This document shows, piece by piece, positions 1 to 64,000 of a stretch of DNA of 64,000 nt. The translations under genes and the position numbers were made by a program. The notes under the pieces are model-generated. The model was not told the origin of the DNA. It made no database searches and saw only the letters and a list, made by a program, of their open reading frames with translations. Location of the stretch: positions 224,001 through 288,000 of the forward strand of contig CAVSOU010000008.1 of the NCBI GenBank assembly GCA_963729625.1, written 5' to 3'. How positions within the stretch are numbered: the first letter of the stretch is position 1; every line of letters starts with the position of its first letter. This DNA comes from an uncultured bacterium (GTDB taxonomy: Bacteria; Chloroflexota; UBA5177; JANWHV01).

Positions 1-1614
1 GTCCTTCCGTCTGATCATGGTGAAGGCCGACACGGTGCCGATTCCCAGCATGGCCGCGGCCAGCCAGAGGACGAAGACCGTGCCATCCACGAACGACTGC
101 CGGGCAATGTGCTGGATGAGCGGGAAGGCAGGGGAGTGCGCCATGGGATTGGGCTGCGCCGGGTTCACCGGCAGCCCCAGACTCGCCGCAACCGTTCCGG
201 CGTGCTGCGCCTGGCCGATCGCGCCGGCCCTGGCGCTCGCCGGGAGCTGGGCGAGCGCTGAGATGCGGTCCGAGACGAGCCCGTTGTAGTGGCTGGTGAG
301 CATGGCGCCAAGGAAGGCGATGCCGAAGGCAGAGCCGACCTGGCGGCACATACTGTTGACGCCCGAGGCCATGCCGGCGCGCGCGCTCGGCACTGTTCCC
401 ACGGCTACTGTCGAGATGGGTGGCTGCGCCAGCCCCATGCCCAACCCGCCCAGAATGAACGCGGGCAAGAGCACCACCCAATCGCTTTTCACGTCGTGCG
501 GCGAGATGCGCGTCATCAGCACGACGGAAAGGGTGAGGAGCGCCATGCCCAGCGTGAGCACGGGGCGCGCGCCGATACGATCCATGACGATGCCGCCGAT
601 AGGAGCCGAAACCAGGATGAAGCCGCTCAACGGCAGAAAACGCACGCCGGTTTCCATGGCACTGTAGCCCAGAAAGTTTTGAAAGTAGAGGGTCAGGAAA
701 AAGAACACGGATAGTATGCCCGCGCTCAGCGCGAATACCGTGATCGCGGCGCCGGTGAAGCTCACGTTCCTGAACAGTCGCAGGTCGACCATGGCATTCT
801 TGATCCGCGGCTCGCCGGCGAGGAATGCCGCCATCGCCACCACAGCCACGGCGAACAGCGTGAGAATGTACTGCGAGGTCCAGCCCTTGTCGTTGCCCTG
901 AATGAGCGCCAGGGTCAGGCAGAACAGGCTGATGGTGATCGTTGCCAGTCCGAACACATCGATCGAACGCGGCGCGCGCTCATCACGCGACTCGGCGACG
1001 GCCCAGGCCGCCACGAGCACGGCAACGATGCCGATCGGCACGTTGATGAAGAAGATCGACTGCCAGCCCGCGTTCTCCACCAGGAACCCGCCCGCAAGCG
1101 GCCCTATGGCGGTAGCCAAACCACTCACACTGCCCCAGATGCCGATGGCCCGCCCGCGCTCCGGGCCCTCGAATGTTGCCGTGATGATCGCCAGCGTCAT
1201 AGGGAACATGATCGACGCGCCGAGGCCCTGGACGCCGCGCGCGATCAGCAGCACGTTCATGTGCGAGAGGCTGACGAGCGTGATGCCGCCCGAGACGCCG
1301 CAGAGCAACGAGCCGAGTGTGAAGATGGCGAGCCCCGCCATGAACACGCGTTTGCGGCCGAAGATGTCGCCCAGCCTGCCGGACGTTACCAGGAAGACGG
1401 CCAGCGTGAGGGCGTATGCGTTGATCACCCATTGCAGGTCGGATAGATCCGCGTGCAGGTCCTTCTGGATCGTGGGAAGCGCGACGTAGACGATTGTCAT
1501 GTCCAGCAGGGCCATGAAGATGGTGAAGGCCATTGCCAGCAGTGTCCACCACTTATGAGCGCGCGCGACGGCGCTGCCAGTGCCGATCGTGCCCGCTTGG
1601 TTCTCGGAAGCCAC
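1..1614 (-). CDS. DHA2/EmrB-QacA family MFS efflux transporter (3' end runs off window)
   Basis: Manual translation from GTG 1614 (RBS GAAGGAG): KWWTLLAMAFTIFMALLDMTIVYVALPTIQKDL...WVINAYALTLA...GRLGDIFGRKRVF; absent from the ORF track because it is truncated. Confidence 0.9.
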   Translation of the reverse strand, partial: MASENQAGTIGTGSAVARAHKWWTLLAMAFTIFMALLDMTIVYVALPTIQKDLHADLSDLQWVINAYALTLAVFLVTSGRLGDIFGRKRVFMAGLAIFTLGSLLCGVSGGITLVSLSHMNVLLIARGVQGLGASIMFPMTLAIITATFEGPERGRAIGIWGSVSGLATAIGPLAGGFLVENAGWQSIFFINVPIGIVAVLVAAWAVAESRDERAPRSIDVFGLATITISLFCLTLALIQGNDKGWTSQYILTLFAVAVVAMAAFLAGEPRIKNAMVDLRLFRNVSFTGAAITVFALSAGILSVFFFLTLYFQNFLGYSAMETGVRFLPLSGFILVSAPIGGIVMDRIGARPVLTLGMALLTLSVVLMTRISPHDVKSDWVVLLPAFILGGLGMGLAQPPISTVAVGTVPSARAGMASGVNSMCRQVGSAFGIAFLGAMLTSHYNGLVSDRISALAQLPASARAGAIGQAQHAGTVAASLGLPVNPAQPNPMAHSPAFPLIQHIARQSFVDGTVFVLWLAAAMLGIGTVSAFTMIRRKD

Positions 1615-1632
1615 GATTCTTCTCTCCTTCGC

Positions 1633-2376
1633 TCAGCCCGATGCCGGTTGGTCGTCGCCCGCGGTCGTCGCCGAGAAGACGGCATGGTAGATGAGGTCGG
1701 CTAACGCGTCTCGCTGACGGTAGAACTCTGTCTCCGTCAGCAGCTCCGGCCGAAGCCGATGATGCCAGACATGGTCAAGCAGCGTGGTGATGGTCCAGGC
1801 GGTGCGCTCCGCATCGAGATCGGGCCAGGCGCGGCCTTCGGCGACACCTCGGCGGATGGCGAGCAGCACCTGGTGATAGAGCCAGCGCTGGACCTCCACG
1901 GCGTACGCGGCGATCTCGGGGTCGCCGGCCTCGAGCGCCATCCAGGCACGCTGCAATTGATAGTGCGCCCGGTCGTACGGCAGCGCCACGGCCAGCGCAT
2001 GCCGGATCGACTGGCGCCAGTCGGGACCAACCAGCGTGGCGCCGAGATTCAGCGCGCGCAGCATCGCCGCCGTGCCCTCAAGCAGCGCCAGCAGAATCTG
2101 CCTCTTGTCGTGAAAGTAGCTGTAGAGCGTGCCGATGCTCACGCCGGCGGCGGCGGCTATGTCCGGTGTCGTCGCCGCGTGGTACCCGCGGTCGGCAAAG
2201 AGCGCGGCGCCGGCCCTGAGCAGCGCGTCGCGCTTGGCGCGCGCCCGCTCCTGGCGTGGCACGCGCGGCACGTCTCCCGAGCTCGGCACGGCCGGGAAGT
2301 CGGCGCGTCCCTCGTCGGGCGAGCCTTGCAACGGCGCGCCGTCACTCGGCTGCGAAGCCTGCGTTCGACCGGGCAA
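1633..2376 (-). CDS. TetR/AcrR family transcriptional regulator
   Basis: RQERARAKRDALLRAGAALFADRGYHAATTPDIAAAAGVSIGTLYSYF HTH; start uncertain (TTG 2376 after GGAGG; ORF open to 2466). Confidence 0.9.
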   Translation of the reverse strand: MPGRTQASQPSDGAPLQGSPDEGRADFPAVPSSGDVPRVPRQERARAKRDALLRAGAALFADRGYHAATTPDIAAAAGVSIGTLYSYFHDKRQILLALLEGTAAMLRALNLGATLVGPDWRQSIRHALAVALPYDRAHYQLQRAWMALEAGDPEIAAYAVEVQRWLYHQVLLAIRRGVAEGRAWPDLDAERTAWTITTLLDHVWHHRLRPELLTETEFYRQRDALADLIYHAVFSATTAGDDQPASG

Positions 2377-2401
2377 GCGACCTCCGCGCACCACGCTCGT
2401 G

Positions 2402-2425
2402 TATGAATACGAATATAGATTCATA
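2402..2425. promoter_or_regulatory. Putative TetR operator
   Basis: AT-rich inverted repeat TATGAAT-N10-ATTCATA just upstream of tetR. Confidence 0.45.
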
Positions 2426-2548
2426 TATCTAGCGCCAGTATATGCCGTACCCGAGACGCCTGTCAATTGACCCGATTAGCTAGGCAAGAACCTGGGTGGC
2501 CTGACCGTGAACGGTCATGGCAAAGCAATGATCCCTGAAGGGGCTTGA

Positions 2549-2761
2549 GAGACTACACTGAACCTCCGCGAGTACTTGATTCTCGACAATCGGCGACCCC
2601 TGGCAACGCTCTACAGGAGGACGGACGACGGTCAATGGATCGTCACCGCCTTCGCCGTCGGCTGCACACTTCCACTCGCCAGCATTGGACTCGATCTCCC
2701 AGTCGGGCAGATCTACGACGGCGTGACGCTCGATCCGGATCCGGCGGTCCGGGCTGAATGA
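2549..2761 (+). pseudogene. C-terminal remnant of Uma2-family endonuclease
   Basis: NLREYLILDNRRPLATLYRRTDDGQW...LASIGLDLPVGQIYDGV resembles the Uma2 C-terminus (compare 15665-16285); in-frame TGA at 2546, no N-terminus. Confidence 0.7.
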
Positions 2762-2951
2762 ACGACGAACCGAATTGCAGTCATCTCACTCACGGAGTAA
2801 CCCGACCCGCGGACCGGCGACCGGGCGTGTCGGGAGATTGTAATCGCCGGGATCCTGGGAGCATCCGGGACCCGCTCGCGGGTGTCGCGTCCGCCCGCAC
2901 TGGGCGCCGACACGGAGGGTCACAGTGACGGACGCCGCGCTTGACGCCTGC

Positions 2952-3341
2952 TCACCAGATGCGATTCGTGGAATACGTTGAGAACACCGTGTCCGCGCTC
3001 ACGATAGGCACTTGTTCAACGATAGCTTGTGCTACAAGCAAGCGGTCGAACGGGTCACGATGGTGGAATGGCATGCTCACGACCTGATTTGTATGGTCTA
3101 CAGAAATACCCAGGAGTGCGATCCCATTGCGGCGTAGTTGTGCTGAGATGAAAGTGTGGAACGGGGCATCGATGGTCAGCTTGCCGAGACTGATCTTGAT
3201 TGCCATTTCCCAGACGCTCGCGATGCTGAGCAACGGCTCCGTAGTCGGATCGGCGATCAAGGCCTGTGCTCGCGGGCTCAGTTGCGCACTTCCGCTGACA
3301 AACCACAGAAACGCATGGGTATCGAGCAGGACCCGCGTCAT
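2952..3341 (-). CDS. vapC: PIN-domain VapC toxin
   Basis: LLDTHAFLW...SIASVWEMAIK...HHRDPFDRLLVAQA. Confidence 0.93.
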   Translation of the reverse strand: MTRVLLDTHAFLWFVSGSAQLSPRAQALIADPTTEPLLSIASVWEMAIKISLGKLTIDAPFHTFISAQLRRNGIALLGISVDHTNQVVSMPFHHRDPFDRLLVAQAIVEQVPIVSADTVFSTYSTNRIW

Positions 3342-3571
3342 TGGTACTCAGAGAAGTCCGTCAATGGCGCATCGAAGTCGTCCGCCATCCTGATCAGGCC
3401 GCGAGCACTGCCAAACTCGGGGGCGCGCTTTGCTTGCCCCACCGGTACCAACTGCACCACAGGGTGTCCTTGAAGACTATCCGCCGTGATCAGGACCTCC
3501 TCGCCGCGCGTCGCAGCCTCGATAAGCTCTGGCAGATGTAGCTTTGCGTCCTCGATATCGGTCTGGGTCAT
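3338..3571 (-). CDS. Phd/YefM-type antitoxin
   Basis: IEDAKLHLPELIEAATRGEEVLIT...FGSARGLIRMADDFDAPL; 4-bp overlap with vapC. Confidence 0.88.
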   Translation of the reverse strand: MTQTDIEDAKLHLPELIEAATRGEEVLITADSLQGHPVVQLVPVGQAKRAPEFGSARGLIRMADDFDAPLTDFSEYQ

Positions 3572-3837
3572 CGGCAGACAGTCCTCTCGCCCACGGTGTG
3601 CAATTCAGTGTACGACAACGGCAATCGTGCTGGTATTCTCGGTTCGCTCGTGGATCGTAGCCCAGCGTGTGACTTGGGGTTTCGGGCCTGGGTGGGTCCA
3701 TCACGGTGAGCAGCAAGAACGGTCAGTGCACCGTTGCGCTGGGCATCACTAGCGCGGGTGGTGGTGGCGCAAGCGGCCTCCCGCCGGCGCCCGCGGTGGG
3801 CGCCGGTGTGGGAGTCGAGAACGCGTGTGTCCTAGCG

Positions 3838-4299
3838 CTACGCGTGCCTGCCGTATACATCCAGGAGTTGCAACTGTGTGGCTCTGAGCTGCCCAGCCAT
3901 GATCGACGCGAACCGCTTGTGCAGCGCGTAGCCAAGGTTGTGGTCCTCTTCGCACTTGCCTCGCAGGCATGCGCCGTCGAGGGCCACGGCTCTGGTGAGC
4001 TCGAGCGCCACCGCGTCGTGGCTCCAGGTATAGGGAGGAACCAGCCAGGCCCATCCCAGGATGTCGCCTTCGCCGAGGGTTTGGATGGCGATCGACCCTC
4101 GTCCCAGAGCGGAGATTTCCAGTCGCACTGTACCGGCACGGATGAGGTAAAAGCGGTTAGCCCCTTCACCCTCGCGCAGCAAGTACTCGCCGGCGCTGAA
4201 TCGCACGTTTGAGGCGCAACCGACAAGCAGCTCCAGGTAGTGCTCGTCCATTTCAGCGAAGAAGGGATGTCGCTCGAGGATGGGTTCAAGGGTATGCAT
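3838..4299 (-). CDS. Cyclic nucleotide-binding domain protein
   Basis: FSAGEYLLREGEGANRFYLIRAGTV...LGEGDILGWAWL. Confidence 0.88.
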   Translation of the reverse strand: MHTLEPILERHPFFAEMDEHYLELLVGCASNVRFSAGEYLLREGEGANRFYLIRAGTVRLEISALGRGSIAIQTLGEGDILGWAWLVPPYTWSHDAVALELTRAVALDGACLRGKCEEDHNLGYALHKRFASIMAGQLRATQLQLLDVYGRHA

Positions 4300-4589
4300 C
4301 TGACGTCCTCCCAGCACGTAGAGCGGTGGTAACCGGCCGACGAGAGGCTCGTTTCGATCCGGACTATCGGAAGCTGCGCAGACACGCTCACTTCGCAGCG
4401 GTCAGGCAGATTTCATGCCCTCCCTTCGTAGTCCCGACCGCGCACCGTGCGAAACGCCGTGCGCACGAAGCGAGCCGTTAGAGACCGGGCGTCCGCGCCC
4501 ACTGATCCATGGGCACACGCTGCACCCCCACCTGATAACGGTCAAGGGCCGTTCGGCCTGAACTGCGGCGCAGAGTGTACGTACGGCGC

Positions 4590-6341
4590 TCATTGTGCTG
4601 TCGCCTGTCGCACCTTGCCAATGCAATGAGCGACATCCTCGTTGTTCGGGGCCAGTTGCGCGGCAATGGCGACGGCGGCCCGGGCATCCTCCAGCCTGTC
4701 GTTGCGCAGCAGACAGAGCGTGAGCGCACAGAGAATCGACACGCTTCGCGGGTCCAGCTCGCGTGCGCGCACCAGTGCCTCCAGCGCATCGCCGTCCATA
4801 TTGCTCGCCATGAGTGCTATCCCCAGGCCATACAGCGCTTCCGGCAGATCGGGCTTCGCGCTGGCGACGAGGGTATAGGCCTCCAGGGCCCCCGCGATCC
4901 GTCCCTGGTTGAGCGCGGCATAGCCAACGGCCAATGCGGCAGGCCAGTAGCTCGGAAGCAGCTCGAGCGCGCGTTTGTTGTGCCAGTCGGCGGCGTCATC
5001 CCGGCCAGCCCGTACGTAGCAGCGAGCCGCCATGATGTGCAGGTATGGAAGGTCATCAGTGAGCTCGATTGCCGCTGTGAGCGCCCCGATCGCTTCGTCG
5101 ATGCGGCCAAGCCGGTACGCGGCAACGCCGAGCTGGTACAGCGAGTCAGCGGTGGAGGCTCCCATTGCGTCGACATGCTTGAGGACATCGAAGGCCCGTT
5201 GGTGCTCGCCGGCCGTCGCCAGATACGAGCCGAGCCGTAGCAGCACTTTCGGCTGGTCGGGATCAAGCTGGAGAGCGATTTCCCACTGAATCGCGGCGCC
5301 GGCAATCCGGTTCGCGGCGGCGAGAAGATTGCCCTGCAGAACATAAGCCGTGGGATGTTCAGGGTCGATGTCCAGCAGGCGCTGAACGATTCGCCCTGCG
5401 CGCGCGAAGTGGCCCGCGCGGTAAGCCTGCAGGCCGGCAAGCGCCAGCGCATGCACATTGTCTGGCTGTTGGCCAAGGACGGCGGAAGTCAGAACGGCCG
5501 CCTGCACGTTGAATCCGTCCTGCTCCAAGATGCGCGCGACTCGCTCCAACGCCACGACCCCTTGCTCGCCCCAGAATTCCATCGCTTCGATAAGCTCGTC
5601 CGCAGCGGTGTCGCCAGCGGCGTTCGCGGCGATCTCCGCGGCAAGGACCGCGGCTGGCGCTTCGAAGTCGGGATCCAACGCCAATGCCTCGAACAACTTG
5701 GCGCGCGCCCCCAGCGGGTTCGCGCGGGTGATGCCGTGCTGCGCGCGCATATCCGCCCCGTTCAGGTAGGAGAGCAGGGCGTCAAGACGGCCAGTTTCGC
5801 GGCTCTCGATCTGTTCGAGCTGGTCGTCGCTGAGCTGCAGCCCTAGGGCGTTGGCCATGGTGATGGCTACGTCACCCGCGGCGTCCAGCAGGTCCTCCGG
5901 ATCGCCGATAAGCGCATCCTCGAACAGCGTGATTCTTCGCGCTGCCTCCCTGAGCGTCAGATTCCAGCGGAGCGCCGGGTTCAGCGTGATGGCCCCTGAG
6001 AGGACATAATCGGCGCGCCAGCTCGCGCTGCACGAGTATGCTTGCTCGTCCGAGAGCGGCGAATAGATCGGTACATAGCGCCGTCCCTCGGGACCGGTAG
6101 CCACGAGCAAGCCGTGGCCGGTTGTGAGATCGGAGACCGCGCTCATCCGCCGCTGGACAAGTTCCCCGACCCTGCGTCCAATCGCTTCCTCGCCCTGCGG
6201 CGTGGAGAACGGCAGGATGAGCAGACTGAGGCCGTCGGTCGATGGGCCGTCCACTACCATGGACAGCTTCTCGCTCACCGCGTCCCGCCTCGCGGACGCG
6301 CTCGCGCCAAGGTCGCGCAGGCCGGATTCCTGCGTGGCCAT
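4590..6341 (-). CDS. Tetratricopeptide repeat protein
   Basis: Many TPR-like units (ALALDPD, LDIDPEHP, KPDLPEALYGLG). Confidence 0.85.
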   Translation of the reverse strand: MATQESGLRDLGASASARRDAVSEKLSMVVDGPSTDGLSLLILPFSTPQGEEAIGRRVGELVQRRMSAVSDLTTGHGLLVATGPEGRRYVPIYSPLSDEQAYSCSASWRADYVLSGAITLNPALRWNLTLREAARRITLFEDALIGDPEDLLDAAGDVAITMANALGLQLSDDQLEQIESRETGRLDALLSYLNGADMRAQHGITRANPLGARAKLFEALALDPDFEAPAAVLAAEIAANAAGDTAADELIEAMEFWGEQGVVALERVARILEQDGFNVQAAVLTSAVLGQQPDNVHALALAGLQAYRAGHFARAGRIVQRLLDIDPEHPTAYVLQGNLLAAANRIAGAAIQWEIALQLDPDQPKVLLRLGSYLATAGEHQRAFDVLKHVDAMGASTADSLYQLGVAAYRLGRIDEAIGALTAAIELTDDLPYLHIMAARCYVRAGRDDAADWHNKRALELLPSYWPAALAVGYAALNQGRIAGALEAYTLVASAKPDLPEALYGLGIALMASNMDGDALEALVRARELDPRSVSILCALTLCLLRNDRLEDARAAVAIAAQLAPNNEDVAHCIGKVRQATAQ

Positions 6342-6515
6342 ACACTGCTCCCCTCAGGATCTGTCCTGTGATGACAAACGCACGCCCGACTCCCGGCGAC
6401 TGCTTCGTGCGGGCACAAGCATACATCCGGTATTCAAAGAACGTTCATACCGTCTGGTAAGAATCAGTATGGACCGTGGAATGCGCGCTCGCAAGCAGTG
6501 CTTTCGGGTGAGGAG

Positions 6516-7589
6516 CTACTCCCTGGGATCAACGTCTCCCTGATCGGGAGCCGCCGGATCGGGCGCGCCGGCCTCTTCCTGCCCGTCCGCGCCGACCGCA
6601 CTGCTCGACGTGATCGTTGAGGTCTCGCCGGCGCTGTCGGAGATCTCCGCTTCCTCGCCGTCCTCGTAGTCCTCGTCATCTCCCTCGAACTCTTCATCCT
6701 CGTCGATGTCGTAGGCCGGATCGAACACCCAGGGCTTGAGCAGCATGAAGTACGCGCCGAGCACCAGTAGCGCCTGCACGGCCACCGCCGTGATCTGCGC
6801 CTGCTTGAGGCCGAGCGTCACGATTTCGTTATCCCGCCATATGAAGAGCACGAATTGGCCGACGCAGTAGAGGCTGAGATAGAGGACGAACAACATGCCG
6901 GCCGGCTTCAGCCGGTTGCGAAGCGGCCATAGCACGGCAAACAAGCCGATGCAGAACAGGAACTCGTAGGCGCCGGCCGGCTGCACGGGTACGGGATTGT
7001 CGTGCAGTGACTGCGGAATGAAGGAGTTGTTAGGATTCGTGTACTTTACCGCCCACGGAAGGTTGCTCGGATAACCGATGATATCGCCGTTGATCAGATT
7101 GCCGATTCGCCCGACTGCCTGCGCCAGAGGCGCGAAGATAGCTACGCAATCCAGCGCTACGCCCAGCGGCACCTTCTCCACGCGGGCAAGCACCAGTAGC
7201 ACCGGCACGCCGAGAAAAACGGCGCCGAAGAAGGCCATGCCACCCTGCCAGAGCGCGATGATGTCGCCGGGATGATTCGCGTAATGCCCGGGATCGTTCT
7301 GCACGACATAGTAAAGGCGGCCGCCGATAAGTCCGGCAATCACGACACCCGCGGCAACGTTCCAGATCTGTTCACTGGTGATGCCTCGACTGCGCGCATA
7401 AGGAACCATCACCAGCATGCCCACCACGATGGCCAGCAGATACATCAAGGCGTACCAGCGTAGGGAGAATGGTCCAACTTTTACCAGCACGGGGTCTACG
7501 TTGATCGTGAAGTAGCCGAGCAGTGCGAGCATCGCGCCTCCAAGTCCACTGGCATACGGGAAATACGTTGTTGATGGCAGCCGCGCCAC
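6516..7589 (-). CDS. lgt: Prolipoprotein diacylglyceryl transferase with acidic C-terminal tail
   Basis: LRWYALMY, GGRLYYV, WQGGMAFFG, QAVGRIGNLING motifs. Confidence 0.93.
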   Translation of the reverse strand: MARLPSTTYFPYASGLGGAMLALLGYFTINVDPVLVKVGPFSLRWYALMYLLAIVVGMLVMVPYARSRGITSEQIWNVAAGVVIAGLIGGRLYYVVQNDPGHYANHPGDIIALWQGGMAFFGAVFLGVPVLLVLARVEKVPLGVALDCVAIFAPLAQAVGRIGNLINGDIIGYPSNLPWAVKYTNPNNSFIPQSLHDNPVPVQPAGAYEFLFCIGLFAVLWPLRNRLKPAGMLFVLYLSLYCVGQFVLFIWRDNEIVTLGLKQAQITAVAVQALLVLGAYFMLLKPWVFDPAYDIDEDEEFEGDDEDYEDGEEAEISDSAGETSTITSSSAVGADGQEEAGAPDPAAPDQGDVDPRE

Positions 7590-7835
7590 ATGACAGTAAA
7601 GACACGTCCAGGCAGGCTCGCGTGGCGAGGATAGTATGCTGGATGGGCCGCAAAGAGCATACCACGCAGAGCCTTTCGTGCGGTATGCTCACGCTAGAAG
7701 CATCTCATGCCGCACGTGTTGCCGTGTTGCCCGTAGCAGGACGGGTGGGGCGAAAAGTGGCACACTACTATCGACGTGTGGTGAATCGCAGTTCGTGATA
7801 TGTGTCGCGCGTAACCAGACCGGAGGTTTCGTCGG

Positions 7836-8108
7836 ATGTTGCTCTTCTTGTTCCTTGTGGCGCTTGCCGTGGTCGGCTTCGCCGCGGGTCGCCTGCGCAA
7901 GGCGCCTGCCTTCCTGGATGGGGCTGCGCTGGCCGGTCTGGCAGCCGTCACGTTCGTAGTAACCGGCTTTGGATTTCACGTCATTGCCCTGGTCGTGGGT
8001 GTCCTCTGCCTGGCCGGCGGCTTCATTGGCGGCGCTACCAGCGACGTGCGCAATATGAATAGAAAGAGGCTTGGCGGCGGTGGACGCGGCGGCCTGCTTG
8101 GCCGCTAG
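7836..8108 (+). CDS. Small membrane protein
   Basis: RBS GGAGG; three hydrophobic segments; ends just before the M20 gene. Confidence 0.6.
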   Translation: MLLFLFLVALAVVGFAAGRLRKAPAFLDGAALAGLAAVTFVVTGFGFHVIALVVGVLCLAGGFIGGATSDVRNMNRKRLGGGGRGGLLGR

Positions 8109-8114
8109 GAGACC

Positions 8115-9377
8115 ATGCCGCTCCGGGCGGTCGAACGCGCGATTCACGATGCGATTGACGAGCATGAGATCGTCGACATGCTGTGCTCCCTTGTGCGCAT
8201 TCCCAGTGTCACCGGCGACGAGCGCGCCGCGCAGGAGTATCTCGCGCAGCGGATGCGCGCGGCTGGGCTCGACGTCGATCTCTGGCCGATAGATCTGCAG
8301 GCTATCCGCGCCGATGCCGCCTATCCCGGCGAGGAGACCGAGCGAGGGGACGCGTACGGGCTCACGGGCGCTTTTGGCGCCGGCAATGGGCCGCGACTGA
8401 TCCTCAACGGACACATTGACGTCGTGCCTGTCGGCGTGAGAGAGAACTGGCACGTCGATCCGTGGGGTGGCGATCTGCGCGACGGCTGCGTCTTCGGGCG
8501 AGGCGCCTGCGACATGAAGGGGGGATTGGCGGCCGGTTTCGCCGCAATCCGCGCCGTGCAGCGGGTGGGGGTGGAGCTGCGCGGCCGCGTGCAGCTGCAG
8601 AGCGTGGTGGGCGAGGAAGACGGCGGAATCGGCACGCTTGCCACGATCCGGCGCGGGCACACCGGCGACGCGGCGGTGATCGTCGAGCCGACTGAGCTGA
8701 GCATCATTCCGGCGCAAGCTGGAGCGCTTGGATTCGCGTTACATGTGCAGGGCCGCGCCGCGCACGCGTGCGAGCGATTGGCAGGGGTAAGTGCGATCGA
8801 GAAATTCTTGCCGCTGTTCCGCGCTCTCGAGCAACTCGAGCGGCACCGCAACACGGGGGTCGACCACCCGCTGCTCGGCCGGCAGGCCCTGCCGTATCCC
8901 CTCGGCATCGGCATATTGCGCGCGGGAAACTGGCTGTCCACGGTACCCGAAGAGCTCGAGGCCATCGGTCGTTATGGCGTGGCGATTGGCGAGGATCTCG
9001 CCTCGGCGCAACGCGACCTAGAGGAAGCGATCGCCGAGGCGGCCGGGGACGATCCGTGGCTTGCGGAGCACCCGCCGCGCGTAACCTGGGTGGGAGGACG
9101 GTTTGCGCCCGCCGAGACGCCGCTCCCTCACCCATTCGTTGACCTGTTGGCTGGGTGCGTCGCCGACGCTCACGGAACGAGGCCGGCCATTGAAGGCGCC
9201 ACGTATGGCTCCGACCTGCGCCATTTCGTCAACGAGTCGCATGTTCCGGCCGTGCTGTTTGGCCCAGGGGGGGCGCGCACCGCGCACATGCCCGATGAGT
9301 TCGTGTCCGTGGCGCAGGTAGCGGCCGTGGCACGAAGCCTCGCGCTGTTGATCATCCGCTATTGCGGTATCGAGTGA
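8115..9377 (+). CDS. M20 metallopeptidase, ArgE/DapE family
   Basis: LNGHIDVVP, GRGACDMKGG, GEEDGG, AHMPDE. Confidence 0.92.
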   Translation: MPLRAVERAIHDAIDEHEIVDMLCSLVRIPSVTGDERAAQEYLAQRMRAAGLDVDLWPIDLQAIRADAAYPGEETERGDAYGLTGAFGAGNGPRLILNGHIDVVPVGVRENWHVDPWGGDLRDGCVFGRGACDMKGGLAAGFAAIRAVQRVGVELRGRVQLQSVVGEEDGGIGTLATIRRGHTGDAAVIVEPTELSIIPAQAGALGFALHVQGRAAHACERLAGVSAIEKFLPLFRALEQLERHRNTGVDHPLLGRQALPYPLGIGILRAGNWLSTVPEELEAIGRYGVAIGEDLASAQRDLEEAIAEAAGDDPWLAEHPPRVTWVGGRFAPAETPLPHPFVDLLAGCVADAHGTRPAIEGATYGSDLRHFVNESHVPAVLFGPGGARTAHMPDEFVSVAQVAAVARSLALLIIRYCGIE

Positions 9378-9728
9378 GGCGGAATCGCCCCTGGACTAGC
9401 TGCATAAACTTGCCCTCGCCTGCATGATCACTGATCCGTGTCTGCCTCGATGCTGTATCATCCCTCACAACATTCGTTGCGACGGTGGCGTTGCCGAGCA
9501 GGTCTGGTCAAAGGAGGTGCGATAGGTCGGGCAGTTATCTCGAGCACATGCGGCCTGGTACCGTGGCCTTATTCCCGAAAGTCACGCGCTGATACCTGAA
9601 GGCCGGTTCGGCAGACTCAGGGCAGACTCCGCCGAACCGAGGATTCGATGCCGAATCTAGGACTCCACGTTCTTTCTTGCTTCCAGCGCCTGTAATCCAG
9701 AGCCTTATTGACCTTCAAGGAGTCTCTT

Positions 9729-10556
9729 GTGAAGCGAATTCGTCTGATTATCGCCGGCATCGCCATTGTGAGCCTTCTGCCGTTCTATGGCTCCGCGCAC
9801 GGCGCCGCGCCGGTGGTTCCACCGCCTGGACTGATCTCGAGTGGCACGCTCACCTTTGGCACGAACTTCGGTTACCCTCCCATGGAGGAGTTGGTAGGCA
9901 AGAACAGCACCGATCAGTCCGGCGCCGACGTCGAGCTGGGCCGGGCTATTGCCGCGAAAATGGGCCTGAAAGCCGCTTTCATCAACATCACGGACTTTGG
10001 CACGATCATTATCGGCCTGCAGAGCCACCATTACGATGCGATCATCTCCTCGATGAACATCACAACCGCGCGTGAGAAGACGCTGAGTTTCGTGCCATAT
10101 TTCCTTGCCGGCCAGAGCATGGTGGTGAAGAAGGGAAATCCTTTCCACATCAAGAGTCTGGCGGACCTCTCTGGCCGGACCGTCTCCATCCAGTCGGGGA
10201 CGGTGGAGATTGACTCGGCCAACGCGGAGAATGTCGTGCTGAAGAAGCAGGGCAAGTCCCAGATGACGATAAAGACCTACGATCTGGACGCCGTGGCCCT
10301 GCAGCAGGTTGGCCTTGGTCGCGCGGCTGCCGAGCTGACGGATTACCCGGTCGGCGTGTACGACTCCACGCAGTATGCCAACAGGTACGAGATTGCCGGC
10401 CAGCAGTGGGGCGCCAGTCCGTACGGCATCGGCATTCGCAAGGCAGACAACGCGCTGTTCAAGGCGATGACCGTTGCTTTCAACCTCGTAAAGAGTGACG
10501 GGGAGTACGCGCGGATCTTCATCAAGTACCATCTTGGCCAGGGCCTGCTGAAGTAG
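9729..10556 (+). CDS. Amino-acid ABC transporter substrate-binding protein
   Basis: Signal peptide; GTNFGYPPME, YDAIISSMNIT, PYGIGIRK; RBS AAGGAG before GTG. Confidence 0.92.
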   Translation: MKRIRLIIAGIAIVSLLPFYGSAHGAAPVVPPPGLISSGTLTFGTNFGYPPMEELVGKNSTDQSGADVELGRAIAAKMGLKAAFINITDFGTIIIGLQSHHYDAIISSMNITTAREKTLSFVPYFLAGQSMVVKKGNPFHIKSLADLSGRTVSIQSGTVEIDSANAENVVLKKQGKSQMTIKTYDLDAVALQQVGLGRAAAELTDYPVGVYDSTQYANRYEIAGQQWGASPYGIGIRKADNALFKAMTVAFNLVKSDGEYARIFIKYHLGQGLLK

Positions 10557-10573
10557 AGCGGGTCGTGCCTGAT

Positions 10574-10610
10574 TCGGGGAAGGCTGTGCGCGGGCACGCG
10601 GCCTTCCCCG
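10574..10610 (+). terminator. Intercistronic stem-loop after SBP gene
   Basis: TCGGGGAAGGC...GCCTTCCCCGA inverted repeat; no U-tract. Confidence 0.45.
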
Positions 10611-10661
10611 AGACGGTGGGAAAGGGGGCCAACGATTTTCAACCTACCCGTATCTCTGGAC

Positions 10662-11390
10662 TTGCAGTGGAGTTGGCCGGTCTTCCGAGAATACGTGTTT
10701 GACGGTACGCTCCTTGACGGCGCCAAGATCACGCTCGAGCTGACAGTTGTCGCACAGTTTCTGGGTATAGTGCTGGGCGTACTTGCCGCGCTAGGAAAAA
10801 CCTCGAAGCTGATCCCGTTCCGTGTCGTGGCCGAGCTCTACATCTGGCTGTTCAGGGGTACCCCTGTGCTCGTCCAGATACTCCTCTGGTGGCAGATACT
10901 ACCGGCGTCGACGCCCGAATTCGTCACCGCCTTCATCGCGCTCGGGCTGAACGAGGGCGCCTACATGGCAGAAATCGTGAGGGCCGGCCTGGAAGCGGTT
11001 GACAAAGGGCAGACAGAGGCCGCCCATTCGCTCGGCATGCGCTACACCCAAGTTATGGGGCGCATCGTGCTGCCGCAGGCCATGCGGGTGATCATCCCGC
11101 CGACGGGTAATGAGTTCATCAGCATGCTCAAGACGACGTCGCTTGTGTCCACTATCGCGCTGGCCGAGCTCCTCAGAAGTGCGCAGAACATCTACGAGTG
11201 CACGGCGTGCGATGGCGCCCTCTCGATCGTTCCACTGCTGGTAATCGCGGCTCTTTACTACCTGTTCCTGTCAACGGTGTTCACGTTTGTCCAGATGTAT
11301 ATCGAAAGCCGCCTCGGCGACCGGCGGGCGCAGGATCCCGGCTGGTTCCGCACGCTGATGGGTCGAGGTCGGTTGCTGTTTATCTCATAA
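10662..11390 (+). CDS. Amino-acid ABC transporter permease
   Basis: FRGTPVLVQ, EGAYMAEIVRAG, GQTEAAHSLG. Confidence 0.93.
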   Translation: MQWSWPVFREYVFDGTLLDGAKITLELTVVAQFLGIVLGVLAALGKTSKLIPFRVVAELYIWLFRGTPVLVQILLWWQILPASTPEFVTAFIALGLNEGAYMAEIVRAGLEAVDKGQTEAAHSLGMRYTQVMGRIVLPQAMRVIIPPTGNEFISMLKTTSLVSTIALAELLRSAQNIYECTACDGALSIVPLLVIAALYYLFLSTVFTFVQMYIESRLGDRRAQDPGWFRTLMGRGRLLFIS

Positions 11391-11412
11391 GGTGAAGTAG
11401 GCGCCCAAGAGG

Positions 11413-12228
11413 ATGATGACAGTGGCCGATCGACAGACGGTGCCCGGGGGCGCCAACGGCTCCTGGCCGATGGTGTCCGCGCAGGACGTGCACAAGCATT
11501 TTGGGCGAAATCACGTGCTGCGAGGCGTAAACCTCACGGTACCGAAGGGCCAGGTGCACGTGATCATTGGTCCCAGCGGTTCCGGGAAGAGCACCATACT
11601 CCGCTGCCTCAACCACCTGGAGAAGATCCAGCAGGGTGAGATCCGCATCGACGGCGAGCTGATGGGTTACCGCGAGGTGAACGGGAGACTCAAGGAGGAT
11701 ACGTCGAAGAACATCGCCCGCATGCGCTCGGAAGTGGGCATGGTGTTCCAGCGGTTCAATCTTTTTCCACACATGACCGCGCTGGGGAACATCATCGAAG
11801 CGCCCATCCGGGTGCGCGGGATGTCCAAGAACGAGGCGACAGAGCGCGCGAACGTGCTGTTGGAGCGCGTGGGCATGATGGAGAAGTCCAACCACTTCCC
11901 CTCCCAGCTCTCAGGCGGCCAGCAGCAGCGCGTGGCTATCGCCCGCGCCCTGGCGATGGAGCCCAAGGTCATGCTGTTTGACGAAGCGACGAGCGCGCTC
12001 GACCCCGAGTTGGTGGGCGACGTGCTGAACGTGATGAAGCAGCTGGCGATGGAAGGGATGACCATGGTGGTCGTCACGCACGAGATGGGCTTCGCCCGCG
12101 ACGTCGGCGACCACGTGGTGTTCATGGACAACGGCGTGATCATCGAGGAGGGTGTGCCGAGCGTTATCTTCGAGAATCCGCAGCACGAGCGCACGCGCGC
12201 GTTCCTGAAGTCGGTGTTGCGGGGATAG
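11413..12228 (+). CDS. Amino-acid ABC transporter ATP-binding protein (GlnQ-like)
   Basis: [35 protein letters not shown]. Confidence 0.95.
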
Positions 12229-12683
12229 CTGGCTGAATGCGAGCTGACCCTCGCCGGCACATTGGTCCAGAACAAACATCTTGAAGGCCTCGGTAGCGGG
12301 CGAGAGCAGTGACAATCCGGCTCAGCCGGACAGCTTGATCGCGGCGGAATATCCGCATAGAGACTCACGATGCCGAATCGGTCAGCCACTGTTCACGGGA
12401 GGCAGCCGAGACTGCAGGGCTGCGGGTAGCCGGCTGCCGGATAGATCGCCGGGCCGAACGGCCAGAACCGACTCGTTCCGCGACTCTGTCTGTTACTGGG
12501 CACTTCATGATCAACGCCCCCGGTGTCAAACCCCTCGCGCCGAACGGATAGCGGCGGCAGTCGGCGCCGCGGTCGCGCACGCCGAACGATCGTGGCGGCA
12601 TGGCCCAGCGGCACACGGGAGTACAATGACTGATGAGGCGATTGCCAGGCGCAATCGCTCGCCCGAGTGAAAGGAGCGGCAGC

Positions 12684-12992
12684 GTGTACATTGTCCACGT
12701 GCACGTGCGCGTCAAACCGATGTCCGTGCAGGCCTTTCGCACGGCAACTCGAGAGAACGCGCGCCAGAGCGTGCAGGAACCCGGCATCGCGCGCTTTGAC
12801 GTGCTCGAACAGGCCGACGACGAGACCCGCTTCGTACTGGTCGAGGTGTATCGGACGGCGGATGACGCGGCCAAGCACAAGGAGACGGCGCACTATCAGA
12901 CCTGGCGCGACACGGTTGCCGGCATGATGGCCGAGCCGCGCACGAGTGTCAAGTACGGCAACGTCTATCCTGACGATGCGGATTGGGGATAA
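12684..12992 (+). CDS. ABM-domain (LsrG-like) monooxygenase/isomerase
   Basis: HVHVRVKP...[13 protein letters not shown]...FVLVEVY...[12 protein letters not shown]; RBS AAGGAG before GTG. Confidence 0.88.
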
Positions 12993-13037
12993 GGACCAGC
13001 GGCATGTACCGGTCCTCGCGAAGCAAGGAGGGAATGC

Positions 13038-14186
13038 GTGCGCTTCGAGTTTGCCACAGCTACGCGCATCGTCTTTGGCGCCGGCACTCTGGAGCAGGCC
13101 GGGCCGCTCGCCGCGACAATGGGAGGCCGCGCGCTGGTAGTCCTGGGACAGTCCGCGGAGCGCGCCGCGCCGCTGCTCGCGCTGCTGGCCAGACACGAAG
13201 TTGACGTTATCACCCTTCCGGTCGCCGGAGAGCCCACGACGCACCTGGTGCTTCGCGGCGCCGCCCTGGCGAGGGAGGAGCGTTGCGATCTCGTGGTCGG
13301 CTTCGGCGGTGGCAGCGTGCTTGACACGGGCAAAGCAATCGCCGCCATGCTCGCGAACCCCGGCGATCTGAACGATTACCTGGAGGTGATTGGCTGGGCA
13401 AAGCCGCTCGTGCGGCCGTCCGTGCCATATATCGCCATCCCAACCACGGCCGGCACGGGCACCGAGGTCACGCGCAACGCGGTACTGGCATCGACCGAGC
13501 ATCGCGTGAAAGTGAGCCTGCGCAGCCCGCTGATGTTGCCGCGCCTGGCCATTGTCGACCCCGCGCTCACCTACAGCCTGCCGCCCCAGGTCACTGCCGC
13601 TACCGGTTTGGACGCGTTCACGCAGCTGATCGAGCCGTTCGTAAGCAGCAAATCCAACCCGATGACCGATCCCCTGTGCCGGGACGGAATTGGCCGTGTG
13701 GCTCGCTCCCTCCGGCAGGCCTTTGCCCACGGCGACGACGTGTCCGCGCGCGAGGATATGGCGCTGGCAAGCCTGTTCGGCGGACTGGCGCTGGCCAATG
13801 CCGGATTGGGCGCGGTGCACGGCTTCGCCGGACCGCTGGGAGGAATGTTCCCAGCCCCTCACGGCGCGATATGCGCGCGCCTCCTGCCGCACGTCATGGC
13901 CACCAACGTGCAGGTGATGCAACAATCCGCGCACGAGGCAGTGCACCGCTACGACGAGATCGGGCGCATCCTGACCGGGAATCCGCATGCCGGGGCGCTG
14001 GATGCGGTGGCCTGGGTACGCGAGCTTGTCGAGGACCTGGCGATCCCTCCGCTGGCAGCATACGGCGTAACATCTCGCGATATTCCTGAGCTGGTCGAAA
14101 AAGCCGCAGTCGCCAGCAGCATGAAGGCGAATCCGGTCACGCTCACGCCCGCGCAGATGCGCGAGATTCTGGCGCAGGCCCTATAA
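13038..14186 (+). CDS. Iron-containing alcohol dehydrogenase
   Basis: GGGSVLDTGK, PTTAGTGTEVT, GLGAVHG, PHG. Confidence 0.93.
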   Translation: MRFEFATATRIVFGAGTLEQAGPLAATMGGRALVVLGQSAERAAPLLALLARHEVDVITLPVAGEPTTHLVLRGAALAREERCDLVVGFGGGSVLDTGKAIAAMLANPGDLNDYLEVIGWAKPLVRPSVPYIAIPTTAGTGTEVTRNAVLASTEHRVKVSLRSPLMLPRLAIVDPALTYSLPPQVTAATGLDAFTQLIEPFVSSKSNPMTDPLCRDGIGRVARSLRQAFAHGDDVSAREDMALASLFGGLALANAGLGAVHGFAGPLGGMFPAPHGAICARLLPHVMATNVQVMQQSAHEAVHRYDEIGRILTGNPHAGALDAVAWVRELVEDLAIPPLAAYGVTSRDIPELVEKAAVASSMKANPVTLTPAQMREILAQAL

Positions 14187-14353
14187 TCACCTGTACGCGC
14201 GCTGCCCTGGAGTATCAGCCTTGACGTGGCAACATACGCCCGGACCGGTGTACCGTGACCCTAACGCCCCCTCACGCGTTCAGACTGCAGGTTGCCGCTG
14301 CCTGGCAGCTCGCACTCGATCGGCCTAATGTGATCATGCTGAGGAGTCTGAAC

Positions 14354-15658
14354 ATGCCGCATAACCACTCGGACCTTGCACGGCGCCACTCGCGCAAGAC
14401 CGTTCTCCGTACCAGCCTGATGGTCGCCGGAGGCATCGGCGCCGGCCTCGCGATCGGCGCACGGTTCGGAGACGCCGTGCCACCGGTCGAAGCAGCTTCC
14501 GCCGCGTCACGGTCGTACACGCTCGCGACGGGAACGTCTTCCCTGGATCTGCTTGTGGCAGCCAACCTCGACTTCGCATTTCGCCTTCAGAACACGCTGC
14601 TAAAGAACGCCGGTGGCCAGAACCTGTTCTTCTCCCCACTGAGCGTCGCAACCGCGCTGGCAATGGTCTTCAATGGCGCCGCGGGATCGACGCAGAAGGC
14701 GATGGCGGCGACACTTGCCTACAAGTCGCTCAGCCAGGCGCAAATCAATACGGCGACATTTGGCCTGCTAACCGGCCTGCGGCAGCGCGATTCGGCCATC
14801 AAGCTGAGTATTGCCGACTCGCTCTGGGTACGACTGGGAGTGTCCGTGGCGCCCGCGTTCACCGCCACATTGCGCAACTCCTATAACGCCAGCCTTCAGG
14901 CGTTGGACTTCAAGAATCCGCATGCGCCCGACACGATCAACGCCTGGGTCAAAGAGCAGACACACGGCCTGATCCCGTCGATCGTGAAGTCGATTGACGC
15001 GGATACCGTGATGTTCCTGATCAATGCCCTTTACTTCAAGGGCGCGTGGAGCGCGCAATTCCGCGCGCCGGCCACCCAGCCCGGGCCATTCACCACGGGC
15101 TCAGGCAAGCGCAAGACGTTGATGATGATGGAACAGACCGGAACATTCGCCTATGCCAAATCCGCCGCGGCAGAGGCCATTCGCCTGCCCTATGGTGCAG
15201 GGAGAATCTCCATGTACGTGGTGTTGCCCGCTTCGAACACGAGCCTGCCGGCCTTCCTCAGCCGGCTCAATCCCAGCACGTGGAATGCTCTCCTCGCCGG
15301 TCTCGCGCCCCAGCACGGCAGCATCCAGATGCCCAAGTTCTCGGTGGCATACGGTAGCAGCTTGAAGCCGGCGCTGTCCGCGATGGGCATGGCACAGGCC
15401 TTCGATCCCAATACCGCTTCCTTCACCGGCATCCTCGAGAAGCAGCGCGCTTTCATCACCGACGTACAGCATAAGGCGGTCATGGATGTCGACGAGAATG
15501 GGACTCAGGCAGCGGCGGTTACCTCTATCGGCGTGGGGGCCACGGCTGTGATGGTCGATTCCTTCCACATGGCCGTCAACAGGCCGTTTTTCTGCGCGAT
15601 TCGTGACGACGCAACGGGTACCCTGCTGTTCGCAGGCGCGATCGTGGATCCGAGCTAG
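14354..15658 (+). CDS. Secreted serpin (serine protease inhibitor)
   Basis: NLFFSPLSV, INAWVKEQTHGLI, NALYFKGAW, hinge DENGTQAAAVT, VNRPF; Tat-like leader. Confidence 0.93.
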   Translation: MPHNHSDLARRHSRKTVLRTSLMVAGGIGAGLAIGARFGDAVPPVEAASAASRSYTLATGTSSLDLLVAANLDFAFRLQNTLLKNAGGQNLFFSPLSVATALAMVFNGAAGSTQKAMAATLAYKSLSQAQINTATFGLLTGLRQRDSAIKLSIADSLWVRLGVSVAPAFTATLRNSYNASLQALDFKNPHAPDTINAWVKEQTHGLIPSIVKSIDADTVMFLINALYFKGAWSAQFRAPATQPGPFTTGSGKRKTLMMMEQTGTFAYAKSAAAEAIRLPYGAGRISMYVVLPASNTSLPAFLSRLNPSTWNALLAGLAPQHGSIQMPKFSVAYGSSLKPALSAMGMAQAFDPNTASFTGILEKQRAFITDVQHKAVMDVDENGTQAAAVTSIGVGATAVMVDSFHMAVNRPFFCAIRDDATGTLLFAGAIVDPS

Positions 15659-15664
15659 CGGCCT

Positions 15665-16285
15665 CTAGAGGTCGGTGTCTTCATAGATCGCGGCGATAGG
15701 GATAACGGCGTTGATGGTATCAACGTGAATGTCGTCTGCGCCGCTATACGTCGTCGACGTCCATCCGCCGGTATCATCTCTACGACGTACCTCAACCCAA
15801 CGCGTGGTGACGCTGTCTATAAGCACGTACTCTCGCAGCGTTGCTATCTGCCGATAGAGTTCGAACTTGTCGCTCCGGTCATACAGCGCCGTGGAAGGCG
15901 AGAGCACTTCGACGACAAGTGTCGGATAGGCAATCACGCGGCGGCGCATGTCCGCCAGATCGCGAGGATCGCACGTTACCGACACGTCGGGGTACACGTC
16001 GTCCTTGAGCGTTGCGCGCACCCGTACCGCCTCGGTGAAAGCTTTGCAGGCGCTTCCCCGTACCGCGGCACGCACCAGCGCATACACGTTGCCACCGATC
16101 TGGCTATGATTCAGCGAGCCGCCAGACATGGCGAACACATAGCCACCGTGGTATTCGTGCCGTTCGTGCGCGCGCTCCTCGAATTCCTGGTATTCGTCGT
16201 ATGAAAACAACGGTCCCTGCTGTTGCGCGACCACGCGAGGATCCCTCCCACCATATTCTAGCGCGGCTCGGGCATTGCCCCGCAC
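15665..16285 (-). CDS. Uma2-family endonuclease
   Basis: RHEYHGGYVFAMSGGSLNH, YPDVSVTCD, VEVLSPST, LREYVLID. Confidence 0.92.
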   Translation of the reverse strand: MRGNARAALEYGGRDPRVVAQQQGPLFSYDEYQEFEERAHERHEYHGGYVFAMSGGSLNHSQIGGNVYALVRAAVRGSACKAFTEAVRVRATLKDDVYPDVSVTCDPRDLADMRRRVIAYPTLVVEVLSPSTALYDRSDKFELYRQIATLREYVLIDSVTTRWVEVRRRDDTGGWTSTTYSGADDIHVDTINAVIPIAAIYEDTDL

Positions 16286-16293
16286 GCAAGCCG

Positions 16294-16959
16294 CTACCGC
16301 CGCGCCTGGAAGACGGTTCGATCCGGCAGCCGGACAGCGCTCAGCACGCCTGTCTCGTAGGCGTGCGTGTCGAGTCCGATCTTATTCGGCTGAATCAACG
16401 GCTCATGCAGCTGCCAGTGACCGAAGACGACCGGCTTGCCCCAGTCATAATCGCTCTCGAGGAACCCGCCCGCGCCCCAGAGCTTTTGCAGCGCAGGCGT
16501 GCGCCCGAACGGCTGCCCCGGCACGACGCCCGCATGCACGTAGAACGCGTGATAATCCTCGAAATCGATCCGCGTTTGCTCGAGCCACCGCCCGAGCTCT
16601 GAGGGCGGCTGGCCACCGAAGTCCCTCCAGGCCTTTCGGGCTCCGCCGATAGCAGGCTGGCGCGAAAACGAGGTGCCGGTCCATTCCGCGAGCCAGGCGT
16701 CCTCGTGATTTCCGCGCAGAAAGACGCAGCGATAGGCCTCGGCCAGGGTGCGCAGCTCGCCGATTGTGGCGGCCGAGTTTTCACCTCGATCGAGATAGTC
16801 GCCAAGGAAGACCAGCGTATCGCCGGCCTCAAGGGGAAGAGCGTCCACCAGGAGGCGCAACAACGTCACCTCGCCGTGGAGGTCGCCAACCGCGAACGTG
16901 CTGTGATGAACCTGTCGGATCGCCGCCGTCATTCCGGCGACTTCCGGCTTGTTCGACAT
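16294..16959 (-). CDS. Calcineurin-like metallophosphoesterase (Ser/Thr phosphatase family)
   Basis: GDLHG, GDYLDRG, RGNHE, VHAG, FGH. Confidence 0.92.
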   Translation of the reverse strand: MSNKPEVAGMTAAIRQVHHSTFAVGDLHGEVTLLRLLVDALPLEAGDTLVFLGDYLDRGENSAATIGELRTLAEAYRCVFLRGNHEDAWLAEWTGTSFSRQPAIGGARKAWRDFGGQPPSELGRWLEQTRIDFEDYHAFYVHAGVVPGQPFGRTPALQKLWGAGGFLESDYDWGKPVVFGHWQLHEPLIQPNKIGLDTHAYETGVLSAVRLPDRTVFQARR

Positions 16960-17198
16960 GTTCTGACAGATAGAGCACGCAGGGCGTGTTTACGGTGAAG
17001 AGGCACCCTATGAGTGTACCGCTCCTGACGGCTTCGCTGCGTGGGGCTTCCTTTCCACTCTGCCTTTCCATCCGCTGTGTGGCGACAGCTCATGACCATT
17101 GCGGCCACCCTTTTACCATAGGCATGACACCACAGGTGCCACGTACTTGCCAGCCTCAGGGCCCAGGCGGCCAGATCGTGCCCACCGAGTGGGGACGC

Positions 17199-17272
17199 TT
17201 GACACCAGTGTGATCCCGGTTCATAATAGGTGCCAATCGATTGCTACCAATCGACTGGCACCAAACGATTTG
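17199..17272 (+). promoter_or_regulatory. Sigma70-type promoter with LacI-type operators
   Basis: TTGACA(17199)-17bp-CATAAT(17222); palindrome CAATCGATTG 17234-17243 plus variants CCAATCGACTGG and CAAACGATTTG. Confidence 0.7.
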
Positions 17273-17300
17273 TATGGCCCAAAGGGAACGGAACGCGTCG

Positions 17301-18404
17301 ATGTCGCGGGTGACGCTCAAGGAGCTGGCGCAAGCAGCCGGTGTATCGACGACCACGGTGTCCCATGCACTTAACGGTACGCGGCATGTGAGCGCACGCA
17401 CCAAGGCGGCAATCAAGGACCTCGCGGAGCGCATGGATTACCGTCCGGATCCGGTGGCCCGCATGTTGCGCGGCCATGATTCCCTGCTGATCGGCCACGT
17501 CGTGTCCAACCTGATTAGCAATCCCTTTTTCGCGCTCGTGGCGCGGGGCGCCGATCTTCGCGCCCAGGAGTCCGGGTTTGCCACGGTCCTGGCCTGCACG
17601 GAGGACTCCGCGGAAGCCGAGGCTCGCGCGGTCGATCTGCTGCTGGAGAAGCGCGTCAACGGGATCATCTTCACCACGCCACTCGCCGAGGCGAACGTCG
17701 CACGCGTCGTGGCCGCCGGTGTGGCGGCGGTGATGATCGAACGCCCGCTTGCCGTGCCTGGTGGACATTCCGTGGTCGTCGACCATCTTCGCGGCGTCTA
17801 CGATCTGACGCGCATCCTGATCAACGAAGGCCACAAGCACATTGCGTTTATCGGCGGCAACTTCCAAATTGCAGGAAGCGAGCACGTCGAACGGCAGCGC
17901 CTCCGCGGTTTCCGCGCAGCCATGCGCGATGCCGGGTTGGCCGTGCCCACCTCCCAGGTCGTGCTCGTGCCCTATGGTATCGAAGGCGGCGGCACGGGCG
18001 TGCAGGCTGTCCTCAGCACGGCGCGGCCGCCGACCGCGCTGGTGATCGGTAGCGACCTCCTCGTCGCCGGAGTCTTGCAGAGCCTGCACCACCGTGCCGT
18101 GCGGGTCCCCGACGATCTGTCCGTCGTCAGCTACGACGACACGCTCGGAGCGTTCATGACGCCGCCGCTCACTGAAGTCGAGCCGCTGACGGAGGACATG
18201 GGCCGCACGGCTGTGGACCTTATTGTGCGGCAGTGTCAGGAGCGGGAGACATCTTCCGCGGTGCGTAAGGGTCAGCGCATCGTCTTGCAGCCGCGCCTTC
18301 ATCGGCGCGCATCGACCCGCAGTCCAGCAAACTGCGGAGGAAAGGAGGGAGAAGGCTCGCGAGACTACGGACTGTACGCGCCGGCTAGATGCACGGCGTT
18401 CTGA
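17301..18404 (+). CDS. LacI family transcriptional regulator
   Basis: VTLKELAQAAGVSTTTVSHALNG; VPDDLSVVSYDD. Confidence 0.95.
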   Translation: MSRVTLKELAQAAGVSTTTVSHALNGTRHVSARTKAAIKDLAERMDYRPDPVARMLRGHDSLLIGHVVSNLISNPFFALVARGADLRAQESGFATVLACTEDSAEAEARAVDLLLEKRVNGIIFTTPLAEANVARVVAAGVAAVMIERPLAVPGGHSVVVDHLRGVYDLTRILINEGHKHIAFIGGNFQIAGSEHVERQRLRGFRAAMRDAGLAVPTSQVVLVPYGIEGGGTGVQAVLSTARPPTALVIGSDLLVAGVLQSLHHRAVRVPDDLSVVSYDDTLGAFMTPPLTEVEPLTEDMGRTAVDLIVRQCQERETSSAVRKGQRIVLQPRLHRRASTRSPANCGGKEGEGSRDYGLYAPARCTAF

Positions 18405-18435
18405 TCGTCTAGCAGAACATGGAGTTACGCGAACG

Positions 18436-19746
18436 ATGAAACGACGAGAGTTTCTCGGTGCCGCCGCGGGGACCGCGGCCGCAGCACTCGGCATGCCGAC
18501 GCTCCTGGACACGCCAAAGACCGAGGCGGCCAGAAGTGCAGCCCGCGCGACGGTAACTTTCTGGGAATTCAACACTGACACCCCCTCGCTGACCATCTGG
18601 CACAAGCTGATTTCCGCCTTCGAGGCGAAGAACCCCGACGTCAACGTCAACATGGTGATCGTGCCGTGGGGGGAGCAGGCGCAGAAGCTGACCACCGCAA
18701 TCTCCACAGGCGCCGCGCCCGACGTGTCCATGATGGGCAACGACATCGTGGCCGAATATGCCGCCATCGACGCCCTCGCTCCGATGGACTCGTACTTCCA
18801 GGCCTGGTCCAAAGAAGTCGGCAAGGATATCACGCAGGACATCTACCCGGGCGACCATGCCTACTATCAGTACAACGGCCACTGGTACGCCAGCCCGCTC
18901 TGTGAAGAGACCCGGCTGATCTACATGCGCACCTCGATGCTCAAGGCCGCCGGCATCGACCCCACCAAGCCGCCGCAGACCTGCCAGGACATGTTGCAGC
19001 TCGGTATGAAGCTCAACAAGAAGGGCGTCTATGGCTGGGGTATCCCGGGCGGCATCAACTACTTCACCGTGCAGACCTTCATGACCTTCTACCTGGCCTG
19101 GGGCGCGCAGTACATCAACGCTAAGGGCTTGTGCGGCTTTGACTCGCCGGAGTTCCGCGCGGCGCTGCAGTTCTACACCGACATCTACCTCAAGTACAAG
19201 CTGACGCCGCCCGACACGCCGATCTATGACAACTCCAAGCTCGAGCCACTGTTCGAGGCCGGCAAGATCGCCATGATGATCGACGGCCCTTGGCTGCTGA
19301 ACGGGATCACCGACCCCAAGCTGAAGGCGGACATCACCCTGGCGCAGCTGCCGCGCGGCCCGAAGATGCGCGCCGCGTTCCTGGGCGGCTGGCCGCTGGT
19401 CATGTGGGCGCAGAGCAAGAATAAGGACGCTACCTTCCGCTTCATCCGCTACATCACGGATCCGGCCCAGGGACTCTCCCCATTCTGCCAGGGAGCGGGC
19501 CAGCTCCCCGGTCGGAAGAGCGTGTCCGTGCAGGCCCCGTGGAACGCCATGCCAACGAGCATTTTCATCAACCAGCTCAACTTCGCCTACCCCTACCAGT
19601 ATCCTCACCAGGAAATCCCGCAGATGGGCGCGCTCGAGACGGACGCAGTCCAGACGCCTGTGCAGAACGTGATGCTGGGCAAGGCGACCGTCGACCAGGC
19701 GACCAAGGCCCTGGTGGCGCACATCAACTCGGTGTTCCAGCCGTAA
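18436..19746 (+). CDS. Sugar ABC transporter substrate-binding protein (Tat signal)
   Basis: MKRREFLG twin-arginine leader; FEAKNPDVNV, GAAPDV, FEAGKIAMMIDGPW. Confidence 0.92.
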   Translation: MKRREFLGAAAGTAAAALGMPTLLDTPKTEAARSAARATVTFWEFNTDTPSLTIWHKLISAFEAKNPDVNVNMVIVPWGEQAQKLTTAISTGAAPDVSMMGNDIVAEYAAIDALAPMDSYFQAWSKEVGKDITQDIYPGDHAYYQYNGHWYASPLCEETRLIYMRTSMLKAAGIDPTKPPQTCQDMLQLGMKLNKKGVYGWGIPGGINYFTVQTFMTFYLAWGAQYINAKGLCGFDSPEFRAALQFYTDIYLKYKLTPPDTPIYDNSKLEPLFEAGKIAMMIDGPWLLNGITDPKLKADITLAQLPRGPKMRAAFLGGWPLVMWAQSKNKDATFRFIRYITDPAQGLSPFCQGAGQLPGRKSVSVQAPWNAMPTSIFINQLNFAYPYQYPHQEIPQMGALETDAVQTPVQNVMLGKATVDQATKALVAHINSVFQP

Positions 19747-19767
19747 ACCGTCGTCATCTACTGTCGC

Positions 19768-19800
19768 GAGAGAGGGCGAGCAGCGGCGCCGCCCTCTCTC
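19768..19800 (+). terminator. Intercistronic stem-loop after sugar SBP
   Basis: GAGAGAGGGCG...CGCCCTCTCTC. Confidence 0.5.
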
Positions 19801-19825
19801 AGCTCAGTTTCCTGTGAGGTCAAGC

Positions 19826-20851
19826 ATGCGTGTTGAGCAAGTGTATTTCGAGGCACCTTATCGGGCCGCCTGCCGCGAGACAGACGTGCCGCCTCCGGGA
19901 CCTGGAGAGGTTCTGCTGCGCTCGCAGCTGTCGGGCATCAGCCACGGCACGGAGATGAACGTCTACCGGGGGTTCGCACCCCAATGGTCGCAGACGTATG
20001 ACCCGAAGCTCCGTCTCTTCCTCAAAGGCGGGAAGAGCAGCTGGGACTATCCAATGGCCTACGGCTACGTCAGCGTCGGCGTAGTTGAGAGCGTAGGCGA
20101 GGGCGTGAGCACGGAACTGCTGGGAGCGCGCGCCTTCTGCTACCAGCCACACCAGGGCGCGCACGTCTTGCCCGCGGAACAGCTGGTGCTGCTGGGCGAC
20201 CTGCCCGCTGAGAAGGGCATCTTCTTCGCGAACGCCAATACCGCGTTCAACGGCACGCTCGACGCCACGCTGCACTACGGCGACGTGGTCGTGGTCTTCG
20301 GGCTGGGCGTGATCGGCCAGATCCTCGCCCAGGTTTGCTCCGCGAGTGGCTGTCGCGTCGTCGTCGTGGATCCGCTGGCGGCACGGCGGGAGCGCGCGCG
20401 GCGCTGGGGTGCCGAGCTGGCGATCGACCCGCGCCAGACGGACGACGTGGCACTCGCGGTGCGGGAACTGAGCGACGGCCGTGGCGCCGACGTTACCTTC
20501 GATGTCACCGGGAACCCGAAGGCCTTGCACGAGGCCATCCGCACGACCGCGCCGGACTGCAGCGTGGTAGCCCTCTCCTGGTACGGGAAACCGATGAGCG
20601 ATCTGGTGCTCTCCGGCGAGTTTCACCATAATCGCGTGCACATCCGCTCCTCGCAGGTCGGACGCACTAATCCGCTGCTCGTGAACTGGTCGGTGGCGCG
20701 ACGACAGCAGACGGTGCTCGGCCTGCTCAAGCGGCTCGCCGTCGAGGAGATGATCGAGGCGCGGTTCACGCCCGAACAGGCCGCCGACGCCTACCAGGCG
20801 GTCGACCAAGGGGACACGCCGCCCCAGCAGGCGGTGTTCGCGTATCCATGA
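19826..20851 (+). CDS. Zinc-binding (MDR) dehydrogenase
   Basis: SGISHGTE, GYVSVG, GLGVIG Rossmann motif. Confidence 0.88.
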   Translation: MRVEQVYFEAPYRAACRETDVPPPGPGEVLLRSQLSGISHGTEMNVYRGFAPQWSQTYDPKLRLFLKGGKSSWDYPMAYGYVSVGVVESVGEGVSTELLGARAFCYQPHQGAHVLPAEQLVLLGDLPAEKGIFFANANTAFNGTLDATLHYGDVVVVFGLGVIGQILAQVCSASGCRVVVVDPLAARRERARRWGAELAIDPRQTDDVALAVRELSDGRGADVTFDVTGNPKALHEAIRTTAPDCSVVALSWYGKPMSDLVLSGEFHHNRVHIRSSQVGRTNPLLVNWSVARRQQTVLGLLKRLAVEEMIEARFTPEQAADAYQAVDQGDTPPQQAVFAYP

Positions 20852-21762
20852 GCGCGGCCGTCCTCCTGCGGGACCGATCCTCGCGTGGCCGGTCTTGGCG
20901 CAAGCAGGTATTGCCCTATGCGCTGGTGGCGCCGAGCGTGTTGCTCGTGGCTATCCTGCTCCTGTACCCGCTGGTCGACGAGATCTACCTGAGCCTGACC
21001 CACTACAACCTGCTGGTCGAGCCCAATCCGATCTTCGTCGGCGTCAGCACGTATACGCGCCTGTTCAACGACCTCGTGTTCTGGGGCAGCCTTGAGCGTA
21101 CCTGCTGGTGGACCCTTGGCTCGGTCGCAATCGAGTTCCTTATCGGCGCTCCGCTCGCGCTGGCGCTCAACCACCGCACGCGCCTGACCGGCCTGGCCAT
21201 CGGCTTAACCTTGCTGCCGTGGGTCACGCCCACGGTGGTCGTGTCCTATGCCTGGGTCTGGGTGCTCGACTCCCAGGTCGGGATCGTGTACGCAGTGCTG
21301 CACTGGCTGCACCTCACCGGCAGCGTGTCACCGCTGGCGACGTACGGCGGCGCGCTACCCGCCGTCGTCGTCGCAAGCGGCTGGAAAGGTACGCCCTTCA
21401 TGGCCATCCTGCTGCTTGCCGCGCTCAAGGGCATTCCGGCGGAGCTGTACGAGTCAGCACAGATCGACGGGGCAAGCTGGCTGGCGCGGCACCGGTACAT
21501 CACGCTGCCGGGGGTGCGCAAAACCGCGCTGATCGCGGCGATGCTGCTGAGCATCTGGGCCTTCTACAGCTTCGACTTTGCCTGGTTGATGACCCAGGGC
21601 GGCCCGGACGATGCCACGGAGCTGGCAAGCATCTACCTGTTCAAGACATTCCAGTTCGCCTTGAACTGGGGGTACGCGGCCCAAATTGGCGTGGCGATGT
21701 TCGTCATTCTGCTCGTGGCTGTCACGGTCTACCTCACCGTAGCGCAGCCGAACAGGGAGTGA
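20848..21762 (+). CDS. Sugar ABC transporter permease
   Basis: IPAELYESAQIDGAS EAA loop; MTQGGP. Confidence 0.93.
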   Translation: MSAAVLLRDRSSRGRSWRKQVLPYALVAPSVLLVAILLLYPLVDEIYLSLTHYNLLVEPNPIFVGVSTYTRLFNDLVFWGSLERTCWWTLGSVAIEFLIGAPLALALNHRTRLTGLAIGLTLLPWVTPTVVVSYAWVWVLDSQVGIVYAVLHWLHLTGSVSPLATYGGALPAVVVASGWKGTPFMAILLLAALKGIPAELYESAQIDGASWLARHRYITLPGVRKTALIAAMLLSIWAFYSFDFAWLMTQGGPDDATELASIYLFKTFQFALNWGYAAQIGVAMFVILLVAVTVYLTVAQPNRE

Positions 21763-21769
21763 GGAGACT

Positions 21770-22606
21770 ATGGCACGGCGCGCGCGACTGATCGATCTGG
21801 CCTGGTACGTCGGCATGAGCCTGTTTCTGCTGGTCTTTCTGAGCCCGATCATCTGGGTGTACCTGGCCTCAGTGACGCCAAGCGGCAACCTGGCTGGGTC
21901 CCCGTTTTCCGTGCTGGACGTGCGGCACTACACCTTCACCGCCTTCCCGCGCGTATGGAACGGCTTCGCTTTCTCGCAGGCGTTTGCCAACAGCCTCATG
22001 GTTTGCCTGGCGGCGGCGATCTGCGTGGTGGTGATCTGCTCGCTTCCCGCTTACGCGCTCTCGCGCTACAGCTTCCGGGGGCGCAATCAGTTCGCATTGA
22101 TCGTCCTGATGGGTCAGCTAGTGCCGGGGATCGTGGTGGTGGTGCCCATCGTTCTGCTGTTGCGGCATATCCAGCTGACTGACAACCTGGTCGGGCTCGC
22201 GGCCGTCTACATCATCAGTGGGATCCCGCTCGGGGTGTGGATGCTTCGCGGATTCCTGGACGCCATTCCCCGGGAGCTGGACGAGTCGGTGCTCGTGGAC
22301 GGCGGCGGTCTCCTTGCCGTGCTGCGCTACGTGATCTTCCCGCTGGCTCAGCCGGGGATCGTGACGGTGGCCGCGTTTACGTTCATCTCCGCGTGGGGCG
22401 AGTATCTGCTGGCCCTCTCGCTGATCACCTCGAATCAGAATTGGACGCTGCCGCTCGCGCTGCAGGAAGCGTTCAGCCGGAACACCGTGGACCTGGGCGC
22501 GCTCACCGCCGGAGGCGTGATCGCCTCCTTGCCGGTCGCGTTGCTCTTCATGTTCGTGCAGCGCAGCCTCGTTGCCGGCCTAGCAGCCGGCAGCGTCAAG
22601 GGCTGA
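21770..22606 (+). CDS. Sugar ABC transporter permease
   Basis: [30 protein letters not shown]. Confidence 0.93.
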
Positions 22607-22659
22607 GGCGCCGCGATGAGGCGGGCAGGGGCCCGACGCCTAGTGCATGGAGGATGAGG

Positions 22660-23427
22660 ATGACGGCCATCAAGCAGACGATATCCTGGTGGTGTTACGA
22701 GCGCAGCGGCCCGGCGCCGGAGCAGTTGGTCAAGCTGGCGGCGGAGATCGGCTACCGCGGGTTCGACCTGGTTGACCAGCAGCACTGGCCGCTGATCAAG
22801 GAGCATGGGCTGGAGATCGCAGCGGTCAACGGCCACGCCTCCATCGCCGACGGGCTCAATCGTCGCGCCAATCACGATCGCATCGAGCGCGAAATCACCG
22901 CCAACCTGGAGCTGGCCGGCCGCTGGGGCATTGCCAACCTGATCGTGTTCAGCGGCAACCGCGGCGGTATCGACGACGAGGCCGGTGCCGAGGCGACGGC
23001 CGCTGGCCTGAGGCGCGTGGCCCGCGCGGCCGAGCAGGCAGGCGTCACCCTGGTGCTCGAGCTGCTCAACAGCAAGGTGGATCACGCCGATTACCAGGCG
23101 GACCACACGACATGGGGTGTGAAGGTCTGCCAGATGGTCGGCTCGGCCCGCGTGCGTTTGCTCTACGACATTTACCACATGCAGATCATGGAAGGCGACA
23201 TCATTCGCACGATACGTGACAACAGCGCCTACTTCGGTCACTATCATACGGGCGGTGTGCCTGGGCGGAACGAGATCGGTGCCCAGCAGGAACTGTATTA
23301 CCCGGCGATTATGCGGGCCATACTCGCCACCGGCTACCAGGGCTATGTCGGGCAAGAGTTCGTACCTGCCGGAGATCCGGCCGCCGGCCTGCGGGAGGCC
23401 TTCGCCGCCTGCAACGTCAGCGCATAA
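22660..23427 (+). CDS. Hydroxypyruvate isomerase-like TIM barrel protein
   Basis: [42 protein letters not shown]. Confidence 0.9.
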
Positions 23428-23504
23428 GGCCGGTACCGGCAACGTGCCATGGACGGTCGCCAACATCGCGGCGTTTCGCGTTGCTCAGTCATGTAGTAGA
23501 AAGT

Positions 23505-24290
23505 ATGCGAGAAGTGACCTTGCCCAACGCTGACCCCAATATTCCGGTTGCATTACAGATGTACAGCGTGCGCGAGGAGGCCGCGCGCGATTTCACCGGC
23601 ACGTTGAAGGCCGTCGCCGCGGTTGGCTATAAGGCACTCGAGCTAGCAGGCTTTGGAGACTTAACGGCGCCCGAGCTCCGAAAGGTGCTGGACGGACTCG
23701 GCCTGTCGGCGCTCTCCAATCACGTCGGTCTGCCCGTCCTGCGCTCCGCACTGGACCGAACGATTGACGACTGCTTGTCCTTGGGCTGCCGCTATCTGGT
23801 GTGCCCGTGGCTGCCCCCCGAGGAGCGTGGCGACGCGTCCGCCTACCGCCGGCTCGCTGCCGAGCTCACGAGTATGGGCCGGCGCTGTCGAGAGCGGGGG
23901 TTGGGCTTCGCCTACCACAACCACGATTTTGAGTTTGCGCGGCTCGACGGCCAGTTCGCGCTGGACGTGCTCCTCGAGTCCGCCGATGTCCAGGCAGTGA
24001 AATCCGAGCTCGATATGTATTGGGCAGCCTATGCCGGCGTCGATCCCGCGCAGTTTCTCCGTCACCTGGGTCCGCGCTGCGCGATCGTGCACCTCAAGGA
24101 CATGGTCAAAGACGATTCACGGGCGTTTGCCGAAGTGGGCGAGGGCCGCCTGGACTTTCCGTCCATCTTCGCGGCTGCCAAGGCGGTCGGCGTCGAGTTG
24201 TACGTGGTGGAGCAGGACTTCTGCCAGCGTCCGGCGCTCGACAGCATCGCCATCAGCCTGAAGAACCTGCGTTCGTGGGGAATCGCTTGA
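23505..24290 (+). CDS. Sugar phosphate isomerase/epimerase (IolE/XylA-like TIM barrel)
   Basis: LQMYSVRE, YHNHDFEF, ELDMYW, VHLKD, VEQD. Confidence 0.9.
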   Translation: MREVTLPNADPNIPVALQMYSVREEAARDFTGTLKAVAAVGYKALELAGFGDLTAPELRKVLDGLGLSALSNHVGLPVLRSALDRTIDDCLSLGCRYLVCPWLPPEERGDASAYRRLAAELTSMGRRCRERGLGFAYHNHDFEFARLDGQFALDVLLESADVQAVKSELDMYWAAYAGVDPAQFLRHLGPRCAIVHLKDMVKDDSRAFAEVGEGRLDFPSIFAAAKAVGVELYVVEQDFCQRPALDSIAISLKNLRSWGIA

Positions 24291-24691
24291 GGAGGGCGCG
24301 TCTCGAGATCGTTGTCGGTCAGGCTCAGCACCTGTGCGAGGCGCCTTCCTGTCTACGCTGAGCGTATAACTGCCCGACTCATGGTTCTGCGCACGCGGGA
24401 AAATCCTTGCGCGGTACCGCAACCGAGACAGCCGTGTGCATTGTCCGCACATCGGTGCTCACCGTCGTTCGCCATACAAGCGATCGGCACGTGCCTTCTC
24501 GTACCTGTGCGCTGCCGCTACGCCGCTGGTCGAGAACGCCCGGCATCGTCCGATCGCAGGGTACCTGCAAGGCATCTACGTATGACGAAGTGAGCGGGGT
24601 GCGTGACAACCGCCACGCACCCCGCCAAGAAGCACACTGTCGCCGGCGTGAGTATCAACCGCACCGGCCGCCGTATGGCGCGATCAGCAGA

Positions 24692-27600
24692 TCACCGCCA
24701 GGTCACCGCTACCGTGTTTGATCGTGGCCCGCCTCCCGTGATGCTGGAGCCCGACGTGCTCAGCCATGCCGTGTACTGGTGCGTCACAGCGGTGTTGGAA
24801 GAGGCAGTTGTCGTGCAGCTCGAGCCAGTGCCGCAGGCCGCAAGAACCGATCCACTTTCGTTCACGATGTCGATATACCAGACAGTGAGCCCGACGTCGA
24901 CGTTTGTCGAGGCGGTCAGCGTCACGCTCGAGTTCACGGACGGCGACCCGTTGCTGGCCGTGAGACCGCTGAGGCATGTGCCGTCTGACGCGCAGCTACT
25001 GCCTGACATGGGCGTGCTGGTAGCCGTGGCGCCGGTTCCCGTCCAGCTCACCGTCACGGTTGCCGTATGCGGCCCGCCTCCGGCGATGCCGCTGCCCGAC
25101 GTGCTCAGCCATGCCGTGTACTGGTGGCTGGCCGCGACGCTGGATGTGACGCCGGCAGCACAGCTCGTGCCGGTGGGGCAGCTGCTCACGATGGCGCCGG
25201 ATTCGTTCACGATGTCGATGTACCACACGGTGGGACCGACGTCCTGATTGGTGGTGGCCGTGAGGGTGACCGCCGTGTTCAGCGGCGCCGAGGTCGCGCT
25301 GGCGCTCAGGCCGGTGAGGCAGGTTCCGTCAGTCGCGCAGGTCGTACCGGACGCGGGTGTGGCCGTGCTGGTCGCGCTGGGCGCGACCGGCGTGTTCGTC
25401 CGCGTGGCGGTCGCGGGAACCGGCGTGTTCGTGCGCGTCGCGGAAGGCGGCGGCGTGCCAGTGCTCGGCACGGCTGTATTCGTACGCGTGGCCGTGGGCA
25501 GCACGGGCGTGGTCGTGCGTGTCACGGTCGGCGGCGCGGGCGTAGGCGTGCGCGTGGCCGATGGCGGTACAGGCGTGCTGGTAGCCGTGGCGCCGGTTCC
25601 CGTCCAGCTCACCGTCACGGTTGCCGTATGCGACCCACCCCCGGCGATGCCGGTGCCCGACGTGCTCAGCCATGCCGTGTACTGGTGGCTGGCCGCGACG
25701 CCGGATGTGACGGCCGCGCCGCAGCTTGCCCCAGTGGGGCAGCTGCTCACGATGGCGCCGGATTCGTTCACGATGTCGATGTACCACACGGTGGGACCGA
25801 CGTCCTTATTGGTGGCGGCCGTGAGGGTGACCGCCGTGTTCAGCGGCGCCGAGGTCGAGCTGGCGCTCAGCCCGGTGAGGCAGGTTCCGTCACTTGCGCA
25901 GCCGGTGCCGGACGCGGGTGTGGCCGTGCTGGTCGCGCTGGGCACCACCGGCGTATTCGTCCGGGTGGCGGTCGCAGGAACCGGCGTGCTCGTGCGCGTC
26001 GCGGTTGGCGGCGGCGTGCCGGTTGGCGTAGCAGGCACAGGCGTGCGTGTGGCCGTTGGCGGCGTCGTGTTGGTTGGGTAGCAGGCACAGGCGTGCGCGT
26101 CACGGTGGGCGGCACGGGCGTAGCAGTCGCCGTGTTGCCGACGCACCCGCCGACGGCGCCGACGATATCGCACAGGTAGTGCGATACGTCGATACTGCCC
26201 CATCCCGTCGCCCGGTCCCAACCGGGACCGGCACTGTAGGAAACGGATCCGTAGGTTGTTCCCGACGTCACATCGTGGAAGTCGGCCGCATACTTTGCTG
26301 CGTTCTCGGCCAGCGCGTAGATCTTTGGGTTAGCCCAGCCGATGCGCGCAAGACCGTTTACCTGTGCGTAGCGATCGGCTACCGCCGCCATACCCGCCCA
26401 TAGGGGGGCTGCCAGGCTGGTACCGCCGACAACCACGTTGGCACCGTTGACATACACGTCGGCGCCGGTGTTCGGGTTTGCGTCCGCGGAGACGTCCGGC
26501 TCCGCTCGTCCGCTGCAGCTCGTGGATACGCTGTTCTGGTAACTCGGCTTGGCGAACACTGACGAGCACCCCGCTCCACCGCCGCCGTTGCCAGAGACAT
26601 TCCAGGTGGTCTCGCCGGAATAGGTGGTCGAGCCGCTCGTGGAAAGCGTGGTTCCACCGACCGAGACGACGTTCGGACTGTCCGCGGGATAGCTCGGTTG
26701 CCCGGTGCCACCGGAATCGGTGCCCGCGTCGCCTGAGGAAAAGTAGAACGTCGTCCCTTCCGCTGCTGCCTGCAAGAAGTCGCTTTCGAGGGCCGTGCCG
26801 AAGGCGTCGAGCGGAGAAATCTCCTCGCCGCCGCCCCAGCTATTGCTCACCACATGAATGGCGGAGTTGTTCACGGCCATGGAGATGGCGTTCTCCAGGC
26901 CAACTTCACTGCCGCCGCACCCGGAGGAGTCGCAGATCTCGTTGCCTAGGTAGTACACGAGGTGGGCATGTGGGGCCATCCCATGCGCGTACTCCACGTC
27001 CATCGCCGTCTCAATCCATGCATCCGTGTGGGTATCGGCGCCGTTGGAATAGACCCACTCGATCTGGTCTGCCCCGCTGTTGGTCGGCGTCGTCACCACC
27101 TGTCCGGACATCGCCGTATCGCCGGTCGCAGTGGCGAAGCCGCTCAAGTCGCTGTTCTGCAGGGCATTGCCCCACAGGGTAAAGCCAATAACCTGGTTCG
27201 TGCCGTCATAGCTGCTGCCGGAGTCGTAGATACTGCGGAAGTTCGCCGGCGTGTAGCCGTTTGCCGGTCTGGACGCCGCATGGCTCATCGCGTGGAAGCG
27301 CACGATGCTGTTGAGACCGGTCACGGCCAGGATGCCGAGGTTTGCCGGCACGACCGGATCTGCCGACGCGGCGAAGTACGTGCCGTGCGCCGGCGAGCGG
27401 TACGAATTGACCTGGACCGCGAGAGCGCGTTCTACCGCGGCCGTCGTTCCCTGTAGCGTGATGGTTGTTCCATCGGCGCTGACGTATGTGCTCGACAGTC
27501 CATTCTGCACAGCCCAGGCCTGTACGGCGCCTACTTGGTCGGTTGTCGGCGCGAACTGCGCGTCGAACTGATCGTGTGTAAGATAGATTCCCTGGTCGGC

Positions 27601-27870
27601 CTGGTTCGCGATAAACGACGCCAACACGGCCTGGTTCCGATACGGGAGCAACACGTCGATGGTCATCGGCGCCGCGACATCGGCGGCGCCTATAAGCTGG
27701 GCGACGCCGGACCTCACTTCCGTCGGCGTCTCGCCGACCAGGATGACGCTGCCAGTCGACGGCGCCGCGCGCGACACGCCGCGTGCGGGCAGTCCGGCCT
27801 CTCCCGTCAGCAAGCCAAGCAGCAGTGTTCCTGCCAGGCTGCCGGATAATAGCGTGGTGCGAAGACTCAC
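24692..27870 (-). CDS. S53 (sedolisin/kumamolisin) protease with Pro/Thr linkers and three repeated C-terminal domains; 1-bp frameshift near 26077
   Basis: Prodomain; ETAMDVE, SSGDAG, GGTSLAAP catalytic motifs; ORFs 25867-28014 and 24692-26221 join if one C is added in ACCCAACC. Confidence 0.85.
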
Positions 27871-28201
27871 TTGTACGTCCCTCTTTCTGCGTTCCGAACA
27901 CCGTGAGGGAAGTGACCGGCTCGCTGCTTGTGCGGCGCGCTTCGACGTTCTGTCCCCGTTTGTGACGCGAAACTTCACCCTTACGCACAGTGTGTGCATC
28001 GAGGTGCGGAACATGCAAAGTCGTCCGTCCTCGCTGTGGTGTGCCCGGTCGAGCTTTGACAGATCGGGCTACACTCGGTTCGTCCTCTTGAACATGTAGA
28101 TGCTCACTCCGCGAGGAGTCCAGGCCGATCGGACTCCGTGAGGGTGCGGAAACGAGGGATCTGCTGAGCAGTATAGCGCACTGTAGCAATATGTCTATAG
28201 C

Positions 28202-29485
28202 TCACCACGGTTTATTTGCCTGCGAGCGCGGCGGGATGATGGTGCTGCAGGGCGGCGGCGGCGCGAGTGCAGCCGCATGAGAGCAGAGGGCCAGGCTCAT
28301 CAGGAAGTCATCGTGCCCTTCGCTCGCCGGTACAAAGAAGCGCATCTGCTCGTTGACGCCCAGGTCATACCGCGCCGACTCGATTTCGCGCCGCGCCTGC
28401 CGCCAGGCTTCGCTTCCGTCCTGCCTGTAGAGACGGCAGCGGCCGGTACCAGCCAAGGCCAGCAGCGCGAACCCCAGTCGCGATTTCGACGGCGCGGTGA
28501 AGACAAACTGCTCCACCACCGCGCCCCCGAGGACGCCTTCGAGCCAGGAGGCGACGCCTGCGCCCAGGCCTGTGGCATCCACCACGACCTTTGTGCAGGG
28601 AAAGACGTCGGCCAGCAGGTGGCGAAGCGCATGGTGTTGGGTTGGATGGTCCGCCCCCGACCACTGGTAGTGTTGCACGACCTCCAGCGAAGGCTCGAGC
28701 TCCTCCGTCCAGTGCAGCCGTGCTATCGTGGTCACGGTGCTGTCGCGGCCACGGTCCGCCGCTGCCGGTGCCAGGAGTCCTGGAATTGCCTGAGCGTCCT
28801 GGCCGGCTACGTCTATCCCCGCCACGTAGGTTTCGCCTGCGATGCCCTCGGCCAGTCGCGCGTGTCTGCCTGAGAGCAGCAATGAACGCGTCGCGAGCGA
28901 AAACAGGCGTCCCATCTCCTCGAGCGGCTGCAGGCAGTATTGCGTCTGCACGATCGGATGGTCTGAGCCGAGCCTGGCTATCTCGGCTTCCACGAACATG
29001 CGATAGGCCGGCGAGATTTGTGCCAGCACCTGCCAGTCGTACTCGAAGTGGCGACGTATGCCGTCGCGGTGCTCAAGGGCTAGGTTCACCTGCTTCTGGC
29101 GCTCGAGTGGGTTCGTTGCGTCCCACGCGGTGCCATAGAGCACGATTGGCGCGTTAGTCGAGCTGGCCATGGGGCGGAATTCGCGCTGCACCTTGTCTTC
29201 CTGCAGGTCCTGCGCCTCGTCAAGCTCCAGAAGCACGTCGGCAGTTCCGCCAACGACATGGCTGGCGGGAGCGCCCGAGAGAAAGCGTACGCGGGCGCGG
29301 CCCAGCTCGATCGCATCCTGGCTGGTGCGCACGCAGCCGCGGTTCAGTGGATTGTCAAGCACGCTCAAGAGGCGCTGTCTGCTGATCAGTGCCTGCGGGC
29401 GGAGCGTCGGGGCCGCTTTGACCAGCGTGCCGCCGGTAAACCGGTAGATATTGAGCAGGTACGCTTCGAGCTCCGCTGAAAGCTC
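28202..29485 (-). CDS. Resident large terminase-like gene, 3' part (interrupted by integrated element)
   Basis: Frame open from 29485: ELSAELEAYLL...LELDEAQD (Walker B)...AGIDVAG...HDDFLMSLAL (RNaseH-like nuclease); no own start. Confidence 0.85.
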   Translation of the reverse strand, partial: ELSAELEAYLLNIYRFTGGTLVKAAPTLRPQALISRQRLLSVLDNPLNRGCVRTSQDAIELGRARVRFLSGAPASHVVGGTADVLLELDEAQDLQEDKVQREFRPMASSTNAPIVLYGTAWDATNPLERQKQVNLALEHRDGIRRHFEYDWQVLAQISPAYRMFVEAEIARLGSDHPIVQTQYCLQPLEEMGRLFSLATRSLLLSGRHARLAEGIAGETYVAGIDVAGQDAQAIPGLLAPAAADRGRDSTVTTIARLHWTEELEPSLEVVQHYQWSGADHPTQHHALRHLLADVFPCTKVVVDATGLGAGVASWLEGVLGGAVVEQFVFTAPSKSRLGFALLALAGTGRCRLYRQDGSEAWRQARREIESARYDLGVNEQMRFFVPASEGHDDFLMSLALCSHAAALAPPPPCSTIIPPRSQANKPW

Positions 29486-29516
29486 AATATAGCTGCGTTG
29501 TGTTGTTTATGATATA
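29484..29516. repeat. Left attachment site (core TC plus arm TGTTGTTTATGATATA)
   Basis: 29501-29516 is the exact reverse complement of 44659-44674. Confidence 0.9.
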
Positions 29517-29661
29517 GCGCAGGACTGCCCCACGGGGGGTACGACTTCGCAACGAGCGCTGTTCAGTACTGCTCACGAGCAGGGACCATCGCCCACATGC
29601 AATTCTCGTGCGCCCTGGCGCATCCTAGAGGCTATTGCACAGCGCAATTGTTCACACTATC

Positions 29662-29750
29662 GGGCCGTCCTCGCGCGCGGGGAGAGCGAGTCATCCAGGA
29701 TATGGGAAGCACGGCGACGACTGGGCCGTCCTCGCGCGCGGGGAGAGCGA
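29662..29750. CRISPR. Mini-array: two identical 28-bp type I-E-like repeats, one 33-bp spacer
   Basis: GGGCCGTCCTCGCGCGCGGGGAGAGCGA at 29662-29689 and 29723-29750; 61-bp period; internal hairpin TCCTCG-CGCG-CGGGGA; no cas genes in window. Confidence 0.55.
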
Positions 29751-29805
29751 AGCGCCGGATCTGCTGGGAATCCGGGGCTTGATCGGGCGACGCGCTTATG
29801 GCCGG

Positions 29806-30015
29806 CTAGTCGGGCTCTACCTCGCCGTCGATCACGTAGCTGCGATGGGTGCGGCGGATGTGGTAGACACTGCGAATGACCGCCAGGTCCTTGTCTATCT
29901 GCCGGCTGCTCATGCCGTAGTGCTCCGCCAGCGTCGCGCGGGTCCAGACGCCCGGCTCACGCAGGATGCGATGGGCGATCTGAACGCGGCGCTTGAAGGC
30001 GGACTTGACGCTCAT
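29806..30015 (-). CDS. Small winged-HTH (HTH_11-like) protein
   Basis: TRATLAEHYGMSSRQIDKDLAVI. Confidence 0.75.
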   Translation of the reverse strand: MSVKSAFKRRVQIAHRILREPGVWTRATLAEHYGMSSRQIDKDLAVIRSVYHIRRTHRSYVIDGEVEPD

Positions 30016-30254
30016 CAGCGCAGCTCAACCAGATAGTCATCAACTGCACCGTACTGTCGGTCGGCATTGACGGCGCGGAATGCGCGGTAGTTGTAGGGTC
30101 CCCAGCCCATGACTTCGGTCACGGCGATCTCGCCAACCTGATAGCGGTGGTCGAGATACTCGAGGTCTTGTCCCGTGACCTTGCTCTGCGGTGCGATTCG
30201 GTCGGTTGTCGCGTTGTAGTCGATGTACGCTGCTGCCCTGATATGCTCGTCCAT
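30015..30254 (-). CDS. Small acidic hypothetical protein
   Basis: RBS GAAGGA; 79 aa; stop overlaps next start (TGATG). Confidence 0.65.
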   Translation of the reverse strand: MDEHIRAAAYIDYNATTDRIAPQSKVTGQDLEYLDHRYQVGEIAVTEVMGWGPYNYRAFRAVNADRQYGAVDDYLVELR

Positions 30255-30302
30255 CGTTCTTCCTTCTGCCCGGTTTCGCCGCCGGGCCCGGCACTGCCTT
30301 GG

Positions 30303-30914
30303 TCAGGCTCGCTGGACGCTCCCATTCCGGGACTGAGCATTGAACACCTTCACCAGCTCGGCGATCTCCGCGGCCGCCTCTTCCTGGGTGACGTTTGGCA
30401 CGATGGAGACAGGGCGGCCGAGGGCAGCCTGCAACTTGCCGATCTTGCTCAGTTGCTCCTGGGTGGCCACCCCTGACGGTACAACACTCGGCTTCGGCGC
30501 CGTGTGCGCGGTAGCCGGCGAAGCGCCTATGGCGGGATACGTGGGCATGTCGTCGTCGCCCAGCTCCTCGAGCGCGGCGCCGCCCACGTTCAGGGCGTCG
30601 CGCAGCGCGCGGGCCTTGGCGCGCGTCTCGGCCATGCGGATGTAGTGGGCGGCGACCATCTTGCCGGTGTTCTGCACATTGGCGTCGCCGATGCCGGTGT
30701 AGGTGCCGGCCTCGGTCGTCACTTCGGCCCAGACAATGGCCGTCCAGGCGTTGACCTCGGTCGGCGCCTGCTCGAGCTGCGTCCGGATGGCCTTCAGGCC
30801 CGAGCGGTGCGCCAGGTCGAGCAGGCCGGCATAGAGCACGAACTCTTTGCCGGCACGCTCGATGACGTAGCGGTGGTCGATCTTCTTGATCGTGCTGATG
30901 GCGTCGCCGTTCAT
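30303..30914 (-). CDS. Putative single-strand annealing protein (Rad52/Sak-like)
   Basis: GKEFVLYAGLLDLAH...YTGIGDA...IRMAETRAKARALRDALNVG; C-terminal ATQEQLSKI tail; family assignment from recall. Confidence 0.55.
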   Translation of the reverse strand: MNGDAISTIKKIDHRYVIERAGKEFVLYAGLLDLAHRSGLKAIRTQLEQAPTEVNAWTAIVWAEVTTEAGTYTGIGDANVQNTGKMVAAHYIRMAETRAKARALRDALNVGGAALEELGDDDMPTYPAIGASPATAHTAPKPSVVPSGVATQEQLSKIGKLQAALGRPVSIVPNVTQEEAAAEIAELVKVFNAQSRNGSVQRA

Positions 30915-30916
30915 GG

Positions 30917-31141
30917 CTACCACCGTCCCTTTGCCGCCAGAGCGTGATACTCGTAGGTGTGGCCATCGTAGGAGTAGTCTAGATCGTGCCGGCGCGCCTC
31001 CGCGAACTGGGCCAGTGTCTCGCGTGCCAAGCAGTCCGGGCAGTGCATGCGTTCCTGCCAGGTGTCGCCGTCCGTGTACGGGTAGCGCTTCTGGCAACGC
31101 AAACACGTTGCCGTGGGATGCCAGGCTTCCTGTGCTACCAT
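30917..31141 (-). CDS. Small Zn-ribbon protein
   Basis: CLRC...CPDC; RBS GAAAGGA. Confidence 0.6.
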   Translation of the reverse strand: MVAQEAWHPTATCLRCQKRYPYTDGDTWQERMHCPDCLARETLAQFAEARRHDLDYSYDGHTYEYHALAAKGRW

Positions 31142-31242
31142 AGTGTCTGAGTCCTTTCGACTCGGTGAGCGGCTCCCTAACTTTTCCAGGGTGGGGGAGC
31201 CGTTCGGCGTTTCAGGAGAGCTCATGCGCTCTGCCTGCTACC

Positions 31243-31318
31243 ATTATCTCATAGTGCGCGCGCACTTACAATAGTGTAAACGCACTATCTTGAAAGTGCG
31301 CGCGCGGTGTGCTATCGT
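31243..31318. promoter_or_regulatory. Divergent promoters with three AGTG-N6-CACT-type operators
   Basis: Plus: TTGAAA(31290)-17-TATCGT with TGn. Minus: TTGTAA(31271)-17-GATAAT with TGn. Boxes at 31253-31266, 31271-31288, 31295-31308 (last degenerate). Confidence 0.7.
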
Positions 31319-31337
31319 AGTCTCAGGAGGAGTTGCG

Positions 31338-31553
31338 ATGATGGCCGCAGCAAAGCGCGAGATGCCGCGTGGCGGGAAGCGCGCCAGGAAGGGTACCGGC
31401 CGCGCGCGCTCGAGCGGGCTAAACTTGCTCTTGAGCCCCGACCACAAGGCGTGTTTGACCGCTCTCGCCGAGGCGGAAGGCATCACCCGCACCGCCCTCA
31501 TCGAGCGCTGGATCGACGAGCACAGCTCCCAGCCCACGCAGGCGCCCCAGTAG
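31338..31553 (+). CDS. Ribbon-helix-helix (CopG-like) regulator
   Basis: RBS AGGAGG; LNLLLSPDHKACLTALAEAEGITRTALIERWI. Confidence 0.75.
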   Translation: MMAAAKREMPRGGKRARKGTGRARSSGLNLLLSPDHKACLTALAEAEGITRTALIERWIDEHSSQPTQAPQ

Positions 31554-31759
31554 GCGAATTTCGCGCTAGGGCCTCGAAAGCGGCCTCAGCGTGCCCTAGG
31601 ACCAACGTCACCGGTTCCTATGGTACACCAGGCGTCTGAGTAGCCCGCCTGCGAGGCATTCCTGGTTGCCCGCATTTGCTATTCGCCCTCGTACGGATCT
31701 TCGGCCTCCACGGATGAAGCCGCGCCTGCCACGACTTGGTGTGCGTGCTACGCGATAGG

Positions 31760-32242
31760 TCAGGGCAGAGGCATCTTGGTTTGACCGAGTACCTGAGGCG
31801 CCTCGATCCGAATCCCCGGTATCTGAACCTTACTCAGATCATCGTCCCAGGTTAGCAGAACATCGCAGCGAGCCCGCAAAGCGCAGGCTATATGCAAGGC
31901 ATCGAAAGGCCTTACACCGTAGTTTCGGCATAACCTGTTGGCGTCGATGCCTATCTGCATGTCCACCACAATCCATTGGAACAGCCGTCGCTGAAAGAAG
32001 GCGATCAGCGTATCGTCGTCAGTGCTCAACACGAGGCCAGGACTATACTTATGGACTTCGGCGACAACCGGTCCAGAGATCCAGATATCAAATAGTTTGT
32101 CCTCAGCCTGCGTGAATATGTGTTGCGCGACAGCACCACGATCCACGAGACCGACCTTCTCACCCTTTACCCATCCAATGTAGACACAGGAGTCCAGAAA
32201 TGGGCGCCTATAAGGGCCGGTCAGCGCGCTGTTAGGCGTCAC
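31760..32242 (-). CDS. PIN-domain nuclease (toxin)
   Basis: FLDSCVYIGW...VVAEV...RPFDALHIACA...LLTWDDDL. Confidence 0.85.
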   Translation of the reverse strand: MTPNSALTGPYRRPFLDSCVYIGWVKGEKVGLVDRGAVAQHIFTQAEDKLFDIWISGPVVAEVHKYSPGLVLSTDDDTLIAFFQRRLFQWIVVDMQIGIDANRLCRNYGVRPFDALHIACALRARCDVLLTWDDDLSKVQIPGIRIEAPQVLGQTKMPLP

Positions 32243-33023
32243 GCATCCTCCGTATGTACTCCACAGACTCAAGGCCGCCGGTGAAGTCAGGATCGCTGCC
32301 CCAGAGCGACGCCGTCGTCGGCAGATCGCCGTCAGCGGCGAATGCCGTGAGGCGTTCGGCTTTCACGCGCACCGGCTCGTGCTCCGAATTGATAGCTACC
32401 ATCCCGATCACAGAGACTCTGCCGCCGAGAGCCGACTTAGCCTGCTCGAGTAAGTCTGTTGAAGAGAAGTCACAGGTGACTGCCTTGTGCGTCCAACTGT
32501 GGTATATGGTGAATCTTGGCTTCTGATGGACCGAGATGGCCTCAAGCGTGCCGTCGATTGAACCCAATGCTATGTGACGCACTTGCAACAACTGGGCAGC
32601 GTGCACCGTCGCCTGAGCTGTCAGGTAGAGCTCACGCGTATCGTCCTCATTTACCAGCACGATGCCTGTGACACCCTCCCGGCCGATCAAGCGAAGCACA
32701 CGCTGACAGCGCCGTATGCCAGTCTCGCGGAGATAGGGTGGAGTCATCGCTTGCTGTTCCAGACGCGCAACAGACGTGACGTAAGTCGCGATCACCTCCG
32801 GGCCACAGTCTCGGTCCGCAAGACGAGTCCGAGGACTGATCGCCAGTTCGGCGCTCCCTTCCCGCAGCCCAGCGACGACCCAATCAAGGCTACCCTTCTT
32901 CTCGCCGGAAATAGCTGTGTCGAGTTCCTCCAGAATGGCTTGTGTCTCCCGTAGCGCTGTTATTAGCGCATCCAGCGTGATATTGCCGAGGTCACCCTGG
33001 AGTCGAACCCGCAAGGTCGCCAT
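32232..33023 (-). CDS. Hypothetical protein coupled to PIN gene (candidate antitoxin)
   Basis: 263 aa, overlaps PIN start; C-terminal beta-rich region and DFTGGLESVEYIRRMR tail. Confidence 0.65.
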   Translation of the reverse strand: MATLRVRLQGDLGNITLDALITALRETQAILEELDTAISGEKKGSLDWVVAGLREGSAELAISPRTRLADRDCGPEVIATYVTSVARLEQQAMTPPYLRETGIRRCQRVLRLIGREGVTGIVLVNEDDTRELYLTAQATVHAAQLLQVRHIALGSIDGTLEAISVHQKPRFTIYHSWTHKAVTCDFSSTDLLEQAKSALGGRVSVIGMVAINSEHEPVRVKAERLTAFAADGDLPTTASLWGSDPDFTGGLESVEYIRRMRDA

Positions 33024-33242
33024 GTTAGTGCACCTCTAAATCCCTGCTGTCGTGCTGGATATCGCGTACATGCTAGCACACGCCACATGACCCGGTGCGC
33101 GAAAACAGGCCCGGCGATGGCCACCCAGCCGGCCCAAGACATGTGATCACCGCCCATACAGGGCGCGCATAGCCTGATGCCCGGGCAGTCGCAGTTCGGC
33201 GGGTGGCACCGGCGGAAGGCAACAGCGTGTGGGGTTGCAAAG

Positions 33243-33932
33243 CTACCGATATTTCGGCAGTTTTCCGCCGTCGCGCTCCCGGTGCCAGTCGTGCTCGCCG
33301 CTGCCCATGCCGCGCCACGGGCTCGGCCGGGTGTTCTCCCGCGGTGCCACGGGCAGCACGGGCGGATACTGCTCGCCGAACCAGCAGGCCAGGGCCACGG
33401 ACAGCACCAGATCGTCGTGGATGTTCTCCCGCCAGGCCTCGTAACTGTCGTTCCCGGTGGCGATGTTCACCTTGACCTTGAAGTTGAGCAGCTCCTGCAC
33501 CAGCGTTCCGGCCAGCGTCAGGCCCTCCGCGACCTTCAGCCGCCGGCCCTGGTAGAGCGCCACCAGCGTACTGGCCAGCTCGCGCTTGGGCACCTTCAGG
33601 TCGTAGGAGTTCTCCCGGTTCACCTCGGTCCCGCCGGTAATGGTGATGGCCCGGGGACGCACGCCGGCCGCGCTGAACATGTCGCAGATGGCGGCGCCGA
33701 CTCCGGTCCGGTCGATCACCAGCGGCGTGCTGCGCGTCAGGGGCGGGCGGTCGAGCAGGCCGATCACCTGCTCCACGATGACCGGGTAGCGCGTGCCCAG
33801 CGCCGGCCGCTCGAGGTAGCGCAGGTGATAGTCGTACTCGGCGCGACGGTCGCCTTCGACCTGTTCCACGATGCTGATCGCCGTGTAGTCCTGTGCCTGC
33901 CCCAGGTCCACGCCCACGATATAGTCGCTCAT
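33243..33932 (-). CDS. Terminase large subunit, nuclease (RNaseH-like) domain as separate gene
   Basis: VGVDLGQAQDYTAI, VIDRTGVG, HDDLVLSVALACW; own RBS AAGGAG. Confidence 0.85.
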   Translation of the reverse strand: MSDYIVGVDLGQAQDYTAISIVEQVEGDRRAEYDYHLRYLERPALGTRYPVIVEQVIGLLDRPPLTRSTPLVIDRTGVGAAICDMFSAAGVRPRAITITGGTEVNRENSYDLKVPKRELASTLVALYQGRRLKVAEGLTLAGTLVQELLNFKVKVNIATGNDSYEAWRENIHDDLVLSVALACWFGEQYPPVLPVAPRENTRPSPWRGMGSGEHDWHRERDGGKLPKYR

Positions 33933-33942
33933 TCTGGCTCCT

Positions 33943-34725
33943 TCATCCAGCCCGAAGGCTGGGGCCCTCGGCGAACAGCGGCGCCACGTCCGGCGTCATG
34001 CTGGCCATCACATCGTCATAGCCGAAGAGCTGGTCGACGGTCTCGGAGAACGCGCAGCAGTACTCTTGCTGGTACCACCAGGTGCCGAGCGCCCGCCGCT
34101 CCTCCTCCAGGAAGGCCGACGGGATGCGCGGGCACTGGCTCGCCGGCACCTCGTACCGCTCCCATCCGCTGCCCTCGGTCCACTCCTGGTGGAAGAAACC
34201 GCGCTTGCCGAACGGTGTGCTCAAGCACACGAGCCGCCCGCCGCTGACTGCCAGCATCGGCCTGCACGAATAGTACAATTCGTCCAGACAGCGTGCCGCT
34301 TCGTCGACGGCGAGCAGCGCCACGCCAGAATAGCCGCGCACTGTCTGCTCGGTGCCCGGCAGGCTGACGATGCGCGAGCCGTTCTCGAGCGTCAGTGTCA
34401 GCGCGGTCTCACTTTCGGCCGGCACCGGACGCCCGAGAGCGCGGTACACGCCGATGCACTTCTTGAACAGCTCCGAAGATTGCCGCAGGCTGGGCGAAAG
34501 CAGCAGCACCAGCGCGCCGGGTGTGTAGAGCGCGGTGTGCACTGCCAGCACGCTGGTAATGCTGGACTTACCGCTTTGCCGGCAGCAGTTCAGCAGCAAG
34601 CGCGGCGCGGTCGAGCGCAATACATCCTCTTGCCAGGCGTCCAGGTTCTCGAGGCCGACGGCGCGCGCCAGCCTGCACGGGTCGAGGGCCATAGCCAGGT
34701 CGCCGGCGAAGCTAGCCGTGTCCAT
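33943..34725 (-). CDS. Terminase large subunit, ATPase domain as separate gene
   Basis: DAWQED, CCRQSGKS (Walker A), VDEAA (Walker B), LSTPFGKRGFF. Confidence 0.9.
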   Translation of the reverse strand: MDTASFAGDLAMALDPCRLARAVGLENLDAWQEDVLRSTAPRLLLNCCRQSGKSSITSVLAVHTALYTPGALVLLLSPSLRQSSELFKKCIGVYRALGRPVPAESETALTLTLENGSRIVSLPGTEQTVRGYSGVALLAVDEAARCLDELYYSCRPMLAVSGGRLVCLSTPFGKRGFFHQEWTEGSGWERYEVPASQCPRIPSAFLEEERRALGTWWYQQEYCCAFSETVDQLFGYDDVMASMTPDVAPLFAEGPSLRAG

Positions 34726-35260
34726 TGGAGGCGTCCAGGCGCGCGAGGGCTCCCGCTACGGCGAATTTGGCCTCTGGGTGGGGCTGCAGGGCGTGCAGCA
34801 GCGTCGTGCGAACCTGGAGCCATTCGGGCGACAGCATCACCGCGACCTTGGGCGACTCGTCCAGTTCTCCCAGCAGCTTGGCCTGCAGCTCGATCTGCCG
34901 TTGAATACGGTCAATCGCGCGCAAGGCCGTCCCGGGGTCCCCGGCCTCACCGGCATCCATCAGGATTTGCAGGGTGGCGCTGTTGATGGCCTTCAGTTGT
35001 TGCACGACGTCGAGGGCCTGGCGGGCCTCTCTGGCTTCCTGACGCACTGCCTCTGCGGCAGTCTCAGCCGCGTGCACATCACGCTGCCGCAGTCCTTCGC
35101 CGAGCAGCGCGGGCAAGTGCTCGCTCTTGTGCCTGAAGAGGGCCGTCGCCGACATTCCGTAACATAGCGAAACACTCCGTAACGTCTGGCCTGCGACCAG
35201 CGCCCGGTCAATGTTGGCTCGCCCTTCATGCGTGCATACGCTACAGTTTCGTCCAGGCAT
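34712..35260 (-). CDS. Putative terminase small subunit (Zn/HTH N-terminus)
   Basis: CSVCTH...LRSVSLCYGMSATALFRHKSEHL HTH plus helical region; overlaps TerL ATPase start. Confidence 0.6.
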   Translation of the reverse strand: MPGRNCSVCTHEGRANIDRALVAGQTLRSVSLCYGMSATALFRHKSEHLPALLGEGLRQRDVHAAETAAEAVRQEAREARQALDVVQQLKAINSATLQILMDAGEAGDPGTALRAIDRIQRQIELQAKLLGELDESPKVAVMLSPEWLQVRTTLLHALQPHPEAKFAVAGALARLDASNGHG

Positions 35261-35263
35261 CGG

Positions 35264-36295
35264 TCAGCCCTCTTTCTCCGGCTCCTCCGGCAATAGCCCC
35301 ATCGCGCGCAGGAACGGGCGCGAGCGGGCCGCCAGCCGCATGCAGGCCGCGTACGTCATGACGTTCACGTGATCACCTATCAGGCTGCTCTGCGTTATCG
35401 AGCGGAAGGGGTTGCCGGTATCGGGTGCTTCCATCTGGGCCGTGAACTCCAGCGGCTGGCCGAACACCAGGCGGTTCAGGTTGGCGCGGTTGGGCCTAAA
35501 GCCCGGCACGCCCTCCACGCCGCAGCAGCAACTGGCATCGCTCAGACTGCGCAGGCGGTTCTCGCCGCAGAAGAAGGCGAGCCCGCACTCGTGCGCGGCC
35601 GCCTTGATCGCCGTGTACTCGGCCCGCAGTGCCGCTACGGGGTAGCACCAGTCCGCGCCCACGCGGATCATGCCCGGGCGCTTGCGGCCCCGCTTCATAC
35701 CCTGGATCTCCACGCCGTACACCCCGCGCGCCGCGTAGAGCGGCAGGGCGGCCCGCACGGACTCCACCAGGCCCAGGGAATAGGGGGAAATGCGCACGAT
35801 CACCCGTTTACAGGTTTCGGCCAGCTTAGGCAGCATGTCCAGCCGCTCCGCGAAGCGCGGGGCGCCTGGCTCCAGGGCGTCGTACTGCGGCGCTACCATG
35901 CTCACCTGGGCTACGGCGTTGCAGCGCCGCAGCAGGGCCAGGTACTCCGGCGTGGCGACGAGCTTGCCCTTGGTGCTGAAGGCGAACGGGTAGCCCGTGG
36001 CGGCGAACAATTCCAGCACGGCGTAGCTGGCCCGGTGTTTCTTCTCCAGCGGCTGAAAGGGGTCGCTCATGCCGCCCCAGTGCAGGGGTATGTCCCAATC
36101 ACACCAGCGACAGTCCGCAGTCCGCTTGCCCTGGATGAAGCGGTCTACCGCCGCCACCGACTCCAGAGCCTTCACGTTGTGGATTGAGCCGTTGCGTCGA
36201 GTGAAGCAATACGTGCAGCCATGCGAACAGCCCGCATAGGTGTCGAACCGAACCGGAAGATCGCAGAGCACCAGCTGGGAGCCGCAGCTAGGCAA
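35264..36295 (-). CDS. Radical SAM protein (SPL/photolyase-like clade)
   Basis: DTYAGCSHGCTYCF CxxxCxxC, GGMSDPFQPLE; TTG start after GAGGAGG. Confidence 0.85.
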   Translation of the reverse strand: MPSCGSQLVLCDLPVRFDTYAGCSHGCTYCFTRRNGSIHNVKALESVAAVDRFIQGKRTADCRWCDWDIPLHWGGMSDPFQPLEKKHRASYAVLELFAATGYPFAFSTKGKLVATPEYLALLRRCNAVAQVSMVAPQYDALEPGAPRFAERLDMLPKLAETCKRVIVRISPYSLGLVESVRAALPLYAARGVYGVEIQGMKRGRKRPGMIRVGADWCYPVAALRAEYTAIKAAAHECGLAFFCGENRLRSLSDASCCCGVEGVPGFRPNRANLNRLVFGQPLEFTAQMEAPDTGNPFRSITQSSLIGDHVNVMTYAACMRLAARSRPFLRAMGLLPEEPEKEG

Positions 36296-36923
36296 CTTGG
36301 TCCTCCTCTGTAGAAGGCTTTGGTTCCTCGCGGCCACGAACCAAGGAGGCGAAAGCCTCTTCCCACGGGCCATGTCCGTCGCGGCGGATCACGCCACGCA
36401 CCAGTTCAGCGTCCTCCGCCTTGAAGACCAGCGTGACGCTCGCCTGCTCCCCGCCTAGCTCCGCGCGCAGGCCGGAACTGAAGCTATCCAGCAGGTCCTC
36501 GGGTACGAACTCGCGTCCCACGCCACCAGCCAGGCCATCGAGCATGGCGCGCAGTCCTTCGCTGTCGGTCCGCACCTCGTCCATGAGAGCCTGCAGCCGC
36601 CCGGCGGCCGCGCCGGCCATTGCCGCGATAGGGTCCATGGTCAGCAGCAGTTTGTTCGCCTCGGCTTCGTCCACATCCAGGATCGCAACCTGCCAGGTCT
36701 CATCAGGATCGACATCCTTGCGCAGATGCCCGTCAATCAGCGTCAACTCGCCAGCGCTGTTCGTGTACGCCACCAGCACGGCAGCCTTACCGACTTCTTC
36801 CAGAATGCCTTTCAGCGCGGCAGATTGCGCTTTTGAATGCGTCCTGAAATTCCTTGGATTAGCGGCCAGTTCAGCGGCGCATACCTTGCGTACGTCCACG
36901 ATGCGATCACGTAGCGCGCTCAT
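36288..36923 (-). CDS. ParB/Srx N-terminal domain protein
   Basis: ELAANPRNFRTH, LIDGHLR. Confidence 0.8.
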   Translation of the reverse strand: MSALRDRIVDVRKVCAAELAANPRNFRTHSKAQSAALKGILEEVGKAAVLVAYTNSAGELTLIDGHLRKDVDPDETWQVAILDVDEAEANKLLLTMDPIAAMAGAAAGRLQALMDEVRTDSEGLRAMLDGLAGGVGREFVPEDLLDSFSSGLRAELGGEQASVTLVFKAEDAELVRGVIRRDGHGPWEEAFASLVRGREEPKPSTEEDQVA

Positions 36924-36929
36924 GCGATG

Positions 36930-37412
36930 CTACTCCTTGGCCGAAGCCGAGCCTCCGGCCGGGGCTTGGTGCATGAGCAGTCCAAACTCTTTCCGGGCCG
37001 CCAACCGCCGCCCTACCAACATCCGGCCACGGGCTGCGGCGGTCTGGCAATCGAGGCTCCCCTCAGTGGCTTGGAACTCGCGTAGCAGTGTCTCTGACGT
37101 CTCCAACTCTTTGGCCAGGGTGGGATTCTGGGCCAGTGCCCAGGCGTGGCGCCGCGAGCGGTCGGCGTCGAGCAGGGCCTGCTGCTCGGCTGCCTTCAGG
37201 GCGGCGGCTTGCCGTTCCGCCTCCGCCTCGATGGTCCGCAGGTGGTGCATGGCGCTGTCGGCTCTCTCTTTGGCCTCGTGTAGCCGGGGACTGTGGGGCG
37301 AAAGCACGCCGGCCTGGCTCAAGTATGCTAAGTCCCGGACCTTGAGCAAGGCGGTTTCGGCTGCTTGGGTCGCGGCCTCGATGGCCGAAGGCTCGGCATC
37401 GGTGATGTCCAT
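36930..37412 (-). CDS. Alpha-helical hypothetical protein
   Basis: RBS GGAGG; Ala/Glu-rich coiled-coil-like sequence; N-terminus paralogous to 37414-37617. Confidence 0.65.
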   Translation of the reverse strand: MDITDAEPSAIEAATQAAETALLKVRDLAYLSQAGVLSPHSPRLHEAKERADSAMHHLRTIEAEAERQAAALKAAEQQALLDADRSRRHAWALAQNPTLAKELETSETLLREFQATEGSLDCQTAAARGRMLVGRRLAARKEFGLLMHQAPAGGSASAKE

Positions 37413-37413
37413 C

Positions 37414-37617
37414 TCATCCTCCATACAACACGCGCTTGGCGTCAGATAGGGCATCCGAAGTCGCCTTGGCCCGCTGCCTGGCTGCCAGGAGTTCGGGGGA
37501 GTCGGCGGCCACGACGCCAATCTGGGCCAGATACTCGACGTCTCGAAGTTCCAATGCGGCGGAGCGTGCACGTCCCTGTGCGTCGGCGACGCTCTGCAAA
37601 GCTTGGTCATGGTTCAC
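37414..37617 (-). CDS. Small helical hypothetical protein
   Basis: RBS AAGGAG plus GTG; LRDVEYLAQIGVVAADSPEL. Confidence 0.65.
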   Translation of the reverse strand: MNHDQALQSVADAQGRARSAALELRDVEYLAQIGVVAADSPELLAARQRAKATSDALSDAKRVLYGG

Positions 37618-37725
37618 ATCTCTCTCCTTTCGTTCAAGGGTGGTCGGGCCTGTGGTGGTGAGGACAGGCCCGGCCTCAAGGTGGCCGCCTGGCGGTGGAG
37701 GGCGCACCGGACGGCCGGGTAAATG

Positions 37726-37953
37726 CTAGAACTCTGGCCGCGTCTTCGCGAGCAAGTTGTCGGCAAGCTTGCGGGTCTCGGTATAGCTCTTGCCAAGCAC
37801 CTTGGCCACTTTACGCAGGTCGTTTTCACAGGCGGCCATTGCGTTTACCAGCATCACGTCCTCATCCGTGGTGGCCACGGCGCGGACGGCTTCGGACTCG
37901 GCGAACTTGCGCAGGATGACGCGGTCTCGAATAGCGCTGGCTGTTTTGTCCAT
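37726..37953 (-). CDS. Small hypothetical protein (possible HTH)
   Basis: RBS AAGGAG; NDLRKVAKVLGKSYTETRK. Confidence 0.55.
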   Translation of the reverse strand: MDKTASAIRDRVILRKFAESEAVRAVATTDEDVMLVNAMAACENDLRKVAKVLGKSYTETRKLADNLLAKTRPEF

Positions 37954-37956
37954 GTC

Positions 37957-38178
37957 CTACTCCTTATCGGGGAATCCTATGTTCCCTGCTATGATCGGGC
38001 GGGGTCCTAGCGCGCGGTTGCGGGGTCCCAACGCGGCCACCGTGCGCCGCAGTTCGTCGGACGTGGTGCCCAGCTCCGCCGCCGCGTTCTTCCAGTTCCC
38101 ATTGCAGTGTTCGAGGGCGTCGAGCATCTCGTTCTCGGCACCGGTTGCGCTCTGCCGGATATGATTGGGCCATTTCAT
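37957..38178 (-). CDS. Fis-like HTH protein
   Basis: LDALEHCNGNWKNAAAELGTTSDELRR. Confidence 0.65.
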   Translation of the reverse strand: MKWPNHIRQSATGAENEMLDALEHCNGNWKNAAAELGTTSDELRRTVAALGPRNRALGPRPIIAGNIGFPDKE

Positions 38179-38234
38179 GGGTGGTTTCCTTTCCTGCTAG
38201 ATGCCTGCCGGCTTTGCCGGTCCCTTCCTCCGCC

Positions 38235-38441
38235 TCACTCCTTTCTCGGGGCTTCATGCAGCAAGCCCAGTCGATGCGCTTTCCTGAGTGCGGCGCGCAG
38301 GTAGCGCTCGGAGCAGCGACAGCGGGCAGCCGCCAGCCGGATAAACTCCCGCTCGTTGTACGGCCAGGGCAACTGTGCGCAATTGCGCACATGCTCACTT
38401 GCGGCGCCGTGTATTCGGTGGTCTACGTTCGCGGTGTTCAT
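38235..38441 (-). CDS. Small hypothetical protein
   Basis: ATG overlaps stop of 38438-38734. Confidence 0.45.
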   Translation of the reverse strand: MNTANVDHRIHGAASEHVRNCAQLPWPYNEREFIRLAAARCRCSERYLRAALRKAHRLGLLHEAPRKE

Positions 38442-38734
38442 CGGACACACGCCAGGCGCGGCACGTTGGCCAGTTCCAGCGCGCGTAGGGCCTGCTCGGC
38501 GCGCCGGCCCTGTAGCACGAGTGTCCGCTCCCAGCCTTTCGGCATGTCGCGCAGCGCAACCGTTACCTTGGGCGCTGGCACCCACGTTCCGTCGTCGCAG
38601 AGCACCTCGCCTTGGCCGGGGAAATAGGCCGCGATACAGGCTCGATTGACGCGGAGCATGCCGAGCGTCACGAACTCCGTTTCCTTCCTGCTTGCTTCTT
38701 TGCGTGTAGCTTTCGCTACGGCTAGGTCGTACAC
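38438..38734 (-). CDS. Hypothetical protein
   Basis: 98-aa ORF co-oriented with element genes. Confidence 0.45.
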   Translation of the reverse strand: MYDLAVAKATRKEASRKETEFVTLGMLRVNRACIAAYFPGQGEVLCDDGTWVPAPKVTVALRDMPKGWERTLVLQGRRAEQALRALELANVPRLACVR

Positions 38735-38894
38735 TTAGTCTGTTCCCTTCACTTCCGCCGCGGCCGGCCAGGGCCACGGCATGCTCATATCCGTCGTGGT
38801 GCGCTCTTTCAGTAGCGCCACCAGCTCGGGTTTTCTGTCCGCCAGCCAATCATGACTCGTCCACTCCTTCACATTTTCATTTCCTATCAGCACG

Positions 38895-38960
38895 ACTTCA
38901 GCACTTCGCGAAGTGCTGAAGTGTGCTGAAGTCCGCTGAAGTCCGCTGAAGTCGCGCTAA
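38895..38960. repeat. Putative replication origin: 28-bp palindrome plus iterons
   Basis: ACTTCAGCACTTCGCGAAGTGCTGAAGT (38895-38922); GCTGAAGT at 38915, 38925, 38935, 38945 (10-bp period); directly downstream of primase-helicase. Confidence 0.7.
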
Positions 38961-38970
38961 AAGCACACAT

Positions 38971-41100
38971 TCAGAAGGGCTCCTCGTCACTGCCTATCGG
39001 GAAGTACCTGGAGTCGCTGCTTTTGGCCTTGCCGGCATGCCGTAACAACCCTGCTTGCTCCAGTCTCAGCAGGCACTTCGCCAGCACGCGATCTTGTTGA
39101 ACACCGCTGCGAACCTTAATGTCGCCGTAGGCCCACCCGGCGGGCGGCGCGTTTTGCAGGGCCTCATAGACGGCTCGCTCGTCAGCGGAAAACGCCGTCT
39201 TCGTCGGGTCCACGCCTTCGCGGTCGTTCGCTACCAGCACGGCTGTCCTGACGTCGCGCGCCGGGTCCGTGAACTCCTTCAGGTGGTAGAAGTGGTTCGG
39301 GAACTGGGGCGAATTGCTCCCGGCAGCCCATGACACGGTGATTGTGCCCAGTTCGTCTTGAGCCAGTTTGATGCACTGCGTCACGCCGGCCAGCAGCACC
39401 GTTGAGCCCCGCATCCGGTCGCTTTCGGCCCAGCCGGAATGATGGACGAGCATGACGTGCGCGCCGGTTTCGCGCCGCAGTATGTCGACGCCTCGAATCA
39501 GGTCCTGCATGTCCTTGGTCGAGTTCTCATCGCCCAGGTTGCACCGGCTTACCGTGTCGAGGGCGAACAGTGCGGGCCGCTGGAGTCCGGCATCAGCGAG
39601 CGTTCCTTGCAAGACCGCCAGCTCCTCTGCGATGGCCACGTAGACAGGCTGCGTGATGACTACCAGGTTGGGAATGGTCTTGCCGCCGTTGTAGGTCGCG
39701 CACCATGCGTACAGGCGGTCGCCGAACTTCCGAACGTTGCCTTCCGCCATGACGATGACCACCGGTCTACCGGTCGTCACGGCCACGCGGCAGGCTATCT
39801 CGACGACCAGGAACGTTTTCCCTTTACCTATTCCTGCAAAGAGCAGGCTTGCTTCGCCCCCCACGACGTATGGCTCGTAGAGATAGGTGGGCTTGAGCTG
39901 AGCGAGCATCTCTTCTATGCTCCAGAACTTGAAGCGACGGGGCGGTTCCATACTCTCTGCGTGAGCGTTGTGCGGAGAATCCGGTAAATACGCTGCATTG
40001 CCGTTCGGACTCGCGTGTACGTCGCGAACGCTCACCATGCCGCCGTACCCTTGCGTGGCCAGCGCCGACGCCGCGCGAGTCCAGTCGCTGCCGTGCTCGA
40101 GTGCTGCGTAGATTTGGAAAGGAGCGTAGCCGCGGCCAGGCTCGAATATCGGCCAAGACGTGCTGAACTGCACAAGGATAGGCACGCCGTTCAGCACGCG
40201 GATATCGCCAGAGCTCCCGTCTCTCGGGTCCTTGCCCGGTCGCGTGATTGTCGCTCCGACCCCGGTGGACCAGGTTCGCACGGTCGCGCCGGCCTTGCGC
40301 AGCAGGGCTTCGACGTCCGCCAAAGACGCTCGCTCGTTGTAGGCGTCCCCGGGTCGTGTGCCGCCGTCGTGGCGGCTCGAACGCCCCGCTCGCCGGACAG
40401 CGGCCGCCTGCGCCGCGTGCAGGAACTCCATGCCCTCATTGAACTCGCCTGCTATCTCGATGAGCAGGTCGCGCTCCTGCAAGGTCACTGTCGGGGGATT
40501 GAGGGGATCGCCCTGCACGACTTCGCAGCCCACCATAGGCCAGAAGATGCCGTAGCCACCGTCACCTCGACTCTCGATCAACGGCTCTCGCTTGACCCTG
40601 GTGGGATCGTCTTCGTCCGGACTGTAGGCTGCCGCGAATACCTGGTTCCCGGATAGCTCGCCCCCGTACCGGATCGGAATATGGAGCCCTCCGGACTTAG
40701 AGCGCCACATAAGCAGGCGCCCATACAGCCCAGGATTCCGCTCTCGCACCCGGTTGCAATAGTGCTCGACGCGCTGGGCATCCTGGCCCTTGAGATCTAT
40801 CTCGAACAGTTCCAGGGCCTCGCCCAGCGGCCTTTGCTTGCCGTAGACGATGGCCGCAACGTCGGCCCCCTGCCCCGGCCAGGCGTCGAATTCTGCCGGC
40901 GTCGCCAGCCGTTCCCGGAATGGAGCCCAGGTCCGCTTCAGCTCGCCCGTTTCCGGGTCGAGCCTGACTGGAAGCGCATCAAAGCGCGGTTGCTTGGTGC
41001 TGGTGCTGGCGGGGAGAATGCTGATATTGGCGGCCAGCAGCTGCGCTGCCATCCGCCAGTTCGGTGGTGTAAGGACGGGACCAGCGGGCGCGGCGCTCAT
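38971..41100 (-). CDS. Bifunctional primase-polymerase fused to AAA/RepA-type helicase
   Basis: SKSGGLHI, IESRGDGGY (prim-pol); AGIGKGKTF, FALDTVSR, VHHSG, MRGST (AAA_25-like); C-terminal wHTH. Confidence 0.85.
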   Translation of the reverse strand: MSAAPAGPVLTPPNWRMAAQLLAANISILPASTSTKQPRFDALPVRLDPETGELKRTWAPFRERLATPAEFDAWPGQGADVAAIVYGKQRPLGEALELFEIDLKGQDAQRVEHYCNRVRERNPGLYGRLLMWRSKSGGLHIPIRYGGELSGNQVFAAAYSPDEDDPTRVKREPLIESRGDGGYGIFWPMVGCEVVQGDPLNPPTVTLQERDLLIEIAGEFNEGMEFLHAAQAAAVRRAGRSSRHDGGTRPGDAYNERASLADVEALLRKAGATVRTWSTGVGATITRPGKDPRDGSSGDIRVLNGVPILVQFSTSWPIFEPGRGYAPFQIYAALEHGSDWTRAASALATQGYGGMVSVRDVHASPNGNAAYLPDSPHNAHAESMEPPRRFKFWSIEEMLAQLKPTYLYEPYVVGGEASLLFAGIGKGKTFLVVEIACRVAVTTGRPVVIVMAEGNVRKFGDRLYAWCATYNGGKTIPNLVVITQPVYVAIAEELAVLQGTLADAGLQRPALFALDTVSRCNLGDENSTKDMQDLIRGVDILRRETGAHVMLVHHSGWAESDRMRGSTVLLAGVTQCIKLAQDELGTITVSWAAGSNSPQFPNHFYHLKEFTDPARDVRTAVLVANDREGVDPTKTAFSADERAVYEALQNAPPAGWAYGDIKVRSGVQQDRVLAKCLLRLEQAGLLRHAGKAKSSDSRYFPIGSDEEPF

Positions 41101-41330
41101 GACCGCATACCCGCGACAGCAAGCGCTCGAGCGATGCGCTGCTCAGCAGGAAGGCTCGTGTCTCCCAGGATCGCGACGGCACGTCGCGCACGATAACCCG
41201 AGAGAAGACAATCACGCTCTCGCAGTAAGCAGGACACCTCGCGCGTCAAGCTGACAATCCGTCGCTCCAAGCAGAGAGCTTCGGCGCTTGCCGCTGTGGT
41301 AGGATTAAGGTTGTGGAGCGGTGCAACCAT
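41097..41330 (-). CDS. Small hypothetical protein
   Basis: RBS GGAGG; stop overlaps primase start. Confidence 0.5.
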   Translation of the reverse strand: MVAPLHNLNPTTAASAEALCLERRIVSLTREVSCLLRERDCLLSGYRARRAVAILGDTSLPAEQRIARALAVAGMRS

Positions 41331-41508
41331 CACCACCTCCACGCTTCCCGCCGCCGGCCTGACTCGCTGGCGGCTTGCTGTCCTGGTGGGAGCGTTCACC
41401 CTGGCGCTTCCGCAGGTTGAGCCAGCCCTCGAAGACGGCCGCTGAGATGTCTTGCAGGGCTGCCTCGGGACTGATGGGCGCGGTGTCGGTTTGCGCAAGC
41501 GCAGCCAT
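41305..41508 (-). CDS. Small hypothetical protein
   Basis: Start overlaps stop of the HTH gene. Confidence 0.5.
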   Translation of the reverse strand: MAALAQTDTAPISPEAALQDISAAVFEGWLNLRKRQGERSHQDSKPPASQAGGGKRGGGDGCTAPQP

Positions 41509-41732
41509 CAGACTGCGGCCTCGTACCGGTGGCCTTCGTCGGGCGTGAGGCCGAGCGCTCGGTCAATTTCGGCTGTCGGAACGAGAATCCTCTTCCCTGC
41601 ACGGATGACACGTACGGGAAACTCGCCCCTCGCGGCCAGCTCATAGCCGGTGCCGGGGCTAATCCCCAGGCGCCGCGATGCCTGCGGAATGCTTTGTGTC
41701 GCGCGTGCTGGCTTTGCGGTAGCGTTCGACAT
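41508..41732 (-). CDS. Excisionase/AlpA-like HTH_17 DNA-binding protein
   Basis: SIPQASRRLGISPGTGYELAARGEFPVRVIRAGKRILVP; RBS AGGAGG. Confidence 0.85.
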   Translation of the reverse strand: MSNATAKPARATQSIPQASRRLGISPGTGYELAARGEFPVRVIRAGKRILVPTAEIDRALGLTPDEGHRYEAAV

Positions 41733-41874
41733 ACGCGCTAACCTCCTTTTCTGGACTGTGCGGTCTTATGCCGCTAAGTCCAATTTAGGCCGGTTTAGGC
41801 GCTATGTATGTACGTATCTCGCGTGACACGGCACTTTCGTACTACGAATATCCGGTGTCACGAGGAAGCGTATA

Positions 41875-42840
41875 TCAGGCGGGAGAGGGTACCGGGTCGT
41901 TCTGGCGAAGCCACTTCTCGGCATAGCGCCGTCGCTCCCGTTCGACCCGTGCTGATTGGGTGTCTGCGAGCTGGCAGTACTTCTTCACGTAGGCGATCCG
42001 TGTTACGCGGGGGTTCTCCGCCACAGCGTCGAGCCAGCCATTATAGAGGCGCACATCCTCTAGGTATTTGTCCTTGCTGACCGTAGTAGGTCGCAGGGTT
42101 TTTGTTCGGTACCGTTCAACCTCCCGGAATGCCCTCGCGAGGTCTTCGCGGAGGTCGTCCACGTCGGCATAGAGGCCGGGAGTCATGAAGATAACCACCT
42201 GCGGATACCCCTGGCGTACGAGGTTCCTGTCGGCGTAGACTTGCCTCGTTAGGTGCAAGGCCGTCTTGGCAACCCTTTTAGGTTTCCCTGCCACTACTAA
42301 GGTTGCCTCGGGAGCTTCTATGTACGCCAACCCTTCGTCTTCGTCACGTGCCGGCGCGTATTCTGCAAGCCATACCTCAACATGCGTATGTGAAGGCGCC
42401 GCGCCTGTCCCGCCGATAGGCAGGAATGGGGGATCCTCGTCGAGGTCAGCAAGCAGTTGCTTCAGAGCAATGTCCCAGGTCTCCCGTATGGCTATATGTA
42501 AGGTGGCCTCGACCATATCCGCTGCTATCGGGGTATACCGCTCGTCGTTCACAATACCCGGGAACTGGGCGGTTATCCGGTACTCTTCCTCCGCGATCCA
42601 CGGGTATTGCGCACTCGTGCCGTTCCGTACAAGGGCCTCCGCAAGGTCGGGACGCAGGTTGGTCGCATCCATAGCACGGCATATCAGCCGCGAGTGCGAC
42701 TCTGCCAGCGCGCGCTGAAGAAGCTGGTATTCACCCAATGCAGTGCCCCAGGCGCGTACAGCACTGAGGGAGTACCGCGGCCTAGCCCACCATTCGGCAG
42801 GCTTTTCATACTTCAGGCGGGATACACTGAAATCAGCCAT
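41875..42840 (-). CDS. Hypothetical protein, possible element regulator
   Basis: 321-aa ORF between integrase and Xis-like gene. Confidence 0.6.
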   Translation of the reverse strand: MADFSVSRLKYEKPAEWWARPRYSLSAVRAWGTALGEYQLLQRALAESHSRLICRAMDATNLRPDLAEALVRNGTSAQYPWIAEEEYRITAQFPGIVNDERYTPIAADMVEATLHIAIRETWDIALKQLLADLDEDPPFLPIGGTGAAPSHTHVEVWLAEYAPARDEDEGLAYIEAPEATLVVAGKPKRVAKTALHLTRQVYADRNLVRQGYPQVVIFMTPGLYADVDDLREDLARAFREVERYRTKTLRPTTVSKDKYLEDVRLYNGWLDAVAENPRVTRIAYVKKYCQLADTQSARVERERRRYAEKWLRQNDPVPSPA

Positions 42841-42909
42841 CGCTCGAGCCCTCCACGCTCGCGATGCGGGCCGGTTCTGTCGCAAGCAGACCGGCCTACC
42901 TACTTGATC

Positions 42910-44623
42910 TTACTTCTTGGCGACCAGCCCGGCACGTTTCCGCGCCATGTAGCGCCTCATCGCCAGCGCATGGAGTTGCTTGGACGTCAGATGTTCCGGT
43001 GACTCGACGTTGGGGCCAACGATGACTTGTTCCGCGTCGATGAGTACCTGCAGCGGCTTAGTCCATACGACCTCGGCGCGCAGCCACGTTGACCGCAGTT
43101 CAGGCACGCGCTCAACGATGGTCGCGCTTTCGACGAACATCAGGGCGAGGTTTCTAAGCTCCCGCTCCATGTCATTGGCGACGTACTGGTCGATGAGCCT
43201 CGTCAAGGCGGACTTTCTCGAACTCCGCATGGAGCGCTTTCGCGTCTGCCGGCGTCGGCGCGGGTGCCGGCAGCACAGCGAGTTCACGCTCAATACTGAC
43301 TATCTTGTCGCTCAGCTCGTTACTGCCGCGGCGATAGGCGGCCACTTCCTGCGGCGTCGGGGTATCGCCCGCCAGCAGTGTGAAGTTCTTGATATGCCGC
43401 TGGAGTTCGTCTTTCGCTACGTCGAGCCGCTTCCGGAGCAGGGGGCGCGGATCTACTGTCGGTGTAACCGTGCTCGCCGCCCGCGATAGGTCCCACGACT
43501 TGAACTGGATCCGCTTGATCTGGGCAAGTACCGCCTCATGCGCAAAGCTTGCCACGTAGTGTGACGGCTTGCAGACGGCCTCGCCGTTGGCGTGCCGTAC
43601 GCAGACATAGGTGGGCCGGTGCTTGCTGGCAGGATCTCGCACGCGGCTAATGACCATGCGGCCGCCGCACGTGCAGCGCAGCAGTCCAGCACACAGGGGA
43701 ACAGGCTGGTCGGTCAGTCTGCCGCGGAACTGCCCCGTGCGTGCATCCGTCAGCCGACGCTGCACCTGATCGAACGTCGCTTGGTCGATGAGCGCTTCAT
43801 GCTCGGCTGGAACCGTGAACTCGCTTCCATCCTCGCATCGCTCGAAGCGACCGGACGGCTGCGCGTTATAGCGAAGGTGTCCAACATAGACCGGATTGCG
43901 CAGAATGTAGTTGAGCTTATCTGTCCTCCACGTCAGGCCCTTGGGCGACTTCGGGCAAGCCGGATCGTTATTGGCCCAGCGTGCCAGCTCGAGTAATGAC
44001 TGACCAGACGCATACCGCGTGTACAGCTCAGTGACGAACGACGCTGCAGGCTCGTTGCGGGTCAGTGTGCCGGCTTGGTAGCGCCCGCCGCCGGTCCGCT
44101 CCTGATAGCGCAGGACATAGCCGAAGGGGACGATGCCGTGATGCTTGCCTTCCCGCACTGAACGCTCCAGACTGGGGCGGACGCGGCGTGCGAGCTCCCG
44201 GCTATATTGCTCGGCCATGCCGCTCCGTACGAAGCGCATGATACCAGGCTCCTCGGTCCCCTCTCGGACGGAGATGAGCTTGACTCCCAGATTCTCCATC
44301 TCGCGGCAGCGGACGATCAGCTCGCCGCCATCGCGCCCGAGCCGGTCGAGTTGGTGCACGATGACAGCGCCGATGGTCCCGCTTCGCACGGACGCCAAAA
44401 GTCGCTGGTAGCCATGACGAGTGAGCTTGTGGCCGCTCTCGAAATCGCTTTCCATCTGCGCGACGTCGAGCCCGTGCTCGGCTGCGTAGCTCCTGATTGC
44501 CTCCTCCTGAAGTTCTGGGCTGTAACCGTCGCTCTGCTTGAGCGTGCTGACTCTGATATAGCCTGCTGCTCTTGTCGCGACCGCCGGGAGTGCCGTCAAG
44601 CGTCGTGCTGGTGCTGTCATCAC
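42910..44623 (-). CDS. Large serine recombinase; probable frameshift near 43215
   Basis: GYIRVSTLKQ, HQLDRLGRD, PFGY, ILRNPVYVG, LLRCTCGGRM Zn ribbon, coiled coil; ORF 43172-44623 appears to continue in the 42910-43293 frame. Confidence 0.92.
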
Positions 44624-44658
44624 GTCCTCCTTCGGGGACTCTCTCCCCTTAAGAGAAT

Positions 44659-44692
44659 TATATCATAAACAACACTAACAGGTAAATAGTTC
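44659..44692. repeat. Right attachment site (arm TATATCATAAACAACA plus core TC)
   Basis: Inverted partner of 29501-29516; overlaps a minus-strand TGnTATAAT element upstream of the integrase. Confidence 0.9.
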
Positions 44693-44878
44693 GTTCTTAC
44701 CCATCTGTCTGGCCATCATCACGGTAAGCGTGTCTCCCTTGCGGGAGAGCACCGCCCTGACGATGGCGCGAGCGATCTCCGCCTGGTAGGGCCGGAGCGG
44801 CCTCTTTACCACGGACTCGCTAAAGCGCACGACGTCGTCCAGCAAGACTTCGACTGATGAGGGTGTCGCGGCAGACAC
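44691..44878 (-). CDS. Resident large terminase-like gene, 5' part (interrupted)
   Basis: RBS AAGGAGG plus GTG; LRPYQAEIA (Q motif), MMARQMGKN (Walker A), then element sequence and stop. Confidence 0.85.
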
Positions 44879-44978
44879 ACGGACCTCCTTTGGAGGGGGA
44901 CGTCGGGCCGGCTCGCAGCCGGCGGTGATCCTGTGAGCCGGAGCAACCGCCGTGCGGAATCAGCGCGGAGTGCGCGGA

Positions 44979-45015
44979 GAAGAAACAACGGCACCCCGGC
45001 ATGTACCGGGGTGCT
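44979..45015 (-). terminator. Intrinsic terminator after Flp pilin
   Basis: GCACCCCGG-loop-CCGGGGTGC followed by GTTGTTTCTT on minus strand. Confidence 0.65.
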
Positions 45016-45068
45016 GTGCCGCGTGAGTTTGTCGGAGCGCGAACGCCGGCGCTGCCGGCCGGCTGCGG

Positions 45069-45266
45069 TCAGATACCGTTGGCGACGTTGTTCAGCTGTG
45101 TGCTGATTGCCGGCTGCAGGAACTTGAGAGCGACGATGACCATGATGGCGATGAACGCTAGGATCAGGGCGTACTCCACCAAGCCCTGGCCTCTGTCATC
45201 GGCAAATCGTTTGGCCAAGACTTGCTGCAGGCGTTGGGTTGCCCTAACCCAGAGTTCAGTAATCAT
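45069..45266 (-). CDS. Flp family type IVb pilin
   Basis: DDRGQGLVEYALILAFIAIMVIVAL. Confidence 0.92.
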   Translation of the reverse strand: MITELWVRATQRLQQVLAKRFADDRGQGLVEYALILAFIAIMVIVALKFLQPAISTQLNNVANGI

Positions 45267-45717
45267 ATCGTTCCTCCCCCCTCGGGCGTGTGCCGAGGGT
45301 ATCATCCCGGCTGAGCGGCGCCGTGTGCACGTTCACTCTGACGTTACGCGTATGGCCACGGTTGCGGGCCATGCATCTGGTATGCGTACTATAGCTAATC
45401 CGAATGGGTATTGACAGCGCCTTTTCGGAGGTGTTTATGCTCCTAATTGGCTGGTTTTTACCCGGCGTTTGGGCGGCTGCGTGCGTAGGAGCGGCAGACA
45501 CGGCGGGCAGCGAGGCGATTCGACGGGGGAACCGGATGCCTTCGAAATCGTGCCGGCGGTCGACCGATGACTGAACGTTCGCGCAACCGGCGGGCCCAGT
45601 TGCCCGAACAGTGCCCTGGCGTAGCGATTTGGACCAGCTTCGGCGTGTGCTCACGCGAGGGAGATCGCAGTAGCCGAAGCGTTCCCATGACATCGCGAGT
45701 GCAGGCCGGCCGGCAGA

Positions 45718-46095
45718 TCACCTGGTGTCTGCACGTTGCTGGATGGCTGCGGCCGCCCGTTCAAGCTCCTGTTCAAGTGCACTTTGATCCGTATCGCCGC
45801 CTGTGCCGTGAGCGCGGAGTGCCTTGACGATCAGATCGATCAGGCGCATCGTGAGCTGGACCGTGGCCGGACTCGTGCTGGTCTTCGTGCGGGTCTTCGT
45901 GCTCCGGAGCAGCAGAAAGAGGTGCAGGCGAAGCAGAGCGATTTCACCATTCAATCCGTGCTCGCTTTGCGCGCTCTCGAAGATCTCGCGCTCTTCGTCG
46001 GGCAATGCGTGGCCGTAAAAGCTCTGGCCTGAACTGCTTGGCACACGTGCTTCAGCGGCGTCCGGATGCAGCAGCTTGGGTTCCGCGCTGGTCAC
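45718..46095 (-). CDS. Putative resident terminase small subunit
   Basis: SFYGHALPDEE...GLNGEIALLRLHL; RBS AGGAGG; position upstream of TerL (inference). Confidence 0.5.
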   Translation of the reverse strand: MTSAEPKLLHPDAAEARVPSSSGQSFYGHALPDEEREIFESAQSEHGLNGEIALLRLHLFLLLRSTKTRTKTSTSPATVQLTMRLIDLIVKALRAHGTGGDTDQSALEQELERAAAAIQQRADTR

Positions 46096-46105
46096 GGTGT
46101 TCCTC

Positions 46106-47908
46106 CTAATCCCGCCGCCCGGACAGATACCACGATCCATCCCTCTGCTCCTGGTAAATCTCCAGTACGGCGCCTTGCATGGTCTCTACCAGGTAGTAGT
46201 AACGGTGAGTAGGCGTGGACCACCAGTTGGTACGGATGCGCCACTGGCTGCAAACCGCGCGCAGCGATTCCCAGGCGCGAGGATCGCGGCGCACGGCCGC
46301 CGGCAGTCCCGAGGCCGTGACGCGTACCTCAATGCGACTGGTGCGAAAGGTTACGAGATTGCCCGGACCATCCCAGGTTACGCGGTCCTCCGGCAGCGGC
46401 GCATCCGCGACCAGTTGAACGCGGCGGGCAGCGCGCGGGCCAAAACGCCCGCGCAGCCGATGCGCCAGCACCTCCAATCGCTCGCGCCCAGCCAGAATGG
46501 GATCGGCGCCCAGCAAAGTACCCTGCGTGGCAGCCAGGTCCAGGCCGGCAGCCTCCAAGCGCAAGCTCACCACTGGCCTGTCGGGCGCCAGCTGCACCAA
46601 GAGCTCACGTGCACGATCCAGAATAGCCGGCGCACCTGCCACGGGTTGCTTGAGATGCAGCTTGACACTCCGGCCTTCGGATCCTGGTACCCACTCGGGG
46701 GTGCGGAGCACACCACGGGGGGTCGTGTCCCCAGCACATCGCCTCGAAGTGCCTGCCGGGGTACCCCCCGAAGGGTGGGTCGTCGTGGGTCGTGGACTGA
46801 TCCCGCTACCGCGCGAACTTTCCCTATTGGATCGCGTTCCAATCGTGGTCGTCATCGCGATAGTCAGCCTGAGCACTGCCGCCGACTGCCCGCGCATCGC
46901 CAGCTTGGCGGCCAGCAGATCGGCCAGCCGCATCAGCTCGCGGTCCAGCCAGAGACCGTCCGCCGTTGCGTCTTCCAGATCGCACGCAACGTCGACCATG
47001 CTGGGCGCCGGAGGACTGACTACTGGACGTTGAGCCGCACCGCGCGCCTGCTCGTGCGCAATCCGGCCCGTCTGGCCGAAGCGACGCTGCACCGCCCTTT
47101 CCGGTAAATGGGCAAATTGCCCGGCAGTCCGAATACCAAGCGCGTGCAGGCGCTCGAGCACGCGCGGATCAAAGTCGTTGAACAGCGCGAGTGGGAGAGA
47201 CTGTAGAAATGTCTGCTCTTGCCCGTCTTGCACCTCGACCGGGTTGTCCGGAGCGGCGACTGCCGCGGCAACTGCCGCCAGGGAAGGATTGGCAGCAACG
47301 CCGATACGGGCCTGGAAGCCACGGGCAGCCAGTGAAGCGCCGATGGCCGCAGCGATGATCGCGGGCCGGCCGAACAACCGCTCGCAGCCGTGCACGTCGA
47401 GCGTCGCGCCGAAGCGTCGCGCTAGCTGCTGCTCGTTCGTGACGGCTACTTTGCGCCCGGTGGCCGCCTGAATCCATTCAGGCTCTACGTGTGGCGTGTA
47501 CCGGCCGAGCATCTCCAGCACCTCCTGCGCGGCGGCGTCGATGGCCGCCGGATTGGCGGGCAGCGTCAGGGCATGCGGGCACAGTTTCTCGGCCGCTCGC
47601 AAGGTCATCCCTGCCAGAACACCCTCGGCGCGCGCGGCAGGCGAAGCGGCCAGGACAGCGCGCCACCCACTCTGGGGGGTCCCCGGCTGCGCATCGCCGC
47701 CCACGATCAGCGCAGCACCACCTAATTCCGGCCGGTCACGCAGCACCAGGGCCGCGGCAAAATCGTCGATCCGTATGGAGATAATGCTGGGCTCGCGCTC
47801 CGCACCCGCATTTGGAGCGCGCACGACCTGCAGCCGGTCAGGTGCGGGTATGCGCCGACCGGCGGTTGTGGATGCCAGGCTCCTGGCAGTCGCATCACGC
47901 TCAGCCAT
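46106..47908 (-). CDS. Y-family DNA polymerase-like protein (ImuB-like) with C-terminal DUF6504-like domain
   Basis: AASPAARAEGVLAGMTLRAAEKLCP, LDVHGCERLFG, LHALGIRTAGQF; WRIRTNWW...YYLVET...WYLSG tail; canonical catalytic acidic motifs not evident. Confidence 0.85.
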   Translation of the reverse strand: MAERDATARSLASTTAGRRIPAPDRLQVVRAPNAGAEREPSIISIRIDDFAAALVLRDRPELGGAALIVGGDAQPGTPQSGWRAVLAASPAARAEGVLAGMTLRAAEKLCPHALTLPANPAAIDAAAQEVLEMLGRYTPHVEPEWIQAATGRKVAVTNEQQLARRFGATLDVHGCERLFGRPAIIAAAIGASLAARGFQARIGVAANPSLAAVAAAVAAPDNPVEVQDGQEQTFLQSLPLALFNDFDPRVLERLHALGIRTAGQFAHLPERAVQRRFGQTGRIAHEQARGAAQRPVVSPPAPSMVDVACDLEDATADGLWLDRELMRLADLLAAKLAMRGQSAAVLRLTIAMTTTIGTRSNRESSRGSGISPRPTTTHPSGGTPAGTSRRCAGDTTPRGVLRTPEWVPGSEGRSVKLHLKQPVAGAPAILDRARELLVQLAPDRPVVSLRLEAAGLDLAATQGTLLGADPILAGRERLEVLAHRLRGRFGPRAARRVQLVADAPLPEDRVTWDGPGNLVTFRTSRIEVRVTASGLPAAVRRDPRAWESLRAVCSQWRIRTNWWSTPTHRYYYLVETMQGAVLEIYQEQRDGSWYLSGRRD

Positions 47909-48473
47909 GCTGCCCTCCGCGAGCTTCGCCGGTGGCTCGCCGCGCGCGTACTCGGTCGTTGAGGTGCAGGCGATACCGTTCCACGATCGGGATCGGCATG
48001 CTCGCCTGCTCGAACAGCGGGCAATGCGCCAGGTCGTGATCGTCTTGCGGCGGAATGCGGCGGCGCACGAAGGCGGACGCGCTGATTGGACTCTGCCAAC
48101 ACTGGTTCATGCACCGCAACATCAGCAGATGAATCAAGCCGCGCCGGCCGTCGATCGCCGCGATGGCGATTTCCTCCACGTAGCGGCACCACAGGCATCG
48201 TGCCCTGGCTACATACTCCGCATCTGTTGGGTGAAAGTGGAGCCGGAGTGCGGCTGTATAGCTAGGCGAAGCCGTGTCGGTCCAGCAGACTTCCAGCGGG
48301 CACGTCATGCCAAGGCAGCCAGTATAGGTGTGGTTTGTCTTGATACAGGGATACCAGCGTGTGGAACTCTGTTCCCGTATCGGCACGGTGAAAGGCAGCC
48401 GTGGCCCTTCCTCGACGTGAAAGCCGTAGGCGCTCTTCAGCCCCAAAGCCTTGGCGAGTGCCGTCTCATCCAT
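47901..48473 (-). CDS. Cys-rich hypothetical protein
   Basis: 190 aa, overlaps ImuB start. Confidence 0.55.
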   Translation of the reverse strand: MDETALAKALGLKSAYGFHVEEGPRLPFTVPIREQSSTRWYPCIKTNHTYTGCLGMTCPLEVCWTDTASPSYTAALRLHFHPTDAEYVARARCLWCRYVEEIAIAAIDGRRGLIHLLMLRCMNQCWQSPISASAFVRRRIPPQDDHDLAHCPLFEQASMPIPIVERYRLHLNDRVRARRATGEARGGQHG

Positions 48474-48479
48474 CCGTCG

Positions 48480-50459
48480 TCACATTCCTTCACAGCTCAG
48501 CTGCAGCTCATACTGCGAGGACCGCGCATCCACCGTCAGCCGCAGCCCCACGATCCGGCACGATAACCCCGGCAAAATGCTGTCGGTCAGAGCCACCGCG
48601 TCATACAGCTCTAACGCCGGGTTCGGCCCCACCGTCAGCTGCACCTGCGTCGCCAGCCGCTGCTCACGCGCCAGCGCGAATTGCGCCGCATACACCGCCC
48701 CGCCCGCCGTCGTCGCCAGCTGCTCTACCACCAGCGCGTATCGCTCACGCCCCGTCGCCGCCAGGTCCGCGCTGTCCCATACCTCGGCCACCGCCGCCGC
48801 GATCTTGGTCGGCCCGCGCACCGCTACCCGGTTCGCCCGGTCGCCGTCCACGCCCACCTGCAGCGCCTCCGCCTCCACGCCGTAGCTCCATACCGTCGCC
48901 TGGCTCGCACTCTTGCCGATCACGTCCAGCCAGTCTACCGCCGCGAAGGCCACGCCCGGCGCCGGCACCACCCGCACCCGCCAGGCCCCCGCCCAGGCAC
49001 GCAGCATCCGCTGCATGGCCAGCGTGTAGGTCTCGCCGGCCACCAGCTGGTAGGTCGTTACGATCTGGTTGAACTGCTGCGACCCGTCGATCGTCGAGGC
49101 CCGCTCGAACCCCGCCTGCGCCGCCAGGTCGAACACGATGTCAATAATCTGCCTGGACGCGTAGGAGAGCGGCACGCATGTCTCATACTCCAGACACCAG
49201 GACGCGTCCAGGGCCACGATCGCGATCTCGCTCACGTCCACCGCACGCGCGAAGGTCCACGATTCCACGTAGAAGAGGTGCGTCGGTATGAGACCGGCGC
49301 CCACGAAACCCTGGCTGAGCAGGATCTGGGCCCGCACTTTCAGCGCTGCCAGGCCGCTGTATTGCCCCGCGCTGTTGTCCAGCGTCGCCGTCAGCGTGGC
49401 CGGCTTGCCCTCCGCCTCTACGACCTCAAGCCGCAGCAGATCCGCCGTCAGGTCGCGGTAGTCCGTCGCCGGGTCGTAGCTCGGCGCGAACAGCACCGCC
49501 TCCAGGCCCGCGAGCACCTGGCCCAGCGCGTGCTGCAGCCAGACCGCCCCACACGTCACCGCCGTCCCCGGCGACGCCGTGCCGGCCGTCCAGTGCACGA
49601 AGTCCGCTGAGCTGGCACGCACCAGTCGCGCATACGGCACGCCATCCACGGCGCCGGAGTCCTGCTCGACCCATGTCAGCCGGTAGAGCCCGCCCCAGTG
49701 CGTCAGGTGCGGATAGGCCGCATAGATGCCCGTCGCCAGCAGCAGCGTCTGCAGCGGCGTGAGCACCGACCAGGCCGGAGCGCCGCCATATACGTACGTG
49801 CAGCTCACCAGCCTGCTTGGCGAGCCCGCCGCCTGCCAGCCGGCCAGCACCACGCTGTAGCTGCCGTCCACGTTGCGCACGGCGTCGATGCCCACCACCT
49901 GGCCCCAGTCCCCGTTCGTCCAGTCGAGGCCCGACCACGTGCCGGCCAGATGCCAGGCGGCCGGCCGCGCCACGCCCGTCCCCGGGTTGTAGGCGAGAAG
50001 GACCGTGCCCAGGTCGCCGTCGCCCGCCAGGCCCCAGCAGGCGTGAGCAGGGTCGAAGAGGACGGCCGTCGCGCCCCAGCTCACCCCGCTGTCCGTCGAG
50101 TCCGTCGCGCACACCTGCGTGGTGCTCGTCTTCTGCCACAGCACGCGCACCGTCGCCCCGGCCACGATGCAGCAGCAGCCGGCCTGCAGCCGCGCGTCGC
50201 TCGTCAAAAACGTCCAGGCGTTCCATAGCACCACGTCGGACGGGTCCGTGACCCGAATGATGTAGAGCCCGCTCGACAGCACGCAGGCAGCCACGAGTGC
50301 CCCGTCCGGGGCAATGCAGGCGCTGGTCCGCGAGGCGGTTTCGCCCAGGGCGCGCACCACCGCGAAGTGCGGCGCCGCGTCCGCCAGCTCCAGCCGCACA
50401 TCCGGCGGGGATCCGAACGTCTGGGCCGCCGCAGTCAGATAGGGAGAAAGCGTCCTCAT
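48480..50459 (-). CDS. Phage-like tail/baseplate hub protein
   Basis: MRTLSPYL...; LTATLDNSAGQY; C-terminal VGPNPALELYDAVALTD...YELQLS; context. Confidence 0.6.
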   Translation of the reverse strand: MRTLSPYLTAAAQTFGSPPDVRLELADAAPHFAVVRALGETASRTSACIAPDGALVAACVLSSGLYIIRVTDPSDVVLWNAWTFLTSDARLQAGCCCIVAGATVRVLWQKTSTTQVCATDSTDSGVSWGATAVLFDPAHACWGLAGDGDLGTVLLAYNPGTGVARPAAWHLAGTWSGLDWTNGDWGQVVGIDAVRNVDGSYSVVLAGWQAAGSPSRLVSCTYVYGGAPAWSVLTPLQTLLLATGIYAAYPHLTHWGGLYRLTWVEQDSGAVDGVPYARLVRASSADFVHWTAGTASPGTAVTCGAVWLQHALGQVLAGLEAVLFAPSYDPATDYRDLTADLLRLEVVEAEGKPATLTATLDNSAGQYSGLAALKVRAQILLSQGFVGAGLIPTHLFYVESWTFARAVDVSEIAIVALDASWCLEYETCVPLSYASRQIIDIVFDLAAQAGFERASTIDGSQQFNQIVTTYQLVAGETYTLAMQRMLRAWAGAWRVRVVPAPGVAFAAVDWLDVIGKSASQATVWSYGVEAEALQVGVDGDRANRVAVRGPTKIAAAVAEVWDSADLAATGRERYALVVEQLATTAGGAVYAAQFALAREQRLATQVQLTVGPNPALELYDAVALTDSILPGLSCRIVGLRLTVDARSSQYELQLSCEGM

Positions 50460-50674
50460 GCCGGACCCCCACTCGGGTGGGTACCCGGTGCCCGGTCCCC
50501 GGTCCCCGCCGCGGCGATCGCGTTCCGCCGCACGAGCTCGTCGATCGCCTCCAGCAGCAGCATCGCCAATCCGGTCAGCCGCTGATCGTGCGCGTGGTCC
50601 TTCACCAGGTCGATCACCGTGGCGCGAATAATCCCGCACTCCTCATCGCTGAACACCCGCAACGCCTCCGCCAT
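50456..50674 (-). CDS. Small hypothetical protein
   Basis: Translationally coupled on both sides; RBS GGAGG. Confidence 0.55.
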   Translation of the reverse strand: MAEALRVFSDEECGIIRATVIDLVKDHAHDQRLTGLAMLLLEAIDELVRRNAIAAAGTGDRAPGTHPSGGPA

Positions 50675-51084
50675 CACGCCTCCACCAGGATGACGTTCAT
50701 GTGGTAGCTCACCCCGGTCACTTGCGTCCGCGGGTCCACCACGTGCTCTTCGTAGCTGTCGAAATGCACCTGCCAGACACTGGCGTCCACGTCCGTGAAG
50801 GCGAGCTGGGTGTTCACCTTGGCGTAGCTCGCCGCCAGAGCGTCGCGTATGGCCTTGCCCTGCACCGCCAACAGCTGGCCACTGTAGTCCGTCAGCTGCG
50901 TCAGCCCCAGGATCGCCAGGTGCCACTCGCGCTTGCCCGGGCCCGCATCGACGTACCGCTCGGACCCACCCTTGGCCACGGTCGCCCTGCGCAGCCGCGG
51001 CTGCTTCATCACGTGCCCGGACGGCGCCAGCATGTACCCGGACCCGTCCAGGATGATCTGGCAATCCACTCCCTGCGTCGCCAT
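50674..51084 (-). CDS. Phage-like structural protein (distal-tail-like)
   Basis: Beta-rich 136 aa in coupled operon. Confidence 0.5.
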   Translation of the reverse strand: MATQGVDCQIILDGSGYMLAPSGHVMKQPRLRRATVAKGGSERYVDAGPGKREWHLAILGLTQLTDYSGQLLAVQGKAIRDALAASYAKVNTQLAFTDVDASVWQVHFDSYEEHVVDPRTQVTGVSYHMNVILVEA

Positions 51085-52184
51085 CAGATCCACGCCCAGC
51101 GCCGCGCCACGGCGCCCCACTGCGCCACCGCCGCGTACGAGGCGTCACGCTGCTGCTTCACCTCCTGGAGCCGCTGCTTGAACTGGCTCAGCAGGTTGTT
51201 GCCCACACTCAGCCAGTGCTCCGGCACCTTCGCCTCGTGTACCTGATCGCGCATCACGCCGTCCTGGTAGTCGAACAGGTCGTTCGTGCCCACCTGAAAC
51301 GCCAGGCAGGCGTAGGCCGCGGCGCCGAGCAGCACCACGTCGTGATGCTGCTCGGGCACCGTGGTCCCGTTCGTGGCGAGCACATGCTTGCTGGCGTACG
51401 ACAGCTGGACCGTGCCGGGATCCACCGGATCCGGTAGCTCGGCATCGGCCAGCTGCATCTCCACCAGCGGCACGTTCAGGGTTGAATCGGCGACCGGCGC
51501 CGGTACGCCGAGCAAGCCATCCGCCACGCCGTCGGAAAAGAGGGTGGTAGTGTTGTCCGCGATCGTGCCCGCGTAGTAGTAGGCGGAGCCGCCCGCTGCC
51601 GTGCGGTAGATGTTCCGCCCCAGACAGTACGGATCCGGGCCCAGCGGCACGGTCACCTCCGCCCGCTGATTGGCCGGCACGATTGCCGGCGAGGCCGGGC
51701 TCACCACCGTCTCGCCGGCAATGCCGCGGAACGTAACCACATACGTGTAGCTGCCGTTCAGCGGGCCCGTCGAGGCCACTACGGCCGCGGACGGCGCCGC
51801 CGGCACGGGCAGGCACGGCTGCGTCTTCTCCACAAACGGCACCACGAAATGCGGGAACTGCCCGGTCGGGTATTCGCACGCCTCCACCCACCAGGCCGGG
51901 CCGGTGCCCGCAGCGCCCACCACGCCCGCGGGATCCACCACCGTGGGTACCGCCACCAACCGCGATCCGCCGTTCGCGCTCACCAGCGCCACCTGCGTCC
52001 AGGGAAACACGAAGCTGTATTGGTCCAGAGCCCGGTCAATGGCCCGCGTCAGGTCGCTGTCCGCCCAGCGCGGACTGGGACCCGCCGCGTCGAAAATGTC
52101 CTGCCGCAGCCGCGTCAGGGCATCGCTCAGCGTCGGCGCAGCGAACGGCAGCCCCGCCACGCTGCTCGGTATCACCAACGGCAT
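51084..52184 (-). CDS. Putative head-tail adaptor with inserted beta domain
   Basis: LTRLRQDIFD...RWADSDLTRAIDRAL; VPEQHHDVVLLGAAAYA; insert YTYVVTF...GRNIYRT...TIADNTTTLFSD. Confidence 0.6.
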   Translation of the reverse strand: MPLVIPSSVAGLPFAAPTLSDALTRLRQDIFDAAGPSPRWADSDLTRAIDRALDQYSFVFPWTQVALVSANGGSRLVAVPTVVDPAGVVGAAGTGPAWWVEACEYPTGQFPHFVVPFVEKTQPCLPVPAAPSAAVVASTGPLNGSYTYVVTFRGIAGETVVSPASPAIVPANQRAEVTVPLGPDPYCLGRNIYRTAAGGSAYYYAGTIADNTTTLFSDGVADGLLGVPAPVADSTLNVPLVEMQLADAELPDPVDPGTVQLSYASKHVLATNGTTVPEQHHDVVLLGAAAYACLAFQVGTNDLFDYQDGVMRDQVHEAKVPEHWLSVGNNLLSQFKQRLQEVKQQRDASYAAVAQWGAVARRWAWI

Positions 52185-52567
52185 TAGCGCATCCTCCTCA
52201 GCTCCAGCAACCAGCGATCCAGCGCCAGGCCCACCTTGCGATAGCTCAAGACCTCCAGCTTGATCGCCGCCGCCACGCTCGCATCGTCGATCGCCCCGTC
52301 CGTCAGCGCGAGGTAGGCAATCGGCCGCGGGTCCACGTCCACCGGCAGCTCCGCCAGGTACTCATTGATCGTCTTCTCCGTCTGGTCGCGCACCAGCGGG
52401 TCGGCACTATCCACCTGCTTGAGCACGATCTGCACGCTCACCGCCTGAAAACCGCCGTAAGCCGTGCGGTAGACGGCCGCCACGCCGATCGACCGGCCCA
52501 GGCGCATCGTCACCCGGTTCGCCGCGATGTGCGCCAGCTTGCTCGCGTTCAGCGGCGTCAGTGCCAT
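52184..52567 (-). CDS. Putative head-closure/structural protein
   Basis: 127 aa, coupled to adaptor gene. Confidence 0.5.
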   Translation of the reverse strand: MALTPLNASKLAHIAANRVTMRLGRSIGVAAVYRTAYGGFQAVSVQIVLKQVDSADPLVRDQTEKTINEYLAELPVDVDPRPIAYLALTDGAIDDASVAAAIKLEVLSYRKVGLALDRWLLELRRMR

Positions 52568-52696
52568 AGCCACGCTCCCAGCACCAGCAGCCAATACACC
52601 AGCACCGCCACCCCAGGACCCACTCTGGTGGGTGCCCCCAGCCGCCACGAGTGCAGACTCACCTTCGCCTCCGCTCCCATCCGGGGCACCCGCGTT

Positions 52697-52927
52697 TCAG
52701 TGCAGCCGGTACACGATCACGCCCACCACGGTGAGCAAGAACCCGAACAGCTGCAGACCCGCCGTCGCCAGCACGTAGTTGAGCTTCCTATCCACCTTCT
52801 CCACCGCCTCCGACATCCGGTTGATGCGCTCGCGGCTCAGTCGGCCAAACTCGCACCCGTCCTTGTCCAGCTCGCACCGGACCACGTAGACCGTGCTCCG
52901 GCCACGCACACGTCCTGCCGGCTGCAT
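52697..52927 (-). CDS. Small coiled-coil plus C-terminal TM protein (holin-like)
   Basis: RERINRMSEAVEKVDRKLNYVLATAGLQLFGFLLTVVGVIVY; start uncertain. Confidence 0.5.
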   Translation of the reverse strand: MQPAGRVRGRSTVYVVRCELDKDGCEFGRLSRERINRMSEAVEKVDRKLNYVLATAGLQLFGFLLTVVGVIVYRLH

Positions 52928-52940
52928 CCGCTCACCCCCC

Positions 52941-54785
52941 TTACCCCAGCGCTATCCAGTCGCACGCCACCGTGGCCGACACGTTCGTCCCGTCTCGCCG
53001 TACCGCCCCCAGCGTGAAGCCGCTGTTGCCCACGCCGGAGACCACGGCAAAGTAGTTGGCGTCCGTGCTCGCCGCTACCACCGTCGGCGTCACCGTCTGC
53101 CCGGTAAAGGCCGTGGGGAACGCCACCACCGCGGTCCCGCTCGCCGTCCCGCTGAGCGTCACGTTGTTCACGCCCCGCTGCAATCGCTGCTGTGGATCGT
53201 TCGCCTCCACCTCAAAGCCCTGCCGGCGCCAGCGCCCCAGCTCCAGCGCGTCGAAGCGCCAGGCATAGCCGCTGCTCGCCGCGTTCTTGGTCCCCGCGTG
53301 CGTCACCACCACCGTGTGCACGGCGTCAGTCAGCCCGTGCGCCAGCAGCACCCGGTCCTGCGGCGCCGAGGCCCCGTTCGCGTCGCCCAGATCGCTGGTC
53401 GAGGCCGGATACGCCCGGTACAGGTCGATCAGCGTCGCGGCGCCGCCATCCACCGCCACACTGACCTGCCCGCAGTCCGAGAACCGCCGGCAGAGCATCG
53501 AGACATCCACGAACCGGCCCTGGATCGTCACCGTGTCGCCGGTATGACTGGTCACGTATTCGTCGCCGCTCGCCGTCAGCGCCTTGCCCTGCCAGCCTGC
53601 CCCATGCAAGGCCCAGCCCGTGCCCGAGATCGCCACCTGCGAGCTACTGTAGGGCACGCGCACCAGCTCCCACGTCTTCCCCGCTCCGTAGCCGCCCCGC
53701 TCGAACGGCACCGCCACGGCCGGCGAAAAATGCTTGGCGATCTCGCCCGCGATCGCCGCGTGCCCCGCGTCGGTCGGGAAGACGCGACTGGTACCGGAGC
53801 TCAGCCACGGGTAGTACCCATCGCTCGGGCCGCCGGAGAGGTAGCAGTCCAGCCACAGCTGCCGGATGTCCGCCAGGTCGCACTGCAGCCGCGCCGCCAC
53901 CGACCGCGCGGCGTTCGCGTAGTCGTCGATGCTGTTGGCGCTGGGCGGGTTGGCGTGCGGCGTACAGAGCAAAACCTCCGCCTGCGTCGCGGTGCGCACC
54001 ACGTTGACCAGGCTTTCCAGGTTGCTGGCGTAGCCGGCCGCGTCGGTCACTTGCTGCGCGGCGCCCGTGGTCGAGTCCCACAGGCCAAATGCGGCGATCA
54101 CCACGTCCGTCGCCGGCCAGTACGTCAGGTTCGCGAACCGGCGCAAGAAGCGCAGCACCGTGTCCCCCTTCACGCCACCGTTCACCACCTGAATCGTCTG
54201 CCCGTTCGTGCCCGTCTGCAGCGTGCTCGAGGTCCAGCTGGGAATCGGCCCGTCGCTGGTCGCCGCCCAGCTCGCCGGGTCCCACCGCAGCACGGTCGAG
54301 CTCGGGTAGAGTGCCGCCAGCTGCGCCGCCAGCAGCGCTACCCAGCCGCCGCTCACCGTGCCGCTCGCGTCGTATCCCACCGTCACGTCGTCGCCGGCAC
54401 AGAAGATGGTCACGTCGGAGCCCGCCAGCAGCCGGCCCAGGGCCCGCGGCAAGCCCGAGGCCCGCGCACTGGCCACAGCGCGCCGCACCAGGTCCGCCGC
54501 CACCACCGGCTGGTGGTAGCTCCATACCACCTGCTGCGTGCCGCCCAGCTGCGTGTACGTAACCAGGATGTGGTAATCGTCCGGCGGCAGCGCCGCGAAC
54601 GCGAACCGCCCGCTCGCATCCGTCATCGTCAGCGCCACCGGCGTGGGCAGCCCCGTGGCGCCGGTCGGCAGCGTGCCGGCCGCGAACTGCCCCGTGGAGA
54701 AGGCGTAGACCTTGGCCCCCACCACCGCGACACCCGACGCGCTGAACACCACGTCGCTGTAATATGCCAGATAGGCCTTCGGCAC
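52941..54785 (-). CDS. SGNH/GDSL-like domain protein with tail-fibre-type C-terminus
   Basis: CAGDDVTVG, NGGVKG, VFPTDAGHAAIA; C-terminal VAFPTAF...VACDWIALG. Confidence 0.7.
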   Translation of the reverse strand: MPKAYLAYYSDVVFSASGVAVVGAKVYAFSTGQFAAGTLPTGATGLPTPVALTMTDASGRFAFAALPPDDYHILVTYTQLGGTQQVVWSYHQPVVAADLVRRAVASARASGLPRALGRLLAGSDVTIFCAGDDVTVGYDASGTVSGGWVALLAAQLAALYPSSTVLRWDPASWAATSDGPIPSWTSSTLQTGTNGQTIQVVNGGVKGDTVLRFLRRFANLTYWPATDVVIAAFGLWDSTTGAAQQVTDAAGYASNLESLVNVVRTATQAEVLLCTPHANPPSANSIDDYANAARSVAARLQCDLADIRQLWLDCYLSGGPSDGYYPWLSSGTSRVFPTDAGHAAIAGEIAKHFSPAVAVPFERGGYGAGKTWELVRVPYSSSQVAISGTGWALHGAGWQGKALTASGDEYVTSHTGDTVTIQGRFVDVSMLCRRFSDCGQVSVAVDGGAATLIDLYRAYPASTSDLGDANGASAPQDRVLLAHGLTDAVHTVVVTHAGTKNAASSGYAWRFDALELGRWRRQGFEVEANDPQQRLQRGVNNVTLSGTASGTAVVAFPTAFTGQTVTPTVVAASTDANYFAVVSGVGNSGFTLGAVRRDGTNVSATVACDWIALG

Positions 54786-54800
54786 GCCTCGCCTCCCCTC

Positions 54801-54942
54801 GTGATGCCCCGGGATTCATCCCGCGGGCACTCACAAGAGTGGGTGCCCGCGGGGAGCCTCATTCCACCGCACGTGATGCCCCGGCGTTCACGCCGGGGAG
54901 GCTCATTCCATCACCAAACCGCGGGCTTCAGCCCGCATCCGC
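54801..54942. repeat. REP-like palindromic cluster with nested insertion
   Basis: GCCCCGGGATTCATCCC[28 bp]GGGG; GCCCCGGCGTTCACGCCGGGG; CCGCGGGCTTCAGCCCGC; second copy at 59433-59502. Confidence 0.75.
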
Positions 54943-54944
54943 TG

Positions 54945-55406
54945 TCAATTGAAGATGTGGTAGCCGATGTCCGTGTGCGCCACCGTGCTGGACGTGCCGT
55001 TGTTGTAGATCGTCACCGTGAAGGCGCCGGAGCTGCTGCTCATCGTCCGCGCCGTCACGATGAACGACAGAATGACGCCCGCGCCCGGATCGGACAGCGG
55101 GTAGCACACGATGTGCGACAGATCGCGCACCAGGTTATTGCTCACCGCGACCGTCGTGCTCGCGCCGTCCGACAGCGCCGGCAGCGTGAACGCGCCCAGC
55201 GGCTGGTTCGCCACCTGGGTCGTGCCGCTCACGCCCGTCGGCGCATTCGTGGGAGCCGTCCCCGACCCGAAGCCGGTCTGCCCGGCATACAGCAAGTTCA
55301 CCGTCGTCTTCAGAATCGCATGGGTGCCGGCGATGTACGTGCCGGCCTGGTCGTAGAAGCCGCGAAGCCACGGCTCCATCGCGCTCGGCAGGGTCTTTAA
55401 CGCCAT
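54945..55406 (-). CDS. Phage-like structural protein
   Basis: RBS GGAGG; Thr/Gly-rich beta protein. Confidence 0.6.
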   Translation of the reverse strand: MALKTLPSAMEPWLRGFYDQAGTYIAGTHAILKTTVNLLYAGQTGFGSGTAPTNAPTGVSGTTQVANQPLGAFTLPALSDGASTTVAVSNNLVRDLSHIVCYPLSDPGAGVILSFIVTARTMSSSSGAFTVTIYNNGTSSTVAHTDIGYHIFN

Positions 55407-55415
55407 TTTGCCCTC

Positions 55416-56738
55416 CTAGAGTACGGACAGCAGCATCGACGCCATCACCGCGTGCCCGGTGTCGCCCATGTGCGAGCCATAGGCGCTGCCGCTGTAGTAC
55501 AGATTCGCGATCGGATTCGCCCCCGCCCGCATCTCGGCATCCACATCCACAAACACGCCGTCATAGGCCAGGCACACATCCCGCATCCGCGCCCGGTAGA
55601 GCGCCCAGGAATCCGCGTTCGTAAAGGGCGAAGGGAAATCGCTGCGCTTGTAGTTGGCCACGAACGGCGTGGTCATCACCAGGCTGGCCCCCACGTTCGA
55701 CGCGCTCCGCGCCAGTTGCTCCAGGCCGTAGGCGTAGGCGTCCAGGCCCACCGCCCCCTGCATGTCGTTCACGCCCAGCGAGAGCAGCACCAGCTTCGGC
55801 GTCTGTGGAAAGTCCTCGATCATCGCCGGACACTGCAGGAACTGCGGCTGTATCGTCGGGTAGATCGGCACGCCGTGAACACTCGCCGTGCGTCCCTGAA
55901 AGGCCTGCTTGATCCACAGCAGCCCGGTCGCGGCTCGGCCGGTGGGGAAGATCGTCGCGCCCGCGATGTACAGATTCCCGTTGCCGGTATTGGTGATGCG
56001 AATCTGGCTCATCATCACGCCCGTCGAGGTCCAGTTGTACCAGCGCGCCGATCGCTTGTATGCTCCGGAGGCCAGTCCCGTCAGCGCCGGCGTGTTGGTT
56101 ACGCTGTAGCCGGTGGGATAGGGCGGCACGCTGGGCGGCGTCGCACTGCCGTTGCTGGCAAATACCCCGCTCCCGGCGGACTGCGACACCCACACAGGAC
56201 TGCCCACCGTGCCCGTATTGGCATCCACCGTGAACGCCGCGCCGTTCGCATCCTGGTAGCCCCAGAGATCGAAGTCGGTGAACGTGCCCGCGTTCGGCGT
56301 CAGGACATAGGTATCCGTCGCAGCGTGGCTGGACGGACCCTGATACTCACCTGCCATATACGACAGCGAGATCCACCCGGTGGTCGGCGTGTTCAGCGTC
56401 GCCATCCACTGGTAGTCAGTGGCAGCGTTTAACACGCCTGTTGCCGGGCCATACGCCGTTCCCTCGCCGGTCACGCCGCAGTCGCCCAGACCGATGTATT
56501 CGCCCGCATTGCCGTAGCGCGCCGCCAGCGCCGCGCGCACCAGGCCCTGCCAGCTCTTCGTGTACCAGACTGAGGCATAGTAGCCCTGCCCGATGGAGTC
56601 GCCGATCACCATCACCGGCTGCGCGGCGGATCCCATGTTGCCCTTGGCCGTGTTCCAGGCCGCCAGCGCGCCGTTCGGCACCATGATGTACGGCGAGGGG
56701 TTGGCGTTGAAGATCGGCGGGTTGATGCTCTGTCCCAT
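55416..56738 (-). CDS. SGNH/GDSL hydrolase
   Basis: VIGDSIGQG, LGVND, SHMGDTGHAVMA. Confidence 0.8.
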   Translation of the reverse strand: MGQSINPPIFNANPSPYIMVPNGALAAWNTAKGNMGSAAQPVMVIGDSIGQGYYASVWYTKSWQGLVRAALAARYGNAGEYIGLGDCGVTGEGTAYGPATGVLNAATDYQWMATLNTPTTGWISLSYMAGEYQGPSSHAATDTYVLTPNAGTFTDFDLWGYQDANGAAFTVDANTGTVGSPVWVSQSAGSGVFASNGSATPPSVPPYPTGYSVTNTPALTGLASGAYKRSARWYNWTSTGVMMSQIRITNTGNGNLYIAGATIFPTGRAATGLLWIKQAFQGRTASVHGVPIYPTIQPQFLQCPAMIEDFPQTPKLVLLSLGVNDMQGAVGLDAYAYGLEQLARSASNVGASLVMTTPFVANYKRSDFPSPFTNADSWALYRARMRDVCLAYDGVFVDVDAEMRAGANPIANLYYSGSAYGSHMGDTGHAVMASMLLSVL

Positions 56739-57655
56739 CACAGCCACCCCTTCAGCACGATGTTGCTGCCGCCCGTGCCGTTCACGTTCGTCGCCGCCGT
56801 GGAGAACAGGTGCACCGCCGTCACCGGATGGTCCACCAGCAACGCGCCCCCATTGGGCGGAATCTGCCAGGACCCTGCCGTCGCCGCCGCGTCGTACTCG
56901 ATGCCCACCGCCGTGCTGCTGTTGTTCTGGATCTCCACGTGATGCACTTTGCTGCTGAACGTGAAGGTCGTATCCGCGGAGGCGGTCAAAGCGGCCGGAG
57001 GCGCGGACAGCGCTACCGAGGCGCCGGAATAGACATTGACGCCCGCCACCAGCGCCGCCAGGTTGCCGCCCGTCTCCCGCGCCACGTTATCCGTGGCCCA
57101 GGCCGCCACACTGGCCCAAATCCCCACGCCGATCGAGTCGCCCGCATACAGCACCGAGCAGCGCACGCGGACGTACTGCTTTGCGCTTGCCGTGCCCTTG
57201 AGCAGCACCGCCGCACCGCCGGCCTGCGAGGATACCGGCGGCCCGGCCGCAGTGGAGCTGTTGAACGTGGAGGCGAACCACGTCGTGCCGTCCTCGGACT
57301 CGTCCACCACAATCGTCGATCCGGCCGAGAACGTGCCGGAGATCACCGCGATCCACGCGCCCTGGCCCTTGCCCAGCGTGAGAGAGACCGTGCCGCCCGC
57401 GACCGGCGTGCCGATGGCCGGCTGCGCGGCGGTGATCGTGCCCGTCGCGGTGATATCGGCCGTGGAGACAGGCTGTGCCGTGCCGCCGCTCACCCCCTGC
57501 ACGGAGATCACGGCGGCGTTCGGCGTGCCCGCCGTCCCCGTCGGCACCGCGGACACGTCTCCGGTTATCACGGCAGTGGTCGGCAAGGGGTTCGCCGCGC
57601 TCACCTCCACCATCTTGCCGTTCGCGTCGAGATACTGCGCGACTTCGTAACTCAT
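56738..57655 (-). CDS. Phage-like structural protein (beta-rich)
   Basis: VSAANPLP motif, YVRVRCS, VEIQNNS; RBS GGGAGG. Confidence 0.6.
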   Translation of the reverse strand: MSYEVAQYLDANGKMVEVSAANPLPTTAVITGDVSAVPTGTAGTPNAAVISVQGVSGGTAQPVSTADITATGTITAAQPAIGTPVAGGTVSLTLGKGQGAWIAVISGTFSAGSTIVVDESEDGTTWFASTFNSSTAAGPPVSSQAGGAAVLLKGTASAKQYVRVRCSVLYAGDSIGVGIWASVAAWATDNVARETGGNLAALVAGVNVYSGASVALSAPPAALTASADTTFTFSSKVHHVEIQNNSSTAVGIEYDAAATAGSWQIPPNGGALLVDHPVTAVHLFSTAATNVNGTGGSNIVLKGWL

Positions 57656-57665
57656 CAGCCCTCCC

Positions 57666-58892
57666 TCACAACACGCCGTTCAGCAGGACGGCCATCTTCA
57701 GATGTCCGGCCGGCGTCGGGCTACCGTCCGTGGCGCTGGTGATCCAGCCGTTCGTGTACGGCGTGCGCCCGAACAGCCGCTGCACGTCCACGAAGCCGCA
57801 GCAGCAGCTCTGGGCCACTTCCAGCATGGCCGCCTTGATGTCCCGGTAAGCCGTGCTGGCCGCGGCGGTATAATCCTGATCCGTCACCGCCGTGGCCGCC
57901 GCGAGCTGCCCGTCCGCCACGTAGGGCGCCACGATCAGCACCGATCCAACGTCGCCAGTCCCGTACCGCAGCGCGTAGACCAGGCTCAGCAGGGCGTCGC
58001 GGAAGTTGCCCTTCGTCACGCTCTGCAAGGCATCGTTCATGCCCAGGGCCACGATCGCCAGGTCCGGCTGGGCCGGAAAGCTCAAACCCGTCAGCGCCGT
58101 CGGCGAGGCCGTGGTGCCCGAATATCCCTGGTAGAGCGACCGCTTGTCCACCGGCGCCGCCCCGGTGTCCGAGAGCGCGTTATGCGGGGCCGACCCCGTG
58201 TACAGGCCCATGCCCGCCCAGGCCATGTTCGCGAAGGCCAGCCCGGTCGTCGCCGCGTAGGCCGTCACGCCAAGGATGCTGCAGGCGGCCGCGGTCGTCC
58301 CCGTGGCGTTGATCGTCAGCGTGTGCGTGCCCGCCGTCAGGCCCGTGATCGAGACCTTCTTCACGCTGGAGCCCGCGATCGTGCCCGCGCCCGTGCAGGT
58401 GACCGTATGCGCCACGCCGCCGTCGATCTTGTAGGTCCAGCTGCCGGTCGCGTAGTCCACATACAAAATGTCGAAGCCCACCACCGCGTAGGGCGGCGTG
58501 CAGCTCACCAGCGGCGAGTTCGCCTTCGCCGCCTGGCCGATGCAGTAGCCGAATCCGCCGTAGCTCGCGTTCCAGTCCGTGCTGGTCACGCCCGCCAGCA
58601 CGATCGGCGGCACCGCGGGGGCCAGACCGACGTTGGCGTCATACAGGAAGCTGAAATAGTCGCCGCAACAGACCCCGCCGTCCCGCGCCGTCAGGCTCGC
58701 CCGCAGCGTTGCCCAACAGGAATCCGCCATGATGTCCGTGGCCCCCTTGCCGGCCAGGATCTCATCGCCGATCCCCACCACGCCGACCGGCCGGCTGCCG
58801 CGCGCCGCCTTCGCCGCCTTCCATCCCGTGTCCCAGCCCACCGGCAACACACAGTACTGCGTCAGGGCCGGGTCAGTGCCGGCATTCTCCAC
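57666..58892 (-). CDS. SGNH/GDSL-like protein, paralog of 55416-56738
   Basis: GIGDEILAG, LGMND, DGSPTPAGHLKMA. Confidence 0.75.
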   Translation of the reverse strand: MENAGTDPALTQYCVLPVGWDTGWKAAKAARGSRPVGVVGIGDEILAGKGATDIMADSCWATLRASLTARDGGVCCGDYFSFLYDANVGLAPAVPPIVLAGVTSTDWNASYGGFGYCIGQAAKANSPLVSCTPPYAVVGFDILYVDYATGSWTYKIDGGVAHTVTCTGAGTIAGSSVKKVSITGLTAGTHTLTINATGTTAAACSILGVTAYAATTGLAFANMAWAGMGLYTGSAPHNALSDTGAAPVDKRSLYQGYSGTTASPTALTGLSFPAQPDLAIVALGMNDALQSVTKGNFRDALLSLVYALRYGTGDVGSVLIVAPYVADGQLAAATAVTDQDYTAAASTAYRDIKAAMLEVAQSCCCGFVDVQRLFGRTPYTNGWITSATDGSPTPAGHLKMAVLLNGVL

Positions 58893-59070
58893 TCGCCTAC
58901 CTCCTCATCAGGGGGCCGCGTCGCACCGCGCCACCCGCCCGCGGCGGATCGCGTCCCGGCGCGGCCCCAACTACCACCTGCCCCTCGCAAGAACATGTCA
59001 GCCGGGGGTGCGCAGCACCCGTTCCGGGTACCCGGGCACCCACAAGAGTGGGTGATGAGCGGGTGGCCGC

Positions 59071-59379
59071 TCAGGGCGCCGTGATCTCCGGGTGGTTCTC
59101 CGGCGTGCTGCCGCCGGCCGGCCCCACCGCGCCCGTATAGGCGCCCAGGTCGTACCGATCCTCCTGCTTGCTAAAGGGTGGGAAGGCGCTGATCGCCTCC
59201 ATGTTCCCGTCGCCCGCATAACTATGCAGCGCCGGCTTGGCGATCGGCTCCGGGCTCTGGTGCCCGGATACCATTGCCGTGAAGGCGTCCTCCGGCCAGT
59301 CCGTGCCCTCATCCTGCGCCTTGTACGTATCCGACGCGGTGGGCAGCCCGTCCATGCTCGGTGCCTGCACCGCCTCCAC
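59071..59379 (-). CDS. Hypothetical protein
   Basis: Acidic, Pro-rich; GTG start after GAGAGG. Confidence 0.45.
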   Translation of the reverse strand: MEAVQAPSMDGLPTASDTYKAQDEGTDWPEDAFTAMVSGHQSPEPIAKPALHSYAGDGNMEAISAFPPFSKQEDRYDLGAYTGAVGPAGGSTPENHPEITAP

Positions 59380-59432
59380 GCTTCGACCTCTCACGTTCCG
59401 TCCTTTCATCGGCCGGCCGGCCGATCGTCCTG

Positions 59433-59502
59433 GTGATGCCCCGGGATTCATCCCGGGGAGCCTCATTCCATCGCCTAGCCGCGGGCTTCAGCCCGCATCC
59501 GC
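59433..59502. repeat. REP-like palindromic unit
   Basis: GTGATGCCCCGGGATTCATCCCGGGGAGCCTCATTCCA...CCGCGGGCTTCAGCCCGCATCCGC. Confidence 0.75.
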
Positions 59503-60027
59503 GCCCAACCAGGGAGCCGGATTCACATCCAGGTAGCTGCCGCCATTGCGCAGCAGGCTGTCCACCACGCCCTGCTCGCCCGCCGTCATCAGTCGCTGAC
59601 TAAACTGGTATGCTCCATCCCGCAAACCAGGCAGCGCTGTGTCCGGCGCATCGCGCGGAGCGCCCGCATCCACCTCCGTATTGAGCGCATAGGCGCCTCC
59701 CGAAAAGCCGATGGCAGGCTGCAGCCGGCTCACGTAGCTCATGTCCTGCGCATCGTCCAGCTGCACCGGAGCCTGCGGCGTCTGGTAGATCGGCGACTGT
59801 GCCGGCAGCGCCGCGTCCACCGGCGCGTCCGAGATCCCCGTCACGCTGTACGGCGCGTCGCCCGCCGCGTCCATGCTCCCATCGGGATTGTTGGGCAGGC
59901 CGCTGGGCTTGACCCCCGGCGGCTGGTTCAAGGCCACCGGGTACTCACCCGAAAAGTACGCCGCTGTGCTGCGCACCCCACCAGAGTGGGTGGCCCGCGC
60001 CTCCTCCACCCTTGTATCCAAGCTCAC
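59488..60027 (-). CDS. Hypothetical protein downstream of capsid gene
   Basis: 179 aa, starts 5 bp after capsid stop. Confidence 0.55.
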   Translation of the reverse strand: MSLDTRVEEARATHSGGVRSTAAYFSGEYPVALNQPPGVKPSGLPNNPDGSMDAAGDAPYSVTGISDAPVDAALPAQSPIYQTPQAPVQLDDAQDMSYVSRLQPAIGFSGGAYALNTEVDAGAPRDAPDTALPGLRDGAYQFSQRLMTAGEQGVVDSLLRNGGSYLDVNPAPWLGADAG

Positions 60028-60031
60028 CCCC

Positions 60032-62458
60032 TCAGTTGTTCCCCAGGTAGAAGCCGCGGTAATCGGCCACCGCGCCGCCGTACTCGTGCCGCACCTTGTA
60101 CGTGATCATGTCGTTCGTGAAGTTGTTGCCGAACAGCGGCTGGTCCTGGATGAACAGCTGCGGATTCATCTGCCCGCCCACGAACCCGATCTCGATCGTG
60201 TCGATCACCCGCGGGTCCGCCACCAGCGCCCAGTATGTCGCGCTGGAAATCTGTGGCGCCACCATCACTTCGCAGTAGCCCAGCATCGGGTTGATGTCGT
60301 TGTAGCTGCCGCCCGGCGCGCCGGCCGACTTCGTGACCACCATCGCCGTCCACTCCAGCTCCGGCGGCACGATCAGGAAGCGCGGCTTGAGGCCGATCGG
60401 CTTGCTCGCCGCGTTCAGCTGCCGCCGCATCGCCGTCACCGCCGTCTGCATGGCACTGCTCGCCAGCGCCGTCCCCTGGTTCGCCGTGCCCAGGTTGGCC
60501 GTGGCGATGCCCGTGTTCACATGGTGCGTGATGTCGAACAGCTTGTATGAGTCGTAGATCGCGCTGCCGTTCGCCGCCAGCATCGTATACACGAACTCCG
60601 CCAAGGTGAAGGCCGCGGCCACCGCCAGCTTGCCCGGTATCTGCTTGATCGCGTAGAGGTCGTCATTGATGATCGTCTCGCGCGAGACCGACACCAGGTT
60701 GCCGCGCTTGGTCGGCGTATACGTGGCCTGCGTGTCCGACAGCGTGGCGTTCACATACGGCCCGTCCTCCGCCACCGTGGCCAGCGCCCCAAAAGCCCCC
60801 AGACGCACCCGCGTCTGCAGCTTGAAATCCTTGATCGGCGTCACCGTGCAGAACTTCTGCCACTCGGACGGCCATGCCTGGTAGTCCTTCAACAGCCGCT
60901 TGTTCATGCTGGTGCCCAGCAGGTAGCTGAAGGTGCTGGTAATCACCTCGTTCGCTTCCTGCAGCCGCACGGGGTCCGACACGCCGGTGATCGCGAAATC
61001 CTTGGTCGCCACCGTGTAGGCTTCACGAATGCCGGAGAGCGCCGGCACCTTCTCGCCTTCCTGCATGTCGAATAGCTGGTCGAACGCCTTCTGCAGCCGG
61101 TCGGCTTCCGTCATGGTCACGCTGATGTGCTTCTCGTAGCCCATGCCCCGGATCAGCCCGCCGGCCGTCAGCTCCGCCAGCACCGCGCGTTCCTCGTCGA
61201 TCGCCGCCGTCAGGTCCGCTTCCTGCACCACCTGCCCGGCGAAGCGCCGCGCCAGGCGCGCCTTGACCGCCGCCGGCAGTTCGCTCTTGCCCAGCGCGGT
61301 CTCCACCAGCCGCTCGCTTGCGAATACCGCGCGCTCCTGCCGCACCTGCTCCAGCAATCGCGCCACATCATCAGCCGCGCTGCCAGCCTCCCCTTCGCGA
61401 ATCACCTGGCTCGCGGCGACCACCTGTGCCGGCGGCGCCACCGGAGCCACCGTAGACGGCCCTTCGCCGCCGCCCGCCACCTGAGCGCTGCCAGTCTGCA
61501 CCACGTACGTCCCTCCCAACTGCACCTCACCGCCAGGAATCGCCTGGCCGATACTCGGACCCAGCTGCACCGGATTGATCTGCCCCGCCGGCACGGGTCG
61601 CTGTTGCGCCACGATCGACGCCCCGCCGGCAATCGCCTGCCGCGCCAACATCGCAGCCTCTTCGTTCAGCGGCTCGCACTGGTCCCACCAGGATTGCTTA
61701 TCCGCCTCCAGAATCTTCTCGAAGCTGCCGCCTGCCGAGGCCCTGGTGATCACATCCACACTGGCCAGACTGGTGATGTGCTCCACAATCCGGGCCCGCT
61801 TGCCGCCCACCTGTCCCTCGGCCACCTTGGCCTGCACGTCGATGGAGAGGCCGACCAGGTCGGTCCCTTCCTCCACGGACTCTTGAATCAGCGACCACAG
61901 CCAGTCCTGACTCTTGGAAATGCGCAAGGTGGCGCGCACCTCGCCGTCCTGCCCAACGCGAACCTTCTTGTAGCTGCCGGCCAGGTCGCGCACGCTGCGC
62001 AGCGTGGCGTCGGAATGATCGACGTAGGCGCGCGCCCCCTCGAACAACGGCACCGCCTCGGAGAGGCACTCGGGGCCGTAAAAATTCCCGTTCCGGCTCA
62101 GGCCCGGCCGGATGCACACCACCTCCACTTCCCGCTTATCCGTGGGCCCCAACGCACCCTCACGCAGGCTGATGCCAAAACGTATCCGCGACTCCATCAG
62201 CAGTCGATCCCCTCCTCCCGGCCAGTCCATGCCTTCGCTCTTGTACAGTGCGCGCAGCGCCTTGCCCGCCTCTTCCCGACCGGGCCCTTCGTACCGGTTG
62301 CCTCGATGGCCGCCAGGCGAGAACAGGGCGGCATAGGCCGCGCCCATCAGACCGTGGTCCGGCTTCCCATCCCGCCTCACGCGCAGGTGCCACGTGGACG
62401 GCTTCTCCGGGTCCTCCACCACCAGATAGTCCGCCGCGCCACCCGCATCCTCAGCCAC
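60032..62458 (-). CDS. Prohead protease/scaffold-major capsid fusion (Mu gpT-like head domain)
   Basis: IRPGLSRNGNFY...AYVDH...GLSIDV (protease); TSTFSYLL, DFK, VSRETIINDDL, IGLKPRFLIVPPELE, YKVRHEYGGAVADYRG (capsid). Confidence 0.88.
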   Translation of the reverse strand: MAEDAGGAADYLVVEDPEKPSTWHLRVRRDGKPDHGLMGAAYAALFSPGGHRGNRYEGPGREEAGKALRALYKSEGMDWPGGGDRLLMESRIRFGISLREGALGPTDKREVEVVCIRPGLSRNGNFYGPECLSEAVPLFEGARAYVDHSDATLRSVRDLAGSYKKVRVGQDGEVRATLRISKSQDWLWSLIQESVEEGTDLVGLSIDVQAKVAEGQVGGKRARIVEHITSLASVDVITRASAGGSFEKILEADKQSWWDQCEPLNEEAAMLARQAIAGGASIVAQQRPVPAGQINPVQLGPSIGQAIPGGEVQLGGTYVVQTGSAQVAGGGEGPSTVAPVAPPAQVVAASQVIREGEAGSAADDVARLLEQVRQERAVFASERLVETALGKSELPAAVKARLARRFAGQVVQEADLTAAIDEERAVLAELTAGGLIRGMGYEKHISVTMTEADRLQKAFDQLFDMQEGEKVPALSGIREAYTVATKDFAITGVSDPVRLQEANEVITSTFSYLLGTSMNKRLLKDYQAWPSEWQKFCTVTPIKDFKLQTRVRLGAFGALATVAEDGPYVNATLSDTQATYTPTKRGNLVSVSRETIINDDLYAIKQIPGKLAVAAAFTLAEFVYTMLAANGSAIYDSYKLFDITHHVNTGIATANLGTANQGTALASSAMQTAVTAMRRQLNAASKPIGLKPRFLIVPPELEWTAMVVTKSAGAPGGSYNDINPMLGYCEVMVAPQISSATYWALVADPRVIDTIEIGFVGGQMNPQLFIQDQPLFGNNFTNDMITYKVRHEYGGAVADYRGFYLGNN

Positions 62459-62586
62459 GTAACCAGCCCTCCACCATCACCCGGCCGGTGATTGCTTCTA
62501 TTTCACTAAAGTCAATCGGATTACTTGTATATACCCCACCATCACGCGGCCGCGGCCGGTGCGCTGCGCACACACCGAGGCCCGGC

Positions 62587-63264
62587 TCACAGCCCGTTAT
62601 CCTTGCCGAAGAAGCTGCCCACCGTGGGACCCAGCCGGAACAGCGTGTCCGCGTGCTCCGCGTTCACGAACGACGTGTCGCACGCTTGCGGCAGCAGTAA
62701 CCCATCCGGCTGGCCGATCACCAATACCCGCTTGAAGCGAGCCGCGTGCGCCTGGCTGTACCCGGACGTGAGCTGGTGCCGGCTGATCCACGCCAGCACG
62801 AACGGCAGCCTGCCGGCGCCGGGCTCGCGAAACAGCACGTATAGATTACGCCGGGGTACCCGCCCGAGCGGGTCGCCGACCAGCGGCGCCCGTTCCCGGA
62901 CAGGAGAGACGCCCCGCCTCCGCGCCGCAGTCGTCGACTGTCTGTCGATGACTGCGTTTCCGTCCACGTGGTAGTCGTCCTTCCCTTCCACCACCATCGC
63001 GCCGCCAGTCCAAATCAATCCGTATTCCCCTTCCCATTCGTTCCGGGACACGCCGCACAGCCCGCAAAGATCACAATCCCGCGCGTGCCACAGGCCATCC
63101 CCGGCTTGCCAAGGCGCCCACACGTGCCCATGCTCGCCACAGATGCTTTGGATCCGCGTCAGCGACGCGCTGTAGTCCAGCCCCAGCAGCCCCACATCAC
63201 ACCCGCCCAGCAAGCACCGCCAGATCTCCTCCGGCCAGCTGCTCGACGGTGCGCCCTTCACCAC
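62587..63264 (-). CDS. Hypothetical protein with Cys/His cluster
   Basis: CGEHGHVW...CDLCGLC; co-oriented with cluster. Confidence 0.45.
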   Translation of the reverse strand: MVKGAPSSSWPEEIWRCLLGGCDVGLLGLDYSASLTRIQSICGEHGHVWAPWQAGDGLWHARDCDLCGLCGVSRNEWEGEYGLIWTGGAMVVEGKDDYHVDGNAVIDRQSTTAARRRGVSPVRERAPLVGDPLGRVPRRNLYVLFREPGAGRLPFVLAWISRHQLTSGYSQAHAARFKRVLVIGQPDGLLLPQACDTSFVNAEHADTLFRLGPTVGSFFGKDNGL

Positions 63265-63668
63265 ACGCTCACCACCACGCCGTCAGCTGGATTCGCCGAA
63301 TCCATCAAGATCACCAGACATTGCGCGCCCGCCACCAGCAGGCCGGCGTCGATTGCCTTGTTCACCGCCAGCGGCCCCACCACATCGGCCTGCGCGCCCA
63401 ACAGCTGCACCCCCGCCGTGTTGCTGCCGGCGTCGTAGGACTGGATCACCCCCAGCTCGGACAGCTGCTCACCCAGCCGCGGGCCGGCCACCGCCCGCGA
63501 GACGGCCTTCTCCCGCGACCCGCTTGACCGTTCGCCGCGCGAGCCGGTCTCCGCGTGGCGCCTGGCGGCATGGTGCTCGACCGCCGTGTGCGTCACGCCG
63601 GCGTGGCGCGCGCTGTGCCCGCTGCCGCTGTGCCGGCTCCGCTCAATGACCTCCGCACGCGTGCTCAT
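63258..63668 (-). CDS. Hypothetical protein: His-rich N-terminus, OB-fold/spike-like C-terminus
   Basis: GVIQSYDAGSNTAGVQL...AGAQCLVILMDSANPADGVVVSVW. Confidence 0.55.
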   Translation of the reverse strand: MSTRAEVIERSRHSGSGHSARHAGVTHTAVEHHAARRHAETGSRGERSSGSREKAVSRAVAGPRLGEQLSELGVIQSYDAGSNTAGVQLLGAQADVVGPLAVNKAIDAGLLVAGAQCLVILMDSANPADGVVVSVW

Positions 63669-63934
63669 CGCGTCCCCCCGCACACCGAGCGTGCCGCGTG
63701 GCACGTGCCCACGTATTCCCGGCTGCGGTCCCACTGCACCATGCCGCGGTCCACGAGCCCGTTCACGAGCCGCACCAGCCGTTCCCAGTACAGGTGCGTG
63801 TCCGATGCCAGGTACCAGAAGCCCATCGGCGCGTGGTGCGCGTGCTCCCAGTCACGCACGGCGCGGATCACAGCCAGGTCCTCCGCCGTCGGCGTCCAGG
63901 GTAGGGGTTCGACTTCGACAAGCATCCTCACCAC
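63665..63934 (-). CDS. Small wHTH-like protein
   Basis: DLAVIRAVRDW...LVRLVNGLVDRGMVQWD; RBS AAGGAG. Confidence 0.5.
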   Translation of the reverse strand: MVRMLVEVEPLPWTPTAEDLAVIRAVRDWEHAHHAPMGFWYLASDTHLYWERLVRLVNGLVDRGMVQWDRSREYVGTCHAARSVCGGTR

Positions 63935-64000
63935 GGATCACTCCTTGCCCGCCGGCGGGTACCCGTGGGCCGCAGCCGGCACAGCACGGCCCGCACGCAC

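Follow-up and report, generated by a model that had tools for sequence, protein, structure and literature searches.

The genome of a soil bacterium (G000) carries a 15.2-kb mobile element with a serine integrase which interrupts a phage terminase gene (TerL) exactly within its ATP-binding motif. The arrangement is probably best explained as a recent, site-specific insertion into a conserved cluster of prophage origin, made by a large serine recombinase (LSR), with TerL as a repeatedly used landing site and not as a fixed, evolved switch. All coordinates refer to the window, i.e. the whole 64,000-nt stretch of DNA that was analysed.

Both pieces of the gene are located on the minus strand. The N-terminal piece (44691..44878) comprises 62 codons plus the GA of a split GAG codon and ends with the residues MARQMGKN at Walker A. 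The C-terminal piece (28202..29485) extends from ELSAELEAYLL... through the stop codon and contains Walker B and an RNaseH-like nuclease domain; read from 29485 it is stop-free across 427 aa, and together with the 62 residues of the first piece this gives 489. The attL-side junction (minus strand 44702-44681) reads ...ATGGGTAAGAAC-GA-ACTATTTACC... and the attR-side junction (minus strand 29493-29473) ...GCTATATT-GA-GCTTTCAGCGG.... In an alignment of 13 sequences (A1) the two pieces abut with neither gap nor overlap, and no residue is lost or gained. Ten intact homologues of 482-505 aa, to which the N-terminal piece is 50-66 % identical, are continuous over the junction (...MARQxGKN-ELSA/QTSA...). 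The pieces are likewise colinear with intact homologues of 488-489 aa in which MARQMGKN|ELSA is uninterrupted. A preliminary description of this DNA had proposed a gene split at Walker A with a joined product of 489 aa, and this is borne out by the colinearity of the joined protein with single-chain homologues at GKN|E. Both junctions also carry the proposed 2-bp core TC (plus strand) at 29484-29485 and 44691-44692, and the two halves, open over 62 and 427 aa, are as undecayed as had been stated.

The assignment of the interrupted gene to phage TerL, with a predicted ATPase (Walker A/B) and a C-terminal RNaseH-like nuclease, is supported by conserved residues and by a structural model. Invariant in 38 full-length homologues (A2) are Y31 and Q32 of the Q motif, R57, Q58, G60, K61 and N62 of Walker A, E149, D151 and E152 of Walker B, as well as D287, D365, H453, D454 and D455 of the nuclease. 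The AF2 model of the intact homologue P0006 (pLDDT 89) is matched by Foldseek to HK97 TerL (E 1.6e-17) and, over the full length, to the T4 gp17, D6E and Sf6 terminases. These invariant residues and the TerL fold of the model agree with the Q motif, Walker A/B and RNaseH domain recognised before. Furthermore, the family profile matches the G20c/P74-26 nuclease (E 1e-3). The window's own pieces matched no Pfam family and the PHROG TerL families weakly. The reading frames of both pieces are open throughout in two species, G000 and its congener G001, with a dN/dS of 0.14 between them. Open halves with such a value are also predicted by a selected, reversible arrangement.

The inserted element (29486..44690) is 15,205 bp long, not counting the core dinucleotide that flanks it on both sides. 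This dinucleotide reads TC on the plus and GA on the minus strand at both attL (44691..44692, a position identical in G001) and attR (29484..29485). The LSR-proximal attP arm (44659..44690) and the LSR-distal arm (29486..29516) have core-adjacent motifs in common with G001, ACTATT and AATATAG, respectively. Each arm ends in an inverted sequence of 17 nt (44659-44675 and 29500-29516), and the two are 100 % complementary and lie 14 and 15 nt away from the core. The perfect inverted arms described earlier are therefore present, their length being 17 nt and not the claimed 16. In the 5.41-Mb genome this 17-mer is found exactly twice, both times at the element ends, and its backwards-read control not at all. 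The common 2-bp core of attL and attR and an attP in the form of an imperfect inverted repeat are features of an LSR element and, together with the LSR domains, the junction sequences and the arms, confirm the earlier view of the insert as an LSR element with att-like ends. The assembly consists of 21 contigs and is 87 % complete, and a chimeric join might have put an unrelated 15-kb contig inside TerL. Such an artefact is hardly credible, however, since one dinucleotide within a single codon marks both junctions, since these carry matching 17-nt inverted arms unique in the genome, and since the same arrangement, exact to the base, recurs in the independent genome G001.

The LSR gene (43172..44623, minus strand) starts 68 nt from the element end and encodes, as it stands, 483 aa with a resolvase catalytic domain (PF00239, E 4e-27, residues 19-160), a Recombinase domain (PF07508, E 5e-18) and a zinc ribbon (PF13408, E 3e-6). 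Residues 22-27 form the motif Y-I-R-V-S-T, which we take to be the nucleophile motif. A coiled-coil is seen in the AF2 model of the homologue P0125 as two long antiparallel helices (393-449), and P0002 aligns across this region. The gene is frameshifted near codon 473 and therefore ends early. A conserved C-terminal domain of about 100 aa follows in the +1 frame (42910..43293, minus strand), where residues 30-125 are 58 % identical to residues 475-571 of the G001 LSR; for the body of the protein the identity is 57 %. This domain is in frame in all seven LSR relatives (543-580 aa), so that the protein encoded in G000 falls short of full length, and it is folded in the AF2 model of P0125 (pLDDT about 80-90). 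A tail as conserved as the body fits a very recent mutation and an assembly error alike, and the frameshift could be an assembly error instead of a real mutation. With the LSR frameshifted as assembled, the element may have lost the ability to move, leaving TerL inactive. A scan of genome contigs with the LSR gave 10 loci, all 23-29 % identical, and a scan of viral contigs three (28-29 % identity). In a sample of 401 genomes of the phylum this LSR clade occurs in G000 and G001 only, each with one copy inside TerL; a further, decayed copy in G001, the third overall, is located away from TerL.

In G001, which belongs to the same genus, TerL is interrupted at exactly the position of the G000 core dinucleotide, here by an element of 16.7 kb. 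Its LSR (581 aa, 57 % identical to that of G000) lies at the other element end and on the opposite strand, and its cargo, which includes no terminase genes, is unrelated to that of G000, nothing being common save the LSR and one 49-nt match. With the attP arms in the same order the core is GA in one element and TC in the other, and because the attP core is thus reverse-complemented the G001 element sits in the opposite orientation. For serine integrases it is described that only the parallel alignment of the central dinucleotides yields recombinants (PMC3783163), and the opposite orientations, as read from the two genomes, appear to match this rule. Two other species of the genus, G003 and G004, have an intact TerL at the site. 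The insertion is present in two of the four genus genomes with the gene, as independent events. In addition, the same TerL family is cut near residue 175, in a second conserved motif, by a third LSR element in the distant genome G144. The family is found in about a third of the sampled Chloroflexota genomes, in part within a domesticated-looking cluster. Two further candidates were discarded: in G015 the TerL match begins at residue 54, but the contig ends there, and four loci from a metagenome junction scan (degenerate B-arm plus P-arm pattern) are AT-rich, lack similarity to TerL or LSR and are regarded as chance matches.

According to the preferred explanation, the 15.2-kb element would have entered the genome by LSR-catalysed recombination of attP with attB. 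The attB would correspond to the Walker-A codons of the resident cluster's TerL, which are the most conserved DNA of the gene, and a crossover at the GA/TC dinucleotide would cut TerL between GKN and E. Excision by the LSR and a recombination directionality factor (RDF) is predicted to rebuild the 489-aa TerL exactly.

The target of the insertion is a phage-like particle cluster upstream of TerL (45069..64000, minus strand) with a capsid gene (60032-62458), an SU10-adaptor-like gene (51084-52184) and GDSL tail-fibre-like genes; its further part, reaching as far as a GH25 lysozyme gene and a portal gene (locus L031), lies outside the window. Between portal and TerL no integrase, repressor or replication genes were recognised. 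In G000 and G001 alike the cluster is flanked by the same host genes and hence occupies a corresponding chromosomal position. Its genes show dN/dS values of 0.14-0.65 between the two species, and their dS falls within the values of the host genes on either side. Judged from these comparisons, the cluster appears to be conserved, prophage-derived and under purifying selection. In G001 the capsid gene carries a 47.5-kb transposon-like insertion (terminal inverted repeats, 5-bp duplication), and the matches for several structural genes are divided among reading frames, so that this copy looks like a decaying target. In G004 the DNA downstream of TerL differs, and the TerL homologues of distant genomes have beside them no more than a small gene upstream or the remnant of a portal gene.

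The preliminary description had left the choice between a recent insertion and a reversible switch. A regulated switch of the skin/sigK or SPbeta/spsM type would keep the element in the germ line and excise it only in lysing, particle-making cells, where TerL is rebuilt and packaging licensed; precedents for regulated gene-intervening elements are described (PMC4191935; PMC5025042; PMC5595907; PMC5499854), and particle producers would be terminal cells like the known cases. Exact excision would restore the reading frame from two intact halves, and these show a dN/dS of 0.14 although TerL is interrupted in each species, within a cluster that stays at one chromosomal place in both and in which integrase and replication genes were not recognised. 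The LSR gene of G000 is also located directly downstream of the late operon of the cluster and in the same direction, a placement which could, to judge from the gene order, couple LSR expression to particle production. Nevertheless, a switch is very unlikely. The opposite orientations and unrelated cargo of the elements in G000 and G001 speak for independent insertions and against an inherited arrangement or a common regulatory design, and G003 and G004, with TerL intact, show that the arrangement is not kept across the lineage. Moreover, the C-terminus of the G000 LSR is out of frame, and the G001 cluster is also broken in its capsid gene and looks decaying. No RDF was identified in the element; the sole protein to stand out is an AlpA-like DNA-binding protein of the HTH_17/excisionase family (41508..41732, minus strand), and since an HTH_17-type protein also accompanies a tyrosine integrase in a relative of the element in G098, such proteins are not confined to LSR elements.

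Direct signs of excision were likewise not seen. Read evidence comes from metagenomes that match at a small share only. In run X1, with the strain at 100 % identity and contigs of 180-262 nt, no contig extends over either junction, and among the metagenomes searched no read or contig of the G000 strain shows the empty site or the circle. Run X2 yielded one joined contig (256 nt, depth 2.4) which bridges the site by joining 29479 to 44688. With 14 mismatches in 170 nt (about 92 % identical) it is attributed to the intact gene of a relative and not to excision in G000. Other listed joints, with sides of 20-23 nt, were treated as noise. Recent insertion is therefore the better half of the earlier alternative, and the switch is unsupported.

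The cargo, all on the minus strand, resembles that of phage satellites. Besides the AlpA-like protein, the element encodes a primase/helicase (38971..41100; AAA_25 and PHROG DNA polymerase/primase families), a ParB-N-like protein (36288..36923, weak PHROG hits), a radical SAM protein (35264..36373, below the Pfam cut-off, with a PA0069/Rv2578c-like region) and a PIN-domain protein (31760..32272, domain match). A 182-aa protein (34712..35260) always precedes a two-gene TerL in relatives and is a TerS candidate by position only. It is followed by the element's own TerL as separate genes for the ATPase (33943..34725; phrog_7579, E 2e-58) and the nuclease (33243..33932; phrog_27743, Terminase_6C weak), the latter with AGGAG 6 nt 5' of its ATG. 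Capsid, portal or tail genes were not recognised, and about ten ORFs are without annotation in Pfam, PHROGs, NCBIfam and PADLOC. PADLOC gave no match for 15 element ORFs, and a 263-aa ORF fell into unnamed clusters only in the ESM Atlas. The same layout is found in an element of about 10 kb in G098, with tyrosine integrase, HTH_17 protein, D5 primase-helicase, a homologue of the 182-aa protein, TerL ATPase and TerL nuclease. Elements of this satellite-like type are patchily distributed over 12 of the 401 genomes, G000 included. From its predicted genes the element thus resembles a phage satellite: besides the integrase it has an AlpA-like HTH, a primase-helicase, a TerS-like gene and a TerL divided over two genes. 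The recorded protein P0124 (482 aa) is identical to the LSR and comes from a contig of 15,197 nt, close to the 15,205 bp of the element; a far-end element gene has no identical record (best 59 %), so the identity of this contig with a free form of the element is unsupported.

This layout leads to the idea of a satellite coupled to its helper: the element in the helper's TerL would block helper packaging, and either its own TerS and TerL would fill the helper capsids or the helper would package only after excision. The complete packaging module beside integrase, AlpA-like HTH and primase-helicase, the unrecognised capsid, portal and tail genes, and the fact that the nearby particle genes are those of the interrupted cluster only would fit such a coupling, as would the G098 relative with the same layout and a tyrosine integrase. 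That relative, however, is located on contig C12 and the TerL of its genome on C4, not adjacent. Furthermore, the G001 element, with a related LSR at the same site, has different cargo and no terminase genes, which argues that the LSR module, and no satellite strategy, determines where the elements insert. The TerL halves of the element and the profile of the cluster TerL show motif-level likeness only (hhalign probabilities of 1.7 % and 19 %), with no sign of a common portal-docking lineage, and several unannotated ORFs of the element could hide structural genes. The coupling is therefore considered unlikely. Slightly less likely still is a wider reading, in which a GTA-like domesticated cluster of this Chloroflexota genus has TerL as a control point for satellite-like LSR elements, the motor being off until excision or replaced by their own TerS and two-gene TerL. 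If true, particle production would be tied to the element's own transfer, and, as particle producers lyse, the logic of the intervening elements of sporulation and heterocysts would recur in a phage-derived particle system. If excision turned out to be under regulation, it would be the first known case of an intervening element in a gene for particle production.

The preferred reading, insertion into a recurrent landing site, can be set against several known systems. Like GTAs and domesticated prophages, the target cluster is without recognised integrase, repressor and replication genes and has the same host-gene flanks in two species; unlike in established GTAs, the DNA downstream of TerL differs in G004. 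In word searches of the literature no GTA in Chloroflexi came up, nor a terminase gene interrupted by an LSR element, which is no proof of absence. The TerL family of Chloroflexota, found in part within a domesticated-looking cluster, deserves a separate study. With PICI and P4 satellites this satellite-like element has in common a size in the range of 10-15 kb, an integrase, an AlpA-like HTH protein, a primase-helicase, genes for packaging and a patchy distribution, with capsid and tail not recognised. It differs from them in carrying a whole terminase (TerS-like gene plus separate ATPase and nuclease genes) instead of TerS only and in being integrated, in G000, inside a phage gene. Satellite-like elements with a complete terminase and TerL as two genes also merit separate investigation.

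The central dinucleotide controls polarity in the serine integrases Bxb1 and phiC31. Correspondingly, two homologous attP sites whose cores are reverse complements are found integrated into one and the same attB in opposite directions, but here the pair occurs in nature, in two species, and is read from sequence only. It may serve as a natural illustration of how reverse-complementing the 2-bp core turns the direction of integration round, and it yields candidate sets of attP, attB and LSR for an under-sampled phylum.

Insertions of serine-integrase elements in ORFs are known from A118-like phages in comK, SPbeta in spsM via SprA, skin in sigK via SpoIVCA or CD1231, and gin in gerE. As in these, an LSR with Resolvase, Recombinase and zinc-ribbon domains lies beside one att site, attP is an imperfect palindrome of roughly 60 bp, and the 2-bp core is located inside a coding sequence which exact excision would be expected to restore. 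Unlike in skin, SPbeta and gin, the recombinase of G000 is frameshifted, no RDF was identified, regulation of excision was not seen, and the insertion occurred independently in two of four genus genomes. The target, in contrast to comK, spsM, sigK and gerE, is not a host developmental gene but a terminase in a prophage-derived cluster. A phage terminase gene thereby joins the list of coding sequences used as serine-integrase attachment sites, and it is a repeated target, hit at two sites by three independent elements within a single TerL family.

The large terminase (TerL) gene lies on the minus strand in two pieces. An open reading frame from 44878 encodes an N-terminal piece of 62 aa (44878-44691), which ends with ATG GGT AAG AAC GA and runs into AT-rich sequence. 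The open frame picks up again at 29485 as GA-G CTT TCA GCG GAG and continues to a stop at 28202, giving a C-terminal piece of 427 aa (29485-28202). A search with the C piece returned 2,287 proteins with E ≤ 0.001 among 8,000 scored candidates; its nearest full-length matches, Chloroflexota MAG proteins where names are given, comprise 488-493 aa and are 70-74 % identical. In an alignment of 13 sequences chosen from the top of this match list (A1) the intact proteins read TVMMARQMGKN-ELSAxxEAYLLN across the junction. The N piece stops at N and the C piece opens at E with zero residues lost or doubled, and the preliminary description of the split and its junctions was therefore right. It had also claimed perfect inverted arms of 16 nt; the arms are perfect and inverted, and their length is 17 nt (29500-29516 and 44659-44675). 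Of the 47 inverted pairs in the region 25 were listed, and among these no other pair is perfect; the 17-mer has two copies only in the 5.41-Mb genome, both at the arm positions.

The window's own TerL pieces matched no Pfam family and gave weak matches to PHROG TerL families (E 1e-4 and 1e-3), so that intact natural homologues were used for the identity. In an alignment of 38 full-length sequences, picked from 120 listed C-piece matches (A2), the residues Y31 Q32, R57 Q58 G60 K61 N62, E149 D151 E152, D287, D365 and H453 D454 D455 are invariant, and the profile matches the nuclease domains of the Thermus phage G20c/P74-26 TerL (E about 1e-3). An AF2 model of the intact homologue P0006 (pLDDT 89.2) matches the HK97 TerL with E 1.6e-17 and also, across both domains, the T4 gp17, D6E, Sf6 and T7 terminases. 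Motifs, profile and model bear out the earlier terminase assignment. The Walker A of the family closes with GKN instead of GKS/T: [AS]RQxGK[NSTQ] is present in 111 of 123 stored proteins, all 111 listed motifs being GKN, and the remaining 12 are the large serine recombinase (LSR), fragments or variants at the first residue of the motif.

The insert of 15,205 bp (29486-44690) carries every clear gene on the minus strand. It encodes the LSR (P0002; 43172-44623) with Resolvase, Recombinase and Zn_ribbon_recom domains and a match to the integrase family phrog_95 (E 1e-75), an HTH_17/excisionase-family protein (41508-41732), a primase-helicase (38971-41100), ParB-N-like, radical SAM and PIN proteins, and a 182-aa ORF before a TerL ATPase (33943-34725; phrog_7579, E 2e-58) and a TerL nuclease (33243-33932; phrog_27743, E 5e-44; Terminase_6C, E 6.5e-4, below the Pfam cut-off). 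In the region 33243-35260 a TerL is thus divided between an ATPase gene and a following nuclease gene, with the conserved 182-aa gene ahead (compare L068, L070, L071). TGA-AGGAGCCAGA-ATG separates the two terminase genes; it includes a ribosome-binding site, as expected of an ordinary gene boundary, and is no frameshift. No defence families were found among the insert ORFs.

TerL is also cut in G001, a genome of the same genus, with the N piece at C9:1104811-1104996 and the C piece starting at 1121715. The junctions read ...GGTAAGAAC-GA-AATATAG... and ...AATAGT-GA-GCTGTCGG..., and the cut therefore lies at a dinucleotide identical to that in the window's genome (G000). The G001 insert has 16.7 kb; its LSR (581 aa, 57 % identical to the window LSR) adjoins the C piece on the opposite strand, and its cargo includes a tape-measure-like, an AAA_25 and a winged-helix protein. 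By blastn the two inserts show no similarity beyond the LSR region and one 49-nt match. Written outward from the core, the LSR-proximal arms start with ACTATT and the LSR-distal arms with AATATAG in both genomes, and once the arms are set in one common order, G000 has GA as its core where G001 has TC. The alignment rule for central dinucleotides has been addressed in experiments with Bxb1 and phiC31. According to PMC3783163, att sites synapse in either alignment and products arise only from parallel central dinucleotides, which explains why the two inserts lie in opposite orientations. The swapped core, as read from the two genomes, supports GA/TC independently as the crossover. In two further genomes of the genus, G003 and G004, TerL is uninterrupted across the site. 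The intact G004 gene lies on two unmerged contigs, the end of C359 and the start of C304 (L016, L004), which overlap by ~140 nt around the attachment site; mixed forms in the sample or simply an assembly break could account for this. A third, decayed copy of the LSR clade with stops and frame changes is located in G001 away from any TerL piece (C9:431048-432524; L024). Upstream of it TC is followed by ACTATTGC, the start of the proximal arm, and the clade therefore uses at least one other target too.

The TerL family was detected in 137 of 401 phylum-sample genomes (94 of the 322 high-quality ones; 150 matches listed and 20 further ones) and in 16 of 21 class-sample genomes; both tallies take in the unpublished G018 and G055, and no single claim depends on either. 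Among the matches listed, the GKN-type TerL (L037, L060-L067) usually occurs once per genome and is near-universal in some families (9/9, 25/29). G144 reveals a second insertion site (G144:C1:4458531-4480655; L033, L034), where two co-directional TerL pieces lie 20.6 kb apart and the break falls at about residue 175 within the ...PMAATTNA/T(T)VMYGTAW region, the second conserved motif. A 769-aa LSR adjoins the N piece, and the cargo of CHAT-NACHT-TPR, AAA, DUF6414 and relaxase-like genes (a relaxase fragment) is defence-like. The split set consists of G000, G001 and G144; partial matches in G328, G373, G146, G267, G274, G387 and G392, some resembling adjacent frames or contig ends, were left out, and G015 was rejected because its contig ends at the apparent break. 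In three 1.4-1.5-Mb genomes of one genus, TerL is accompanied by a small gene upstream, a Mor-like gene and a portal remnant, and in each the group lies between YqeY and PheST of the host; one of the copies is partly deleted. No phage structural genes were recognised within about 19 kb either side of TerL in G008.

Upstream of TerL, the minus strand of G000 encodes a phage-like particle cluster with a capsid gene (Phage_capsid_4, E 1e-42), an SU10-adaptor-like gene, GDSL/tail-fibre-like genes and a DinB-like Y-family polymerase gene (46106-47908; IMS domain, NCBIfam Pol IV models below their cut-offs), while a GH25 lysozyme and an SPP1-type portal follow beyond the window (L031). No integrase, repressor or replication genes were recognised between the flanking host genes. 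Gene content, gene order and host flanks of the cluster are shared by G001, with a 525-aa protein and a permease at one end and a sedolisin at the other; the DinB-like gene has no counterpart in G001. Host genes near the locus include a serpin (14255-15658, plus strand, E 4e-106), a Uma2-family endonuclease (15665-16285, minus) and, directly downstream of TerL, a pro-kumamolisin/sedolisin-type peptidase (25867-28014, minus); G004 has different DNA downstream of TerL. Pairwise dN/dS between G000 and G001, calculated with our own Nei-Gojobori script from the best tblastn segment per gene, was 0.14 for the TerL C piece (dS 1.0), 0.15 for the portal, 0.28-0.65 for other cluster genes (dS 0.43-0.90) and 0.14-0.35 for five flanking host genes (dS 0.52-1.0). 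By these values purifying selection has acted on the cluster during most of the period since the two species separated, consistent with domestication or with a pair of closely related prophages that share one site. In tblastn, four G001 structural genes are split over reading frames, and TerL, portal and host flanks are each in one piece. An insert of 47.5 kb (C9:1045427-1092993; L042, L043, L044, L030), in which no LSR was found, interrupts the G001 capsid gene at about residue 737. It is bounded by an inverted repeat of 16 nt that starts TGT and has one mismatch, together with a 5-bp direct repeat, features also found in Tn7- or Mu-like transposons; its cargo includes FtsK/SpoIIIE, SbcCD-like and AAA_15 proteins and a 1,700-aa RuvB-like AAA protein.

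The LSR of G000 is broken as assembled. P0002 aligns to residues 1-475 of the G001 LSR, and an overlapping ORF in the +1 frame (42910-43293) is 58 % identical to residues 475-571, the frames meeting near 43205-43210. The tail is in frame in all seven relatives with E ≤ 1e-100 (A3; 543-580 aa, 42-58 % identity), and in the AF2 model of P0125 it folds as a helix/beta-hairpin domain (block pLDDT about 80-90; overall 72, the underlying alignment being shallow with 9 rows). The tail has diverged no further than the main part of the protein, and the shift is accordingly either a very recent event or an error of assembly. P0124, which has the sequence of the truncated LSR and may or may not be an independent record, is encoded on a contig of 15,197 nt, 8 nt shorter than the element; a protein search found no identical record for a gene from the far end of the element.

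Among sequencing runs the best share of window words was 0.13. Metagenome run X1 yielded short contigs that match the C piece of TerL, the element and the N flank with 100 % identity, none of them spanning either junction. One 256-nt contig of run X2 joins 29479 to 44688; having 14 mismatches in 170 nt, it was rejected as excision in the G000 strain and represents a relative whose site is intact. Ordinary LSR integration into a conserved coding sequence is the probable mechanism. The reversible switch of DNA packaging proposed earlier is without support, because the insertions arose independently and point in opposite directions, the gene is uninterrupted in sister species, the LSR is frameshifted, no recombination directionality factor for it was found and the G001 cluster is decaying.

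A word search of the literature turned up papers on known intervening elements (PMC4191935, PMC5025042, PMC5595907 and PMC5499854) and PMC3783163 on LSR att sites, and among them no LSR element is described inside a terminase gene. As the particle cluster is conserved in place and under purifying selection, there is some footing for two possibilities: that a domesticated particle cluster has a satellite tied to its terminase, or that intervening-element logic operates in cells that will lyse. The trio of 182-aa gene, TerL ATPase and TerL nuclease recurs in other Chloroflexota. The ATPase occurs in 12 of 401 genomes including G000, has open frames of 267-339 aa in 8 of the 14 listed matches, G000's own included, and is a separate gene in 7 of the sampled Chloroflexota genomes besides G000; all trio genes were matched in G098, G084 and G045. 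In G098, whose TerL-family gene lies on a different contig, the trio sits in a ~10-kb block composed of a tyrosine integrase, HTH_17, a D5-type primase-helicase, two small ORFs, the ATPase and the nuclease. In gene content and order this block is laid out like a phage satellite whose integration module is interchangeable.

Follow-up and report, generated by a model that had tools for sequence, protein, structure and literature searches.

According to the SatelliteFinder models, terL is a core gene distinguishing cf-PICI from PICI (PMC10085698). The element described here resembles the pac/SaPI-type PICI modelled in that source in its 15-kb size, in being devoid of head and tail genes and in its gene order (integrase, regulator/Xis-like gene, primase-helicase, origin, accessory genes, TerS-like gene), and differs from the model in its full TerL, serine recombinase and phage-type target gene and in having no known helper. 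The cf-PICI and the Streptomyces satellites MulchRoom and MiniFlayer are reported to encode a small and a large terminase, as the element does, together with a major capsid protein, a portal, a scaffold or protease and head-tail connectors (PMC10690885), none of which was found in the element. In Mycolicibacterium aichiense, the 11-kb satellites named EPIPs, which have a serine integrase and TerS, are described as carrying tape measure, adaptor, stopper and scaffold genes and no TerL (10.64898/2025.12.02.691453); they share the serine integrase and a TerS(-like) gene with our element, which in contrast has TerL and lacks a tape measure gene, and they share a tape-measure(-like) gene with an insert of the sister species G001.

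A different comparison is offered by skin in sigK, SPbeta in spsM and gin in gerE (PMC5025042, PMC4191935, PMC5595907), which, in the accounts given of them, combine a large serine recombinase, an intragenic position and the exact reconstitution of the interrupted gene, as the element does. Their targets are needed only in cells without descendants, which may also hold for a particle cluster linked to lysis; however, the target of our element is a phage-like terminase gene and not a sporulation gene, the element carries replication and packaging genes, and its excision is a prediction from the sequence.

The window analysed in this work, that is, the whole stretch of 64,000 nucleotides to which all the positions refer, belongs to genome G000. 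The original prediction of a head-less element with TerS-like and TerL genes inside a resident terL was confirmed by Pfam, PHROGs and the reading of the junctions.

Boundaries and Insertion Site of the Element

The mobile element (15,207 bp, about 29,481-44,690, minus strand) lies inside the resident terL. Its limits had been placed at 29484..44692; the junctions correct them to 29,481/29,484 and 44,687/44,690. Both ends are bounded by att sites of the large-serine-recombinase type, and the inverted 17-nt arms of an attP site are intact at both of them. The attL (44659..44692) comprises a terL half-site, the candidate core dinucleotides (GA 44692-44691 or CT 44689-44688) and the 17-nt element arm GTGTTGTTTATGATATA (44675-44659), while the attR (29481..29516) comprises the element arm TATATCATAAACAACAC (29516-29500) and the candidate core dinucleotides (GA 29485-29484 or CT 29482-29481), followed by the other terL half-site. 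Two perfect 28-nt direct repeats, 61 nt apart, occupy the non-coding end of the element (29662..29750).

The insertion point falls between the Glu and Leu/Ser codons of the Walker-A/P-loop motif GKNE/LS. The two flanks are pieces of one terL, the N-terminal fragment ending in ...MMARQMGKNEL and the C-terminal one starting with ELSAELEAYLL, and in-silico excision at either in-register core dinucleotide yields an ORF of 1,470 nt for a 489-aa TerL, 340 residues of which are identical to the 512-aa TerL ORF of G003. The knock-out of terL would thus be reversible in principle, since excision by the serine recombinase at either dinucleotide restores the gene. Uninterrupted terL orthologs are present in two congeners, G003 and G004, and a single empty-site contig, of 256 nt, from a soil metagenome joins position 29479 to 44688 with one letter between them (depth 2.4, about 92% identity, i.e., a diverged strain). 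On the basis of these sequence features, the segment of 15,207 bp is rather probably an intact integrative element whose movement depends on a large serine recombinase.

Genes of the Element

At the attL end, where an integrase had been predicted, lies the gene for a recombinase of the serine rather than the tyrosine type (483 aa; 43172..44623, minus strand, as all the genes reported hereinafter), recognised by Pfam (Resolvase 4e-27, Recombinase 5e-18, Zn_ribbon_recom 3e-6) and PHROGs (phrog_95, 9e-76); it starts about 65 bp from attL and is co-directional with terL. The small ORF adjoining it (42910..43293) is conserved between G000 and G001 (58% identity in tblastn, residues 30-125), has no family match in Pfam or PHROGs and may encode a regulator or a directionality factor; in the element as a whole, no recombination directionality factor could be recognised. 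Then follow a 336-aa ORF (41875..42885) without a match in Pfam, PHROGs, PADLOC or PDB sequences, a 74-aa Xis/AlpA-like HTH_17 protein (41508..41732; PF12728, 2e-7; phrog_66, excisionase/regulator, 9e-5) and a 709-aa protein with primase-polymerase and AAA_25 helicase parts (38971..41100; PF13481, 6e-22; phrog_19930, phrog_906 and phrog_239). Directly after the stop codon of the latter, an iteron-like array (38884..38963; 10-nt unit GCTGAAGTCC in 4.3 direct plus inverted copies) represents a candidate replication origin. Small HTH genes separate the array from a gene for a 211-aa protein with a ParB-like N-terminal domain (36288..36923; weak match to phrog_498, 8e-7, spanning profile positions 35-146), beyond which a 369-aa radical-SAM-like protein is encoded (35264..36373; phrog_13321, 4e-11; PF04055, 5e-6, below the curated cut-off).

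The 182-aa product of 34712..35260 may be considered TerS-like from its position, its architecture and one complex score. Its ORF lies directly upstream of the TerL ATPase ORF and overlaps it, and homologs occupy the same position in six viral loci and four genomes; the protein has a CxxC and HTH-like N-terminus, a coiled-coil middle and a conserved C-terminal SPEWLxVR...PEAR. Its profile gave weak HTH matches only against the PDB, and BLASTP gave no match with the PHROG-annotated TerS found in the same position at locus L035. The predicted complex of the TerS-like protein with the TerL ATPase (0.49, versus 0.12 for the best control) lends weak support to the assignment: of 157 solved complexes 116 passed the mark, against 2 of 215 mismatched pairs, and scores of 0.60 or less account for only 18 of the 157 and for both the mismatched pairs that passed. 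Contact agreement between the runs was at least 69%, and the pLDDT of the partner at least 64.

The TerL of the element, which had been taken for one gene, consists of two ORFs, one for a 260-aa ATPase-domain protein (33943..34725; phrog_7579, 2e-58; phrog_2, 1e-24; Terminase_6N, 4e-5) and one for a 229-aa nuclease-domain protein (33243..33932; phrog_27743, 5e-44; Terminase_6C, 6.5e-4, below the curated cut-off). The split is natural, since the nuclease ORF, in its own frame, has its own ATG preceded by a GAAGGAG-type ribosome-binding sequence, and the two domains are separate ORFs in all the 16 related loci with both parts (13/13 viral, 3/3 genome). From the gene content and the bounded relatives, we infer that the element encodes a complete terminase, formed by a TerS-like DNA-recognition subunit and a two-polypeptide TerL.

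The region after TerL has a lower GC content (0.58-0.61). Its first ORF (263 aa; 32232..33023) is cargo rather than a capsid gene, its product being an OB-fold protein according to AF2 (pLDDT 82) and Foldseek, which retrieved the OB folds of LysRS, Stn1 and SSB and phage DUF6575-type proteins; none of its 18 homologs has a precomputed Pfam domain, and a 98%-identical copy of the gene elsewhere is frameshifted. The region also embeds genes for a 170-aa PIN-domain protein (31760..32272; PF01850, 2e-8) and for a 267-aa product (30303..31106; phrog_22961, 8e-7; probable start at residue 65) with a 49%-identical paralog on contig C10 and no PDB sequence match. No portal, capsid or tail family was detected by Pfam and PHROGs among the element ORFs scanned, and no head gene by PADLOC or PDB sequence searches either. 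Both the PICI-like gene order and the lack of such genes, as anticipated, are borne out. The largest unassigned ORF of the element does not exceed 369 aa, and its recognisable genes are uninterrupted ORFs.

The Resident Head-Tail Cluster

The N-terminal fragment of the resident terL (44689..44878, minus strand; ORF 44675-44878, 67 aa) runs through the Walker A (...ARQMGKNE) and then into the element; it is 69% identical to the G001 fragment and aligns to about residues 26-87 of the G003 TerL. The C-terminal part (28202..29483, minus strand; phrog_5909, 1e-4), listed as an ORF of 388 aa (28202-29368) whose frame is open up to the junction, is 76% identical to that of G001 and 71-72% to those of G004 and G003. 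The intact G003 ortholog is a large terminase by fold (AF2 pLDDT 85; Foldseek top match HK97 TerL 6z6d, 2e-15, followed by T4 gp17, D6E and Sf6); the interrupted gene is a TerL both by fold and by profile.

With terL as its end gene, the cluster, defined by Pfam and PHROGs, spans 44.9-68.2 kb on the minus strand (45069..64000 in the window and on to about 68,234 past it), with capsid and tail genes at 48.5-64 kb. It includes a protease/scaffold-capsid fusion (60032-62458), an SU10-adaptor-like gene (51084-52184), tail-like GDSL proteins, a 719-aa protein and small ORFs and, beyond the window, a C1-like peptidase, a GH25 endolysin and a portal (phrog_10963) at about 68.2 kb. The Y-family polymerase gene at 46106-47908 is an additional insert, and the searches revealed neither integrase nor replication genes in the cluster. 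Gene transfer agents, that is, head-tail-terminase clusters without integrase or replication genes, are a natural term of comparison. The resident cluster, known here from its genes, resembles them in this respect, in its conserved neighbourhood and in its spread over families, and differs in that several copies carry stops or frameshifts, the G001 one being riddled with both; among the 12 papers listed of 53 that combine the two terms, none describes a gene transfer agent for this phylum.

Orthologs of the cluster occur in 4/4 congeners, with the same gene order in G144, and in most species of whole families; among 401 genomes of the phylum, the resident-type portal is present in 81 and the resident-type TerL in 137. 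In two species the cluster shares the same chromosomal neighbourhood and has diverged like the flanking host genes. Much of the phylum has conserved this cluster, which is old. In the G000 genome, which is 87% complete, similarity searches revealed no second resident-type head module, and no other portal or capsid was found with phrog_12, phrog_533, PF05065 and PF04860; thus, a helper other than the resident cluster would have to come from outside.

Related Terminases and Other Interruptions of the Cluster

Both head-less and capsid-carrying relatives, between which the original prediction had distinguished, exist. At a tRNA-Arg gene of G084 lies an island of 11.75 kb, delimited by a 53-nt repeat, that encodes an integrase, a primase, a helicase, a TerS-like protein, TerL-A and TerL-N and has no head genes; L027, a viral contig of 11,694 nt with a 123-nt exact terminal repeat (circular, 11.57 kb), has the same gene set, and the layout of L028 and G098 is similar. 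The bounded head-less relatives G084 and L027 have integrases different from that of the G000 element. True phages have terminases of this clade as well, 6 of the 15 viral loci scanned having portal or head genes: in phage L024 a portal and a major head protein directly follow the TerL nuclease ORF, and the portals beside this terminase in phages belong to phrog_533, phrog_12 and phrog_2662. Nine other genomes possess the element-type TerL ATPase; among these, the resident-type portal is present in one and the resident-type TerL in three, which is about the base rate, so that the element-type terminase and the resident cluster do not co-occur elsewhere beyond it.

Homologs of the integrase had been expected at the same terL site, and this is the case of G001, where a 57%-identical recombinase occupies precisely this codon in the orthologous gene; a third copy, degraded, adjoins a GH5-like gene and not a terL. 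Close relatives of the recombinase with readable flanks numbered only two, besides this degraded copy; scans of genomes and metagenomes returned only relatives of 23-29% identity. The G001 insert is a different element, in the opposite orientation, with a tape-measure-like and a TerS-like gene but no TerL, and it is decaying (frameshifted helicase, fragmented tape-measure-like genes). In G144, terL is split at another codon (about residue 195) by a 20.7-kb serine-recombinase mobilisable island carrying a relaxase, a coupling protein and a STAND protein, and in G120 the portal is split by an insert of ~41.5 kb, whose serine-recombinase homolog lies about 600 bp away from the junction. Overall, four serine-recombinase-associated interruptions of cluster genes were found in four species, the elements being heterogeneous and endowed with their own transfer or packaging functions.

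Discussion

We are inclined to favour, from the sequence data, the idea that a satellite-like element with its own complete terminase landed in a conserved terL site that the host tolerates losing. Such an element would replicate by itself, through the primase-helicase and the iteron origin, as suggested by its gene content and bounded relatives, and its terminase would cut its own concatemers and pump them into the proheads of some helper. Since it combines its own replication and a complete terminase with the lack of head and tail genes, spread as a phage satellite would be the most likely. While the element is integrated, the resident terL is silenced, a loss that might be tolerated or might concern a gene needed only in cells about to lyse; the insertion would not be a dedicated sabotage device.

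The original prediction went further and supposed a dedicated parasite, which disables the resident motor through terL and fills the resident proheads using its own TerS and TerL. It is true that no head module besides the resident cluster was found in the 87%-complete genome, that element and cluster each have just what the other lacks, that related recombinases took the same terL codon in two species, and that the recombinase, co-directional with terL about 65 bp past the junction, could be driven by read-through from the cluster. Nevertheless, this strategy does not fare well and appears improbable to us: excision repairs terL, the element and resident TerLs are about 21% identical, the phage portals beside the terminase clade (phrog_533, phrog_12, phrog_2662) are not of the resident phrog_10963 type, the resident-type portal occurs in only one of the nine other genomes with the element-type TerL, at this same site G001 carries an insert that lacks TerL and is oriented the opposite way, and non-satellite elements also interrupt the cluster (G144, G120). 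Because the cluster is old, conserved and interrupted repeatedly by unrelated serine-recombinase elements, a conserved, host-tolerated landing site fits better than knock-out-and-replace.

It is similarly doubtful that the element is a decayed prophage, i.e., a serine-integrase temperate phage in terL that lost its portal-to-lysis genes and has no present function. The full phages of the terminase clade, such as L024, which make a loss of head genes by deletion conceivable for this copy, the lower GC and cargo-like genes of the post-TerL region and the clear decay of the G001 insert would agree with it; yet the G000 genes are uninterrupted, both att arms are intact, and bounded head-less relatives with different integrases (G084, L027) are unlike the outcome of independent random deletions. 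Still less likely, in our opinion, is a gene-intervening switch like skin, SPbeta and gin, excised only when the particle cluster switches on, with terL rebuilt; the terminase genes of the element, kept in the germ line, would then be secondary. The published accounts of these elements (PMC5595907, PMC4191935, PMC5025042) provide precedents, and a serine recombinase, an insertion within an ORF with exact in-frame reconstitution and the four interruptions of cluster genes in four species speak for it, as would the lysis of particle-producing cells, which would make the gene necessary only in terminal cells. Against it, no directionality factor was identified and no regulation is known, the G001 cluster, full of stops and frameshifts, has nothing functional to restore, and the interrupting elements are heterogeneous, with transfer or packaging functions of their own.

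If the idea of a satellite-like element in a tolerated landing site is correct, then the element would be a PICI-like satellite with a full TerL but without a capsid.

Insertion of the Element in the Resident terL

According to profile searches and structural modelling, the resident gene interrupted by the element is a terminase large subunit with an ASCE ATPase and an RNase-H-like nuclease. Walker A (RQMGKN) and Walker B (LLELDEAQ) motifs are present in the alignment, profile A1 matches TerL nuclease structures at 4e-4, and Foldseek matched the AF2 model of the ortholog from the congeneric genome G003 (pLDDT 85) to the TerL of HK97, T4, D6E, and Sf6, at 2e-15 to 1e-13. The family comprises 1,876 homologs, typically of approximately 488 aa, some of which carry PF17289. 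The closest ones (database proteins P0001–P0012 and P0067) lie mostly on contigs of 1.7–5 kb, as though assemblies break there, and one 784-aa homolog embeds an intein domain (PF14890).

The original prediction that the element is inserted in this gene was confirmed by the junction sequences and by different kinds of evidence for the empty target, i.e., intact orthologs, an empty-site contig, and an ORF restored upon predicted excision. On one side, the 67-aa ORF located upstream of the recombinase (minus strand) ends with ...TVMMARQMGKNEL and then continues into GTGTTGTTTATGATATA; at the opposite junction, the reading goes on after TATATCATAAACAACAC as ...ELSAELEAYLL, in frame with the 388-aa ORF at 28202–29368. 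The gene is uninterrupted in the congeners G003 (...MMARQMGKNELSAHIEAYLL) and G004 (identical but with V for I), and joining its two parts in silico, at either GA or CT, yields an ORF of 1,470 nt coding for 489 aa, 340 of which are identical to the 512-aa TerL ORF of G003. Moreover, a 256-nt contig from the soil-metagenome run X2 (depth 2.4, approximately 92% identity) joins position 29479 to 44688 with one letter in between and reads as the empty site in a related strain. Four public runs contain 6–18% of the sampled words; in the parts covered, no circle junction was seen, and the other joints listed, with sides of only 20–23 letters, were regarded as noise.

The two ends of the element are of the serine-recombinase type. 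Two 17-nt arms (29500–29516 and 44659–44675) are exact reverse complements of each other, which is the attP-arm arrangement of a serine recombinase, with inverted half-sites placed around a short core; long direct repeats are absent from the ends. The in-register identities at the junctions amount to only 2 nt, that is, GA (Glu codon) and CT (Leu codon), and the congener G001 shares GA only. The gap-free symmetry score left the core dinucleotide unfixed, and the comparison of the orthologs was used for it. A tRNA gene as the integration target is ruled out, the window being devoid of any tRNA gene, and no directionality factor was recognized in the element. The anatomy of both the element and its insertion is real and clean.

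Gene Content of the Element

The source assembly of the window (G000:C8:224001–288000) measures 5.4 Mb and is 87% complete. The GC content of the element is approximately 0.63–0.65, and that of the structural cluster at 48–64 kb is 0.66–0.71 in most 1-kb bins. On the minus strand, Pfam and PHROG scans recognized a large serine recombinase (43172–44623; Resolvase 4e-27, Recombinase 5e-18, and zinc-ribbon 3e-6 in Pfam, phrog_95 at 9e-76), an HTH_17 Xis-like protein (41508–41732), a primase-polymerase/AAA_25 helicase (38971–41100), ParB-like and radical-SAM-like proteins, a TerL ATPase ORF (33943–34725), a TerL nuclease ORF (33243–33932), and a PIN protein together with several family-less ORFs. 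In addition, a repeat search revealed an array of 10-nt iterons (38884–38963) starting 8 nt past the helicase stop, and a 182-aa ORF (34712–35260, minus strand) was taken as a TerS-like candidate on the basis of its position and architecture. An integrase, an AlpA/Xis-like regulator, and a primase-replicase with a candidate origin are assembled in the 15,207-bp element, as in PICIs of approximately 10–18 kb; the PICI-like gene order that had been proposed holds for this layout, the integrase being a serine recombinase.

PADLOC, used to look for known defense systems in the cargo, gave only a weak WYL-like HTH match, and PDB sequence searches with the ORFs 30303–31106, 41875–42885, and 34712–35260 and with profile A2 gave nothing meaningful. 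The non-coding end beside attR contains two perfect 28-nt direct repeats (29662–29689 and 29723–29750), 61 nt apart, which might represent a pac or a regulatory site. The first of these ORFs (30303–31106, 267 aa) has a 49%-identical paralog on a different contig of the same genome (G000:C10:502474–503100), which hints at a second mobile element.

The claimed absence of capsid, portal, and tail genes from the element was borne out. No ORF matched portal, capsid, protease, connector, or tail families in Pfam or PHROGs; with the helicase and the recombinase set aside, the two longest ORFs measure 369 aa (radical-SAM-like) and 336 aa, and none of the unassigned ORFs exceeds 369 aa. The post-TerL place where a portal would stand is occupied by a 263-aa ORF (32232–33023), whose family includes 18 proteins found, 0 of them with a precomputed Pfam domain. 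A capsid hidden in this ORF is ruled out by its model (pLDDT 82), which matches OB folds and phage proteins of the DUF6575 type. The same OB-fold gene recurs as a frameshifted fragment (P0123; 98% identity) on a 15,197-nt contig, whose length differs from that of the element by no more than approximately 10 nt; this contig may represent a stand-alone assembly of the element.

The Terminase of the Element and Its Relatives

The stop codon of the TerL ATPase ORF (33943–33945) is followed by GAAGGAG and by an ATG at 33932, where the nuclease ORF starts in a different frame. Relatives of the ATPase ORF (43–66% identity) are encoded by 18 viral contigs; both TerL parts were found in 13 of them, as separate ORFs in all 13, and the three genome loci with both parts have separate ORFs as well (3/3). 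Since separate ORFs occur in all the relatives possessing both parts, the split represents a lineage trait rather than a lesion; together with the RBS-like GAAGGAG/ATG of the nuclease ORF, this conserved organization rules out a frameshifted pseudogene. A fused TerL is found in more distant relatives, namely those on L038 (597 aa) and L039 (487 aa).

The 182-aa ORF, which shares 14 nt with the ATPase ORF, has homologs at the same position in six viral loci and four genomes. Its N-terminus is CxxC/HTH-like and its middle part helical, with only weak HTH matches; no Pfam or PHROG family matched it, nor did BLASTP match it to the PHROG-annotated TerS of the viral locus L035. The complex predicted for this ORF and the TerL ATPase scored 0.49, versus 0.12 for the best control, with at least 69% of the contacts in agreement between runs and a partner pLDDT of at least 64. 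Of 157 solved complexes, 116 attained this mark, as did 2 of 215 mismatched pairs; at 0.60 or lower, it was attained by no more than 18 of these complexes and by the two mismatches that passed. At this level, the prediction gives weak support to a TerS-like nature of the 182-aa ORF.

The same set of genes recurs in other compact loci. In the genome G084, a 53-nt direct repeat (96% identity; L064:80–132 and L064:11832–11884), the second copy of which falls inside a tRNA-Arg gene, bounds an 11.75-kb island harboring genes for a tyrosine integrase, a primase, a helicase, a TerS-like protein, the TerL ATPase and nuclease, a 340-aa ORF, and a methyltransferase. The viral contig L027 (11,694 nt) carries a 123-nt exact terminal repeat and is therefore a circular or terminally redundant molecule of 11,571 bp; it encodes an integrase, a primase, a TerS-like protein (DUF5681), and both TerL ORFs. 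An integrase, a primase, a TerS-like protein, and the two TerL ORFs are also encoded within approximately 6.4 kb on the viral contig L028 and beside a tRNA-SeC gene in the genome G098. A PHROG scan of 15 viral loci revealed portal/head genes after the terminase in six (L024, L031, L032, L033, L036, and L038) and none in the other nine, several of which are ended by contig edges. These loci indicate that the terminase clade is common to true phages and to compact head-less elements equipped with different integrases. In two small head-less elements, tape-measure-like genes are located beside TerS-like genes (L063:6701–9676 in genome G045 and L012:16484–18580 in G001), a feature that recalls the EPIP satellites, which also carry a tape measure.

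The Resident Cluster and Its Interruptions

The resident cluster spans positions 45069–64000 of the window and L002:399–4234 beyond it. The part within the window encodes a protease/scaffold-capsid fusion of 808 aa, tail-like proteins of the GDSL type, a protein resembling the SU10 adaptor, and a 719-aa protein, with terL as the last gene; past the window, the minus strand carries genes for a portal (matched to phrog_10963 at 2e-42), an endolysin of the GH25 family, and a C1-like peptidase. Neither an integrase, nor a repressor, nor a replication gene was recognized in the cluster with Pfam and PHROGs. The cluster also contains a gene for a Y-family DNA polymerase of 600 aa with an IMS domain (46106–47908, minus strand), which is missing from between the orthologs of its neighbors in G001.

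Portal and capsid orthologs are present in all four congeners (66–85% identity). In G001, the cluster adjoins the same host genes, coding for a sedolisin (76% identity), a metallophosphatase (79%), a serpin (65%), and an Fe-ADH (73%), values like those of the cluster genes; it is also decayed, with a stop in the portal gene, the capsid gene in three frames, and frameshifts in the adaptor and tail genes. Furthermore, an insert of approximately 47.5 kb (G001:C9:1045427–1092993; L100, L070, and L071) precedes the last 73 residues of the capsid, and a search with six query proteins found no recombinase or integrase near its junctions. Throughout the phylum, the resident-type portal was found in 81 of 401 sampled genomes (25/29 in family f22, 5/5 in f15, 3/3 in f20, and 4/4 in f1) and the resident-type TerL in 137 of 401 (9/9 in f18 and 25/29 in f22), tallies that include the unpublished genomes G018 and G055, from which the counts of f3 and f15 partly derive. 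In the genome G144, belonging to another family, the order portal, capsid, ..., adaptor, small ORF, terL is kept within approximately 14.5 kb; in three f22 genomes, portal and terL are 380–450 kb apart. This distribution suggests that the cluster is old and mostly vertically inherited; it may have been domesticated, and it may represent a gene-transfer-agent-like system. By title, the matches listed in a literature search included no gene transfer agent in Chloroflexota, the phylum suggested by the source names of homologs.

The terL gene is also interrupted elsewhere. In G001, a 16.8-kb insert lies at the same GKNE|LS codon in the opposite orientation, with a 57%-identical recombinase and the same small neighboring ORF; it carries fragments of tape-measure-like genes, an AAA_25 helicase gene with a frameshift, and a TerS-like ORF (phrog_645), and lacks TerL. 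Such an insert need not be a full prophage, because EPIPs, satellites with a serine integrase, can contain a tape measure and TerS, according to the preprint on them (10.64898/2025.12.02.691453). A degraded third copy of the recombinase, with stop codons and accompanied by the small neighboring ORF, follows a GH5-like ORF in the same genome (L015: ~9100–11452; G001:C9: ~430100–432452), the GH5-like assignment being a Pfam match below the curated cut-off; ACTATTGC is common to the element arm of this copy and the terL insert of G001. The expectation that homologs of the integrase recur at the same terL site holds for the copy at the same codon of G001 but not for the degraded one, the recurrence being judged within the genus only; genome and metagenome scans for further relatives gave only proteins of 23–29% identity.

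Other interruptions involve different recombinases. In G144, terL is split at approximately residue 195 by a 20.66-kb insert (L098:15036–L099:15705) that opens with a 769-aa serine recombinase, for which no tblastn match to the window recombinase was obtained at 1e-5; with its genes for a relaxase and a coupling protein, an Arc-like protein, DUF6414 with an AAA protein, and a CHAT-NACHT-TPR protein, this insert is a mobilizable island, not a satellite. In the genome G120 (L101:2430–4349), it is the portal that is split (residues 55–415 and 386–511) by approximately 41.5 kb, with a homolog of the recombinase (25% identity, 1.4e-17) approximately 600 bp from the junction. The best reading of these data is that the conserved terL is used as a target by serine-recombinase elements of several kinds.

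Discussion

The best reading of the element is that of a satellite-like, self-replicating entity that possesses a complete terminase of its own with a two-piece TerL and that landed in a conserved terL. As far as the cited sources could be consulted in excerpt, the satellites described so far either borrow TerL (PICI, P4, PLE, PICMI, and VEIME) or encode TerL along with a whole head (cf-PICI and Mulch/Flayer) (PMC10085698, PMC10690885, PMC9618062). In these excerpts, terL is given as the core gene that sets cf-PICIs apart from PICIs (PMC10085698), Mulch and Flayer carry TerS, TerL, portal, and capsid (PMC10690885), and marine satellites encode small terminase subunits, the large one being presumably supplied by the helper (PMC9618062). 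The element differs from the SaPI-type PICIs, which have their own TerS (or a cos site) and use the TerL of the helper, in that it encodes both the TerL ATPase and nuclease ORFs; it also differs from the cf-PICIs, which encode their own major capsid, portal, protease, and head-tail connectors besides TerS/TerL, no such head family having been found in it. Neither a head-less satellite with TerS and TerL nor a recombinase insertion in terL emerged from the literature as excerpted in our search.

A remaining question concerns the helper. It is possible that the resident cluster itself plays this role. Indeed, no second copy of the resident structural genes was found in the assembly, and searches with phrog_12, phrog_533, PF05065, and PF04860 detected no other head module in it. 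However, the TerL of the element and the resident one are only approximately 21% identical, and the resident portal belongs to a family different from that of the portals accompanying the element-type terminase clade in phages; moreover, among nine other genomes with the element-type ATPase, the resident-type portal occurs in one and the resident-type TerL in three, against base rates of 20% and 34%, respectively. The original prediction went further, proposing that the element disables the resident terL and replaces the terminase with its own; such a sabotage is possible, and nothing in these findings specifically speaks for it.

A bolder scenario, which we regard as rather improbable, is that the resident cluster would be a GTA-like system inherited vertically in much of the phylum and the element its parasite, sitting in the terL of the agent and, once the cluster fires, loading itself into the heads of the latter by means of its own sequence-specific TerS and two-piece TerL. 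The genes of the cluster, more broadly, would then be safe sites for serine-recombinase elements, as sporulation and heterocyst genes are, being required only in cells without progeny. If this were true, the element would be the first case of a satellite that exploits a gene transfer agent. The element may also resemble the gene-intervening elements of the skin/SPbeta/gin type, the excision of which is limited to terminal cells and controlled by a directionality factor.

Returning to the satellite-like element with its own terminase, a head-less entity of this kind would represent, in comparison with the systems covered by the excerpted literature, a third packaging strategy, and it raises the question of how a foreign motor docks on a borrowed portal. 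With its short att sites located within a conserved P-loop sequence, the recombinase also lends itself readily to an integration assay. Lastly, the fact that terL and the portal gene have been repeatedly hit by unrelated serine recombinases points to a possible GTA-like system, in a phylum where none was found described, and to a new class of landing sites for gene-intervening elements.
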